In this document: piece after piece, positions 1 through 64,000 of the stretch
How the letters are laid out: the number at the start of each line of letters is the position of its first letter
Numbering within the stretch: the stretch's first letter is position 1
Source of the DNA: Leucoraja ocellata
Lineage: Eukaryota
Length of the DNA stretch: 64,000 nucleotides
Assembly (NCBI GenBank): GCA_036785375.1
Contig: JAWMAR010000104.1
Span: forward strand, 4,402,001-4,466,000
Direction: 5' to 3'
Notes under the pieces: generated by a model
Databases searched by the model: none
Told to the model about the DNA's origin: nothing
What the model saw: the letters and a program-made list of their open reading frames with translations, nothing else
Program-made: the position numbers and the translations under genes

Positions 1-2467
1 CCTTTTATCGAATAGAGGAAGATATCATTTAATCTGGTGTAAACTTGACAATTAAATATATAATCGCTGGGGCCCTTCTAGTATATGCATTCAACACCAT
101 ACGTAGATCTTTTACATTCTTCCTTAAATGTCGTGCATCAGACAAGAATGCTATACCAAACGTTAAATGTGAGTGAATTATAAATATTTAAAATAACAAC
201 TTTCCACTTGAACCTACCTACCAATCAATGTATCTCAGCATTCGGAACAGGGTATAAACTAATCTCCGAACGTTTTATGACACTAACAATGTGCATGCAT
301 ATATGCAGGCCTTCATTCCCCTCCATTTTACATTTCTAAAATAATCTTAAATAATAAATAACTGAGAAACATAAATGTATTAAAACACACTTATTTTGGT
401 GACACAAGTTGAAATGTTGCTCATCCAGAAGTAATTAATATGTGTATGCCTTAGATATCTGCTGAGTTACTCATCATGCTGGGACCATCTTCAGCCAATG
501 CGATTTAATCCATGCGGTATGGAGAAGAAGGCAGGATATTGCAAAAGGCGTGGAACCAAGCACCATCCTTGAAATAGTATGGAAGATGTAGTATATACAT
601 CTTACTTAGGAGCAAACTGTATATTTCGCCACACTCTTCCCTTTGTAGCTGTAATATTGTAGTCTGTTCAATATTGTGGACAATTGCCAAGATATTTCGA
701 GATCACAACAATCTGGGAAAATCCGATCTGGATAATTACCACTCAATGAGCTCACTCTCAATCATCACCAAACTGATGGAAAAAATGTAATTGACATCAC
801 CGTAAAAAAACATTTACTCAACATTACCCTGATCACCGATAAGCAGCATGTTTCAAGACAACTAGACTGCAGTCCTCATCAGGACTTGTTCCCCAAACTG
901 GAATTCTAAAGAAGATGTTGAACTAATGGCTCTTGACATCAAAGCATTACTGTACTGCGTGTAGTAAGTATAAAGAGCCTCCGGTAAACTGAAGTCAAGA
1001 GAATCAAGGGGAAATATTTCAATCGTTGGAGCCAACCCGTGCGTAAAGTAATGCGACAATGCTTGTATGAAAGATTAATCATCAAAGTCGACACATCACC
1101 TAAACCACATCACCAGACTGTGTACATGGCCGGCTGCTTGACAGCCAACCTTCCTTCCATTATAAAATCAAAGGTAGGTTTACCTGGTCAGTGCACCATT
1201 GTCAATTCGAGGCAATATCCCTCAATAAATGGAACAGTGTGTGCTAGCATGCCCGCAATTCCATAATTAATTTCAAATATGGGTGGCAGAGAACTAAGCA
1301 ACACTGTATTAAAACGCATTAAAAATGTCAGATGAACACAAAGTGTTGGAGTGAATCAGCGGGTCAGGTAGCATCTCTGGGGAAAAAGCAAATGTGCAAA
1401 ATTCGGGTCACGACATTCCTTCAGACTGAAAGTAGGCAGTGGGGGAGGGGTGGGTGGAAGGGAGGGGTGGGTGGGGGGAATGGGGTGAATGAAGAACTGG
1501 AGGCAAGAAATGTGCAGGACCAATCTAGGCCAGCAAACAAATTACCTCAGGCAGGGTTGAGCCCTGGTAGACCTATTGTTGGCTCTTAAAAAAAATATAT
1601 ACACAAATACTTATATTCAAAAAAAAAAATAAACAAACAAATTAACACAATCAAAGACTGCCTCGATCCCTGACACACTCCATTTCCCTCATTGGTTAGG
1701 ATTATTAAATGTATTATTTTATATTACAATGCTGTCTTCAATGTAGATTCACCCCTTTGTTATTGTTGAAAAACAATTTGAAAGTGTTCTCGAGTGATGC
1801 TTGTCAGAACGACGATTTAAATGTTTGCATTTCCTTACCTATTCATACTCTGCATTCATTTGCTATGTTGGTTAAGGCATCCATAATCATCAGGACATTA
1901 AATAAAATATTTGCATTACCTACACTAAATGCCACAGTGGAATTCATGTATTCATCCATTTGCATGTCAAATTTATGTGTGCAAAGTCCGACCAGATGAA
2001 AGTGCACTCTTTAAAAACGGACATTAATTAGCTTAAAACTACAAATCTGAAGCACTGACATCAGTCGGAAGAAGAGTCTCGACCCGAAACGTCACCCATT
2101 CATTCTCTGCAGAAATGATGCCTGTCCGCTGAGTTGCTCCAGCATTTTGCGTCTACCTTCCATTTAAACCAGCATCAGCAGTTCTTTCCTACTACAAACT
2201 CTCTTATTTATGGTTGTTCGTGGTGTTTTCAAACTATAAACAAACTTCAACAAAGCGTTGATTAGAACGACAAATCACGTATTTATGGAACAAAACCTTG
2301 TTTTCTACTGAGGCTAATGGGTAAACCGAAGTACAACAAAGATTCATCATTGTCATTATGTTATATAGAAAGTATTTCTGTCATATTATTTGAATCGGTG
2401 AAGCTTGGTTAGAATCGCAGGATACATACATTTCCTATCACACTCGCAATACAAACCATGATGTATG

Positions 2468-4864
2468 TCATTCTCTTCCGATGGTACTACGAGTATTCAT
2501 GTAATTGGAATTCAAGGTAGGTTTTAGGAATAAGAAATCACATTTAGAAGATTCAGAAGACAGTCCAACTGCGTAGTGACAAGTTCCAGATAAGGGAAGA
2601 GTTGGAGCAGCTCCACTGTAACGCAACCCTTCATGAAGAACCGCTCTCCGATTAAAGGCATCAGTCGAGTGCCACTTGCTGCAGGGAAAGCAGCATCTGG
2701 TCTCATCCACGTTGTTAGTCCTGTTTTGCTTGCATTTTAGTAGAAGCAGCAAAATTATGATTGCCAGGAAGATAACGGAAGTTGATCCAAAAATGATGAT
2801 TAAATAAACATTCGGCCCAGAAAATTGACTAACATTCCTATGTTGGTGCAATTCTGAGGACATGTTTTCAGTAATATTCGCCAAAACTGATACAATGATG
2901 GTGATTGTGCTGGAGAGGCGCGGCTGTCCGTTGTCCATGACGTGAATTACCATCCTTTGATTGGTGGCGTCTTCAATCTTCAAATTTCTCACAGTCTTAA
3001 TTTCCCCAGAGTGTGGCCCAATATTGAATAGGTTTTTGTCGGTGGCCTCCAAAATTTGAAAGGAAAGGCGCATGTTCTGCCCTGAATCCGCGTCACTTGC
3101 GATTATCTTAGTGACCAAGTATCCTGGATATAACGATTGACGAGCAATCTCCAATGAAGCTGTATTGTTCCACATTAAAGGTGAATCAATCACTGGTGCA
3201 TTGTCATTTTGATCTAAAATAATAACATTTACATTAGCTGTGTTGCTCAGCTTGGGGAATCCAGCATCTTCAGCTTTAACTTTGATCCTGAATTGCTTTA
3301 GGTTTTCGTAGTCAAAAGAACGCACTGCGAAAACATTTCCACTCTTAGAGTTAATTGTAACAATATGCGTTGCTGAAACATCTTTTATCCTGCTATCCAC
3401 CACCGAATACGTTAACATACCATTCAGATCCAAATCTGCATCTAATGCAGTAACAGCAAATATGGAAGCACCAGGTCTGTTATTCTCCATTAGGAACACG
3501 TTGTATGTGGATTGGGTAAACATCGGTGCATTATCATTTACGTCGGAAACTGTGATTAGTATATGCTTACTTGCTGAAAGGGGAGGAGAACCTCGGTCCC
3601 ACGAGGAAATTGAAATGTTATAAACTGAGACCGTTTCTCGATCCAAAGCATCACTCGTCACCAAATTATAATTGTTGCTTGAAATCTTTTGAAGTTTAAA
3701 TGGTAGGTTTTTATCAACACCGCACTGCACTTGCCCGTTTTCGCCAGAATCAGGATCACTTACGCTGATTTCGGCTAACATTGTTCCAATTTGCGCATCT
3801 TCAAGAACCGTATTGGATGAGGACACTACCTCTATCTCGGGTGCATTATCATTCATATCAATTAATCGAACCATAACCTTGGTATGCCCTACTAGTGCGT
3901 ACGGACCTTTATCCGTAGCTTCTACACCAAGTTCATAAATATGTGCCTTTTCAAAATCTAATACTTCTTCAACTCTGATCTCTCCAGTTACAGGATCTAA
4001 GTTGAACAATTCTCGAGTCGATGGTGACGTGTGGCTGGTGAAAGAATACACGAAATCACCATTTGTACCTTCGTCTAAATCAGCAGCACTCACCTTCGTC
4101 ACTAACGTACCCTTGAGAGTGTTTTCTCGTATGTTAGCTCTGTATAATTCATGGTCAAATACAGGAGCATTATCATTCGCATCCACAACAGTGATGATAA
4201 TTTGAGCAGTACCAGTTCTCTGGGGAATCCCACCATCAATGGCCGTTAGTACAAGATAAAATGTGGGCTGTTCTTCACGGTCCAGCGATTTTTCCAATGA
4301 TAATTCGGCGATTACGTCTCCATTACTTCTTTTCTGCAATTTGAGATCAAAGTATTCATTTGTACTAATCTGGTAAGTGCTGATAGTGTTTGTGCCCACA
4401 TCCGGATCGTGCGCGCTCTCAAGTGGGACGCGCGCTCCTGGTGCAAGTACTTCATTAATCCGTAAAGAAAATTCGTCTTTAGAAAAGCGAGGTGGATTGT
4501 CATTTACATCAATTATTTCCACGGCAACACTGTGCATTTCCGGAGGATTATCCAGCGATATTTTGTAGGCAAGGGAACAAAGAGAGTGTTCGCCACAAAC
4601 CTGTTCCCTGTCAATTCGCTCACTGACAAATAAAATCCCATTTTCCAGGTTTAGAGACAGATAATTTTTCGTATCATCGGAAATCAGACGAAACCTTCTT
4701 GTCCACAATTCCGAAATCCCAATGTTTAAATCCTCGGCGATATTACCAACAAATGCCCCTTGCTCCAGCTCCTCTTGAATAGAGTAGCGAATTCGTCCCG
4801 CAACATGGCCCGACAGAATGAGCAGAGAGATAAAATGCACCGCGTCGCTGGCTGCAGTCGCCAT
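2468..4864 (-). CDS. Clustered protocadherin unit 1 (798 aa): signal peptide, 6 cadherin repeats, TM, cytoplasmic tail
   Basis: Intact ORF with IRYSIQEE N-terminus, EC1 DRE..C-X5-C, repeated DxNDNxPxF, LDRE and AxDxG calcium motifs, TM (VYLIIIFGSTSVIFLAIIILLLLL) and tail YAVGLSSESSKCDFLFLKP. CSE promoter upstream. Confidence 0.95.
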   Translation of the reverse strand: MATAASDAVHFISLLILSGHVAGRIRYSIQEELEQGAFVGNIAEDLNIGISELWTRRFRLISDDTKNYLSLNLENGILFVSERIDREQVCGEHSLCSLAYKISLDNPPEMHSVAVEIIDVNDNPPRFSKDEFSLRINEVLAPGARVPLESAHDPDVGTNTISTYQISTNEYFDLKLQKRSNGDVIAELSLEKSLDREEQPTFYLVLTAIDGGIPQRTGTAQIIITVVDANDNAPVFDHELYRANIRENTLKGTLVTKVSAADLDEGTNGDFVYSFTSHTSPSTRELFNLDPVTGEIRVEEVLDFEKAHIYELGVEATDKGPYALVGHTKVMVRLIDMNDNAPEIEVVSSSNTVLEDAQIGTMLAEISVSDPDSGENGQVQCGVDKNLPFKLQKISSNNYNLVTSDALDRETVSVYNISISSWDRGSPPLSASKHILITVSDVNDNAPMFTQSTYNVFLMENNRPGASIFAVTALDADLDLNGMLTYSVVDSRIKDVSATHIVTINSKSGNVFAVRSFDYENLKQFRIKVKAEDAGFPKLSNTANVNVIILDQNDNAPVIDSPLMWNNTASLEIARQSLYPGYLVTKIIASDADSGQNMRLSFQILEATDKNLFNIGPHSGEIKTVRNLKIEDATNQRMVIHVMDNGQPRLSSTITIIVSVLANITENMSSELHQHRNVSQFSGPNVYLIIIFGSTSVIFLAIIILLLLLKCKQNRTNNVDETRCCFPCSKWHSTDAFNRRAVLHEGLRYSGAAPTLPLSGTCHYAVGLSSESSKCDFLFLKPTLNSNYMNTRSTIGRE

Positions 4865-5074
4865 TGTTCTAGGATGAAATTTGTTTTATAATTAATAAAG
4901 ATTATACCAATCAGCAAGATTATTCTGTGCTCCGAGTCAAATAAGTCGAATGTTCAAATAAATCCCAATGCGGCGACACACTAAAGCGCAACCAGAGTGT
5001 TATTCAGAACATGTTCTCGATCTTAGACGTTTACACAGCCATGTCTCTCTTCGACTCTCCTGCGTCTCCCTGCC

Positions 5075-5185
5075 GAAAGGAAGGGGTAGATCACTCAAAG
5101 CGACTCGACGTCTTATTGGTAGACAGCGACACAAAGTGTTCCGCCCAAATAACTGCAACAACTGTTCTTAAAGCTGGCCTGTTCG
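5075..5185 (-). promoter_or_regulatory. Protocadherin promoter with CSE (CGCT box/CTCF site) and CCAAT, unit 1
   Basis: Minus strand GTGTCGCTGTCTACCAAT at 5132-5115, TGCAGTT module starting at 5157, GCTTTAAGAA at 5174-5165. About 250 bp upstream of the ATG and conserved before all six ORFs. Confidence 0.85.
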
Positions 5186-6229
5186 ATCAATATTTACATG
5201 CATTTTATTTATAATCGTAGACAAATAGAAACAGTTCACTGAATCAAATTCAATTGATAGTGAATACGTCATGACAAGAAAGGAAGGCAAACGTACGCTT
5301 TCTACAGGAATGCACGTGCACCATTCGCCAATTATTAGTTGTCACGATGTCATGGCATAGGTCTCAGGTGGCGCGACATAAGTAAAGTCTGTAAAAAAAG
5401 ATGAGAATAATACCCAGAAAAATCTAATTTAGTCTAAATCTTCAAGCATTCAGCTATGCACCCGAGAACGTGTCTGTTGCTTATGAATATGAAATACAGG
5501 GAATAGGCCCCCGTACTGTCGAACTACACCGTTTTTAATGTAATCATGGCTGGCTAGTTTGGCGCTTCAAGCACGCATTCCTGTCTACGGGCATTACTTA
5601 TATTAACGCCCTTGCTTATCCATAGCCTTCCAGTTTCCTTGAGATAAAGTAAATTGTTTTCATTTCGACACGAGTGTTTAGCTCTGCGCAATGACTCCTG
5701 GTTACGAAGCCTCACACATGATTAAACATTATCTTCATATCTGCCTTGTCGAGACACTCATCCCCCTCCGCCGCTCCTCCTTCACCCCTTCATCGTCTTG
5801 TGTGCCTACATGTATAACATTTTCGCAAATGTCCAGTCTATTCCAGATATACGGCTCGAAAGCCTTCCTCGAACTGCCTACTGTGCATTAACATTCCATA
5901 AACATAGAAACCCATAATAAACACAGACTCCCGACTTTCTCTCACCAGTGTCCCACATGCCCGATAAGCAACGTCCGATTTTTACATTCATCTGCAGTCG
6001 CAATACAACTCTGCGAGCTTTCCAAGATATTTATTGCATCTGCTTCGTTGTTTTACCTTGAATGTGCTTGCCGTTAATTGTAGATTCTGGGATATATAAC
6101 AATTGAAAAAACATAGTATTTTTTTAATCGAACGAGTATAATTTGTGTAGCCGCTAATTTTATTAACCGAACAATACAGCACCAGTCAGCTAGCCACAAG
6201 ATAAACATACTCGTCTTCCGTTGGATGAT

Positions 6230-9200
6230 AGTGTGGAGAGCCGAGTCACTTTGGCCTCGAACCGTCGTCCGTCGAGCTCGTACACTCGCGTAGACCTGGT
6301 ATGATCTGGGCCGACCAATCAACGCCGATCTGCGTGGGTGCAGCGGACGACGGAGCTTCATTTCTCAGTCAACGGGTGAACACACACACCTTGCCATTTT
6401 GTACTAATTGTTGAGCTGTCTCGTTTAAATATTAAACTGTTTACACAACACATGAACCTCTTCAGTGGTGACCCAACGATCCAAAACGGCATCTTTTGGA
6501 TTTCATCATGCTAGAAGGAGACCCCAGATCAGCAGAACGCAGTTTCACTCTAACTGCTCTCCTTCTGGACATCACAGCCCCAAGTTTGGCTTGAATAAGC
6601 CAAAACCTAATTCCACATCCGCCAGATAACTGCCGACGTCAACAAGTACTACCACGTGGTCAGTGCGCTGGACCACAAATCCGCCGGGAGCCTCATCGAT
6701 TACCTTCGCCAGCCACCAGCCGACAACAAGTACGAAGGGATCAAGACGGTCCTCAAGTACACATTCGGTCTCAGCTACAGCGACAGGGCAGCAAAACTCT
6801 TGTACAAGGATGGCCTTGGCGACCGCAAACCATCGGTGTACTTGAAATAAATGTTCACCCTGATGGATGCCTCCTTTTCGAACAGGGCTTCCTCGAGCAC
6901 ATGCCTGAGGACATCCGCCTGCTCCTCGCGGCTGATTATTTCACCGAATCCCGACGGCTGGCAGCCGGTGCAGATGTGCTGTGGCAGGCCAAACATCAGG
7001 GTGGAGCTACCATCAATCGGGTGGTGGCTGTGCCTCGGCAGGTCATAATGGTGGTCCCAACCTCCATGGAATGAGTGGCAGTAATGTCGGCCACACAGGG
7101 CGCCAGCAAGGACAAGTGGTGCTACTACCACCAAAGGTGGGGCTTCGAGGCCAGCCGATGCCAACCACCATGCACACACCTGGGAAAAGCCACGGACGGC
7201 CGGCAGTAGTAGCAACTACCGCCGGCCAAAATCATCATCGCCTCTACACCTGGGATCATCAGTCGGGGCGACGTTTTCTCGCTGACACGGGAGTGGAGGT
7301 CAGTGTTTTGCCCCCCTCGGGCACTGACACTGGTTCCGGAAAGAAGGGGCTTCCCCTGACTACAGCCAACAGATTAGATTAGAATAGATTAGATCCTTTA
7401 TTTGTCATTCAGACCATTCTGTCTGAACGAAATGTCATTGCCTGCAGCCATACATATAATAATAAACAACAAAACACACAATAAACACAAATTAACATCC
7501 ACCACAGTGAGTTCACCAGGCACCCCCTGTGATGGAGGCAAAAGTCTTAAGGTTACTGTCTCTTCCCTCCTCATTCTCCCTCTGCGCTAAGGCGATATGT
7601 TGTTACCCCACCAGGCGATGATAGTCAGTCCCGCGGATCAACCAAGCTCCGCGGCACGGGGTGGTCGAAGCTGCCGCCCTCCAGTCCAGCGGACGCAGCT
7701 GTTGCCGCGGAAGCTCCGGAAAACAGGCACCAGCCTGTGACCTGCGAGCTCCGGACGATGTCGTCCACTGGCCCACGGCCGAGCCCCGGTTCATGTTGCC
7801 GCCGCCGGAACGCCGCCTCAGCCACCGGAGCACCGTCTCAGCCTCAGCCACCGGAGCACCGTCTCAGCCCCGCGCCAGGCCGCCCTCAAGGAGCACCGTC
7901 TCAGCCCCGCGCCGGGCCGCCCTCACCGGAGCGCCGTCTCAGCCCTGCGCCGGGCCGCCCTCACCGGAGCGCCGTCTCAGCCCCGAGTCGTGCCGCTGCC
8001 ACTGGAGCGCCTGAACGCCGCCACAGCTCCGAATTCGACTAGCCTCGCATTGGTGAGTCCTGGCTGGCTCTGCCTCCGGAACCTCGAGGTCGGTCGCAGG
8101 TTGGAGGCCGCCAGCTCCGCCATTAGGCCTCAGCGTCCGAATATACGGGGGCCACACGATCCCGCGCAACATCAACTCCTGTCGCTTCAATTCGACCATT
8201 ACCATCGCCAACGTCTCACAACCACTGCTGGGCACCGACTTCCTACGGGCGCAATCCCTGCTGGTCGACGTGAAAGGCCAACGTCTCGTTAATTCTGAGA
8301 CGTTGGAGCCGATCGCCGAATGGACTGGACCTCCGTCAACGGATACGCCAGGATCTTGGCTGATTTCCCTGACATCATAACTCCCCGCTTCACAACGTCC
8401 AGCCCCAAGCATGGGGTGAAGCTCCATATCCCCACCACCCAACCACCACTCCATGCATGCACAAGCAGGCTGGCCCCCGATCAACTCCAACTGGCCAAAG
8501 ACGAGTTCCGCAAGATGGAGGAAATGGGCATAGTGCGCTGCTCAGGCAGCCCGTGGGCATCCCTGCCATCTCAACGAGGTCACAACAGCCGACCGGTACA
8601 CTGTCCCTCACATCCGAAATTTCACGGCAAACCTGGATGGTGACAAGGTATTTTTCAAGATCAACCTGGTATGCGGCTACCATCAGATTCTGGTCCACCC
8701 AGCCGACATCCGTAAGACGGCCTTCATCACCCCGTTCGGGCTCTTTAAGTTCCTGTGCATGTCTCTCGGCCTCACGAACGGTGCCTAAACGTTCTACCGG
8801 CTCATTGACACGGTGGGCCGCGGGCTGGACTTCATGTTCATCTACCTCGACGACATCCTCGTCGCCAGCCGCAGGAACACCACGCACCCTCCCGGCTGCT
8901 CTGCCAGCGGCTCAACGAGCATGGCCATACCATCAACCTTGCCAAGTGTCAGTTTGGCCTTACTTCTATCAACTTCCTCAGCTACCACATCAACCAGCAT
9001 AGAGCACCCACTCCCAACCAAGGTCGGTGCCATCCGCAAGTGTGCCAAACTCTCTACTGTGAAATGACTCCAAGAGTGTGTTGGCATGGTCAACTTGTAC
9101 AAGCACGTCGTGCCAGCAGCTGCCAGGATTATGCAACCGCTGTTCAAGGCCCTGACCAAAGAGGCAAAAGAGATCATTTGGGATACGCGGCCACATCAGA

Positions 9201-10500
9201 CAATGCCAAGGAGGCAATGGCAAAGGCAACGACGCTGGTACATCCATAGGCCAACGCACCAACAGCTCTCATGGTCAAAACATCTGGCACAACCGTGGGC
9301 TGAGTGCTTGAGCAACTGATCAATGGTAGCTGGAAGCCCCTCGCCTTTTCAGTCGTCGCCTGAGACCCCCGAGTAGAAATACAGCGCTTTCGACCGGAAA
9401 CTCCTCGCTCTCTACCTGGACATCCGGCATTTCCGCTACTTCCACGAGGGCAGAGATTTCACAACTTTCACCGACCACAAGCCACCCACATTTGCCTTTT
9501 CCAAAGTGTCTGATCCTTGGCCAGCCCGACAGCAGCGCCACCTGACCTATATCTTTGAACACACGACTTGCGTCCAGCACATCGCAGGCAAGAGCAATCA
9601 TGTCGCAGATGCATTGTGCCACATTGTCCCACATTCACGCTGTGGCCACAGGTATCGACTACACGACCGTCGCTGCCGCCCAGCGTGAGGTTGAAGAGAT
9701 GATCACCTACAGCACCGCCATCTCAGTCCTACTGTTGGAGGATGTGCAATTCCGGCCCGCTGACACCACACTCACCTGTGATGTGTCTATGGGGCAGCCA
9801 AAAACCCATCATCCCCGCTGCTTGGCGCCGCCGGATGTTCAACATGATTCATGGCCCAGCTCACCCTTCCATCAAAGGCACTGATGGCAGCCAAGTTCAT
9901 GTGGCACGGGTTGCGTAAACAGGTCGGCAACTGGGCCAGAGCGTGCATCCCCTGTCAAATCTCCAAAATTCAGCGACACATCAAGGAGCCGCTGCAGAAC
10001 TTTGCCCTGACACACCGGCGTTTAGACCACATCCACGTCGACATCGTTGGATCACTGCCCCCCATCCACAGGTGTCATCCACCTCGTCACCATCGTGGAC
10101 AGATTCCCGAGATAGCCGGGAACCATCACACTCTCGAATACCTCCACTGCGACGTGCACATGCTTTCACCGCCCACTGGATCGCCCGCTTTGGCGTGCCG
10201 GCGGACATCTCAGACAGACTGAGCAGTTCATCTCCGAGATGTGGCCAGCAATGGCCCGGCAGCTCGACACTAAGCTGCACCGCATAACGGCCTACCACCC
10301 GCAAGAAAACGGTCTAGTGGAACGCATTCACCGGCACCTGAAGGCATCTCTCAATGCACGGCTCACAGGCCCAGACTGGATGGACGAATTGCCATGGGTC
10401 ATGCTATGTATAGCACTGCCCCGACGGAGGACCTGGCAACTTCTACGGCCGATCTGGTGCACGGCGCCCCATTTACGGTCCCAGGGGCCTACATCCCATA
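6230..10500 (+). mobile_element. Decayed Ty3/Gypsy LTR retrotransposon (Mag-like); 5' LTR and PBS present, 3' end truncated, interrupted at 7371-8134
   Basis: LTR ends ...CTCTTCA at 6464 with ATTAAA at 6431. PBS TGGTGACCC at 6466 is tRNA-Trp-like. Domains seen: gag (YYHVVSALD), protease FLADTG (~7275), RT YLDDILVAS (~8843), RNase H, integrase (HVDIVG, IARFGVP, AYHPQENGLVER). Multiple frameshifts and stops. LTR start approximate. Confidence 0.9.
7371..8134 (-). mobile_element. 5'-truncated GC-rich VNTR retroposon inserted in the Gypsy protease region
   Basis: Reverse complement of ~42257-43088. About 3.5 copies of a 38-bp unit at 7851-7984, 3' hairpin, AATAAA and (TCTAA)n tail. Gypsy reading continues across it (PLTTAN | SVRIYG). 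Confidence 0.85.
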
Positions 10501-11779
10501 ACAGAAAATACATGGAATTGTGACCTGAAAACTCTTCAGAAAGCGACTGCAATAATTGAACTATTTTCCCCATCGTGCTCTATTGTGTGGATTAAATAGA
10601 ATACCACTGGTTGCCTTGATGCAAAGGGTTCTTTGATCATTGCTATCATTTATATCTGTATCCTTACTTTGTATTAATAATAAAAGAACATATTCAGAAA
10701 AGAAAAACGGATTATTTAAAGACTTGAAAACCTTTACGTCCAGGCACCTGAACGTGCATGTGTAATATGTAGGAAGGATATACAGATGCTGGTTTAAACA
10801 GAAGATAAACACAAAATGCTGGAGTAACTCAGCGGGACAGCAGCACTGTGGAGAGAAGGAATGGGTGACTTCTCGGGTCAAAACCGTTCTTCAGACCGGT
10901 CAGCCCGTCAGACAATATAATGTCACCTTATATTTTCTAAGTTAATTTAACTTTCAAGCCAGAGTTATGGTGCGAGTTGTTGTTCACAGGTTTGAATCTC
11001 CTATTTTTCTGTTGACGCTGGTAATTAGTAATTGCAATTGGCTTGCCCAAAGCCACAATGTAAAAAAACGCGCACTTTCTGCATCGGGTGCACTGATTAA
11101 AATCAGCATCCCTAGCCCTCCACATAGTTGTAAGGGCGAGTAATATTTATTTCCATCAAACATTACGCACTGATTTCATTTTTACGCAATGATTTCATCA
11201 AATACCCACACTATGCTTCGGCATTGAAGAGAAACGCATATTGAGATAGGAACACCGAGAAAACATTACAGCAGAGCTGGCCAGGTCAAAAAGCTAACGG
11301 GGGCGGGGAACGAGTGAGGATCAAATAATATGACATTATTTTGATTCGGTTTGCGGACTTCCTGCTTGTTTGCTCTCCTCAAACTGCACTTTAACAAATC
11401 ACATACCATACATAAACAGCAGAATTATGTATGCAACCCGCACTTAGCGTTTGACACAACACTGGCAAAAATAACACAGGTATTTTGGTGACCAGCAAAT
11501 CGAATTTTGTCAGTTTTCACCTAGTCTTTTTTTATGAGTGGATTTAGAAATTGCAAACTTTAATCTATTGAGTAGAGTTTAGTTTATTGTCATGTGTACC
11601 GAGGTACAGAGAAAAGCTTTTGTTGCATGCTAACCAGTCAGCGGAAATCTATAGGCGCAAGATACGTACTTGTAATAAATCGTGTCATGATTTGCAAATA
11701 CGAGAGTTGAAATCAGCGTGCCGTATTATTGAGAAAACAATGGTCCCATGGATGATTGGATGAACATGCGGAGATTATG

Positions 11780-14700
11780 AAGCCTTCGAGCCTGTACTTG
11801 CTGGAGTTTTGAAGAATGGGCAGATTTGGGTGTAGGTCTCATTGACATCTACTGGATAACGAAAAGCATATATAGAGTGGACGTGGAAAGGAGGTTTCGA
11901 TAGACAATAGACAATGGGTGCAGGAGTAAGATATTCGACCCTTCGAGCCAGCACCGCCATTCAATGTGATCATGGCTGATCATCCCCAATCAGTACCTCG
12001 TCCATGCCTTCTCCACATATCCCCTGACTCCGCTATCTTTAAGAGCCTCATATAGCTCTCTCTCGAAAGTATCCAGAGAACCGGCCTCCACCGCCCCCCG
12101 AGGCAGAGAATTCCACAGACTCACAACTCTCTGTGTGAAAAAGTGTTTCCTCATCTCCGTTCCAAATGGCTTACCCATTATTCTTAAACTGTGGCCCCTG
12201 GTTCTGAACTGCCCTAACATCGGGAACATGTTTCCTGCGACTAGCGTCCAAACCGTTAATAATCGTAGATGTTTCAATAAAATCCCCTCTCATCTTCCTA
12301 CACTCCAGAGTATACATAGAAACATAGAAACATAGAAATTAGGTGCAGGAGTAGGCCATTCGGCCCTTCGTGCCTGCACCGCCATTCAATATGATCATGG
12401 CTGATCATCCAACTCAGTATCCCGTACCTGCCTTCTCTCCATACCCCCTGATCCCCTTAGCCACAAGGGCCACATCTAACTACCTCTTAAATATAGCCAA
12501 TGAACTGGCCTCAACTACCCTCTGTGGCAGAGAGTTCCAGAGATTCACCACTCTCTGTGTGAAAAAAGTTCTTCTCATCTCGGTTTTAAAGGATTTCCCC
12601 CTTATCCTTAAGCTGTGACCCCTTGTCCTGGACTTCCCTAACACCGGGAACAATCTTCCTGCATCTAGCCTGTCCAACCCCTTAAGAATTTTGTAAGTTT
12701 CTATAAGATCCCCTCGCAATCTCCTAAATTCTAGAGAGTATAAACCAAGTCTATCCAGTCTTTCTTCATAAGACAGTCCTGACATCCCAGGAATCAGTCT
12801 GGTGAACCGTCTCTGCACTCCCTCTATGGAAATAATGCCCTTCCTCAGATTTGGAGACCAAAACTGTACGCAATACTCCAGGTGTGGTCTCACCAAGACC
12901 CTGTACAACTGCAGTAGAACCTCCCTGCTCCTATACTCAAATCCTTTTGCAATGAAAGCTAACATACCATTCGCTTTCTTTACTGCCGGCTGCACCTGCA
13001 TGCCTACCTTCAATGACTGGTGTACCATGACACCCAGGTCTCGCTGCATCTCCCCCTTTCCCAATCGGCCGCCATTTAGATAAAAGTCTGCTTTCCCGTT
13101 TTTGCCACCAAAAGGGATAACCTCACATTTATCCACATTATACTGCATCTGCCAAACATTTGCCCACTCACCCAGCCTATCCAAGTCACCTTGCAGTCTC
13201 CTAGCATCCTCCTCACAGCTAACACTGCCCCCCAGCTTAGTGTCATCCGCAAACGTAGTGTCATCCGCAAGCCTTCAATTCCCTCATCCAGATCATTAAT
13301 ATATATTGTAAATAGCTGGGGTCCCAGTACTGAGCCTTGCGGTACCCCACTAGTCACTGCCTGCCATTGTGAAAAGGACCCGTTTACTCCTACTCTTTGC
13401 TTCCTGTTTGCCAGCCAGTTCTCTATCCACATCAATACTGAACCCCCAATGCCTTGTGCTTTAAGTTTGTATACTAATCTCTTATGTGGGACCTTGTCGA
13501 AAGTCTTCTGGAAGTCCAGATACACCACATCCACTGGTTCTCCCCTATCCACGCTACTAGTTACATCCTCGAAAAAGTCTATAAGATTCGTCAGACATGA
13601 TATACCTTTCGTAAATCCATGCTGACTTTGTCCAATGATTTCACCACTTTCCAAATGTACAAGCCCAGCGCTCCATTCTTTCAGCATATGACCGTCCCAC
13701 CATCCCGGGAATTAACCTTGTAAACCCACGCTGCACTCCTTCAATAGCAAGAATGTCATTCCTCAAATTAGGGGACCAAAACTGCACACAATACTCCAGG
13801 TGCGGTCTCACTAGGGCCCTATAGAAATACAGAAGGCCTCATTGCTCCTATACCCAAATCCTCTTGTTATGAAGGCCAACATGCCATTCGCATTCATGAA
13901 TACATGCTCGACCTGCATGCTTACTTTCATTGGCTGGTGAACAAGGCCCCCCCAGATCCTGTTGTACGTCCCCGTTTTTCCAACTTGACACCATTTAGAT
14001 AATAATCTGCCTCCTGTTTTTGCTACCAAAGTGGATAACCTCACATTTATCCACATTAAACTGCATCTGCCATGCATCTGCCCACTCACCCAACCTGTCC
14101 AAGTCACCATGCATTCTCATAGCATCCTCCTCACAGTTCACACTGCCACCCAGCTTTGTGTCATCTGCAAATTTGCTAATGTTACTTTGAATCCCTCCAC
14201 CCAAATAATTGATGTATATTGTAAATAGCTGCGGTCCCAGCACCGAACCTTGCAGTACCCCACTAGTCACTGCCTGTCATTCTGAAAGGGACCCGTTAAT
14301 CCCTCCTCTTTGTTTCCTGTCTGCCAACCAATTTTCTATCCAAGTCAGCACACTACCCCCAATACCATGTGCACTAATTTTGCCCACTAATCTCCCATGT
14401 AGGACCTTATCAAATGCTTTCTGAAAGTCCAGATAGACTACATCCACTGGAGTTCCTTCATCCATTTTCCGAGTTACATCCTCAAAAAATTCCAGAATAT
14501 TAGTCAAGCATGATTTCCCCTACGAAAATCCATGCTGACTCCGACCGATCCTGTAACTGCTATTCAAAAGTGCCGCTATTTCATCTTTTTTGATTGACTC
14601 CAGCATCTTCCCCACCACCGATGTCAGGCTAACTGGTTTATAATTCCCTCTTTTCCCTCTCCCGCCTTTCTTACCAAGTACGATGAGATTAGCTACCCTC

Positions 14701-15095
14701 CAATTCACAGGAACTGATCCTGAATCTATAGAACATGGTAAAATTATCACCAATACGTCCTCGAATTCTCGAGCCATTTCCTTAAGTTAATGGGACAGTT
14801 TCGGGTAATGGGAGAGTCTAGAACCAGAGCGCATAGCCTCAGCATAAAATTATGCACTTTAGTAGGTCATCAGTCCAAGGAATTAATTTCCAGAGATGGT
14901 CGTGGAGGCCGACATTGGGTATTTTTAAATCGGTGATTGATATGTTCTTGATTCGGAAGGATGTCAATGGTTTCGTGGAGGAGGCGTGAGAATGATGTTG
15001 AGAGGAGAAAATAAATCATCCATGATTGAATGGCAGAGTCGACTCGATGGGCGGTTTGGCATACTTCCTCTCCTACGTTTAATGCCTTGTATGTC
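11780..15095. mobile_element. Triple-nested CR1 LINE complex
   Basis: An old + strand CR1 3' end is split into 11780-11899 and ~14800-15095 by a minus-strand CR1 (11901-12314 plus 13658-14790, tail TAGACAA on +). That element is itself split by a younger minus-strand CR1 (12316-13657, tail CATAGAAA on +). ORF2 motifs [43 protein letters not shown]. Confidence 0.92.
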
Positions 15096-15225
15096 AATAT
15101 ATCCGCAGACCAAGTACCCCCTTAAGAAGATATGATGTCATGTAAATATGTCCTTGGTAGCAGAAGACGAAACTGTTTTAAATTTCGACAAAGAGTCGCT
15201 GACAAATTGAGGATACACCTGTTAT

Positions 15226-15227
<2 letters not shown>

Positions 15228-15285
<58 letters not shown>

Positions 15286-15293
15286 CGGGGGGG
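15228..15293 (+). repeat. Poly-G tract
   Basis: About 65 nt of nearly pure G. Similar shorter tracts at ~47196-47234, ~42160-42178, 57252-57266, and poly-C at ~32127-32147. Confidence 0.9.
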
Positions 15294-16455
15294 TGGTGCT
15301 GTATTATGCTGAACGTAAACGAAGCACCAGAAATAATTTCATCAAGAGTTTGCGGCAATAGAGTGAAGATGAATAGTGGAAGTAGCCAGGGAGATTTAGT
15401 GCCGAGACAGATATGAGGTAGAGGACTGAGATATTCTCATAGAAATAAATATGAGCGTAATTCATGAAGGTATTTTAAATTGGAAATTGAGAAGGTTGTG
15501 CGGCCAATAGTAGACACGTGTTTTTATAACTGCATAAGTAAGACAATAGTCAACAGATATGATGATATCCAAACAGAAAATTAGGTTCTGGAAATGTTTT
15601 AGGCTACCATTGTCAAGTTCATACCATGCGGCCATTTAGGAGCGCATTAGCGGGTAAGATCACGATCAAGAATCAAGAAATAATGCATCACACACGGCAC
15701 ACCAGCAGACACTCCCAGCCATTGCGAATACCGTGCATTTATTGAAAATTATGTATACTAATCAAGCTGTAAAGGAATTAATTGGTATGTCATATTAAAT
15801 ATGAAAAGTACCTGGGAAATAATTTTACATCGTATATAATAGTTTGATATGGATGTAGTTATTTAAAATGTTCAATGTTCAAATGTTCAATGTTCTACTG
15901 ACCAAACGAAGGAAGCCCAAAAATGCGATTTCTCGTGTCATCTTGAAGTAGAACTTTATTTTCACTAATATGCTTATACTTTGTTAAATTTTGAGTTATC
16001 TGAGCATGGAAATATGACATAACAACACTATCACTTAATGTGTATGTGAAACATCATGAGGAGAAATGGATTGCACACGAATGTATTAAAAAATGTTTCA
16101 AAAATCAAAGTGTCAGCATTTACAGCATGTGCAATATTATAATCGGCAGAAAAGAGGCAAACAAGTATCTTGCAGATCGCAATAACAGAATGAAGCAATT
16201 ATAGTTCACCAGGAAATCCATGGACATAAAGCCACGCCTGCTAAATTTACGGATTAGTTAGATGATTAACAAATAGACCTCCGTGAGGGTAAATTCTCCA
16301 CCACTTTAAACTAAGTTCTTTTCTTGGTTCTGAAGAAGAGCCATGACCCGAAGTTTACTCCATGTTCTCCAGAGATGTTGCCTGACCCGCTGAGTTACTC
16401 CAGCCCTTTGTGTCTTATGTTGCAAACCAGCATCTACCGTTCTTTGTTTCTAACC

Positions 16456-18836
16456 TTATGATCTTGTACTGTTCTGCAAGATACTCAGCTCGTTGAGAGG
16501 CAAGGTAGAATGACAGGGCTTTAAAAATAAAAAATCACTTTTCGAAGATTCTGGTGATAAACATACAGGGTAACGATAACCTTCGGAATGCCCAGATCTA
16601 ACATACCTTGGATCTTCGGTTACATTTCTACTCGCAGTAAAAGCGTTATCCAAATTCCTGGGATCGGAACAGCAGAATCTCGATCTGTAGACGTCGTCAA
16701 TATTTCTATCTTGTTTACATTTCAGCATCACCAAAAAAATAATAGTCGCCAGAAACAGGAAGGATGTTGAGCCTAAGACGATGATTAAATAAAGATTGAG
16801 GTTCCATTCTCGCAGCTCGATTGAACTTTCATAAGGTGGTACCGTACTGTTGGGCAGAATTGAGAAAAATATTATCGCTGTGCTGGAGAGGCTCGGTTGT
16901 CCATTGTCCTTCACACAGACGACTATTCTGCTTGTGATCAACTCTTGGTCTCTCAAACTTCGAGTTGCTCTGATTTCACCGGAGAGAACACCCACAGTGA
17001 ACAAGCTGGGATCAGTGAGTTCCAGTAACTGATAGGAAAGTCTTGCGTTTTGACCCGAATCTGCATCCGTCGCGCTTATCTTGGTGACCAAATAGCCTGG
17101 ATATAGTGACTGAGGCACAATCTCCACTGATGTTGAATCGTTCAATATCAGAGGTGAAACAATTTTTGGAATGTTGTCATTTTGGTCCAAAATAATTATG
17201 TTTACGGTTGCAATACTGCTCATTGGGGGAGATCCAGAGTCCTGAGCTTGAACGTTGAGTTGGAAGTGTTTCAGATTCTCATAGTCAAAAGAAATCAATG
17301 CATAAATGTTGCCATTTTTGGCAATAATAGTGACAACTCTGGATACAGAACGCTGATCCCTTATGCTGTCCAGAACAGTATACATCACCTCACCATTTTT
17401 ATCAATGTCTAAATCTAATGCAGAGACCGAAAATATGGACGAACCGGGCGTATTGTTTTCTGTGACATACGCGTAATATGATGATTGGGTGAACTGAGGC
17501 GCGTTGTCATTTATATCAGACACAAGAATCAAGATAGTTCTTTGTGTTGAAAGAGGAGGCGAACCGTTATCCCAGGCCAAAATAGAGATGTTATATTTTG
17601 CGGTTGTTTCACGATCCAAACCTTCACGAGTAACCAACCTGTAGTCATTCCTCGAAGATTTTTGAAGGGTGAACGGCAATTCTTTGGGTATCTGGCAGTG
17701 AATCTTGCTATTTTCCCCAGAATCTAAATCGGTTATCCTGATTGTAGCAACCATCGTCCCAGGCTGCGCATTTTCTTGAACAGTGCTGGAAGACGAGATT
17801 AACTGTATTACAGGAGCATTGTCGTTCACATCAGACAATGTGATGATGACCTTTGTGTGTGCTGTCACCGCAGGTGAACCATTGTCTAGTGCCTGCGCAT
17901 CAAGTTCGTAATAAGAGGATTTCTCAAAGTTTAGCGTTCCCTCAACTCTAATCTGTCCGGTTTGCGAATCCAATCTGAACAACTCGCGAATCAATTGAGG
18001 AACGTGATCTGTGAAAGTGTAGGTGAGTTCAGCATTGCTGCCTTCGTCCAGATCTTTAGCATTGATTGTGGTCACCAGTGTTCCTTTTGGGACGTTTTCT
18101 GCTAAAGTTACTGTGTAGGATTCACGATCGAATACAGGAGCATTGTCATTCGCGTCCACAACAGCAATGATAATCCGAGCCGTGCCTGATCTGCAAGGCG
18201 CACCACCATCATGGGCGGTTAACGTGAGTTGAAAGGTTGCCTGCTGTTCACGGTCCAACGGTTTTTCCAATTGCAGCTCGGCAGTCTTACTCCCTCCGCG
18301 TCTTGACTGCACCTTAATACCAAAGTGCTCGTTTGGACTGATCTCGTAAGTGTTAACTGCATTCGTACCAACATCGGGATCGCGCGCGCTCTTCAACGGG
18401 AAGCGCGCACCCGGTGTACTTAGCTCACTGATCTGCAAGTATAATTCATCCTTCTGAAAAAATGGGGAATTATCGTTTATGTCCAAGATTTCAACGGTTA
18501 CACTGTGCATTTCCTCGGGGTCGTAGAGCACAATTTGACAAGAAAGGGAGCAGGCAAGGCTTTGTCTACACAGATGCTCTCGGTCAATTCTTTCATTCAC
18601 AAATAAATCACCATTGGCCGCATTTACCTGCAGGTATTGATTCATTTCATCGGCACCAAATTGACTTTGCGAACCGATAACTCCCAAACATTTAATCTTA
18701 AATCCTCTGCGATATTCCCCACCAAGGTCCCGAGATCAGTTTCCTCGGTTATCGAGTAGCGAAGCTCTGCCGAGACTATGGCCGACGCGCAAAGAAGGAA
18801 AGTGAATGATGCACCGTTCATCAATGCATTCGCCAT
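16456..18836 (-). pseudogene. Clustered protocadherin unit 2 with a 1-nt frameshift in EC1 (recent pseudogene, null allele or sequence error)
   Basis: The N-terminus (MANALMNG...VWELSVRKVNLV) is in ORF 18642-18836 and the rest (DEMNQYLQVN...NSTRS*) in ORF 16456-18687. One base is missing at ~18653/18654 (gtg-cc-gat versus gtc-tcc-gat in unit 3). The remainder is stop-free. Confidence 0.85.
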
Positions 18837-19020
18837 TTTGCTGCAAATTCATATACGAATGTATTCCACTCGTCAATACTTTGGCCTAACACTACAGCGT
18901 CCAGTTAGAAATATTGAAACGAGGAAAACAAAATGTCTTTGCAGCTGACCTGGATCAGTACGATCAGTGTAAACCCGGGCTGCGCCTGCTTCTTCAATTG
19001 TGCTCTGCGTTTAGCAGACG

Positions 19021-19130
19021 GTGGGCAGGGTCGATCTCTCACAGTCTCGACGCTCCCTATTGGTAGACAGCGACACGAAGAGTTCCGACCAATAATTGCA
19101 GGACACATTTTTAAAGCAAGTCTGTCTCCA
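19021..19130 (-). promoter_or_regulatory. Protocadherin promoter with CSE, unit 2
   Basis: GTGTCGCTGTCTACCAAT at 19076-19059, TGCAATT module, GCTTTAAAAA at 19117-19108. Confidence 0.85.
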
Positions 19131-20489
19131 AATCAATTGCAATGTTCCGATCGTCGTATTTAAGATTGCGCAACGAAAAATATCCAAAACCGGACATTGA
19201 CAAAACTAAACGTGTCCACGTTGATGAATCAATCCAGTCAATACCGTAAATTATTTGAATTTACCAGCATTTTATTCTCATATCATTGTTTTGAAATCCT
19301 TTCAAACACCGCTGAAATCTAAATATGTTTCCAAAATGTTGTACGAATAGATTTATAAATGCATTCTGAAAGGGATTTCATGTTAATTAAATATTGGCAA
19401 ATATGAATGAAAGAATGTTATTAATTTTTTAACAACGTTGAATTTCATTGGAATTCGTTTAAAAAAAATAAAATATAGCATTTTCGGTTCCGTACAAATG
19501 CTGTTAATTTCATATGTTTAACATATACACAAGGAATCTTTGGCGGTTGGGGAATATGTCACAAATCTAACCATTAGGCTGATTCAGTGGGAAGAACGTT
19601 ACCCAGAAGTCGATCTGGAATTGGAAAGTGCGAACTTTCTTCAGGATACTAGCAATTTTGTTCATGAGTAAACTTGTGCAAATCCCCAATTTTTAGCACT
19701 AGAATTCAGGATCATGGTCTGTATCACAGGACTTGTGCGGCAGAGGAAATTCCTGCTATTCCGTCCACATTGCGCATGCTTGTACTTTACTCTGCAGAGC
19801 AAGCCATTTTTTCATCATGTAAGTTCTCAATTCAGTTCCCAAATGATGCCCCAAGCTTGGTAACAACTGCGCATGCGATAGCCTTCACGGCCATGTGAGC
19901 GTGGGTGGGAGAGGGATGAGGAATAGACCTGCATATCTGAATATCTATGTCAAAATTGAATGAGAACCTTCACTTCGGGTTTGGAAATCCACATGCAATG
20001 GGTATATTCAACTTAACAATATAGTCTTAGAGTCATGCAACGTATAGACAGGCCATTCGGTCAAACCTCTAAAACAACGACCAACCTGCCCCATCCACAC
20101 TAGTCCCACCTGCCTGCGTTTCGCCTATTAATCTCTAAACCTACCCATTCCATGTACCCGTATAAATGCTTCTTAAACGTTGCATTAGTACCTATCTCAA
20201 GTACGTCCTCCAGCAGCTGGATTCATATACAGCCCACCATCCGTGCTAAAAGATTACCCTTTGTTGCACCATTTCTGTCTTTTCATCTCTGGCCTATGCC
20301 TATCATATCCACATTAACCTTTATCCAGCAGTTACCCTCCAGGCTTTGTTTTGTCCTTGCTCTCTTCCAGGCTCTTCCTCTTCCATACCACAATCAGTCT
20401 AAGGAATGGTCCTGACCCGAAACGTCATCCATCCATGTTCTCCAACCTGCCGAATTAATCCAGCGCTTCGTGTCTTTTTGTTCGCTGTG

Positions 20490-20700
20490 GATGTCAGCTT
20501 GTTTCCAGTAAATGTCAGTGGTAAATGTCTCCTGAGATGGACACACATCCAGAAGAGGGAAGGAAGAGTCAGAAATGATCCAAGTTAATATGAGAACGTG
20601 GTGCAAGTTATTAGGGAAGATGATTAATTTCATGACATTCAAGTGATGTCGGAAGCAGCAGCAATCCATATATTGTCGTCATGGAGCAAGAGTTGGATAG
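20490..20700 (-). mobile_element. Penelope reverse transcriptase fragment
   Basis: Degenerate peptide LTWIISDSSFPLLDV...TDIYWK resembles the PLE RT segment FTWTISxxSLPFLD...TDIYYKPT. Confidence 0.55.
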
Positions 20701-20959
20701 CGCTATCAGAGAAGGCTTAAACAAAGATAGATTCAAAGTGCCGATGGACACAGCGGTTCAGACAGCATCTCCGGAGAAAGGGGATGGATGACTAGAGATG
20801 CTGCCTGACCCGCTTTACTCCAGCACTTTTTATCTTTGATATAAACCAGCCTCTACAGTTATTTGTTTTTACAGGCTTCGAACAAATTCTGGATTTGCAG
20901 CTCCCAAAATCCTATCCACTATATCGGCGAGCACAGTCTACCAAACACAGACAAGGCGG

Positions 20960-21890
20960 CATTGGAGATTTGATTGAAGGCGTGTGATCACTGGCGTGCC
21001 GTGGGGCGAATTTTGTGTTTACTGTCATCCACATTAACGATTTTGATTAGTATATATATGACATGGATACCAACAAAATTGGTGGGGTTTTGGACAGAAG
21101 AAGGTTATTTAAGATGAAGTAGAGAAATGTGCGCCTGAATGGCAGGTTGACCTTAACTCCGAAAAGTAAGAGGTGTTGCATTTAGATAAGTGAAACCAGG
21201 ATAGGACTTCCACTGTATATGACAAGAGGAACACGAGAGAATAGAAACACCGTAATTCCCCCGAAGTGGCGATACATTTAAACAAGGTGGAGAAAAAGGC
21301 ATTCGGCGTACAAGAGTCAGATTATAATATGCCTAGTTGTTGGCGAGAATGCAGGCGGAATATTGTTTGCATTGCTTCTCACAAAGCTATAGGACGGATG
21401 TCATTAAGTTGGAAATAGTACAGAAGTTTTCACGATTGTTACTGCGGCTAAACGGCTGCGAGTTGAGAATGGATAGTCTGTGAGTTCATTTTTTTCTTGG
21501 AGCATAAAACATTAAGTACGACCATATAAAGTCTCGAGGTGTCTAGATGTATTGGTTATTCACAGCCCTTTTCCATGAGCTGGGGAATATAAAACCAGAG
21601 GATATATATTTAAGATGAGATGAGAAGATAATATTTAAAGGGCCCCGAGGGATAGTTTTTTCATACAGACTGTGGTGGGTATATGGAATGAGCCGCAAGA
21701 GTAAACTGCGGAGGCAGATCTAATTATAATGTCCAAAATACATTTAGAACAGTACGAAGATAAAAATGATTTAGAGGGATATTAACCCAACGCACGCAAA
21801 TTGGATTAACGCAATAGGCCACTTTATCGTCTGGGACAAGTTGGACCTACGGGCCTCTAACTGTGCTGTATAAGCCTGTAACTCTATGCC
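20960..21890 (+). mobile_element. Old, diverged CR1 LINE fragment
   Basis: Degenerate CR1 ORF2 sequence (caaaattggtgg, gtggtgggtatatggaatgagc) ending in an ACTCTATG-type tail. Confidence 0.65.
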
Positions 21891-23228
21891 GCCCTCTCCT
21901 GGTTCCATCCATCTACTACTCATACACTGATCCTACAGGATCGCCTGGTCATCTGGTTCCGTGCACATAAAAGGTTCAATTCGAATTTATGTTCCTTATT
22001 AGTTCCCAGCATTTGTATCCTCCGTGTCACCCTCATCACTCTCCAGCCTCCATTTCCACCTCCAACCTCCTCCTGAACCTTCACCTGGCTCCATCTGTCC
22101 CAATACTTCCTATTTCTTTCCACTGTCCTTCCACCTATCACCCAACAACTCTATATCCAAAATCAGCATCTCACCCTGCACCACGTGTTTCCATCTGCCA
22201 ATCACTCTCACCCCTCCTCGGTCCACCTATCTCCCAACCCACCAGTTTATATCGACTACATTTCCCCCGCATTTTAAGTCCTGGTGCAGCATTGAGACCC
22301 GGAACCTTGACAATTTGCTTTCCTGCACCGATGCTAATCGGTCAGCTGAGATTCTCCGATAGAATTTATTTGCACTAGATTGCAGTATCAGCCGTGCCTT
22401 GTGTTTGATGTTGAACTGAATATAGTCGGAGACGGTTGGTAGATAATGCAAATGTTACTTATAGTAGTGAGAGTGTATTTTTTTAAATAAATTACTCATC
22501 TTTCAAAGCCCCTGATCCCACTGTACATATCGATAGTGTACAAATAATTATGTGTTGGGTTATTATTGTTTGTTATATGTAGTAATAATTTGGACCGTTT
22601 TGTAGGAAGTGTGATTGGTAAATTTTCAGATGTAACAAGAATTGGTGCCGCACTAAGCGTAAGGAGAATAGTTGGAAACACAAAATGCTGGAGAAAGTCA
22701 GCGGGTAAGGCAGCATCTATGGAGAGAAGGAATGGGTGACGTTCCGGGTCGAGATCTTCAGCTGAAGATTGAGTCACAAAATAGTAATTGGTTTTTAAGA
22801 TAAACAGAGTTTGTCAGATGAAATGTAATGTTGATCAAAACGCTGTTATGCACGTTGGGAAGATTAATACGGGTAGGCCCTACATAATGATTAGGAGGGC
22901 ACAATCAACTATTGTGTAACATAAATACATTGGTAGTTAATCACCAAGATCAATGAATGCTGCAACACTCATGGATAAGGTGGTTAAGAAGCCATATGCG
23001 ATGCTTGTTTTTATCAGCTAGATTATAGCAAATCCTGGAGGGAGGTTGTGATACAAATTATTGGATATTTGCATGCTGCAGCTGGGATGTAACTCTACTC
23101 GTCGCACTGCAGCAAACACTGCAGTGATTTCCATGGGCAGATGCAGATGAAAGGCACCAAGGTGTTTCTTACTTTGGAGTGTTTTCGTAATGAGGTGCTG
23201 GCATATAGTTTAATGAAATAGTACGGGC

Positions 23229-23368
23229 NNNNNNNNNNNNNNNNNNNNNNNNNNNNNNNNNNNNNNNNNNNNNNNNNNNNNNNNNNNNNNNNNNNNNNNN
23301 NNNNNNNNNNNNNNNNNNNNNNNNNNNNNNNNNNNNNNNNNNNNNNNNNNNNNNNNNNNNNNNNNNNN
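23229..23368. other. Assembly gap
   Basis: 140 N. Confidence 1.
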
Positions 23369-23750
23369 CCTCGATAGCAGCGCGCAGCATTCTCCTCCCC
23401 TCGCGGCGACGGAGAGATGAAGAGGGAGAGATTCACGGAAGGCCTCCAGCGTCCCGGTCCCGTGGACACCGCGTGTTCCCTCTCCAGGGACATGCAAGCA
23501 TGACGTAGGCCCGGAAATGGGGTAAGCAGCCGACTTGGTGTGACCATCCACCGCCCGCTGCCTGGACCCGCGAATGGGCACCTCGGCCATTTGAACCTGA
23601 TTACGACGTGGACGGGAAAAATGTGAGTAAGAATATGTAAAAATGTAAGCACTAACGCGTAGTGTTTTGAGGAAGATACAAAGCATACTTACAACACACA
23701 CACATACAACACACATACATACAATATGAGACTTTTATACGTATATAGAT
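23369..23750 (+). mobile_element. Possible Helentron-associated (HINE/DINE-like) non-autonomous element 3' end
   Basis: GC-rich body, then (CA/ACAT)n microsatellite and terminal CTTTTATACGTATATAGAT. The 5' part is lost in the gap. Confidence 0.35.
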
Positions 23751-24137
23751 TGGTTTATTGCTAAGCATGAAATTGATTCTTACAATAATTGTCAGTTCAA
23801 TGTGCTTGTCAAAGAGAACTAGCAGAGCAGTGGAAAGGTGATGAAGATATGTGGGAAGGTATTACAATAGAGCAAAAACTGTTGACTTTAAAATGTGTAG
23901 GTATTTTCAAAGAGTAATACAGCTAAAATACAATAATACAGTTGAGATAAAAGATCCACATATGCGCTTAAGTATTTGTTAGTAATTGCGAGCATAATAA
24001 AGCTATTTCCACAACAGACAAACAAGAATAACATGGAGATTCGAAAGTCTCGGTAAAACTTACCGATTCATACGTCCCTTAACAAAAATTTGCTAACAAA
24101 ATGTATTCAGCGCCATTTCATGTAAAAAAAAATCAAT

Positions 24138-26519
24138 TCATTTTCTTGCGCTGTTTTCCCTGACACTCGCCTCATTGAAAGGCAATGTTGGATGGCATGG
24201 TTTCAGAAAGAGGAAATCACTTTTCGAAGATTCAGGTGACAAACACACAGTATAACGGTAACCTTCGGTCTGACCAGAACCAATATAATCCGCATCCTCG
24301 TTTGCAACTTGACGCTGATGAAAGATCATATCCGAATTATTACGGTCCGAGCAGCAAACGCTAGTGCTGTACCTTTCTTCAATATTTCTGTCTTGTTTAA
24401 ACTTCACCACCAGCAAACAAATAATAGTTATCAGAAACAGAAAAGACGTTGATCCTAAAGCGACGACTAAATACAGATTGAGATTCAAACGTTGTTTCTT
24501 CTCATTGGGCTCGATGGAGATTTCAGACGATAGCACTGTACTGTTAGGCAAGAATATGAAAATGACTGTGGCTGTACTGGAAAGGCTGGGTTGTCCATTA
24601 TCCTTTACACAGAGGACAAATATGTTTGTGATCAGGTCTTGGTCTTCTAAACTTCTAGTTGCTCGGATTTCACCAGATAGAACATCCAAAGTGAACAAAC
24701 TGTTGTCTGTGGGTTCCAATTGTAAATAGGAAAGCCTTGCGTTTTGACCAGAATCTGCATCAGTCGCAATTACCTTGGTGACCAAGTAGCCCGAGTGTAC
24801 AGACTGGGGCACAATGTCCACCGATGCTGAACCATTCCATATCAAAGGCGAAACAATTATTGGGGCATTGTCATTTTGGTCCAAAATTATAACATTTACG
24901 GTAACAGTGCCGCTCAGTGATGGAGTTCCAGAATCCCGAGCTTGCACTTTGAATTGGAAATGCTTCAATTCTTCATAGTCAAAGGAAATCAGTGCGTAAA
25001 TGTCGCCATTCTTAGAGTTCATTGTGACAAATCGCGACTCGGAGCCCTCATCTAGAATGCTGTATATTACGTCACCGTTTGGACCAATATCAGAATCGAT
25101 TGCGGAAACAGCAAATACGGAAGATCCCGGCGTGTTGTTTTCCATTAAATAAACATTATAGTTTGTTTGTGTGAATCGAGGTGAGTTATCATTTATGTCA
25201 GAAACTGAAATCAAGACATTTTCCTGCGATGAAAGAGACGGTGAACCACCATCCCATGCTGATATAGAGATGTTATACACTGTGGTTATTTCACGATCCA
25301 AAACATCACTGGTAATCAAATTGTAATTATTGATAGAATATTGTTCAAGTTTAAACGGAAACTCTTTTGGAATTTGACAATAGACATGACCATTTTTCTC
25401 GGAATCTAGATCAGTTACACTGATTGATGCAACGACGGTTCCTGGTTGTGCGTTTTCAGGAACCGTACTGGAAGACGAGATGACCTGTATCTCGGGAGCA
25501 TTGTCATTTACATCAGTTATGGTGATAATAACCTTTGCATGACCCGTCAATCGGGGTGAACCATTGTCTATTGCTTTTACATCAAGTTCATAAAAGTGAG
25601 ATTCCTCAAAATTTAGCGTTCCTTCAACAGTGATCTGTCCTTTTTGCGGATCCAGTTTGAAGAGCTCACGGATCGATTGAGGAACGTGGTTTGTGAAACT
25701 GTATGTGAGTGCTGCATTGCTGCCTTCATCCAAATCGGCTGCGGTGATTTTTGTCGCCAGCGTTCCTTTCGGGGCGTTCTCTGATAACGTTGCGCTGTAT
25801 GTTTCATATTCAAATTGAGGGGCGTTGTCATTCCCATCCTCTACTGTAATGATAACGCGGGCTGTACCTGATCTGCGCGGATTCCCACCATCAATGGCGG
25901 TGAGTGTGAGCTGAAACGTCGCCTGCTGCTCACGGTCCAAGGTTTTCTCCAACAGCAGCTCTGCAGTCTTACTGCCTCCCCGTCTTGTCTGCACTTTAAT
26001 ACCGAAGTGGTCGTTCGGACTGATCTGGTAAGTGTTAATTGTATTTGTACCGACATCGGGATCACTCGCGCTCTCGAAAGGAAACCGCGCTCCCGGCGTA
26101 ATCTGTTCACTTATATTGAAATAATATTCACTCTCATGAAAACTGGGGGAATTATCGTTTATATCGAGGATTGTAACCGCAATAGTATATATTTCCTTAG
26201 GATTATGGAGCGCAATCTGTAAAGACAGGGAGCACGTAAGCCTTTGCTTGCACAGCTGCTCTCTGTCGATTCTTTCGCTCACAAATAAATGACCATCATC
26301 CACATTTACCTCGAGGAACTGCTTCCTTTCATCGGAGACCAGGATAGGGCTGCGAGCCGGTAACTCCCATGCGTTTAGTCTTAAATCCTGAGCGATATTC
26401 CCAACAAAGGCTCTAAGCTCCATTTCCTCGGGAATCGAGTAATGAAGCTGCGCCGAGACTATGCCCGACATGCAGACAAGGAAAGCAAAAGACGACACGC
26501 AGTTCAATACATTCGCCAT
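24138..26519 (-). CDS. Clustered protocadherin unit 3 (793 aa from MANVLN)
   Basis: Intact ORF with 6 EC repeats, TM and YTVCLSPESSKSDFLFLKP tail. Start placed at the ATG at 26519 by the shared GAACAATGGCG context and signal peptide, not at the ORF-track start 26570. Confidence 0.95.
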   Translation of the reverse strand: MANVLNCVSSFAFLVCMSGIVSAQLHYSIPEEMELRAFVGNIAQDLRLNAWELPARSPILVSDERKQFLEVNVDDGHLFVSERIDREQLCKQRLTCSLSLQIALHNPKEIYTIAVTILDINDNSPSFHESEYYFNISEQITPGARFPFESASDPDVGTNTINTYQISPNDHFGIKVQTRRGGSKTAELLLEKTLDREQQATFQLTLTAIDGGNPRRSGTARVIITVEDGNDNAPQFEYETYSATLSENAPKGTLATKITAADLDEGSNAALTYSFTNHVPQSIRELFKLDPQKGQITVEGTLNFEESHFYELDVKAIDNGSPRLTGHAKVIITITDVNDNAPEIQVISSSSTVPENAQPGTVVASISVTDLDSEKNGHVYCQIPKEFPFKLEQYSINNYNLITSDVLDREITTVYNISISAWDGGSPSLSSQENVLISVSDINDNSPRFTQTNYNVYLMENNTPGSSVFAVSAIDSDIGPNGDVIYSILDEGSESRFVTMNSKNGDIYALISFDYEELKHFQFKVQARDSGTPSLSGTVTVNVIILDQNDNAPIIVSPLIWNGSASVDIVPQSVHSGYLVTKVIATDADSGQNARLSYLQLEPTDNSLFTLDVLSGEIRATRSLEDQDLITNIFVLCVKDNGQPSLSSTATVIFIFLPNSTVLSSEISIEPNEKKQRLNLNLYLVVALGSTSFLFLITIICLLVVKFKQDRNIEERYSTSVCCSDRNNSDMIFHQRQVANEDADYIGSGQTEGYRYTVCLSPESSKSDFLFLKPCHPTLPFNEASVRENSARK

Positions 26520-26694
26520 TGTTCTGAGAGAAATATGCAGCAAATTACTTAATAAAAACCTGTTTTTCAATATCCTAATCTATGCTATGCCGTAACTGTA
26601 TTGACGTTTACACGGAAAATGCTGAATTAATATGGCCGTGCAAGGTAAGCGCCTGTTCTGTTCGTCTCCTCCACTCTGCTCTGCGTTTTCGTGA

Positions 26695-26802
26695 CGGAGA
26701 GGGGTCGATCTCTTGCAGCCTCTCGTTCCTCATTGGTGGACAGCGACACGAGGAGTTCCAACCAATAACTGCAGCAAATGTTCTTAAAGGGTGACTGCTT
26801 CC
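26695..26802 (-). promoter_or_regulatory. Protocadherin promoter with CSE, unit 3
   Basis: GTGTCGCTGTCCACCAAT at 26749-26732, TGCAGTT starting at 26773, CCTTTAAGAA at 26790-26781. Confidence 0.85.
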
Positions 26803-28476
26803 ATGGCGTTTCACATGTACTGAACTTCATATTTATGGGTGCGCAATGAAAAATATCCAGATCCCTTTAAAACATATCAGGTTATGGCTCACCCTTGTTG
26901 GGAAATACAGGTACTGTATGCATCATCCTGAAATATTTAAGACATGGTTCATTTTGCCCCTATTGAGTTTAGCTGAATATGACCGCTTATATTCCAGGTT
27001 TGTTCTTGCGCATTATAACCCTGCCTGTTCAAATGCACAATATATTTCAGTCATTTATAGAAATTATGTTAAAATCCCATTCCCCTACGTCAATTTGTTT
27101 TTTGAACTGAACACCATGATTAGCTTTGTTGATATTTGTCTATTTCTGATAATGTATTAAATCTCAATGCAGGTTTTTTTTAATACAAAGCAAAATGACA
27201 AAATGGGCATTTTGAATTCGAAATATTGAGGCTAAGTGTAGATAATTAGAAATATATGGAATTTTCCTATAATTGTGAAAACGCCATGTCTAATTAACTA
27301 TACTTATTTCATTGGCCATCTTAAGTGGGCAGTTTTCTGGTTTTCGAAATGCAACTAGAGGATTTGCACGGGGAATGGTGTAGAATGTTTTGCGATGTAC
27401 GTAACTAATTTGGATTAACGCACAAAGGCGTGGTTGTTAAATTTACAGCTGCTCTTTAATAGTACATGTGTGCCGAAAGCGACCCTCGAAGGCTACTAAA
27501 AAGAGTAAATAAAATTTACCTGATAGGAGAACAATCTGGCAAAATAACGTGGAAGAAATTGGAACTGGACTATTCGGCAAGAAGAAGACGTGAAATAAGA
27601 CATCAAAACGATGAAAGGTTGTTGAGCTCTTGCACAAAATGAATCAGCATGTATTGTTCCACGTTTCCGGTTTAAAAAAAAAATATATGGAAGGAGTGTA
27701 GGTAATTGGGAAAGTTAGCTGAATTATGTCATTGTTTTGCTCAGTCATAGTCATACCTCACACACACGGGCTCGTAGGCCCAACTCCTCAATGCCAACCA
27801 AGGTGCTCCCAGGTAAACTCATCATATTCCCCCGAGCCTGACCTATATCCCTTTGAATCTTTCATATCCATATATCTGTCCGGGTATCTTTTCAATGTTG
27901 TTACCTTGATCGCGTTTATTTCTTTATTCCATTCTACCCGTACACCTTTCGGATAGTTAAAATCCAGCAAAATTTCTTGATATATTGGATGCGTGTTTTT
28001 TAAATATTTTTTCTGCAAAGTATTAGTTTTGTACGGTACACCAAAAATGCTGGAGAAACTCAGCGGGTGCAGCAGCATCTATGGAGCGAATGAAATAGGC
28101 AACGTTTCGGGCCGAAATCTTTCTTCAGACTCCGAAGGAAATAGGCAACGTTTCGGGCGGAAACATTTTGCCCATTGTTTGTCCGATTTTAACCCCATCC
28201 CAATTCTTACGCACATTGCAATCTTTGCAAATATAAAAACTACGTTAACATAATATTCACATTTACCTCTTTAGTCAGCCAATAATTCGTCGTGGATGTC
28301 GCCATTCTCATTAATATACTTGTTAACGTTGAATTTCAAAATGTATCGACTGCTTGCCTTCACCAGAGTAGAAGACCTCAGATGCGCATTGGCATGGCAA
28401 ACTGGGTGCACACATGTTTTTCGATCATGAGCAAGTGCTGTATTTTACCTATGGTGTGGTGGTGGTGCGATGGGTC

Positions 28477-29232
28477 ATAGAAACATATACATAGAAAATA
28501 GGTGCAGGAGTAGGCCATTCGGCCCTTCGAGCCTGCACCGCAATTCAATATGATCATGGCTGATCATCCAACTCAGTATCCTGTTCCTGCCTTCTCTCCA
28601 TACCCCCTGATCCCTTTAGCCACAAGGGCCACATCTAACTCCCTCTTAAATATAGCCAATGAACTGGCCTCAACTACCTTCTGCGGGAGAGAATTCCAGA
28701 GATTCACCACTCTCTGTGTGAAAAAGGTTTTCCTCATCTCGGTCCTAAAAGATTTCCCCCTTATCCTTAAACTGTGACCCCTTGTTCTGGACTTCTCCAA
28801 CATCGGGAACAATCTTCCTGCATCTAGCCTGTCCAACCCCTTAAGAATTTTGTACGTTTCTATAAGATCCTCCCCTCAATCTTCTAAATTCTAGCGAGTA
28901 CAAACCGAGTCTATCCAGTCTTTCTTCATATGAAAGTCCTGACATCCCAGGAATCATTCTGGTGAACCTTCTCTGTACTCCCTCTATGGCAAGAATGTCT
29001 TTCCTCAGATTAGGAGACCAAAACCGTACGCAATACTCCAGGTGTGGTCTCACCAAGACCCGTACAACTGCAGTAGAGCCTCCCTGCTCCTATACTCAAA
29101 TCCTTTTGCTATGAATGCTAACATACCATTCGCCTTCTTCACTGCCTGCTGCACCTGCATGCCTACTTTTAATGACTGGTGTACCATGACACCCAGGTCT
29201 CGTTGCATCTCCCACTTTCCTAATCGGCCATC
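28477..29232 (-). mobile_element. 5'-truncated CR1 LINE
   Basis: Near-identical to 12316-13070. ORF2 C-terminus (RTRGHSLRI, FFTQRVVNLWNSLP) and CATAGAAA tail. Confidence 0.9.
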
Positions 29233-29427
29233 GGGTCTGGTCGGTTGTCGTTCAGTCCGTGTGATCGTCCACCACGCTCTCTGTTTCAATTATCATTTTA
29301 CCTCTGCTCCTCAGTGATGTGAAGAAAACTGACTTTTATAATATGTTTCGGTAATCAAGCCACAACAGTATAGAATAAAAATGCAGGAGAAACTCAGCGG
29401 GTGAGGCAGCGTCTATAATCGAAGGAA

Positions 29428-29463
29428 TAGGTGACGTTTCGGGTCGAGACCCTTCTTCAGCCC
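29428..29463 (-). ncRNA. Second intact-core hammerhead motif in a Penelope terminal repeat
   Basis: CTGAAGAAGGGTCTCGACCCGAAACGTCACC on the minus strand, identical core to 39932-39967. Confidence 0.6.
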
Positions 29464-29464
29464 A

Positions 29465-29647
29465 ATTAACCTACACACGTCTTTGGAGTATGGGAGGAAA
29501 CCGAAGATCTCGGAGAAAACCCACGCGGCTATTGGGGGATAACGTGCAAACTCCGTAGAGGAAGCAGCCCTGGTCGGGATCGAACCCTGGTATCTGGCGC
29601 AGCAAGCGCTGGAAGACAGCAATTCCACCGCTGCTCCACCGTGCCGA
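29465..29647 (-). mobile_element. tRNA-derived V-SINE (HE1-like)
   Basis: A box TGGAGCAGCGG, B box GGTTCGATCC, V-domain GGAGTTTGCACGTT...GCGTGGGTTTTCTCCG...GGTTTCCTCCCA. Confidence 0.8.
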
Positions 29648-30499
29648 CTTACGCTACGTCCACTTCGCTTTGGATGAATTGCACCAATTAATATGAATGA
29701 AGTGATTCCAAGATAATGAATGTAAATAAGGTGAATTAACATCTTTCGCGTTTGCGAAGTAAAATTAATAGTTATTAAACTACTTTTCTAGTAGTTTATT
29801 CAAAGACGTTTAGAGTGCATTGCCAATTTATTGCTAAAGGTAATGTACAGCACACATGTATTTACACAATACTACATCAATAGTGTGCATCCGCCTTATT
29901 TACGCATGGTGTTGCAGATGAGGATTCTAATTGGAGAAATTTCTATACCGTTCGATATTTTCAGCTTTAAGTATTTTTAATAATAGTGGGACGGAACATA
30001 GCAGCCATGAGGCTATTATACAGTGATTTCCCAAATATTCTTGAATCTATGAAGGTAGCATTGAATCTGGAACGACTAAAGATTACAAAGTGAATTTCGG
30101 AAGGTTTAGGTTTATTACTGACAGGTGTGCCGGGATGCAGTAAAAGGGTAAGATTGGGTGCTATCTAAACAGATATCTAATTGTATACATTAATACAATC
30201 ACGTTAAATCCAAGTACAATAGATAGAGCAAAGGGGAGGATACAGAGTGCATGACATAATTCAGACAAGTCTTTGATTATGTTGTTCGCATTTTCTAGGC
30301 AGCGTGAAGTGTAGATGGAGTCAATGATAGGAAGTCTGGTCTGTGCGATGGGCTGGGATACATCTGCTACACTCTGGTATTTGTTGTGGTCTTGTTTTGT
30401 GTGCTTTATTGGTGTATCTATAGCGGCTGTAAGAATAATTGGACCATGCAGAATTTCAGTAATTTCCTCTGCCAATCGAGACATCAGTGGCTGCCGCGT

Positions 30500-32110
30500 C
30501 ATTGTAGTTGATCCACGACATCGTTAATAATACAATACATCAAGGAATTTCAAGCAGTCGACTATTTATACTTGGCAACAGTTGATGCTGTTTGGGACGT
30601 ACTCCACCATGATACCTGAAGCCGATAACTAGCTCCTTCCTCTACCTGACATTGAGGGAGCGGGTGTTGTCACGATGACATGTTATTAAGTTCTCCATCT
30701 CCTTCCTATGTCGGTATTGTCATTGTTTGTGACCCGACACACCACGGTGCTGTAGATGGAGTTAGAGCTGAATTTGGCCGTACAGTTATCAGTGTATAGA
30801 GAGCAATGTGCGGGAACAGAGAACGCATCCTTGTGGGGCACCATTGTCGATCATTATTATGGAGGGTATCTTGTCAAATATCCTCACTGATTGAGTCTAT
30901 TGTTCAGAAGGTCGAGGACCCTGTGGAAGAGGGGGGGGTGGGGTGCTGATTTCTGTTCCTGGCAGTTTTGAGATGAGTTTGGATGGGACTAAAGTGTTGA
31001 AAGTGGGTCTAGACTGACTGGGGTTAATGTGTCTCATTACAATTCTCTTGACGCACTTCAATTATTGCTATCAGAGGCATGGACGTTCGTTATATGTGCA
31101 CATGATCTAACTTTATCTTTAGCGCTGGGGTTACAGTGGTCTCACTGTAGCAAACCTACCAACCCTCACGGTCCCTCAGATCCACATCAGCCGGTCTCCT
31201 CTCCATCCACATGTCCAACCTCCGCAGTTTTGGGGACAGAGCCTTCTCCAGGGCCCTCCCAGGCTCCGGAATCCCCTCCCCCAACTGATCCGCAATTCCG
31301 TGTTCCTCACAATCTTCCAGTCCCGCCTCAAGACCCATCTCTTCTCCTCTGCCTATCCTTAGCCCCACGTCCCACTCCCTTTTCATCTGTGCATTAATTG
31401 CCTCATATTGTGTTTTGAATTGTATTCTGTCTTTGCTTTGTGTACTAGTCATGTCTCTACTATTTATTTCATTCCCCTTACATGTTTTTCCTCTACCTGC
31501 TAATTATTTGTAAGTTGTCCTTGAGACTCTTGAAAGGCGCCCATAAATAAAATGTATTATTATTATTATTAGATTGGAGTAGTGAGTGGATACAAATCTC
31601 TACCAGTTGATCTGCACAGGACGACAGGTAGGAAGGCTCATATTACATCTGCGTGAGCAACCATTGCTATTGGCACTCAGATACTTACGGGGTGGATAGT
31701 TTCCCCCCATCGACCCATTTTCCAAGAAGGCATAGTATGAACTTGAGTTCATCGGTTGGGACGCATTCGTGCCAGCGATGCTACCTCTCTTTATTTCTTA
31801 GTGCGTTGTAGCGTGCAAGCCTTACCACAACCTACCGGCTTCCAACTTGATCCGGAATTCCCTACAGACATCTTATTGGGTCTTCAAATGCGGTAGATAG
31901 ATAGAATCCGTGTGAATTGAATGCTGAAGTCTTGGACATCACCTGGGAGTGGACCATGTGGTTTATCCAAAGGCTCTGTTCGGAAAACACGTGTATCGTC
32001 TTCTTTGGTACACAGTCCTCTATACACTTGCTGGTAGGCTGTGTGGCAGCAGTGACGTAATCATCTAGATTAGTAGTAGAATTCTTGAATATGGACCTGT
32101 CTTGATGTCT
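30500..32110 (-). mobile_element. Degenerate Rex1/Babar LINE fragments flanking the L2 insertion
   Basis: Peptide KCIEDCVPKKTIHVF..W typical of Rex1 ORF2, and a degenerate GAPQG RT segment near 30835. Confidence 0.55.
31150..31570 (+). mobile_element. L2 LINE 3' end
   Basis: GDRAFS-encoding segment (ggggacagagccttctcc), CTCAAGACCCATCTCTTC, and tail TGAAAGGCGC...AAATAAAATG(TAT)n. Confidence 0.8.
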
Positions 32111-32199
32111 TATTTGCTTTCGCCATCCCCCCCCCCCCCCCCCCCCCACTGTCTGCGTAAAAGACAACGTACCAGGTAAGTATATTTTGCGTTTCGCGT

Positions 32200-33100
32200 C
32201 TCATCTTATGGCCACGCCCTCCAGCATTTAACATTTCCTCCCTACAACAAGTCTCTGACCATCCACCCCACCTTCCTTGTTCATATTTTAAATATTTATA
32301 CCAAGTCTCCCCCTCAGCCTTCCACGCTCCAGAGACACCGTCTCAATGTATCCAACTTCCCCTCACAGCTAATACTCTCTGATACACGGTTCATCATGCT
32401 GAGCTTCTGTATTTCTCCAACGCCTCCATCCCCTTCTGCAATTGCAGCGACAACAACTTCACACAATAATGGAAACATTTGGCCTTACTAAAGTTTAATA
32501 TACTCCCGACTTTAATATGCAACACCTCGGCGAATGAAGGTCTGTATGCCATTCGCATTCTTTGCCTTCCTATTCACATAGGTTGCAACTTTCCTTGAGC
32601 TATGGGTTTGCATCTCAAATTCATCTCTATGCTCATGCTCTTAAGCGGCCTGCCTCGCTTACTATGTGCCTTTCTCTTACCCCACTTCACACCCTCGCAG
32701 CTTAAACTCCAGGTCCCATTTCTCTGTCCACATTTGAAAATGGTCAATATCCTGCTGAATGTTCTCAGCATCTTGCACACTATCCACAGTTCCACCATTC
32801 TTGGTATCACATTCCATGTTCCTAATGGGCTAATCTACAAGAATGAGAATAATGCATAGCCACCACTCCATTCATCTTTATTTTTCACGGCAACATTCAA
32901 TCCAATCAACCAAGTCACATGGGTTAATAAGGCTGTTTATTTCTAATGTGAGTAGTTCCTATCTCTGAGATTATTCTCTAATATTTTCATTGCCCCCATT
33001 GACTAAGCAGACTATAATTTATTAGTTCGATTGTATTAATGTTCTGAATCAGAGGACCAACAGTAGCTGATTTACAATCTCCGTGTGCCACGTCTGTGGT
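32200..33100 (-). mobile_element. Old CR1 LINE fragment
   Basis: Degenerate reverse-strand CR1 ORF2 sequence (ccccctcagcct, atgccattcgcattctt). Confidence 0.55.
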
Positions 33101-34281
33101 TGAAGAGGAATTAAAGATATATATATGGATGCTCCAGGTATGTCCTCTCTTGCTTCTGACACTGACCCAGGATATATCTCATTGGGCTCTGGGAACGTAC
33201 TTACCTTTAATGTAATTGAAGAGATCCAATACTTCTTCCTTTATGATATAAACTTGCCATTGCATAACAGCATATCAGCCCCTGCTTTCGCTTTCCTCCA
33301 CGTCCTTCTGCTTGGTGATTACGGGTGTGAAATGTTTGTTCAATACCTGGCCCATTTCCCCTGTCTCCAAGCAAAATGTTACTGATCGGTCTTTGAGTAG
33401 TCCCACCTGCTCCAATTTTATCCTGTCGTTTGAATGTATAGTGAAAATGCCTTGAGATTACCTATTTGTACACGCTAGTGAAATTTAGTGAGCCTTTTTG
33501 GCCCACCTGATTCTTTGCTGGGGTTGCCTCCTGCTTGTTTTGTATTCTTCAAAGTCCCTGTCCAACTTCAGCTTCGTAACATACATATGTTCCCAGAAGG
33601 AGCAACTTCCCCAGGGCAATTTTGTTGGATCGTCGTTTTCAGAAACAGAAAATACAAACTTGTGTCAATTTTTCTTATTTAATGGAAAACAAATTACGTG
33701 CCTAATATACGTTTTTTCAAGTACAAACGAAGATTCAGGTATAATATATCTTCCACATAATCAGTGTAATTTCTACGCGGGTAACCTTGGAATAACCTGG
33801 GACAATATACACTATATACTCTATTCCAACCAAAGATATTTATTTTAAATACATTAATTTGCATGGTATATATTATTGAAACTATTTTAATTCCTTGTGG
33901 AATAATTCTTGTTGATCGCACAATATCTTACAGTCCATGACACATAAATACTGGTCAAGGCCTAATATTATAGCTCGTGGTTGCTTGCAAATGTAATATA
34001 AATTCGATTAATTTCAATATATCAGTGGTGGGGGTGAACGAAAGACATACTCATGCTGTGCAGACCAGCAAGCCAGAAATGAAAAACAGAAGAAAATAGG
34101 TTAATACAACCTGCATGGTTTTTTTTTAGCAGTCACACAATATTGCACCGAAATACAATGTTTGTCCATTCAAGATGAGAACCTAACGAACGGATAGTTA
34201 GTTCAAAATGTGTATTTTAAAAAATCGTAAATATTCGCAACGTCAGTTATCGGCATGACACTCCTTTAAATGCCATACTAG

Positions 34282-36612
34282 TTATTTCACTGCGCCGTTA
34301 TTCGGAACGTCCGAATCATTGAAAGGTAAGGTATCATGACAAGGCTTAAGAAACAAAAAATCACTCTTCGATGACTCTGGAGATAAGCAGACGGTATAAT
34401 TATAGCCATCGTTTTGACGAACATCCGAATAATTGAAATAATTATGTGTTGTAGGTACACTTAAGGCAGCAGGTCTTTCTGAACCATGTTTAAGCTTCAA
34501 CACAACCAGGAAAATTATGATGACAAGAAACACAAAGGAAGTTGACCCTAAAGCGATGATTAAGTAGTGATTCACTGGTGAAAATTGGGTGGAACTCCTG
34601 TCGTTATCTGTTCGTTTGAAAGTTTTTTCAGTGACATTGGATAAAATTGAAAATGTAACTGTGACCGTACTGGAGAGGATCGGCTCACCATTGTCTTTTA
34701 CGCAGATGAGTAGTCTATCCGAACTTACGTCTTCCTTTCTTAAACTTCGCGTTGCTCTTATTTCTCCAGAGAGAAGATCCAACGTAAACAGAGTGGGGTC
34801 ACTGGCTTCCAAAATTTGATAACGCAGACGAGAGTTCTGACCGGAATCCGCGTCTGTCGCGATTACTTTTGTGATCACATATTCTGGAAATGTTAACTGT
34901 GGGTCTATCTCCACAGATGCAGTGCTGTTCCATGTTAAAGGTGAAATGATAACGGGAGCGTTATCATTTTGGTCCAAGATAATAATATTCACGATAACTG
35001 CGGAACTTAGTGGAGGAGATCCAGCATCCTGGGCTTGAAGTTTGATCTGGAAATGCTTCCGTTCTTCATAGTCAAAGGAGTACAGTGCGTAAATAATTCC
35101 ACTTCTTGAGTTAATAGTAACATACGGAGATGCGGAAACCCCTTGCACGTGATTCTCAATAATAGAGTAGGCGACTTCCCCGTTCTGATTTAAGTCTGGA
35201 TCTGAAGCCGTTACAGCAAATATGGAAGCGCCCGGTGTATTGTTCTCCGCTACGTACGCACTATAGGCAGGTTGGGTAAAACTTGGGATGTTATCATTTA
35301 TATCAGATATGGAAACAAAAACTGTTTTATTTGTGGAAAGTGGAGGAGAGCCGCCATCCCAGGCTGAAATAGTGATGTTGTATATCGGGACAACTTCGCG
35401 GTTCAAAACACCATTCGTGACCAATTTGTAGTTTGTCCTCGAAGTCTTAACCAATTTAAATGGAAGATGCTCTGGAACCTGACATTGAACCTCCCCATAT
35501 TCGCCAGAATCTAAATCTGTTACGCTAATCATTGATGTGACTGTACCGACAGGGGCATCTTCATGCACTGCGCCAGTCATCACAGTCACCTCAATTGTGG
35601 GAACGTTATCATTCGTATCTAGTAATTCGACTATAACTTTGGCATTTCCAGTCATGCCCGCTGAACCATTGTCTACAACTTGTACATCAAGTTCGTACAT
35701 ATTTGTTTCTTCATAATCGAATGCACCGTGAACTCTAATCTCCCCAGTTATCTGGTCTAATTTAAACAACTCGCGTATATTTTGGGGCACATAACTTGTG
35801 AAAGAATATGTTAGCTCTGCGTTCACCCCTTCATCCAAATCAACAGCGTTAATTTTAGTTAATAATGTGCCTACTGCGACGTTTTCAACTACGTGCACTC
35901 GATAAACTTCACGGTCAAAAATGGGTGCATTATCATTGACGTCTGCCACAGCAATGTTTATTTGAGTTGTACCAGATCTTTGAGGGATGCCACCATCAAT
36001 TGCGGTCAGTATCAAATGATAGGTCGATTGTTGCTCACGATCTAAGCTTTTCTCTAATACCAGCAGGGCATCTTTGCTCCCATCTGTTCTCGTCTGCATC
36101 TTGAGACCGAAGTGTTCATTTGAACTAACACGGTAGATGCTGATTGTGTTTGTGCCCACGTCAGGGTCGTACGCGCTCTCGAGGGGAAAGCGCGCTCCTG
36201 TCGCAACCAATTCATTCATCTGCAAGGAGAATTCTGCTTTCGGAAATACGGGTGAATTGTCATTTATATCTAGGATCTCCACTGCAATCTGATGCATTTC
36301 AAAAGGACCGTCGAGGATTATCTGGTAATTCAGGATACAGACAAAGCTTTGCTTACATATTTCTTCCCTATCAATTCTTTCATTCACAAATAAAATGCCA
36401 TTCTTCTGATTTACCTCCATATATTTCTTGCTTCCTTCACAGACAAGCCGAAACATTCGTGGCGATAATTCCCAAACGTTCAGTTTCAAATCCTCGGCGA
36501 TATTTCCCACAGTTGTTCCTGGCGCCTGCTCCTCTGGAATCGAATAGTCAATTTGCCCCGAAACCGGGCCCAATGCAAAAAGAAGGAAGAAATTGCAAAT
36601 TGCTAGCGCCAT
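34282..36612 (-). CDS. Clustered protocadherin unit 4 (776 aa)
   Basis: Intact ORF with signal peptide, QIDYSIPEE, 6 EC repeats, TM, shortened juxtamembrane region and YTVCLSPESSKSDFLFLKP. Confidence 0.95.
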   Translation of the reverse strand: MALAICNFFLLFALGPVSGQIDYSIPEEQAPGTTVGNIAEDLKLNVWELSPRMFRLVCEGSKKYMEVNQKNGILFVNERIDREEICKQSFVCILNYQIILDGPFEMHQIAVEILDINDNSPVFPKAEFSLQMNELVATGARFPLESAYDPDVGTNTISIYRVSSNEHFGLKMQTRTDGSKDALLVLEKSLDREQQSTYHLILTAIDGGIPQRSGTTQINIAVADVNDNAPIFDREVYRVHVVENVAVGTLLTKINAVDLDEGVNAELTYSFTSYVPQNIRELFKLDQITGEIRVHGAFDYEETNMYELDVQVVDNGSAGMTGNAKVIVELLDTNDNVPTIEVTVMTGAVHEDAPVGTVTSMISVTDLDSGEYGEVQCQVPEHLPFKLVKTSRTNYKLVTNGVLNREVVPIYNITISAWDGGSPPLSTNKTVFVSISDINDNIPSFTQPAYSAYVAENNTPGASIFAVTASDPDLNQNGEVAYSIIENHVQGVSASPYVTINSRSGIIYALYSFDYEERKHFQIKLQAQDAGSPPLSSAVIVNIIILDQNDNAPVIISPLTWNSTASVEIDPQLTFPEYVITKVIATDADSGQNSRLRYQILEASDPTLFTLDLLSGEIRATRSLRKEDVSSDRLLICVKDNGEPILSSTVTVTFSILSNVTEKTFKRTDNDRSSTQFSPVNHYLIIALGSTSFVFLVIIIFLVVLKLKHGSERPAALSVPTTHNYFNYSDVRQNDGYNYTVCLSPESSKSDFLFLKPCHDTLPFNDSDVPNNGAVK

Positions 36613-36821
36613 TGTTCTCAGCAGAATTCACTGTCAGGCGTCCAAGAATATTAACCAAACGTTATTATCAACATCGCCTGCACTAGCACTATTCGTCGTA
36701 TTTTTACCTAAGTATTGAACTGCGAAAAGCAAAGATCAAACCGGGGTTGCTTTGCTACACACGGCCGTTCAACACAAACCCAGACGCCGTCTGTCTCTTC
36801 GCTTCTGTTTTCCGTTCCACT

Positions 36822-36930
36822 GAAGGGGCGGGTGGATCTCTGGCAACACATCGGCTGCTTATTGGTAGACAGCGACACGATGAGCCTCAACCAATAATTG
36901 CAGCAGCCGCTCTTAAAGCGAGACTGCTCC
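36822..36930 (-). promoter_or_regulatory. Protocadherin promoter with CSE, unit 4
   Basis: GTGTCGCTGTCTACCAAT at 36878-36861, TGCAATT module, GCTTTAAGA at 36919-36911, GC box GGGGCGGG near 36825. Confidence 0.85.
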
Positions 36931-39869
36931 CACATCTTTAGGCGCAGATATAAATATTTGTGGACAACTGAAAATCCAATCTACAGCGCGTGTGGAACAA
37001 TAGTTATTTTCCTGTCCTAATTATAAAATCAGGATAACATACTGTTAAAATAACCATTCAGATATCACTCGCAATAATTCAAATGATCAGCCAAACGTCC
37101 CGCCTCAAATTTAATGTTTAAGAAAGAACTGTAGATGCTGGAAAATTTGAAGGTAGACACATTGCTGGAGAAACTCAGCGGGTGGGGCAGCGTCCATGCC
37201 TCTCATTTAACGTGAAATACGCTTCTTTAAAGTTGTTTCTGTCGAATTATTCTGCAGATTGTCCGTAACGAATGGAGGCGGGAGAAAGACAAAAACCCAT
37301 TACTTTTAACCGCAGGATATGCGCATATTTGACATTTAAAACAAAACGATTATGTGAACCGTTCGCACAACCCACCAACCAAAATCACGAAGTAACCATT
37401 TGCTAATTATGCTTGTTTAAAGTACGATAAACAATTATAACGTGAGCATAATACACCTTGGGAGATTGGGCTCTGTAGGATACCTTAGATATTGACATGA
37501 ATTCGTGGTGAATTGACGAACTATTTTCTCCTTCAGTGAATCAATAAAATAATTAATACTTCGTAAGTCCCACTGCTGTTGCTACAGAACAAAAAACAAT
37601 GTGCTTGCATAATCCACAAACATTATTTTTGTGTTCCGGTAACATTTCACTGATGTTGAATAATGGGAGTCCGAGGTAGGTAGCTGCGTAACTGGTTACG
37701 CATGATCACATTGTCTTGTACAGCAATATCTATGCTTTCTAGGCCTACTTATAATTGAGTAGCCAGTTAGAATTTAATAACAGCAGCATTTGGGATGAAA
37801 TGTCAATAAAGTTCCGCAAGGATCGCTTGTTTAAAGTAAGATACTTGTTGATGAATGTGACAGATTGAGTCATTGTGGAGTTTAATCTGTGCAAAGGATT
37901 GAAGATGATGGCTTTTGTCTTTCGCTGTTTGCCTGGAAAAACTGAAACGTACAATAAACGGTCATATCATTTAGATACAGCACTGGTGTTCAGCGAGGTA
38001 GTAAGTAAACGGAGTTTGGTGTCATTACCAACAAAAATAACTGCCAGAGGAATTAAACGGATCATGCAATAACTATGGACGGGAGTGGGGAGTCCTGAAT
38101 TGTCAACATCTCCTGTCAAGGTACTGATGCAGGACTGAGAGTGATGACGGACGATGGCTGGCAGAAAGGGGATCGAGGAGGGTGCGGCATGGGCCTGTAG
38201 GTGATAGGTGGACCGAGGAGTATTAGGGGATAGTAGGCAAAGGAGCAGGTGGGGGGACGGTGAGTGCTGGTGTTGGGAGCCAGGGGCAAGTCGATATTAG
38301 ATGTAGGCAGAGAGAGACAAAGGCAGATTGAACCCGGTGAGGAAAGTTGAGAGGAGTGCAAAGGTAGTCGTGGGGTTTGGAGGGATAAGCACTCCCAACA
38401 CAGCAACGCATGATTAAATATTGCCACACACGATTACTGTATTCCTATCGTCGTGACCAGTCACTACGCCTACTATTTGTGCATTATTTCTCGAATGAGG
38501 GCTTGCACGACCTCCTGTGGAATAAACAAACACAAGCATACTTTCAACAATAATGTTGTAAGCTAACAGTAAATAGAAGTGAATGGATTTTAGAGAAATG
38601 TTCGGAAATATGTATTTGTCTTGCGATTTTTAGATGATGACCTAACTTCGCGCTGATTGCACTTGAAAGCTAGAGGCGGAATCGGAACATCACAATAGGC
38701 TATGCTTAGTCCACGAATTCTCAACACACAATACTGTTCCATACAAGTAAACGAAAATGAATCTCTATTCCAGCTTCCAGGTGCAATCAACAGGTTAGAA
38801 CATCATAATGAAAAGTCTCCAAACCACTACAAATAAATATTTCCTGTTATCTCTGTAAAAACCCATTCATTGTATTTACTCTTAACTTGTAACAGCATTA
38901 TTGATAATATATTTGGGTGACGTTGCTGCAAAGTTCCTCATATTTGCCTCGTGAATATGAGTTGCTTTTACGTGCCCCATGATCTCTCATAGAAAAAAGA
39001 TCGGAACTTGACATTACGCTCCACTCATGCAGTAAGTGAACTGACCGTATGCCCGCCTAAGCGCAAGTCCTATTATATACATAGCATTCTCGTGCCAATT
39101 GCGAAGATCTTTGCAGCAGTCTCCAAATAAAGAATGTAATAATGGAATCATTAGGGGAAATATAAATGATCGAAATCGAGTAGATTTGTTCAAGCAGTTA
39201 CACGAACGATGTAATATAAAATGAGTGGGAACTGCTTCTTCTTGCGTATGGCGTGCACAGCCTAACGTTGTAGGACAACTTGTTCTATTTGATCTTATTT
39301 GATTGTGCACGCCGGGTTGATTCCATTCGTCGAAACGGGGCGGACCACGTGAAGGTTGCAATCTTCCACCTCAGTGGGAGCTAATGGAGCAGTTTCCAAC
39401 GCAACTACGCTGATGGCTGTAAATGTGCCATGACTATGGAGGGATCTGAAAATAAAAATGAAATTACATTCATATGACCATTATATCGTCTCAATATAAC
39501 ATGCTAACATAAACGGCATGGATTGGCAAGCAAAGAGGCTTCAATAAAGGGAATGTGGTGAGTGTTAACACCAGGAAGCCGACGATTTAGATTAACTCAA
39601 GTTTACGCAGAGTGAGAGAGGCCGGTTGGCATGACAACCAGGAAGTAACAAATCGGAAATAATTTTGCTGCAATCACTAAAATGTGGGGCAAACCCTAAT
39701 CAAACAATGTGAAAAGGTATGGAACAACCCGTCTTAAGACCTGGAGATCCCAGCGCAACCGAGAGCCATACATGCACCAACCTTGCGTAAGTCGTGTTCA
39801 GGTTACAGACAGTGAACAGAATAAGAGATTGAATGTCAAGAAATGGCGCTTGTGCAGCAAACAAATTCG

Positions 39870-40260
39870 AAGGTAGACGCAAATGCTGGAGTGACTCAGC
39901 GGGACAGGCAGCATCTCTGGAGACAAGGAATTGGTGACGTTTCGGGTCGAGACCCTTCTTCAGACTGATGTCAGGGGCGTGGGCGAGACAGAGATAGAAT
40001 GTACTCGGGGACAGTAAGACTGGTGGTAGAACTGGGAAGGGAATGGAGAGAGAGGGGAAACAAGGGCTATTTGAAGTTAGAGAAGTCAATGTTCATACCG
40101 CTGGGGTGTAAGCTACCCAAGCGGAATATGCTCCTCCAATTTACGCTAGGCCTCACTCTGACAATGGAGGAGGCCCTGGGCAGAAAGGTCAGATTGGGAA
40201 TGGGAGGAGTTAATTTGCTGAGCAACCGGTAGATCAGGTAGGTTAAGGTTAATTCGAAGG
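39870..40260 (-). mobile_element. Penelope-like element 3' end (ORF C-terminus plus terminal repeat)
   Basis: The ORF end IFRLGSLHPSGMNIDFSNFK* resembles the PLE GIY-YIG C-terminus and is followed by the terminal repeat that recurs many times in the window. Confidence 0.75.
39932..39967 (-). ncRNA. Minimal type I hammerhead ribozyme motif in a Penelope terminal repeat
   Basis: CAGT-CTGAAGA-A-GGGTCTCGACCC-GAAA-CG-TC-ACC: CUGANGA and GAAA cores, stem II, palindromic ACGT helix III and GUC cleavage triplet. One extra A after the core. Confidence 0.65.
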
Positions 40261-40273
40261 CCACTCTCATTTT

Positions 40274-41320
40274 AGACAATAGACAATAGGTGCAGGAGTA
40301 GGCCATTTGGCCGTTCGAGCCAGCACCGCCAATCACTGTAATCTACAATCAGTAACCCGTTCCTGCCTTCCCCCGTATCCCTTAACTCCGCTATCTTTAA
40401 GAGCTCTATCTAACTCTCTCTTGAAAACATCCAGATAATTGGCCTCCACTGCCTTCTGAGGCAGAGAATTCCACAGATTCACAACCTTCTGGGTGAAAAA
40501 GTTTTTCCTCATCTCCGTCCAGAATGGCCTACACTTTATTCTTAAACTGTGGCCCCTGATTCTGGACTCCCTCAACATCGGGAATATGTTTCCTGCCCCT
40601 AGCGTGTCCACTCCCTTAATAATCTTAAATGTTTCAATAAGCACCCTTTCATCCTTCTAAATTCCAGTGTATACAAGCATAGTCGCTCCATTCTCTCCAC
40701 ATATGACAGTCCGTCCATCCCGCGAATTAACCTCGTGAATCTACGCTGCACTCCCTCAAGAGCAAGGATGCCCTTCTTCAAATTTTGAGATTAAAACTGC
40801 ACGCAATACTCCAGGTGTGGTCTCACCAGGGCCGTGTACAACTGCAGAAGGACCATTTTGCTCCTATACTCAACTCCTCTTGTTATGAAGGCCAACATGT
40901 CATTAGCTTTATTCACTTGCCTGCTGTACCTGCATGCTTATTTTCAGTGACTCATGAACAAGGACCCCCCCCCCCCCCCATATCTCGTTGTACCTCACCT
41001 TTTCCCAAATACACCATTCAGATAATAATCTGCTTTCCTGTTTTTGCCAATAAAGTGGATAACCTCACATTTACCAACATTAAAGTGCATCTGCCCACTC
41101 ACCAAACCTGTCCAAGTCACTCTGCATCCTCTTAGCAACCTCCTCATAATTCGCACTGCCACCCAGCTTTATGTAATCTGCAGATTTGCTAATGTTAATT
41201 TTAATCCCTTCATCTAAATCATTAATGTATATTTAAATAGCTGCGTTCACAGCACCGAGCCTTGCGGTACCCCACTGGTCACTGCCTGCAATTCTGAAAG
41301 GGACCCGTTAATCCCTACTG
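40274..41320 (-). mobile_element. 5'-truncated CR1 LINE
   Basis: ORF2 C-terminal motifs ([18 protein letters not shown]) and TAGACAA tail at 40274. Confidence 0.9.
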
Positions 41321-42030
41321 TTTGGTACACAAAAATGCTGGAGAAACTCAGCGGGTGCAGCAGCATCTATGGAGCGAAGGAAATAGGCAACGTTTCGGGC
41401 CGAAACCCCTCTTCGGACGGATGTGATTCATGTGATGTGAATCAGACTGACCTAATTCAAGAGTTCTCCCGAGTTTCCCCTGATTCAAATATTAGACCAC
41501 TTTTAAGGAATGTCAAAACTGTAATGTGGGAAAACATTTAACCAATTTATACTGGACAAGAAATAACAATGAGATATAAGGTTGCTGTATGAGTAAATGA
41601 TTTGGGGATAAATGTTGCTCAAAGGTTAAAGTTAATATAACATGTCCATCTTTTAAGCTTTTCAAGGTTCATTTTACGCAAGCTGGGCGTCACTGGCATG
41701 ACTAACATTCTTGCCATGTCAGGTTTCACGTTATTTCAATTTCAAAGTCAGTCTTTTCTTATACATGCAAAATGAGGTCATATGGAGCATTGGACCCATG
41801 ATGTCTCCCAGGGAGCAATTCTATTAAAGACCTAAATGGTTGCAGATATTAGAATATGAAACAGCAAGTAAACTGCTGGAGGACCTCAGTGAATCGGCCA
41901 GGATCTGCGAAGGGAAATGCATAGTTGGTTTCTGATCCTTCATATAGAATGAGCGGCCACGAAGTGTTTCTGACGAAGGAATCGTGTTTGTGATAGCGAG
42001 TCTGGATAAGAACGCAGTCTGAACGCAGTC

Positions 42031-43090
42031 CGGAAGTGGCGGCGCTGTGAAACGGCTGCGGCTCCCCTGCAGTCTGTCTGTTTTTACTTCTTGTGTTGTT
42101 TTTTTTTTTTGTCTTGTTCAGTTAAATATTTGGTTATTAGGTTGTGTTATGTGTGGGTTGGGGGGGGGGGGGGGGGGGTGAAACAGGGCTTTCTGTCTCT
42201 CCCTTCGGGGGAATGCGACTTTCGTGTCGTATCCCCCTTTCCCTTCCCCCGTCTGAGCTGAGGCCTAATGGCGGAGCTGGCGGCCTCCAACCTGCGACCG
42301 ACCTCGAAGATCCGGAGGTAGAGCCAGCCACGACTTACCAACGCCAGACTGGCCTCCTTCGAGCTGTGGCGGCGTTCGGGCAGCGGCACGATTCGGCGCT
42401 CCGGTGAGGGTGGACGGCGCGGGGCTGAGACACTCCTGTGAGGGCGGCCCGGCTCCCGGCTGGAAGGCGCTCCCGTGTGGGCGGCCGGGTGCGGGGCTGG
42501 AAGGCGCTCCCGTGTGGGCGGCCCGGCTCCCGGCTGGAAGGTGCTCCCGTGAGGACGGCCCGGCTCCCGGCTGGAAGGCGCTCCCATGGGGGTGGCACGG
42601 TGCGGGGCTGAGACGCTCCCGTGTGGGCGGCCCGGTGCGGGGCGGAGACGGTGCTCCGGTGGCTGAGGCGGCGGCGACCTGAATCCGGGGCTCGGCCGCG
42701 GACCAGTGGATGACGTCGTCGGGAGTTCGCCGGTCACAGGTTGATGCCTGTTTTCCGGAGCTCCCGTGGCAACAACTGCGTCCGCTGGACTGGAGGGCGG
42801 CAGCTTCGACCACCCCCGGGCCGCGGAGCTTGAACCGCGGGACTGACTGATATCGCCCGGTGGGGTATCGCCTCAGCACAGAGGGAGAAGAGGAGGGAAG
42901 AGACAGCAACCCTAAGACTTTTGACTACATCACAGTGAGGAGGTGCTTGGTGAACTCACTGTAGTAGATGTTAATTTGTGTTTATTGTGTGTTGTTTATT
43001 ATTACATGTATGGCTGCAGGCAACGACATTTCGTTCAGACCGAAAGGTCTGAATGACAAATAAAGGATTCAATTCAAATTCAATTCAAAA
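42031..43090 (+). mobile_element. Longer copy of the GC-rich VNTR non-autonomous retroposon with Rex1/Babar-like 3' tail
   Basis: About 7 tandem 34-38 bp GC-rich units at 42404-42658, 3' hairpin at 43032-43055, TGACAAATAAAGGA then (TTCAA)n. No recognisable protein. Confidence 0.8.
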
Positions 43091-44950
43091 TAGATGAACA
43101 GGGGAACAGTACAAAATGTAGGGAACATCGTGAATAGGTTCACAGAAATCCGTGTTAGAGAAGTAGTGGAGGACATTATCAACGTGGATATACCTTGAAG
43201 AGGCTTCGCAGAAGAGTACTGAAATGAAGACACAAGAGACTGCAGTTGTCTGGAGCAATAGGCAGTCTGATTGAACAACCTAGCAGGTCGAACAGTATCT
43301 GTGGAAGAAAATGGATAGCCGATGATTCGAGTCGGGACGCTTCATCTGTATCGTGGAGCCCAGATGAAGGACCCCAACGAAACGCTGTACTAATTCCTCG
43401 GAAGGTGTTCAAACAGCTGTTCCTCCGGCAGTATGTTCATTGCTGAACAATTCTATGAGCAGTATTCCATCGTCTCCTTATTTTCTGTAGCCCTGCAGGT
43501 AAATTATGGAGTATATCCGTCAATTCCATTCTGCTCAATTTCATCCATTAATCTACACAACCTCTGATTTGCAGTTGCCACTTAACTGACCATCACATTC
43601 GTTGAGGTGTGTGTGTGTGTGTGGGGATGGGGGGGGAGGGCACATCATGTCGAGGAATGTCTCACAGATATGTCTTGCAAGTTCCCTGCAGTCGGCATTC
43701 GAATTCAGGATCGAACTTGCGACACGCAGCTGTGAGACAACATCATTGAACGCTGCGCCACCATGCGGTAATGTGGAAATTGAGCAGTTGTGAAGTCAGG
43801 ACATCTAAGGTGTAAAAACAATTCGCCATTAATGTTCAAGATAAGGGGACATTGCGAGAGTAAATTTTGCTCCCCGATTTTCCTAACTGTTTTGAGCTCA
43901 ACTCTTCGTTCAACGTTTTATTGTGTGCCCAATTTAACAATTGAAGTCAGTTGCTCTCATAGTTTGATGAATCGGATCCGAAACTATTTCCGTTGAAATA
44001 ATCTTGCTGAATTAGTCCCCTTTTCCGCTGCCTGAACCACCACCGCTACTACAGCTGGTCCCCTTCATGAAGCAATTACTGAAAATGTGTATTTTTGATA
44101 CTAGTTGAATAGTAGGTGAAGTCCAGCAGTTCTTCCATTTCAGCGTCAAAATTAAAGACTCATAGAAGCGTTAGTTTTCGGACATATTCAGTATCAACTC
44201 ATTTTCCAAATTCACTTCCAACGCATTTGGCAGAAGAGCCAAACCGCAGTTTCTAAGCTGACATCCCCCATGTGTAGAATTTAAAGACATTGTTCACATT
44301 CACAACGAATGCGAGTCTTATCAACCGATGGTATGTTTCTGAGGAGGTGGGCGAAATGACACAGGCGCCTCTTCACCCATTTTCCGATGCGTAAACAGAG
44401 CAGTGTCACAATTTTCCACGGATTTCATTCGTCAAACGATTATCACAACTCTTGCTTCAATGTTGGACTCTGCTACTGTCCACATTAATTGGCGTACGTG
44501 AACTGCTCTTGGACAGGAGGGTTCTTCTTCACAGGGCCCCTGCGAGAAACGTCACCTTTAGCTTTGTCTGGGACATAGAAGGAACAGAAAGCCATTAAAC
44601 ACAATCCATTTGGAACAATGCACTTGGCATCTCGTGTAGCCTAATATCAAGGGCAGAAGCAATTACATTAATTCCGATTTTGGGGATGTGGTTGAGTGAT
44701 GTCATATACTCAAGATTTTTTCATACACATGTTCTTTGTTATGATATAATGAGCCTCAGCACTCCTGAATTTTATTAGGATACATTGGGAAAATTGCATA
44801 TTCGGGTTTCGGTACGGATTGCGCGCCACTGCTGATGGTGCATCATTATTTATGAGATTGCTGGGATCCAGTGTTTTGGAATAACTGGCAGGCAGGTTCA
44901 TCCAGAATATTGTGTCGGAAGGAACTGCAGCTGCTGATTTACACCGAAGA

Positions 44951-45113
44951 TAGACACTAAATGCTGGAGTAATTCAGCGGGTCAGGCAGAATCCCTGGAG
45001 AAAAGGAAGAGATGACGTTTCAGGTTCGGTAGGGTCTGGACGAGAAACGACACCTATTTCTTTTCTCCAGAGATGTTGCCTGGCCCGCTGAGATACCCCA
45101 ACATTTGTGTCTA
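44951..45113. repeat. Inverted pair of Penelope terminal repeats (hairpin)
   Basis: TAGACAC..ATGCTGGAGTAATTCAGCGGG at the left is mirrored by CCCGCTGAG...CATTTGTGTCTA at the right. Confidence 0.65.
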
Positions 45114-47181
45114 CCATCCAGAGTATAAGTAGCCAACACGATCAGAAATGTAGGAAAATAATAAGGTAGAACACTTTGAAACTCCAGGTCCACTGCGGAT
45201 CATTGTTTCCATTGGAGCACCGTTTTATGTTCCTACCCTAGTTTTGTGCATTTTGTGCATTTTATAAATTAATATTAATAAGCACATCTCCTTGTGACAT
45301 ACCATTTTTCTCCATGCCTCTGATGTACTTCGCAGTATGCTGCTGATACTGTCGTCCGGTATCTTTTAATTTGTCCACACAACTACTGCTTTCTTAGCCC
45401 CAGAAAAATCGATGTCAAATGCATTACATCTGACTTCAACGTTGACTTGATCTCTTTTACCTCACCTTTGGAATATAATCGTGAATGGGGCCGTTTCACA
45501 GGGGGCTGATCCAAACTCACGTGAAATTTCGACCGCACCGGAATGGGAAGTAAATTCATATCAATGGATGTAAAGCCGTAATGGAAATTCCATTCTCACA
45601 GGAAACCAAAACTATGTTGTTAAAGTTCTGTAATAACCGACTCCGTCACTCAATAATTGTGGCCTTATTCTGAAGGGTGACAGTTGTTGGGACTCCATTA
45701 AACCATTGAATGAACCATACCTCTTCTAAAGCTGCGGTGATGTTCTTTGTCGTAAGTTCTATCAAATAATATATTTAGAGATGTTTTGCATTAATTAAAA
45801 CATATAACCCCTCTGTGACATCTGTTACATCGTATCGCCTTCTGTATAACATATCCTGACTTTTAAAATATACGGCACAGTTTTAGTTCTTAATTTTCCT
45901 TTACATTTTTACTTTCGTCATTTGATTATTAAGATAATCGTATTATGCACAAGCTCACAGCCAACGATTACCAACAACTTCAATCTTCAACCACACCATT
46001 AAAGCCAAAAGAAGGGCCATACAGCATCCAAAGAAAGCGCGTTAGCAACCAATGGGACAACTAAACGAATATTCCAGCAGTATTGCAACAAATGATGAGA
46101 TTCTGGTTGTAGCCAGAGAATTGCAAGAACCCTGCGGTTCAATTATGCTTTAGCCTGTATGATTCACAAACGGACACAAGAACCTACAGATGCTGGAATG
46201 ATGAGCAAATGTCAAAGTGCTCGAGGAACTCAGTGGGCCAGGCAGCATATGTAGAGGGAGTGGGCAGACGACATTTTGGGTCATCAGATTGAAGGGGGGT
46301 CTAGACCTGAGCTGTCACCTGTCCATTACACCCACAGATGTTGCCTGATCCGCTAAGTTGCTCCAGCGCAATGATTTAATACAGATAGTATAAAGGACAA
46401 AATCTCACGTTATAAAGCAGGTCGAATCCCAAATATTTATCGGATCTAAACCTCCTGATTACAAATAACGTTGAGATTTTTTTTGTTTAACATTATATTT
46501 CGGTCTATATACGCAGCGGTCACTGTGGCCCACGGTTTGAATTCGTCCATACTTCGCACTTTACCAAATATATTTTTATCTGTATTATTTAATGCGTAGC
46601 GAGCGCAGTAGAACACATGACGAGTGATAGAAGCAGGCACACGCGGAGTACAATCAAAGACAAGGATTACCCCGGACGCTTCCTTGGCTTGGTGCTATAG
46701 GCGATTTCGCCAATGCATGACTGTATCACCCATGTAAAAAAAATGAGTAACCTGCTAAAATTTGTACACGATTCTATAGGATCAATTACATTTAAAATTG
46801 GAACAAAATACACTGCCACATAAAGTAAAACCGTTTTGAGTGCATATCGAAGCAGGGTATTAATCCGTACCGAAATTAATGGGGATGATCTCGAATGTCC
46901 ATACTACAGTGTTCTGGAGGAGCACAGCTTGTCAGGTAATATCTGTAGAGGGAAATGGATAGATGGCTCATTGGGTAAAGGGAGGAAGCTGGTAAAGGGG
47001 GGCGATTGGAAGGGGTTGAGCGACAGCAAGACAGGGCACGTGTAGTTGGAAACCGTTTCTGTGTCTACGATAATAGGGCTCGCTCCCAAATGGAATGCTG
47101 AACACATATAGAGCAGGTCTATTAAGATTCATTAAACAAACGCATTATCAATTGAGGAAGAGAACATGGCTTGATAATGGT

Positions 47182-47235
<54 letters not shown>

Positions 47236-48032
47236 GCTTATGTAGTGCGTGGATCTGCTGTCAATAGCTCTAATGTTCGCCTTATTCAGCATAATGGTTT
47301 AATCATTTTTAGATCATTTTCTTCCTTCTTTACACTCTTCCACAATCAGTCTACATGTCTCTTAAATTATCTGCCCGCCAAATATGTTGTAGTGTTTACA
47401 CAGAGACGAAACAGATTTGCAAGTTATGTACCTGAGCGAATATTTACCTTCAGCGTGAACAGAACAAGCTTCAGACGTGTAAATACAATTTTCTAGATAA
47501 TTTATTTATGATCATTACTACTACTGACATCCACTCATTTTAACCGAAAACAAAAGGCATACGAAAGGGGATACTTTCTTGCATAATTCTCTAATAATCA
47601 TTCCCAGACTTAGATTTTGTTTTAATTTCGTTAGTCAGAGTGTGGTGAATCCGTGGAAGTAATTGTCAGAAACGGCTGTGGAGGCCAAGTCAATGGATAT
47701 TTCTATGGTGGAGAATGACAAATTCTTGATTAGAAAAGTTATGGGAAGAAAACATGGATGGGAAAGGAATGGAGGGTTATGGTCTGAGCGCAGATAGATG
47801 GGACTAGGGGGGAAATAATTGTTCGACACGGACTTGTAGGGCCGAGATGGCCTGTTTCCGCGCTGCAATCGTTATATGGTTATATGGTTAAAACAGGAAA
47901 ATGGGGTTCAGAGGTGAAGATAGATCAACCATAATTGAATGGCAGAGTATACTTGATGGACCAATTGACCTAATTCTGCCGCTAGAAAATGAACTTGAGA
48001 ACACTTGGCAAGGATTATGTTACATATCGGCG

Positions 48033-50423
48033 TTAAGCAATATTAGGATTGAGGCCAGACATCGGAGTTCCGCAAGGCTTCAAGAAGAGAAAATCGCTTT
48101 TGGCCGATTCTGGAGACAGGCAGACCGAGTAATTATGCGCCTCTGGCACGCGGGATAGCCGGCCAGTCCCTGGATAACGTAACGTTTCCTCCAATGCAGC
48201 CCTCCGAGCAAATGCATCGTCAGAATTTCCAGGTTTGCAGCAACAACTGGTAGAATTATACTCTTGGTTGCTATTTCCATCTTGTTTACATTTGATGCTG
48301 ATCAGTAGAATGATTATCACGAGAAAGAGCACAGAAGTGCAACCGAAAATGACGATTAAGTGAAGATTCAGATCAGAGAAATATTCGCGATTTGTCACCA
48401 AATTTTCACTCTCGACGATTCTTTCAGTGATATTCTCCAGAATTGTAACTTGGATTGTAACCATACTGGAGAGATTCGGTTGTCCATTATCCTTTACTAA
48501 GATGACGAGAGTTTGTGTGGTGGCATCGGACTCCAGTAGTTTCCGCGCGGTTCTGATTTCGCCAGAATTTTTCCCAACGTTGAACATACTGGGATCACTT
48601 GAACTCTGCATGTGATAAAATAGCCTCGCGTTCTGACCTGAATCTGCATCATTTGCCATTACCTTCGTGACCAGGTACCCAGGGGCCGCCGACTGGGGCA
48701 GGATCACCACTGCTGCCGACCCACTTTGTTCTGTTGGTGAACCAATTACCGGCGCGTTGTCATTTTGATCCAGGATGATCACATTCACCGTGGTGCTGCT
48801 GCTCAGCGGAGGCACCCCCGCGTCACGGGCTTGAACATGGAACTGGAAGTTTTTGAGTTTCTCATAGTCAAAAGAGCGCATTGCATATATAGTGCCGTTC
48901 ATCGAGTTAATGCTGACCTGAGTGGGCAATGGCATGTCTTGGATGCGATTTCCTAATAAGTAGTAAGAAACATATGAATTCTGGTTCAGATCCCTATCTA
49001 TCGCGGTCACTGCGAAAATCGAAGTCCCCGGAGCATTGTTTTCCATCACATATATGTTGTAGGATGGCTCAGAAAATCGTGGTACGTTATCATTAATATC
49101 AGCAATCACAATCTGAATAGTTTTATTTGTCGATAGTGAAGGCGATCCCAGGTCCCAGGCGTCAATGTTTACTTGATACACAGGGATAGATTCACGATCC
49201 AACGGTTCACTTGTAATCAACTCATAATGATTCATCGACGATGTTTGAAGAATGAATGGGATGTTCTTTGGAATCTCGCAGGAAACCTGCCCATTTTCTC
49301 CAGTGTCGCCGTCTATAACATTGACCAATGTTATTAAAGTTCCTGGCGAAGCATTTTCCGGAACTGTGTTCGTGGTAGACATCACTTTTACCTCGGGTGC
49401 ATTGTCGTTTTCGTCAATTATCTTGACTAACACTTTCGCATGCCCTGTAGCGGCGGGAGAACCGTGGTCAACAGCTTGAACATTGAGTGAATAGCCTTTT
49501 GCTTCCTCAAAGTCTATAACCCCTTCAGTTCGAATTTCCCCACTGTCTGGGTCCAAGCTGAACAAATCCCGAACTTTTTGTGAAGTTAGTTTGCTGAAAA
49601 AATATGTCAGCTCAGCATTTAACCCTTCATCCAGGTCAGTGGCTTCAACGTGCGCCACCAATGTACCAAGGGGTGTGTTTTCTCTGAGGTGGCTCCTGTA
49701 AATATTCTGATTGAATACAGGAGGATTGTCGTTGTTGTCCACTACAGTAACAAGGATCTGAGCTGTGCCGGTTCTCTGAGGGGTCCCACCATCAGTCGCT
49801 GTCAGAACCAACTGAAAGGACGAGTGCAGCTCTCGGTCCAGAGGTTTCTCTAACACCAACTCAACAATTATAATTCCATCATCCGTTCTCTGTGTCTTTA
49901 AATTAAAGTAGTCACTGGAACTGATAGTGTAAGAGGCGATTGTATTTGTTCCAACGTCCGGGTCTTCCGCGCTCTCCAGAGGGTAGGCGACCCCGGGTGT
50001 CATCGTTTCGACAATCTGTAAGGCGATCGTTCCTCCCCTGAATGCGGGGGCATTGTCGTTCACATCAAGTATCTCCACCTCCCCGCGATGCACCGCTAAA
50101 GGATTTTCCAGTATTATTTTAAAGGAAATTGTACATATTGCTGCTTGCCCACAGATACGTTCTCTGTCGATTTTTTCACGCATAGACAATATCCCATTTT
50201 CCACGTTCATCTTCATATACTGTCCTCCGTCATCAGAAATCAGCCGAAATTTACGAGCAGACAATTGCGGTATAGCCAGTCCCAAATCTTGAGCGATATT
50301 CCCGACCAAAGCCCCTTCCTCCATTTCCTCATAAACAGAATAGCGAATTTGTCCAGAAATCAGTCCCGTCGTACATACCAGAATTATGAAGCCAGCGACG
50401 TTGTTGATCGCCGAATTCGCCAT
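48033..50423 (-). CDS. Clustered protocadherin unit 5 (796 aa)
   Basis: Intact ORF with QIRYSVYEE, 6 EC repeats, TM and YSVCLSPESAKSDFLFLKP. Confidence 0.95.
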   Translation of the reverse strand: MANSAINNVAGFIILVCTTGLISGQIRYSVYEEMEEGALVGNIAQDLGLAIPQLSARKFRLISDDGGQYMKMNVENGILSMREKIDRERICGQAAICTISFKIILENPLAVHRGEVEILDVNDNAPAFRGGTIALQIVETMTPGVAYPLESAEDPDVGTNTIASYTISSSDYFNLKTQRTDDGIIIVELVLEKPLDRELHSSFQLVLTATDGGTPQRTGTAQILVTVVDNNDNPPVFNQNIYRSHLRENTPLGTLVAHVEATDLDEGLNAELTYFFSKLTSQKVRDLFSLDPDSGEIRTEGVIDFEEAKGYSLNVQAVDHGSPAATGHAKVLVKIIDENDNAPEVKVMSTTNTVPENASPGTLITLVNVIDGDTGENGQVSCEIPKNIPFILQTSSMNHYELITSEPLDRESIPVYQVNIDAWDLGSPSLSTNKTIQIVIADINDNVPRFSEPSYNIYVMENNAPGTSIFAVTAIDRDLNQNSYVSYYLLGNRIQDMPLPTQVSINSMNGTIYAMRSFDYEKLKNFQFHVQARDAGVPPLSSSTTVNVIILDQNDNAPVIGSPTEQSGSAAVVILPQSAAPGYLVTKVMANDADSGQNARLFYHMQSSSDPSMFNVGKNSGEIRTARKLLESDATTQTLVILVKDNGQPNLSSMVTIQVTILENITERIVESENLVTNREYFSDLNLHLIVIFGCTSVLFLVIIILLISIKCKQDGNSNQEYNSTSCCCKPGNSDDAFARRAALEETLRYPGTGRLSRVPEAHNYSVCLSPESAKSDFLFLKPCGTPMSGLNPNIA

Positions 50424-50619
50424 TGTTCAACAATGAACTGCTTTGCCAAATCGCGTACTGTTCGATTAAACAAGACAACCTGGCCTTGCCTACAATTGTC
50501 GCAGCGATGTTTTTCGGTCCTGAATGCATAAATGTATTTGTTTTATCTTTGTCCACTGGACGCCACGGTCTAACCGCGAATTGTTCCTGTTTCTCGTCAA
50601 TTCTGATCTATGGCTATGA

Positions 50620-50730
50620 TGGGGCGGGCTAATGGATCCAATGCTGCGTTTTAGGTTCTTATTGGTACACAGCGACACAACCAGTCCCTTTCTAAAATTA
50701 CATCGACATTTCTTAAAGCGAGACTGCTCT
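50620..50730 (-). promoter_or_regulatory. Protocadherin promoter with CSE, unit 5
   Basis: GTGTCGCTGTGTACCAAT at 50678-50661, TGTAATT module, GCTTTAAGAA at 50719-50710, GC box at 50621. Confidence 0.85.
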
Positions 50731-51246
50731 GTTAATCGTTTAATGGCGCACAACCACCAACCTTTGTCATTGACATGTCCATCAACCTAACTTGACAATA
50801 TACAAATATTCAAATCTATTTCACACATTATATTTCTATATCTGGCATTTCCCCCAGTTCTGCCTCTCCCCTTTTCCATATTTCCTCACAATCAGCCTGA
50901 AGACGTTCTATGAGATGCTGCCCGACTTCCCGATTAACTCCAACACTTTGTGTCCTCCTCTTTACCTACTGTGATACTTATGAACTACTGCACTGGCTAC
51001 TACGGGGTTATCAGGGTGTGAAATTAAATTGAATATAGTGTAATACAAAACATATTTGGTTCCACATCATTTTTGACACAGATCACACTATGAAAATAAA
51101 CATTGCCCAAAACATCTCTTGTTTCCTCTCACATTACAGCTATGGTCTATACTATTTGATATTTGCACGTTTAGAACAACGTTCGGACTGTCCGTCCCAT
51201 CTGTGTCTCCAGTAATTGTGTAAAGTTCTATCAGCATTCTCTTTAT

Positions 51247-51492
51247 CAATAGTCAATAGTCAATAGTCAATAGTCAATTTAATTGTCATTTGGACCCCTT
51301 GAGGTCCAAACGAAATGCCGTTTCTGCAGCCATACATTACAAACAAATAGACCCCAGACACAACATAATTTACATTTTACATAAACATCCATCACATTGC
51401 TGTGATGGAAGGCCAAAAAAAACTTATCTCTCCACTGCACTCCCCCCCGATGACAGAGTCAAAGTCAAAGCCCCCGGCTGGCGATGGCGATT
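51247..51492 (-). mobile_element. 3' fragment of a related retroposon family
   Basis: Shares ATGTATGGCTGCAG...TTTCGTT-hairpin-ATGACAA with the 7371 and 42031 elements and has a (TTGACTA)n tail. Confidence 0.7.
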
Positions 51493-52779
51493 ATCCTGCG
51501 CAAAATAAACATCCACGTTTGTGAAACACCGTGTTATAGCTATTTGGCTCCTTATTCGGGCAGCATTCTGATAAACTTCCTACACTTTCCAAAATTGTGC
51601 ATCTGCTTCCAGCCAAGACTCGAACAGGACTGCACACAATTCTTCAAACGCAGCTGTCAACGTTTTATAAAACGGCATCATGACCTCCTGACTATTATTC
51701 TCCATGCGCCGAGCGATGAAACCATGCTCACGATACGTTTTCTTTAAAACTCTATCCACTTGTGTTTCTACTTTCAGAGAGCTATCGAATTGGACTCCAA
51801 GAGCACTCTGTACATCATTGGTGTTAAGTGTTCAGTGATTAACGGCATACTTTCCCTGGGACATTTCACACCCGGAAATGCCGGGCCTCACAAGTGCCCG
51901 GATTAAATTCCACCCAGGCCTTCTCCCCCTATATATGCAAATTATCTTTGTGTTGCTGTTCCAATTGACAATATTTGTTGCTGACTGCTACTTTATAAAT
52001 GGTTGCGGTCTTGAAACTTCCTAACTTACTAACTAATGCGCGTACAATTTGCTTCAATGTATATAGCAAACAAAGGGTGGCCCGGTGTTGATTTATGTGG
52101 AACACCATTGGTCACATACCTCCAGCTGGAACAATACACATTTATCACCACTGCCCTTTGGCATCTATAGATAACCCAGTTGCGGACCCATGGATACCAA
52201 CGGGGTGAATACGTTAAAATATTTGGCTAGAAATTAGAGGTTGGCAAGAATTTGGCCATGTGTGTGTTAGAAGGACCAACCATTTCCAATATATATCGAT
52301 CCGAATAAACTTAATAGTACTCCCTTCACATGACCTATTATTCTTGAGTTAAACAATTCTGCTGCTTAAAAGAGTGCTGCATGCAAGATTATTTGAACAA
52401 ATTTCCATTACTTCAAACAGAGTAATTTTCTTTGCTATACGAAGACGTTTATTCGTGATTTTTCAATGTTAGTTCTTCAGGATCGGTAGATATATGCATG
52501 CTTTGTGTGGCTGACCTAACAACAACGAAAATGCGATGGTCATGCCGTGACCAGTCGTTTGTCTCCTTAAGAGTGAAGTGGAAACAATTTCACACACATC
52601 GATTCCACACACCAATTATTATATTTTATAACACTGAAACATTCCTTTTCGAACTAAAATGAAATAATAACACACACACGTGGAGTATTTTCTTGAATGC
52701 GCAATTCGCAGCGACCCACACCGCTGCATGAAAATATGGGTAGCAATCATGTCGGCCAACTTTTGCTGCTACGAGATCA

Positions 52780-54650
52780 TTGAATCACTGCTACGAGACC
52801 CTGCTGTTATATCCAATGCTTTCAACCAGCATTTCTCCACTGTATGTAGCTCTACTGTATTTGACTCATCTATTATATGTGCCCCATCTCAATTATCAAC
52901 TCGGTGGCTAAAATCCTCGAGAAACTAGTGTTCAACCAGCTATCACATTATGGCTCAACTTTCAACATTCTATCTCCATGCCAGTCTGGGTTCAGACCTA
53001 ATCACTCCACAACTACAGCTCTGTTAAAACTCACCAGCGATGTGTTCACTGCTTCTGAGGATGGTAAACTCACCGGTGCCATCTTTCTTGATCTAACCAA
53101 GGCCTTTGATGTTGTTGACCACTACCTACTGCTTGATAAACTTTACTCTATTGGTCTTTCTCAAAACAATCTACCGTGGTTTAACTCACACCTTCATAAC
53201 AGACGCCAATGTGTCACCTTTAATGGAAGTCAATACAATTCCTTAATTGTTGAGAACCCGCAAGGTTCGTCCTTGGGACCACTCCTTTTCTCTATTTTCA
53301 TAAACGACCTCCCTAATATCTGTTCTGACTGTCAAACACCACTATATGCCGATGATGCAGTGCTATATACATCTAGCACTAACAAGTCTGAAATTGAAAG
53401 AACCCTTCAATCAGATCTTACTTCTGTTCAGAAATGGCTATTATTTTTACAAATTAATTTTAAATAAAAATAAATCATGCAGTGTGTTATTTGGTACCAG
53501 ACAAGGCCTTGGTAATTCTGTAGATCTGATTATATCATTTAATGAAGGATCACCATTAGAACAAGTAATGAACTTCAAATATCTTGGTGTTTGGCTCGAC
53601 CCAACGCTTTCATTTACGCAGCATAGTGAGACGATTACTAAAAAACTCAGCTGTAATCTAGCTATTCTTTACCCCCATATAAATTGTTTCACCTTTCAGA
53701 TGAGAAAAATAATTATCTCTCAACTACTACTACCAACACTGGATCATGCTGATATTGTCTATCAGAATACATTTGATACACATCTTCAACCCCTAATGTA
53801 GTTTATAATAGTCTTTGCAGATTTATTTTAAGGTGTCCATATATAACTCACCACTGTTCTATGTACGAAACTCTAAACTGGTTATCCCCCCACGCTCGAA
53901 GATGCTACCACTGGTTCCAGTTCATCTTTAAATGCATCCATCTCAATTACCCTTCTTATTTAAAACAAGACCTATTACCATACACACCCTCATATTCACT
54001 AAGACATATTCAGCAACCCTTCTTTTTCATTCCAAGAACTAACAAAGAAATTGGGAGACGTGCATTTAAATTCAAAGCTCCTTTTGACTGGAACACTCTG
54101 CCTAGTACCATAAGAACTATTAGCTCATTTCGTCTATTTAAAAATACACTTTTACCCTTCCTTATAAAACCGTGTACCTGTTTCTAGTATTAGAGTCTTC
54201 GAGCTTCTTTATCTAGCTTGCTCTGTGTGTGATCATTTGGCATAACTATTGTATATGCATGGCCATTACACTTATGTATTATTGTATTGCATAGTGTAAC
54301 AAGGTCTTATATTGTATTATGTCACAACATCATGAAATAATATATCATGTAATAATGTTGATAGTATGTATTAACGTACGATGTATGATAGGTGGTATAT
54401 GGTATTATGCATTAACATTATGCTGTAACACATAACTATTGTTATTATTGGATAAAGCCAATTAACAATTGTTATAAACTATAACAAGTGGGGATGGAGG
54501 GGTTTTGGGATTGATGTGTGGGTAGGTGGGTAGGTGGGTCAATGAGAGCCTCTATGTATGTTATCTTGTGCTGTATGTTCTATCTTGGACCCCCTTCGAA
54601 AACGAGATGTCCGTCCACCTCAAGGGGTTATCCATGAATAAACTTGTTTC
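52780..54650 (+). mobile_element. 5'-truncated L2-group (Crack/Daphne-like) LINE
   Basis: RT motifs QSGFRPNHSTTTAL, IFLDLTKAFDVVDH, PQGSSLGPLLFSIFINDL, LYADD, FKYLGVWLD, and C-terminal GRRAFKFKAPFDWNTLP. AT-rich 3' UTR ends in a CCCCTT...AAGGGG hairpin and AATAAA. Frameshifted. Confidence 0.85.
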
Positions 54651-54660
54651 AAATGTAGCA

Positions 54661-57051
54661 TTACGGTTGAGATGTGCGAGCGACGCATGGCTTCAAATAA
54701 AGAAAATCGCTTTTTGCTGACTCCGGAGAAAGACAGACCGAATAGCTCTGCACTTGTGGCCCTTGCACCATCCGGCCAGTCCCAGGATAGCGTAAAGTTT
54801 CCTCCATTGCAGGTCTTGGATTGAACGTATCATTTGAATCTCCAAGTTTGTGACAGTAACTGGGCGAATTATACTCTTGGATAACATTTCTATCCCGTTT
54901 GCATTTGATGCTAATCAGTAGAATTATGATTACAAGAAAGAGAACGGAAGTGCAGCCGAAAATAACGATAAAGTAAAGATGCAGGTCCGCGTAATGTTGG
55001 CGATTAGATTCTAACTTATTGCTTTCGGCCATTCTCTCAGTGATATTCGCAAGAATTGCAATTTGGATTGTCACCATGCTGGAGAGACTCGGCTGCCCAT
55101 TGTCCTTCGCCACGATGCTGAGAGTTTGTGTTGTGATGTCGGACTGGATGATGCGTCGCGCTGTTCTGATTTCACCTGAGATTTTACCGACATTAAATAA
55201 ACTGGGATCACTTGAACTCTGCATCTGATAAAACAGCCGTGCGTTCTGACCGGAATCGGCATCAGTTGCCATTATCTTCGTGACCAAGTACCCTTGGGTC
55301 GCTGACCGTGGGAGGATCTCCAGTAATGCTGACGAATTCTGCGCTGAAGGTGAAATTATTACTGGAACGTTGTCATTTTGATCCAGAATGATCACATTCA
55401 CTGCAACACTGCTGCTTTGCGGGGGTACACCAGCGTCACGGGCTTGAACATAAATCTTCACATTTTTGAGTTTCTCATAGTCAAAAGAGCGCAGTGTGTA
55501 AATTGTGCCAGTCATCGAATTGATGTCTAGGTAGCTGGGCACTGGGAATTCTTGGACAATATTTTGCAGGAAGGAGTAAGAAACATAGGAATTCTGATCC
55601 AGGTCAGGATCCGAAGCAGTCACGGCAAAAATAGATACCCCTGGAGCGCTGTTTTCCATCACATATATGCTGTATGAGGGTTCGGAAAAACGCGGTGCGT
55701 TATCATTTATATCAGAAATTAAAACATGTATGGTTTTATTGCTTGACAGTGAGGGTGACCCGAAGTCCCAAGCTACAAAGTGTATTTTATATTCGGGAAC
55801 AGATTCACGGTCCAATGGTTCACTAGTAATCAACTCGAAATGATTCTCCGACGACATTTGAAGAGTGAATGGGATGTTACTTGGTATCTCACAGCGCACC
55901 TCTCCGTTTTCATCAGAATCCTGATCAATAACATTAATCAAAGTTATTAACGTTCCCACCTGTGCGTTTTCCGGAACGTTGTTCGTGTTTGATGTCACTT
56001 TTATCTCGGGTGCGTGGTCGTTTACATCAATTACCTTGATCAATAACTTGCAGTGCCCGGTAATTGTAGGAGAACCGTGATCCATGGCTTGAATGTCAAT
56101 GGAATAACTGCTTGCTTCTTCAAAATCCAGCTCTCTTTTAGTTCGAATCTCCCCGATGTCGGGGTCCAAACTAAACAGTTCGCGAATTCTTGGTGATGTT
56201 AATTTGTTGAAAGAATATGTTAGATCAGCATTCAACCCTTCGTCCAAGTCAGTGGCTTTAACTTTCATCATTAAGGTACCAGGAGGTGTATCTTCATTTA
56301 AACTGACTCTATAAATTTCGTGATCGAATATAGGGGGATTATCATTGATGTCCATTACGGTAATTAAAATCTGTGCTGTGCCGGATCTCTGAGGCTTTCC
56401 ACCATCAGTCGCTGTCAGCGTCAGCTGAAAAGACGAGTGCAATTCCCGATCCAAAGGTTTTTCCAGTTGTAACTTGGCAATTAGAATACCATCCTCCGTT
56501 CGCTGACTTTTTAAACTAAAATATTCATTTGAGCTGAGTGTGTAAGCAGCGATCGTATTTATACCAACGTCCGGATCTTGCGCATTGTCCAGGGGGAAGT
56601 GGACGCCTGGCGCAATCGCTTCAGACATCTGCAGCATAATGCTGCTCTCCGGAAAAGTGGGAGAATTATCATTTACGTCCAGAATCTCCACTTCTGCGCG
56701 ATATATTGCCAAAGGTTTTTCCAGTATGATTTTAAAATGAATGGTACATACAGTTGCTTGTCCGCAAATATGCTCCCTGTCGATGATTTCATGAATAGAC
56801 AATATCGCATTATCTAAATTTACCTTTATGTATTGCGCTCCGTCAACAGAGGTTAGCCGAAAATGGCGTGCGGACAATTGTTGTACATTCAATCCCAAAT
56901 CTTGAGCGATATTCCCGACAAAAGCGCCTTCGTTAATTTCCTCGGGAATAGAATAGCGAATTTGCCCGAAAATCAGACTGGGTGCACACACCAGCATCAC
57001 GAAAGTAAACGTTTTGAAAGCAATGGCGTTGCTGATATCCGAATTCGCCAT
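54661..57051 (-). CDS. Clustered protocadherin unit 6 (796 aa from MANSDISN)
   Basis: Intact ORF and closest paralog of unit 5. Start placed at the ATG at 57051 (GAACAATGGCG context); an in-frame upstream ATG exists at 57156. Confidence 0.95.
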   Translation of the reverse strand: MANSDISNAIAFKTFTFVMLVCAPSLIFGQIRYSIPEEINEGAFVGNIAQDLGLNVQQLSARHFRLTSVDGAQYIKVNLDNAILSIHEIIDREHICGQATVCTIHFKIILEKPLAIYRAEVEILDVNDNSPTFPESSIMLQMSEAIAPGVHFPLDNAQDPDVGINTIAAYTLSSNEYFSLKSQRTEDGILIAKLQLEKPLDRELHSSFQLTLTATDGGKPQRSGTAQILITVMDINDNPPIFDHEIYRVSLNEDTPPGTLMMKVKATDLDEGLNADLTYSFNKLTSPRIRELFSLDPDIGEIRTKRELDFEEASSYSIDIQAMDHGSPTITGHCKLLIKVIDVNDHAPEIKVTSNTNNVPENAQVGTLITLINVIDQDSDENGEVRCEIPSNIPFTLQMSSENHFELITSEPLDRESVPEYKIHFVAWDFGSPSLSSNKTIHVLISDINDNAPRFSEPSYSIYVMENSAPGVSIFAVTASDPDLDQNSYVSYSFLQNIVQEFPVPSYLDINSMTGTIYTLRSFDYEKLKNVKIYVQARDAGVPPQSSSVAVNVIILDQNDNVPVIISPSAQNSSALLEILPRSATQGYLVTKIMATDADSGQNARLFYQMQSSSDPSLFNVGKISGEIRTARRIIQSDITTQTLSIVAKDNGQPSLSSMVTIQIAILANITERMAESNKLESNRQHYADLHLYFIVIFGCTSVLFLVIIILLISIKCKRDRNVIQEYNSPSYCHKLGDSNDTFNPRPAMEETLRYPGTGRMVQGPQVQSYSVCLSPESAKSDFLYLKPCVARTSQP

Positions 57052-57249
57052 TGTTCCGCGCTGAATTATTTTCCAAAAGCAGGCCTCTGCTCGATTAGAC
57101 CTTAAAACAGCTCTTACCACGAAATCACTGGAGCAAAATCTACATCGTGAATTCATACAAACATGAAGTTAATTCTTCTTGGCTTGAATCCGCAATCGGA
57201 ACGTACATTGCTCCTGTTTTTCTGGCTATTATGATCTTGTCGTTCTGAA

Positions 57250-57368
57250 GTGGGGGGGGGGGGGGGCAATGGATCTATCGCTGTGTTTGAGATTCTTATT
57301 GGTATACAGCGACACAACCAGTCCCGTTCAACAACTACACCGGCAGTTCTTAAAGCGGAACTGCTCTG
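57250..57368 (-). promoter_or_regulatory. Protocadherin promoter with CSE, unit 6
   Basis: GTGTCGCTGTATACCAAT at 57315-57298, TGTAGTT module, GCTTTAAGAA at 57356-57347. Confidence 0.85.
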
Positions 57369-60300
57369 GTAGCTATGTAGTATTATGCAGACATAAAACG
57401 TTGTCTTAGTACATTAGCGATTCAATTTCCTTTGCAACATCCACTCTCGAAAGTCATGATGCCCACTTCAGATAACAATTAGAGCTAAAATAGGGAGCAT
57501 TGTCATTACTTCATCAAATCACAATATGGGAGCAAAACAATTAATTGACTCCATCCAGTTAGACAGAGAACGCCTTGGTGTGACATCCATCTCACTATGG
57601 GTCAAATGCAGTGAAGGCAATATATAGTAAAGAGATACACTGACTGTACAACATATTCATTCACTGGTTGACAACAGAACAAAACACTTGAATATCTCGA
57701 TATATTTTCAGTGAAGGCAGCCATTTAATCAACACAAAGAATGTTGACTTTCATTTATTGAATTTTCAGATATGTAAATATTGACAATATTTGATTATGT
57801 TCCCTTCTGCGGCTAAAGTATAATTATAATTCGTATTACAACATAATTAATTGCATCCAAATTTAATATTACCCTAATTAACGATGACGAACAAGCGGAA
57901 AATGAACTCAAACAAAATACATATAGAGGAACTGAAGAGAAGTGAATACAGTTCCCAGTGTACGAGTTCCTGTCATGAATGGTTTTGCCCTCAGTAGTCG
58001 CAGAACATATAAAATGTAGCAAGCGAGGGACAACAAAGGAATATCAAGGAACGTCAGTGATCGAGTGCACCGAGTTTCAAGAGGCTCTGGAACGAGTTGT
58101 AGATAATTGAATACTTGTCCTGTAGAATCTTACAGCTCGGAAACAAGCGGAACATATCCATATTGACCAAGATCCCCTATCTGAACTAGTCCCATTAACC
58201 CACTTTAGCTCATATACCTCTAAATCTGTCTTATTCATGTACCTAACTGGCTGCCAGCGTGGCTGGCTCAACTGCTTCCTCTAGAAGCTCGCTCGATATA
58301 CTCACCACCCCTTGTGTGAAAACGTTGCCGCTCCCTTTCTTATTAAATCCGTTTTCTCTCACCTTAAAGCAAAGCGATTCATTCTCCTACCGTGGGAAAA
58401 ATAAGACTCCATAAATTCACCGCCTCTATTCCCCTAATGATTATATACACTTCAAGAGGATTACCTCTCAGCCTCCTGCGCCCCAATGAATAAGGTCATA
58501 GCCAGCCCAGTCTTTCCCCATAGCGCAGGCCCTCGAGTCCAGCAAAGGCTGATATAAAACATTTCTTTAATTCATACGTCATCTCCTGTTTTTTTCGTTA
58601 AGTTTCCAGACTACCTTACTTTTCGCACTTTCATATATCTATAGAAACCTTTACTGTTTGCTTTTACATTTCTAGCTTGGATTACATTGTACTTTTTAAT
58701 CTTTGTTGGTTAATCTTTCGCTAATTTATTGCTCTTTCAATCGTTTTCTCCAACACTCTGAGGACCCATCCATCTTTGCACACTGTGTGTCCTCCGCTAC
58801 AATATTATGTCCCGCGTATGGCCTGGTACCGTAAGTTTCATTATAATGTAAAAAATCCGTGGACCAAATTACACTTGACATGAAAAGCTGGGAAATACAC
58901 ATCAACCTGCCGTTGTTATTGAGGAATAAGTGCTTTTGCCAATTCGAACATACTGTGGTCTGTTGATGCGGACTGTCACCAACGCAATTGATGCAAGAAT
59001 ATGAGGGCACCCGGGGATTAACAAATACATTTTGAAATAGTTTCTTTACTGCCGGAACATCGCGATGCTCTGGAGGATTTCTCGGTATCTGGAAGAAATT
59101 CGCGAGGCAAGCAGCTATTCCACATCAATGCGTCCTCCTAACTGAATGATTTCCTTTTCCTTTTCGGGGTCTTAAACAGTTGCTGCAGGCGATTACTTGA
59201 TATGTACATCCAATATTTTGATATGGGTGGGGATGTCAATTCCACCATCCTCATTTCCCTACTTAAGCCCTTGTGGCCTTGCATTTGCTTGAGAGCTAGA
59301 GCTATTGGATCTCACACATGCCCATTCATGACTGTGACTTATGTCCATTCATATTCATGTGCGTCCTTTATTTACCTTTAACCTACGTTTCTGGATAATC
59401 TATAGGCTGACATCTTGGAAGATTTAAGAGAGGTGCTTGTTTTCGACGTGCTGAGGGCTGAACACTGAGTTTAATGTGTTACTTTGAACTGAGAAAGTAT
59501 CTTATTGGTGACGCGGTTCCTGAGATACAGTTTAATTTCATAATACTTATCGTGAAACAATTTAATAGACCCTGTTTCCCGTACTAACATAAACGAATCA
59601 TTTATGAAGATTCATTCAGATTATACGGTGCTAATACAAAATTATATCTGAATTTATGTTCCCACACTCCCTTATATTCATAGTCTTTGTTATCCCCCAA
59701 CCAAAACACACATCCACACAAAGAGCGAGGAAAAGAAAAAGGTAAACGCGTGTTATTTGCCTTAACGACCCACTCGGTGGCTCTGTCATCCAGCACCACC
59801 GCATGGCGCACTCGCCATGACGCACGTCAACTCCAAACTCGCAGAAAAACTTGTTCCGCTACAATGTGCCTGCCGTCAAATCAGGTGCACTGCAAATGCC
59901 ATCACCTGATTCTATACTCTTCTTTGGAGCTTTTGCATCACAAGGACATCAGCCTCATTCTCTTATTATTTGATTAGAGTTCCGATTTTAGCACTATTGT
60001 TCCATCCAGACGAAGTTTTAAGCTGAAAACAAGGAACTGCAATGCTGGTTTACAAGAAATCTTTCCTTCAATGTCAGAACAATGAAGGACCCAGTAATGG
60101 ACTTCAGAAAACGTGATGGAGTAAAAAAACAATCTATATCAATGGTACTAAAATGGAGATGGTCGAAAGCTTCACGTTCCTTGGAGTAAATATTCATAAA
60201 ATTCCATCCTGGTCCAATCACGAAAGCAGACCAATGCTTGCCCTTCCTCAGAAGATGAAGGAAGTTCGGCATGTCTCAAATGCGTCCTCCATACTTCTAT

Positions 60301-60533
60301 ACATTCTCCAGAGTACGCATCCTATTATTGTGCATCACAGCCAGGTTTGACAACTGATCTGTCCAAGGTCAGTGTATCACGCAAACAATTTCCAGGGAAG
60401 ATCAAGAACGACCTCAACGGAAATTAATAAGGATGGAGCGGGTAAACATTATTGCACACGTTGCTCCCAGAAGTGCTTAAGAGGTTGACGCCCATTGACG
60501 TTTCAGTCTTTCAGTCTTATTCTTTCAAGTATA

Positions 60534-60895
60534 TTAGAAACATAGAAAATAGGTGCAGGAGTAGGCCATTCGGCCCTTCGAGCCTGCACCGCCGTTCAAT
60601 ATGATCATGGCTGATCATCCAAGTCAGTATCCTGTACCTGCCTTCTCTCCATACCCCCTGATACCTTTAGCCACAATGGCCACATCTAACTCCCTCTTAA
60701 ATATAGCCAATGAACTGGCTTCAACTACTTTCTGTAGCAGAGAATTCCAGAGATTAACCACTCTCTGTATGAAAATGTTTTTCTCAACTCGGTCCTAAAA
60801 GATTTCCCCCTTATCCTTAAATTGTGACCCCTTGTTCTGGACTTCCCCAACATCGGGAACAGTCCTCCTGCATCTAGCCTGTCCAACTCCTTAAT
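60534..60895 (-). mobile_element. CR1 LINE 3' end
   Basis: Matches 12320-12690, with CATAGAAA tail. Confidence 0.88.
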
Positions 60896-62454
60896 TGCAG
60901 ATAAGGCGCGGAATATTGTAAAGTTATATCACCGAGCTTGAAACTTTGCGCTGGCGGTGTGGACAGGGCAAGAATCTTTCTCTGCAACGCTGTTCCGTTT
61001 GGTTGACCGATTTGACACATCTCAGATTGGTCAAATTTCCAATTTACTTTCACGCACCTCACGTTACGCCGTTCACTGTGGAGTGCCGGGTCTTTATGAC
61101 GTGTCCAGAGTAACATAGCTTATTTCGTCGCACGCATACCTTCTCAAATTCTAACAATCAATAGCAAATGTCGTACTCATTGAAATCACGACCAGGTAGT
61201 AGGCAAATGTATAACGGTATGGAGTATAGGATGCTCGCGAATAAGGCCACGTTGTGCTTGCAAGTCAATTATGGGAAAGCTCTTTGGCCACATATATATC
61301 CTAGAGTTTGCATTCAACTGTTTTATTCCACCCGCGAACTACATTCGTAGAGGTGACAGAAGGCACGTGAAACTGCTAGAACGGCAACCCACTGAAATTA
61401 CAATATCACAGGGAAAGAACAACGCGCACGAGTTTATTCCGTGAAAGAAGCTCTGCGTTCAAAGTTTCTAATGTGACCACGTTGGTGATTCATTATTGCG
61501 ACCGAAAGTCAAAAAGGACCTCGTTGATATTTGGCATTGCACTACGAAATAATCATGTAGTCTCGTATCTCCAGAAAGTAACAAGACATTACACTTGATA
61601 TATTCAAATGAATAATCATCCCATGTCATTGGTACATTCAGAGCATGCTGCTCCACTCAATGCATTACTTCCATTGTTGACATGAAACGTTGTGCAATTG
61701 ATATATTTCACTTCAAATTCCAATTACAGCATTCCGGCATTACAATAATGTTGTTCAAAACACGGCTACAACTCACAATTTCTAGCACTGTCTTTCCTAC
61801 GAAGACAGTAATGCACCAACTACAAATACAATAAGAAACCTTCGAAAGCAACCAAAAATGAATCTGCCGGATGCACGCCAAAATGAGCGTGGACAATAAA
61901 TGGCAATGGCCATGCGATGCTGTGTCTCCAACAAGTTAACAATCCATTTATAGTGCACAACAGTCATGCGCGGAACTAAATAAAAACAACAACTTGCTTT
62001 GATTGGTACACTGCATCTTTTTGGGTCAAATATTATATTCTTGGTATGTCACGGAATAGCCTACTCGGTGTATGCGTTATCATACCAACACCACTTACGA
62101 ATTGGCAGCACTTATGCTACCACTTCCAGTTTTTTTCCAGAATAATGTCGGACGAATTAGGAAGTGGCATTCAATTTCAAACTAGTTTGACAATAGACAA
62201 TAGCACACCTGCCAACTTTAGAAAATGAAAATTCGTACTCTGAGTGCGCAGGTTGACGGAGTGCGAGCGCCGACGGGTCGGGTCACACCCATGTAAGAGT
62301 ACAAGAATGCATGATATCTTTATTGTGTGTTTGAGATACAGTTTATTGTGTATTATATGTCATAGCTACTCTCTTGCATTTGTCCAGACGTATATCATTG
62401 AAAGCCATTTGGTAGCAACCATGGTCTGGGGAAACGTTAAGAGGCTGGTATCTC

Positions 62455-62465
62455 GCTCTCTGTCA

Positions 62466-62496
<31 letters not shown>

Positions 62497-62841
62497 GATA
62501 TATATTTTATTCTCTCCCCCTCTCTTCTCCCTCTCTCTCTCTCCTCCCTCTCTCCCTCTTCTTCTCTTCCTCTCTCCCTCCCCTCACTCGTTCTCTCTCT
62601 GTATCTCTATCTCTCTCTATCTCTCTTCCTCTCTCGCTCTCTCTCCCTCTCTCTCCCTCTCCCCCTCGCTCTCTCCCTCTCTCCCCCTCTCCCTCTCACT
62701 CTCTCCCACTCTCTCTCCCCCCTTCTCTCTCTCCCCTCTTTCTCCCTCTCTCTCCATCTCTCTCCCTCTATCTCCCTCTATCTCCCTCTCTCTCGCCCCC
62801 TCTCTCTCCATCCCACTTTCACCATTGCCCCTCCCCCCTCA

Positions 62842-62906
<65 letters not shown>

Positions 62907-63216
62907 TTTCTTTCTTCTCTCCCCTTCCTCTCACTCCCTCTCCCTCNNNNNNNNNNNNNNNNNNNNNNNNNNNNNNNNNNNNNNNNNNNNNNNNNNNNNN
63001 NNNNNNNNNNNNNNNNNNNNNNNNNNNNNNNNNNNNNNNNNNNNNNNNNNNNNNNNNNNNNNNNNNNNNNNNNNNNNNNNNNNNNNNNNCTCTCTCCCGC
63101 CCTCGCCCTCCCCCTCCCCACCCCCCCTCTCTCTGTCTCTCTCTCTCTGCCTCTCTCCCTCTCTTTTCCTCTCTCTTCATTTCTTGCTCTCTACCTCTCT
63201 CTCCCCCCTCTCTCTC
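62455..63216. repeat. CT-rich microsatellite/low-complexity tract containing an assembly gap
   Basis: (CT)n and CCCT runs; N run at 62947-63089. Confidence 0.95.
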
Positions 63217-63231
63217 TGAAGCTGTACGGTG

Positions 63232-64000
63232 ATAGAATAGACAATAGGTGCAGACCATTCGGCCCTTCGAGCCAGCACCGCCATTCAATTCGATCATGGG
63301 AGATCATCCACAATCAGTACCCCGTTCCTGCCTTCTCCCCATATCCCCAGATTCTGCTCTATTTAAGAGCCATGTCAAGCTCTCTCTTGAAAGTATCCAG
63401 AGAAGGCCTCCACCGCCCTCTGAGGCAGAGAATTCCACAGACTCACAACTCTCTGTGTGAAAAGGTTTTTCCTCATCTCCGTTCTAAATGGATTACCCTT
63501 TATTCTTAAACTGTGACCCCCGGTTCTGGACTCCCCCAACATCCGGAACATGTTTTCTGCCGCTAGCGTGTCCAAACCCTTAATAATTTTATATGTTTCA
63601 ATAAGATCCCCTCTCAGACTTCTAAATTCGAGAGTATACAAGCCCAGCCACTCCATTCTCTCAGTCCCGCCATCCTGGGAATTAATCTTGTGAACATATG
63701 CTGCATTCCCTCAATAGCAAGAAAGTCCTTCCTCAAATTAGGGGACGAAAACTGAACACAATACTCCAGGTGTGGTCTCACTAAGGTCATATACATCTGC
63801 AGAAGGAAATGCTTTGCTCCTATACTCAATTCCTCTTGTTATGAAGGCCAACATGCCATTCGCTTTCTTCACTGACTGCTGTAGCTGCATGCTTAATTTC
63901 ATTGACTGATCAACAAGGACCCCTAGATCCCGTTGGGCTTCCCCTTTTCTCAACTTGACACCATTTAGATAATAATCTGCCTTCCTGTTTTTGCTACCTA
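63232..64000 (-). mobile_element. CR1 LINE (runs off the window)
   Basis: ORF2 C-terminal fragments ([25 protein letters not shown]) and TAGACAA tail. Confidence 0.9.

Follow-up and report, generated by a model that had tools for sequence, protein, structure and literature searches.

The DNA analyzed here, a 64-kb window of the Leucoraja ocellata genome, carries six clustered-protocadherin variable exons (g1 to g6), all on the minus strand and all with clustered protocadherins as their best hits. Each of these tandem variable exons is a single large exon of ~2.4 kb (6/6).

2471..4864 (-): g1, protocadherin variable exon
16459..18836 (-): g2, protocadherin variable exon, frame broken
24141..26519 (-): g3, protocadherin variable exon
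34285..36612 (-): g4, protocadherin variable exon
48036..50423 (-): g5, protocadherin variable exon, sense RNA reads present
54664..57051 (-): g6, protocadherin variable exon

The g5 exon shares 98% amino-acid identity with skate 'protocadherin gamma-C5-like'. A one-base deletion near 18654 breaks the frame of g2, and thus one of the six genes is either a pseudogene or an assembly error. In a quick protein tree, shark proteins fell on both sides of the split between g1-g4 and g5-g6 (SH-aLRT 99-100), which places the divergence of the paralogs before the shark-ray split. The six promoters are likewise paralogs and, in a separate tree, represent only three or four independent lineages.

Predicted CTCF sites in the skate promoters

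All six genes have a CGCT box in the sense orientation 226-264 bp upstream of the ATG, within the ~200-270 bp typical of clustered Pcdh genes. Its CpG, the methylation of which affects CTCF occupancy at known CSEs, is invariant in 6/6 promoters. The sequence-only reading had placed this box within a cassette that joins a CCAAT element to an upstream CTTTAA motif at a nearly constant distance. Its coordinate pairs were all correct when taken from CCAAT end to CTTTAA end on the minus (sense) strand. For g1-g6, the last base of CCAAT lies at 5115, 19059, 26732, 36861, 50661 and 57298, and the last base of CTTTAA at 5168, 19111, 26784, 36913, 50713 and 57350, giving differences of 53, 52, 52, 52, 52 and 52. 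The elements GTGTCGCTGT-NN-ACCAAT, TG(C/T)A(A/G)TT and GATC were likewise found in 6/6 promoters. The literal motif GA(G/A)CAG-N4-GCTTTAAGAA, said to be common to all six, matched only 3/6, and the form present in 6/6 is CAG-N5-CTTTAA(G/A)A. The proposed C-rich box did not hold up as a common block (0/11 invariant columns).

TG(C/T)A(A/G)TT, which resembles TGCAGTT, is the known upstream motif of CTCF, read by zinc fingers (ZF) 9-11. Its distance to the eighth base of the core is 24 bp in g2-g6 and 25 bp in g1; the IL3 CTCF site has a spacing of 24 bp, counted by eye from its printed sequence (excerpt of PMC12885311). Core positions 8-15 match CTCF with one deviation and positions 1-7 are degenerate (2/7 invariant); a strict CTCF core consensus scan misses all six promoters. 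The two-part CTCF motif is pan-vertebrate, lamprey included (PMC5504073), and the reach of fingers 9-11 stops at its upstream part (excerpt of PMC12885311). In mammals, CTCF binding to Pcdh promoters is weak and depends on ZF11, and the structure of the Pcdh gamma-b7 CSE was solved with ZF6-11 (excerpt of PMC11217373). The skate promoters would be bound by CTCF at the following sites.

5115..5157 (-): g1, CTCF site and CSE (25-bp spacing, upstream motif 5157-5149, CGCT-box core 5139-5125, CCAAT 5119-5115)
19059..19100 (-): g2, CTCF site and CSE (24-bp spacing, CCAAT 19063-19059)
26732..26773 (-): g3, CTCF site and CSE (24-bp spacing, CCAAT 26736-26732)
36861..36902 (-): g4, CTCF site and CSE (24-bp spacing, CCAAT 36865-36861)
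50661..50702 (-): g5, CTCF site and CSE (24-bp spacing, CCAAT 50665-50661)
57298..57339 (-): g6, CTCF site and CSE (24-bp spacing, CCAAT 57302-57298)

The distance of 52/53 bp is mostly fixed because one ordinary CTCF site fills most of it, and the single 53-bp case (g1) arises because the CTCF linker is one base longer there. The DNA between the two ends had been described as diverged, which holds only in part: CTCF upstream motif, linker, core and ACCAAT together take up ~42 of the 52 bp, and 7 bp lie free between the module and the CTCF site. From the start of CTTTAA to the CTCF upstream motif, the distance is 16 bp in 6/6 promoters. The cassette is real, but its rigid spacing is mostly CTCF geometry.

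The CCAAT pentamer is intact in 6/6 skate promoters, and no CCAAT follows the core in any of the seven teleost promoters (0/7). NF-Y CCAAT boxes usually lie ~60-100 bp upstream of the start site. Among the literature matches listed for NF-Y at Pcdh CSE promoters, there were only unrelated papers. GATC starts 26-27 bp after the start of CCAAT, at 5092, 19036, 26710, 36838 and 57275 and, in g5, within the following stretch.

50620..50638 (-): g5, GATC and C-rich stretch

Four runs presumed to be RNA gave small shares. In two RNA runs, g5 reads (depth 1-7, from a related species) end at ~50578, ~80-83 bp downstream of CCAAT, and a stranded run gave, at low depth, sense reads only, within the exon. 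The GATC/C-rich stretch is a probable core-promoter zone just upstream of this RNA 5' extent (~50578).

A conserved module upstream of the CTCF site

CAG-N5-CTTTAA(G/A)A, the remaining element of the cassette, is common to 6/6 paralogs and starts ~50 bp from the CGCT box, on its upstream side; the evidence base for this module is six promoters in one species.

5165..5184 (-): g1, upstream module, CAG-N5-CTTTAAGA
19108..19127 (-): g2, upstream module, most deviant copy
26781..26800 (-): g3, upstream module
36910..36929 (-): g4, upstream module
50710..50729 (-): g5, upstream module
57347..57366 (-): g6, upstream module

The pattern has six matches in 64 kb, all at the promoters, while 100 shuffles gave a mean of 0.13 and at most 2. 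Leave-one-out profiles scored the g2 module at 9.0 versus 20-32 for the other five copies, and across 128,000 positions no site beyond the six copies reached the score of the held-out copy. With a profile built from all six, the next best site scored 6.5 versus 22-34 for the copies themselves. GCAGT, which resembles the CTCF upstream motif, occurs in four of the six copies.

The expectation that the module is more conserved between paralogs than neutral DNA was borne out: 10/20 of its columns are invariant versus 4/78 at four-fold sites, which are near saturation (JC distance 0.7-2.6 between paralogs). None of 20,000 neutral simulations reached 10 invariant columns in any 20-column window of 200, and 1,756/20,000 did so at half the four-fold rate. 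The spacers beside the module have identities of 0.38 and 0.39, which is the neutral level (0.27-0.55 for four-fold pairs), indicating that the module does not lie in a converted or slowly evolving tract. The lack of indels in the 7-bp spacer has a P of 0.01-0.18 depending on the assumed indel rate and is weak evidence alone. Conservation of this kind points to purifying selection on the module. It contains no CpG that is invariant across the six copies. Sites for TCF/LEF, STAT, BCL6, CHR (LIN54), ZNF143/THAP11, BANP and ZBED1 all mismatch the module at invariant bases. No description of the module appeared among the literature matches listed, whose coverage excludes the elephant-shark cluster paper, and its A/T core had no match in published supplements, which hold primer lists and not whole promoters.

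The g5 module differs from that of a related species at two positions, both in the variable N5 spacer (50720 and 50723), and no change is listed over 50643-50719, a range that takes in the g5 CTCF site. Over the whole cassette, 2/87 sites changed versus 17/219 downstream (P 0.11); the upstream flank, as far as 50850, matches the cassette in conservation, and the module does not stand out in the comparison of orthologs.

For teleosts, a metagenome protein scan yielded 80 loci, among them eight starts of vertebrate Pcdh genes. Seven of these had sufficient DNA upstream, and L008 was set aside because its flank was too short. L062 proved on inspection not to be a gene start. The remaining 71 loci, with low identity or internal matches, entered the pattern count only. 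The CSE was placed by profile in 6/7 loci and by eye in L003. The TG of the CTCF upstream motif lies at 24/25 bp in 7/7 teleost promoters (chance ~4e-6), and the module is absent from all 7, which belong to non-orthologous subclusters (excerpt of PMC2764143). Its pattern occurs in 1/80 loci (L021), away from any gene start. A cassette scan of a prokaryote contig collection, an uninformative sample, gave 0 matches.

Candidate roles of the module

On balance, by a modest lean, we hold that the module is a selected site for a second factor on the outer flank of CTCF, which would help to load or activate all of the promoters alike. The sequence-only reading had proposed such a factor at fixed phase to CTCF and NF-Y. 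In support of this, the 11-finger CTCF site does not include the module, which is conserved above the neutral level and keeps a fixed offset to CTCF; together these features fit a second DNA-binding factor. Most of the fixed distance, on the other hand, is CTCF geometry. Each promoter would then be an ordinary, forward, full-length CTCF site made up of an upstream motif for fingers 9-11, a flexible linker and a degenerate core that contains the CGCT box. Downstream of this site would come ACCAAT, GATC and, ~60-85 bp after CCAAT, the start site. The bipartite CAG-N5-CTTTAA(G/A)A would be added on the outer (ZF11) flank, where it is most likely occupied by a second sequence-specific protein at a fixed distance from CTCF. 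This factor probably acts on all promoters of the cartilaginous-fish subcluster alike, and may open the site or stabilize CTCF on its weak core, thereby licensing promoters rather than picking one. Both the existence of this protein and its activating role are what we infer from these features. The sequence-only reading also made the module a candidate component of promoter choice. Because it is the same in all six promoters, has no invariant CpG and is absent in 7/7 teleost promoters, it is not a pan-vertebrate part of that mechanism.

It is also conceivable, if unlikely, that no second protein is involved and that the module either extends the sequence recognized by CTCF or signals through DNA shape or nucleosome positioning beside the CTCF site. 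The fixed 16-bp offset to the upstream motif, the A/T-rich core and the GCAGT in four copies would suit this, and non-canonical upstream motifs do exist; these were, however, sought ≤20 bp from the core, which falls short of the module (excerpt of PMC11217373). Fingers 9-11 already end at the upstream motif, no CTCF core follows 17-18 bp after the second GCAGT, and teleost sites of the same CTCF geometry lack the module. Furthermore, the two blocks with their ten invariant bases suggest that the bases themselves are read.

Slightly less probable is a repressor site that silences unchosen promoters or non-neural cells, as REST/NRSF or Wiz do in other Pcdh clusters. Pcdh promoters are targets of repressors across vertebrates (excerpts of PMC2926608, PMC8096226 and PMC13395409), and the 64-kb window has no good match to a canonical NRSE (one hit with 2 mismatches at 10087), which leaves room for another silencer. 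The module is nevertheless unlike the NRSE consensus (excerpt of PMC2926608), and NRSE half-sites (2 or 7-9 bp spacing) were found at none of the six promoters, where the only right-half-like string falls within the CSE. The sequence gives no sign of the direction of effect, and the tight CTCF offset suits cooperation at least as well.

We further doubt that TBP reads CTTTAA(G/A)A as a TATA-like site, whether for an upstream start whose transcripts would cross the CTCF site or for a divergent start in antisense. The sequence resembles TATA variants, most strongly in g2, and the 52-bp distance from CCAAT would suit a divergent promoter; a TATA box would set the start site 25-35 bp downstream. 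TBP leaves the invariant CAG block unexplained, and in g5 RNA depth is zero in both directions over 50618-50872, with reads only to ~50578, a weak test given 1-7 nearby reads from a related species, unstated tissue and the loss of unstable RNAs.

Equally doubtful is a broader form of the second-factor reading, in which an ancient cartilaginous-fish factor would gate CTCF loading and cohesin capture as a CpG-independent second input to stochastic promoter choice, a role filled in mammalian Pcdh-alpha by an exonic CTCF site and an antisense-RNA switch; weak tests gave no clear sign of either in the skate exons. Finally, a neutral duplication relic or gene-conversion product between promoters, which the shared ancestry of the six promoters in three or four lineages might allow, is highly improbable and already contradicted by blocks that stay invariant while cassette spacers are at neutral identity and four-fold sites are near saturation, with conversion reported to be limited in elephant shark (excerpt of PMC2764143).

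Comparison with known protocadherin promoters

The way in which a neuron selects a few of its many near-identical protocadherin promoters is an open question, and the CTCF helpers known there (ZFP661, Wiz and REST) are those of mammals and teleosts. A module of 20 bp that has been retained from before the shark-ray split, at a fixed offset on the unexplored outer side of CTCF, is a precise bait for another cofactor. It also hints that the subclusters each acquired an addition of their own to the common CTCF site. Its reach is limited to the extent that the module is absent in the bony-fish promoters examined and the remaining cassette is textbook.

As in other clustered Pcdh genes, where the element is known as the CSE or pCBS, each of the six skate variable exons is preceded by a CGCT box in forward orientation; a CGCT element is also cited for elephant shark (excerpt of PMC2926608). 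The final 12 bases of a human PCDHA6 CSE primer are the same as in four skate copies (PMC11667065 Table S7). Skate copies are set apart from the known CSE by ending in a full CCAAT (6/6). The two-part CTCF motif accounts for TG(C/T)A(A/G)TT and for the 52/53-bp spacing. It leaves the module, 16 bp beyond, unexplained, and the excerpted accounts of the Pcdh CSE describe no such element common to paralogs on the upstream side of the CTCF site.

The mammalian SSE, a gene-specific, CTCF-bound element of 20 bp directly upstream of the CSE, is needed for activity, which 5-, 10- and 15-bp insertions between SSE and CSE abolish (excerpt of PMC3333863). Its counterpart in skate is probably the region of upstream motif and linker; the module lies further out and is common to 6/6 paralogs, unlike the adjacent, gene-specific SSE. 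ZFP661/ZNF2 and Wiz are zinc-finger proteins that act as second factors at Pcdh CTCF sites and tune cohesin capture and isoform balance. ZFP661 is therian and sits inside the loop anchor, on the N-terminal side of CTCF, at a subset of promoters (excerpt of PMC11343191), and Wiz summits lie between CTCF and RAD21, whereas in skate all six promoters carry the module at the other end of CTCF (ZF11). Finally, the Xenopus pcdh-gamma2 15-36 motif is a 13-bp, lineage- and subgroup-specific, unexplained element ~200 bp upstream of the ATG that replaces the CSE (excerpt of PMC4978886), whereas the skate module accompanies it.

Six protocadherin promoters and their shared upstream module

The window holds six protocadherin variable exons, g1 to g6, of ~2.4 kb each and all on the minus strand. 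Their promoters make up our whole sample for this species, and their start codons are as follows.

4864, minus strand, ATG of g1
18836, minus strand, ATG of g2
26519, minus strand, ATG of g3
36612, minus strand, ATG of g4
50423, minus strand, ATG of g5
57051, minus strand, ATG of g6

At the protein level, g5 shares 98% identity with a skate 'protocadherin gamma-C5-like' and ~60-71% with most ray and shark relatives among the matches listed, which places the window in a skate protocadherin cluster. Subclusters without bony-vertebrate orthologs exist in cartilaginous fish (PMC2764143). The g2 reading frame is broken by a one-base deletion near 18654 (18654-18655), and g2 has the weakest module copy of the six, which would fit a decaying pseudogene; an assembly error is an alternative source of the break. 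The window also contains LINE-type reverse-transcriptase fragments (our reading of their translations), a long simple repeat rich in CT and, upstream of g5, a short repeat of high copy number (12483-13711, 52865-53464, 50912-50955, 62200-63500), and N gaps at 23229-23368 and 62947-63089.

The sequence-only reading had described a rigidly spaced promoter cassette with an extra module upstream of the CTCF-binding CSE. On recount, the cassette coordinates and the CCAAT-to-CTTTAA distances (53, 52, 52, 52, 52 and 52 bp) were correct, and GATC was invariant, 26-27 bp past the CCAAT start, confirming the cassette as an observation. The upstream motif as literally proposed was present in only three of the six promoters, the form common to all six being CAG-N5-CTTTAA(G/A)A (the 20-bp module), and the supposedly conserved C-rich box had no invariant column. 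We found 6 matches to this form in 64 kb, compared with a mean of 0.13 over 100 shuffles. Profile scores were 22-34 for the six copies and 6.5 for the best unrelated site, and in leave-one-out scoring no further site equaled any held-out copy. CTTTAA lies 8 bp from CAG and 16 bp from the CTCF upstream motif in every promoter; the probability of no indel, which varies with the assumed indel rate, is 0.01-0.18 if only the 7-bp spacer is counted and 0.0005-0.05 if both spacers are.

The module is also conserved well beyond neutral sites: 10 of its 20 columns are invariant, versus 4 of 78 four-fold degenerate sites in the same genes (pairwise distances 0.7-2.6). In neutral simulations on the four-fold-site tree, none of 20,000 200-bp regions gave 10 invariant columns in any 20; slowing the rate to 0.7x gave 20 and to one half 1,756. 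Conversion or an overall slowing of the region is unlikely, since the spacers beside the module blocks show identities of 0.38 and 0.39, the neutral level. Furthermore, shark sequences group both with g1 (support 99) and with g5-g6 (99) in a quick tree of 36 proteins, which dates the paralog split, and with it the module, to before the shark-ray divergence.

CTCF geometry and the spread of the module

Fingers 3-7 of CTCF read a 15-bp core, and fingers 9-11 read an upstream motif similar to CTGCAGTT on the far side of a variable linker (PMC12885311), a two-part mode shared by lamprey (PMC5504073). In the IL3 probe sequence (PMC12885311), we counted by eye 24 bp from the T of TGCAG to the eighth base of the core. 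In the skate promoters, the distance from TG(C/T)A(A/G)TT to GTGTCGCT is 24 bp in five and 25 bp in g1, which places the extra base of g1 within the flexible linker. As an outside control, we used protocadherin gene starts from metagenome contigs, picked by protein similarity and blind to promoter motifs; 80 loci yielded 8 vertebrate gene starts, 7 of them usable and, judged from their proteins, apparently teleost-like. TG occurred 24 or 25 bp before the core in all seven (chance ~4e-6; one core placed by eye). Given this matching geometry, a single CTCF site, together with the ACCAAT that closes the known CSE, accounts for ~42 of the 52 bp, and we infer that CTCF binds the skate promoters. 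The last 12 bases of a human PCDHA6 CSE primer (PMC11667065 supplement) match those of four skate copies.

In skate, the core is degenerate over its first seven positions. The core begins with ACTC, not the CTCF consensus CCAC, in control loci L001, L002, L004 and L005 and in skate g2 and g3, apparently a conserved protocadherin-specific deviation of teleost and skate. A reversed second CCAAT overlaps the end of the CTCF upstream motif and the linker in g2 (19093-19089), g3 (26766-26762) and g4 (36895-36891), and is absent from g1, g5 and g6. In g2, TGCAATT occurs a second time (19141-19135), 25 bp upstream of the CTTTAA and with no core to match it. By position, NF-Y is a plausible occupant of the skate CCAAT; a CCAAT at 5 bp from the core end would crowd CTCF fingers 1-3.

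In all seven teleost promoters, CTTTAA was missing from the 60 bp preceding the CTCF upstream motif; in the six whose position a profile had given, the module profile scored below zero where a copy would be expected. CCAAT followed the core in none of the seven, and ACCA in three. In a related species (sequencing run X9), no change is listed over 50643-50719 of the g5 region. Two changes in the g5 module both fall in variable spacer columns, one eliminating its only CpG, in weak agreement with the paralog pattern. Among listed differences (3 of the contig's 31 are unlisted), 2 of 87 cassette sites and 17 of 219 downstream sites changed (P 0.11); 50643-50850 as a whole is conserved, with 3/208 versus 17/219 (P 0.002, or 0.03 if all unlisted changes fall there). 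Upstream of the g5 module, 50730-50850 has one listed change in ~120 bp, versus 7.8% in the 5' UTR region, and is possibly a gene-specific conserved element. So far, we have seen the module only in the skate cluster of the window and in a single related species.

Candidate roles of the module

The likeliest reading, to which we give about even odds, is that the module is the site of a second sequence-specific protein, which would bind on the ZF11 side of CTCF and help to open up a weak CTCF site, or to hold it, at all promoters of the subcluster alike. The skate core is degenerate at its first seven positions, and mammalian protocadherin promoters bind CTCF weakly and ZF11-dependently (PMC11217373). 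The sequence-only interpretation, a second factor with a candidate part in promoter choice, holds in part: a strongly conserved module does lie beyond the CTCF site, but it looks like a licence, not a switch, since it is common to all six promoters and has no invariant CpG, whereas the CGCT-box CpG is invariant and its methylation blocks CTCF in mammals (PMC7811963).

Alternatively, the module might extend CTCF recognition or act through DNA shape, which we consider unlikely, or be a repressor site, which is slightly less probable still. A TATA-like element is about as doubtful: RNA over the g5 exon (1-7 reads deep, two runs of the related species, tissue unknown; sense only in the stranded run) reaches ~50578, and depth is zero over 50618-50872 in these low-depth runs. 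The reads fit transcription that begins beyond GATC, 60-85 bp past CCAAT, and lend no support to initiation from the module on either strand, at a depth too low to exclude it. Finally, a neutral relic is very improbable given invariant blocks beside neutral spacers.

Comparison with known protocadherin promoter elements

The mammalian SSE adjoins the CSE and is required, spacing-sensitive, gene-specific and CTCF-bound (PMC3333863); it probably covers the CTCF upstream-motif region rather than the skate module. ZFP661 is therian and binds the opposite side of CTCF (PMC11343191), Wiz has its summits between CTCF and RAD21 (PMC13395409), and Xenopus has its own unexplained subgroup promoter motif (PMC4978886). 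Fugu and human clusters carry NRSEs, whose motif differs from the module (PMC2926608, PMC8096226). At L001:625-652, ~600 bp upstream of a teleost protocadherin gene, there is a canonical NRSE, in line with the report for fugu; no NRSE of comparable quality occurs in the skate window. Read on the opposite strand, the CSE string of g3 (26749-26738), g1, g2 and g4 is similar to the right half-site of REST, with no left half-site at these CSEs, and the g3 CSE has 12 bases in common with human HS5-1 oligos, one labelled NRSE.

Promoter choice at Pcdh-alpha works through antisense RNA and a CTCF site within the exon (10.1101/360206). A strict CTCF scan of the window gave one exonic candidate, at 49453, and missed the promoter CTCF sites. 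A study of the elephant-shark protocadherin cluster reportedly described a CGCT element. None of the papers listed in our literature searches described the module; the elephant-shark study may show a longer motif, and we regard the module as new only provisionally. The g1 to g6 promoters are of the known CTCF-based type with a provisionally new, old and strongly selected add-on, the site of a putative partner.
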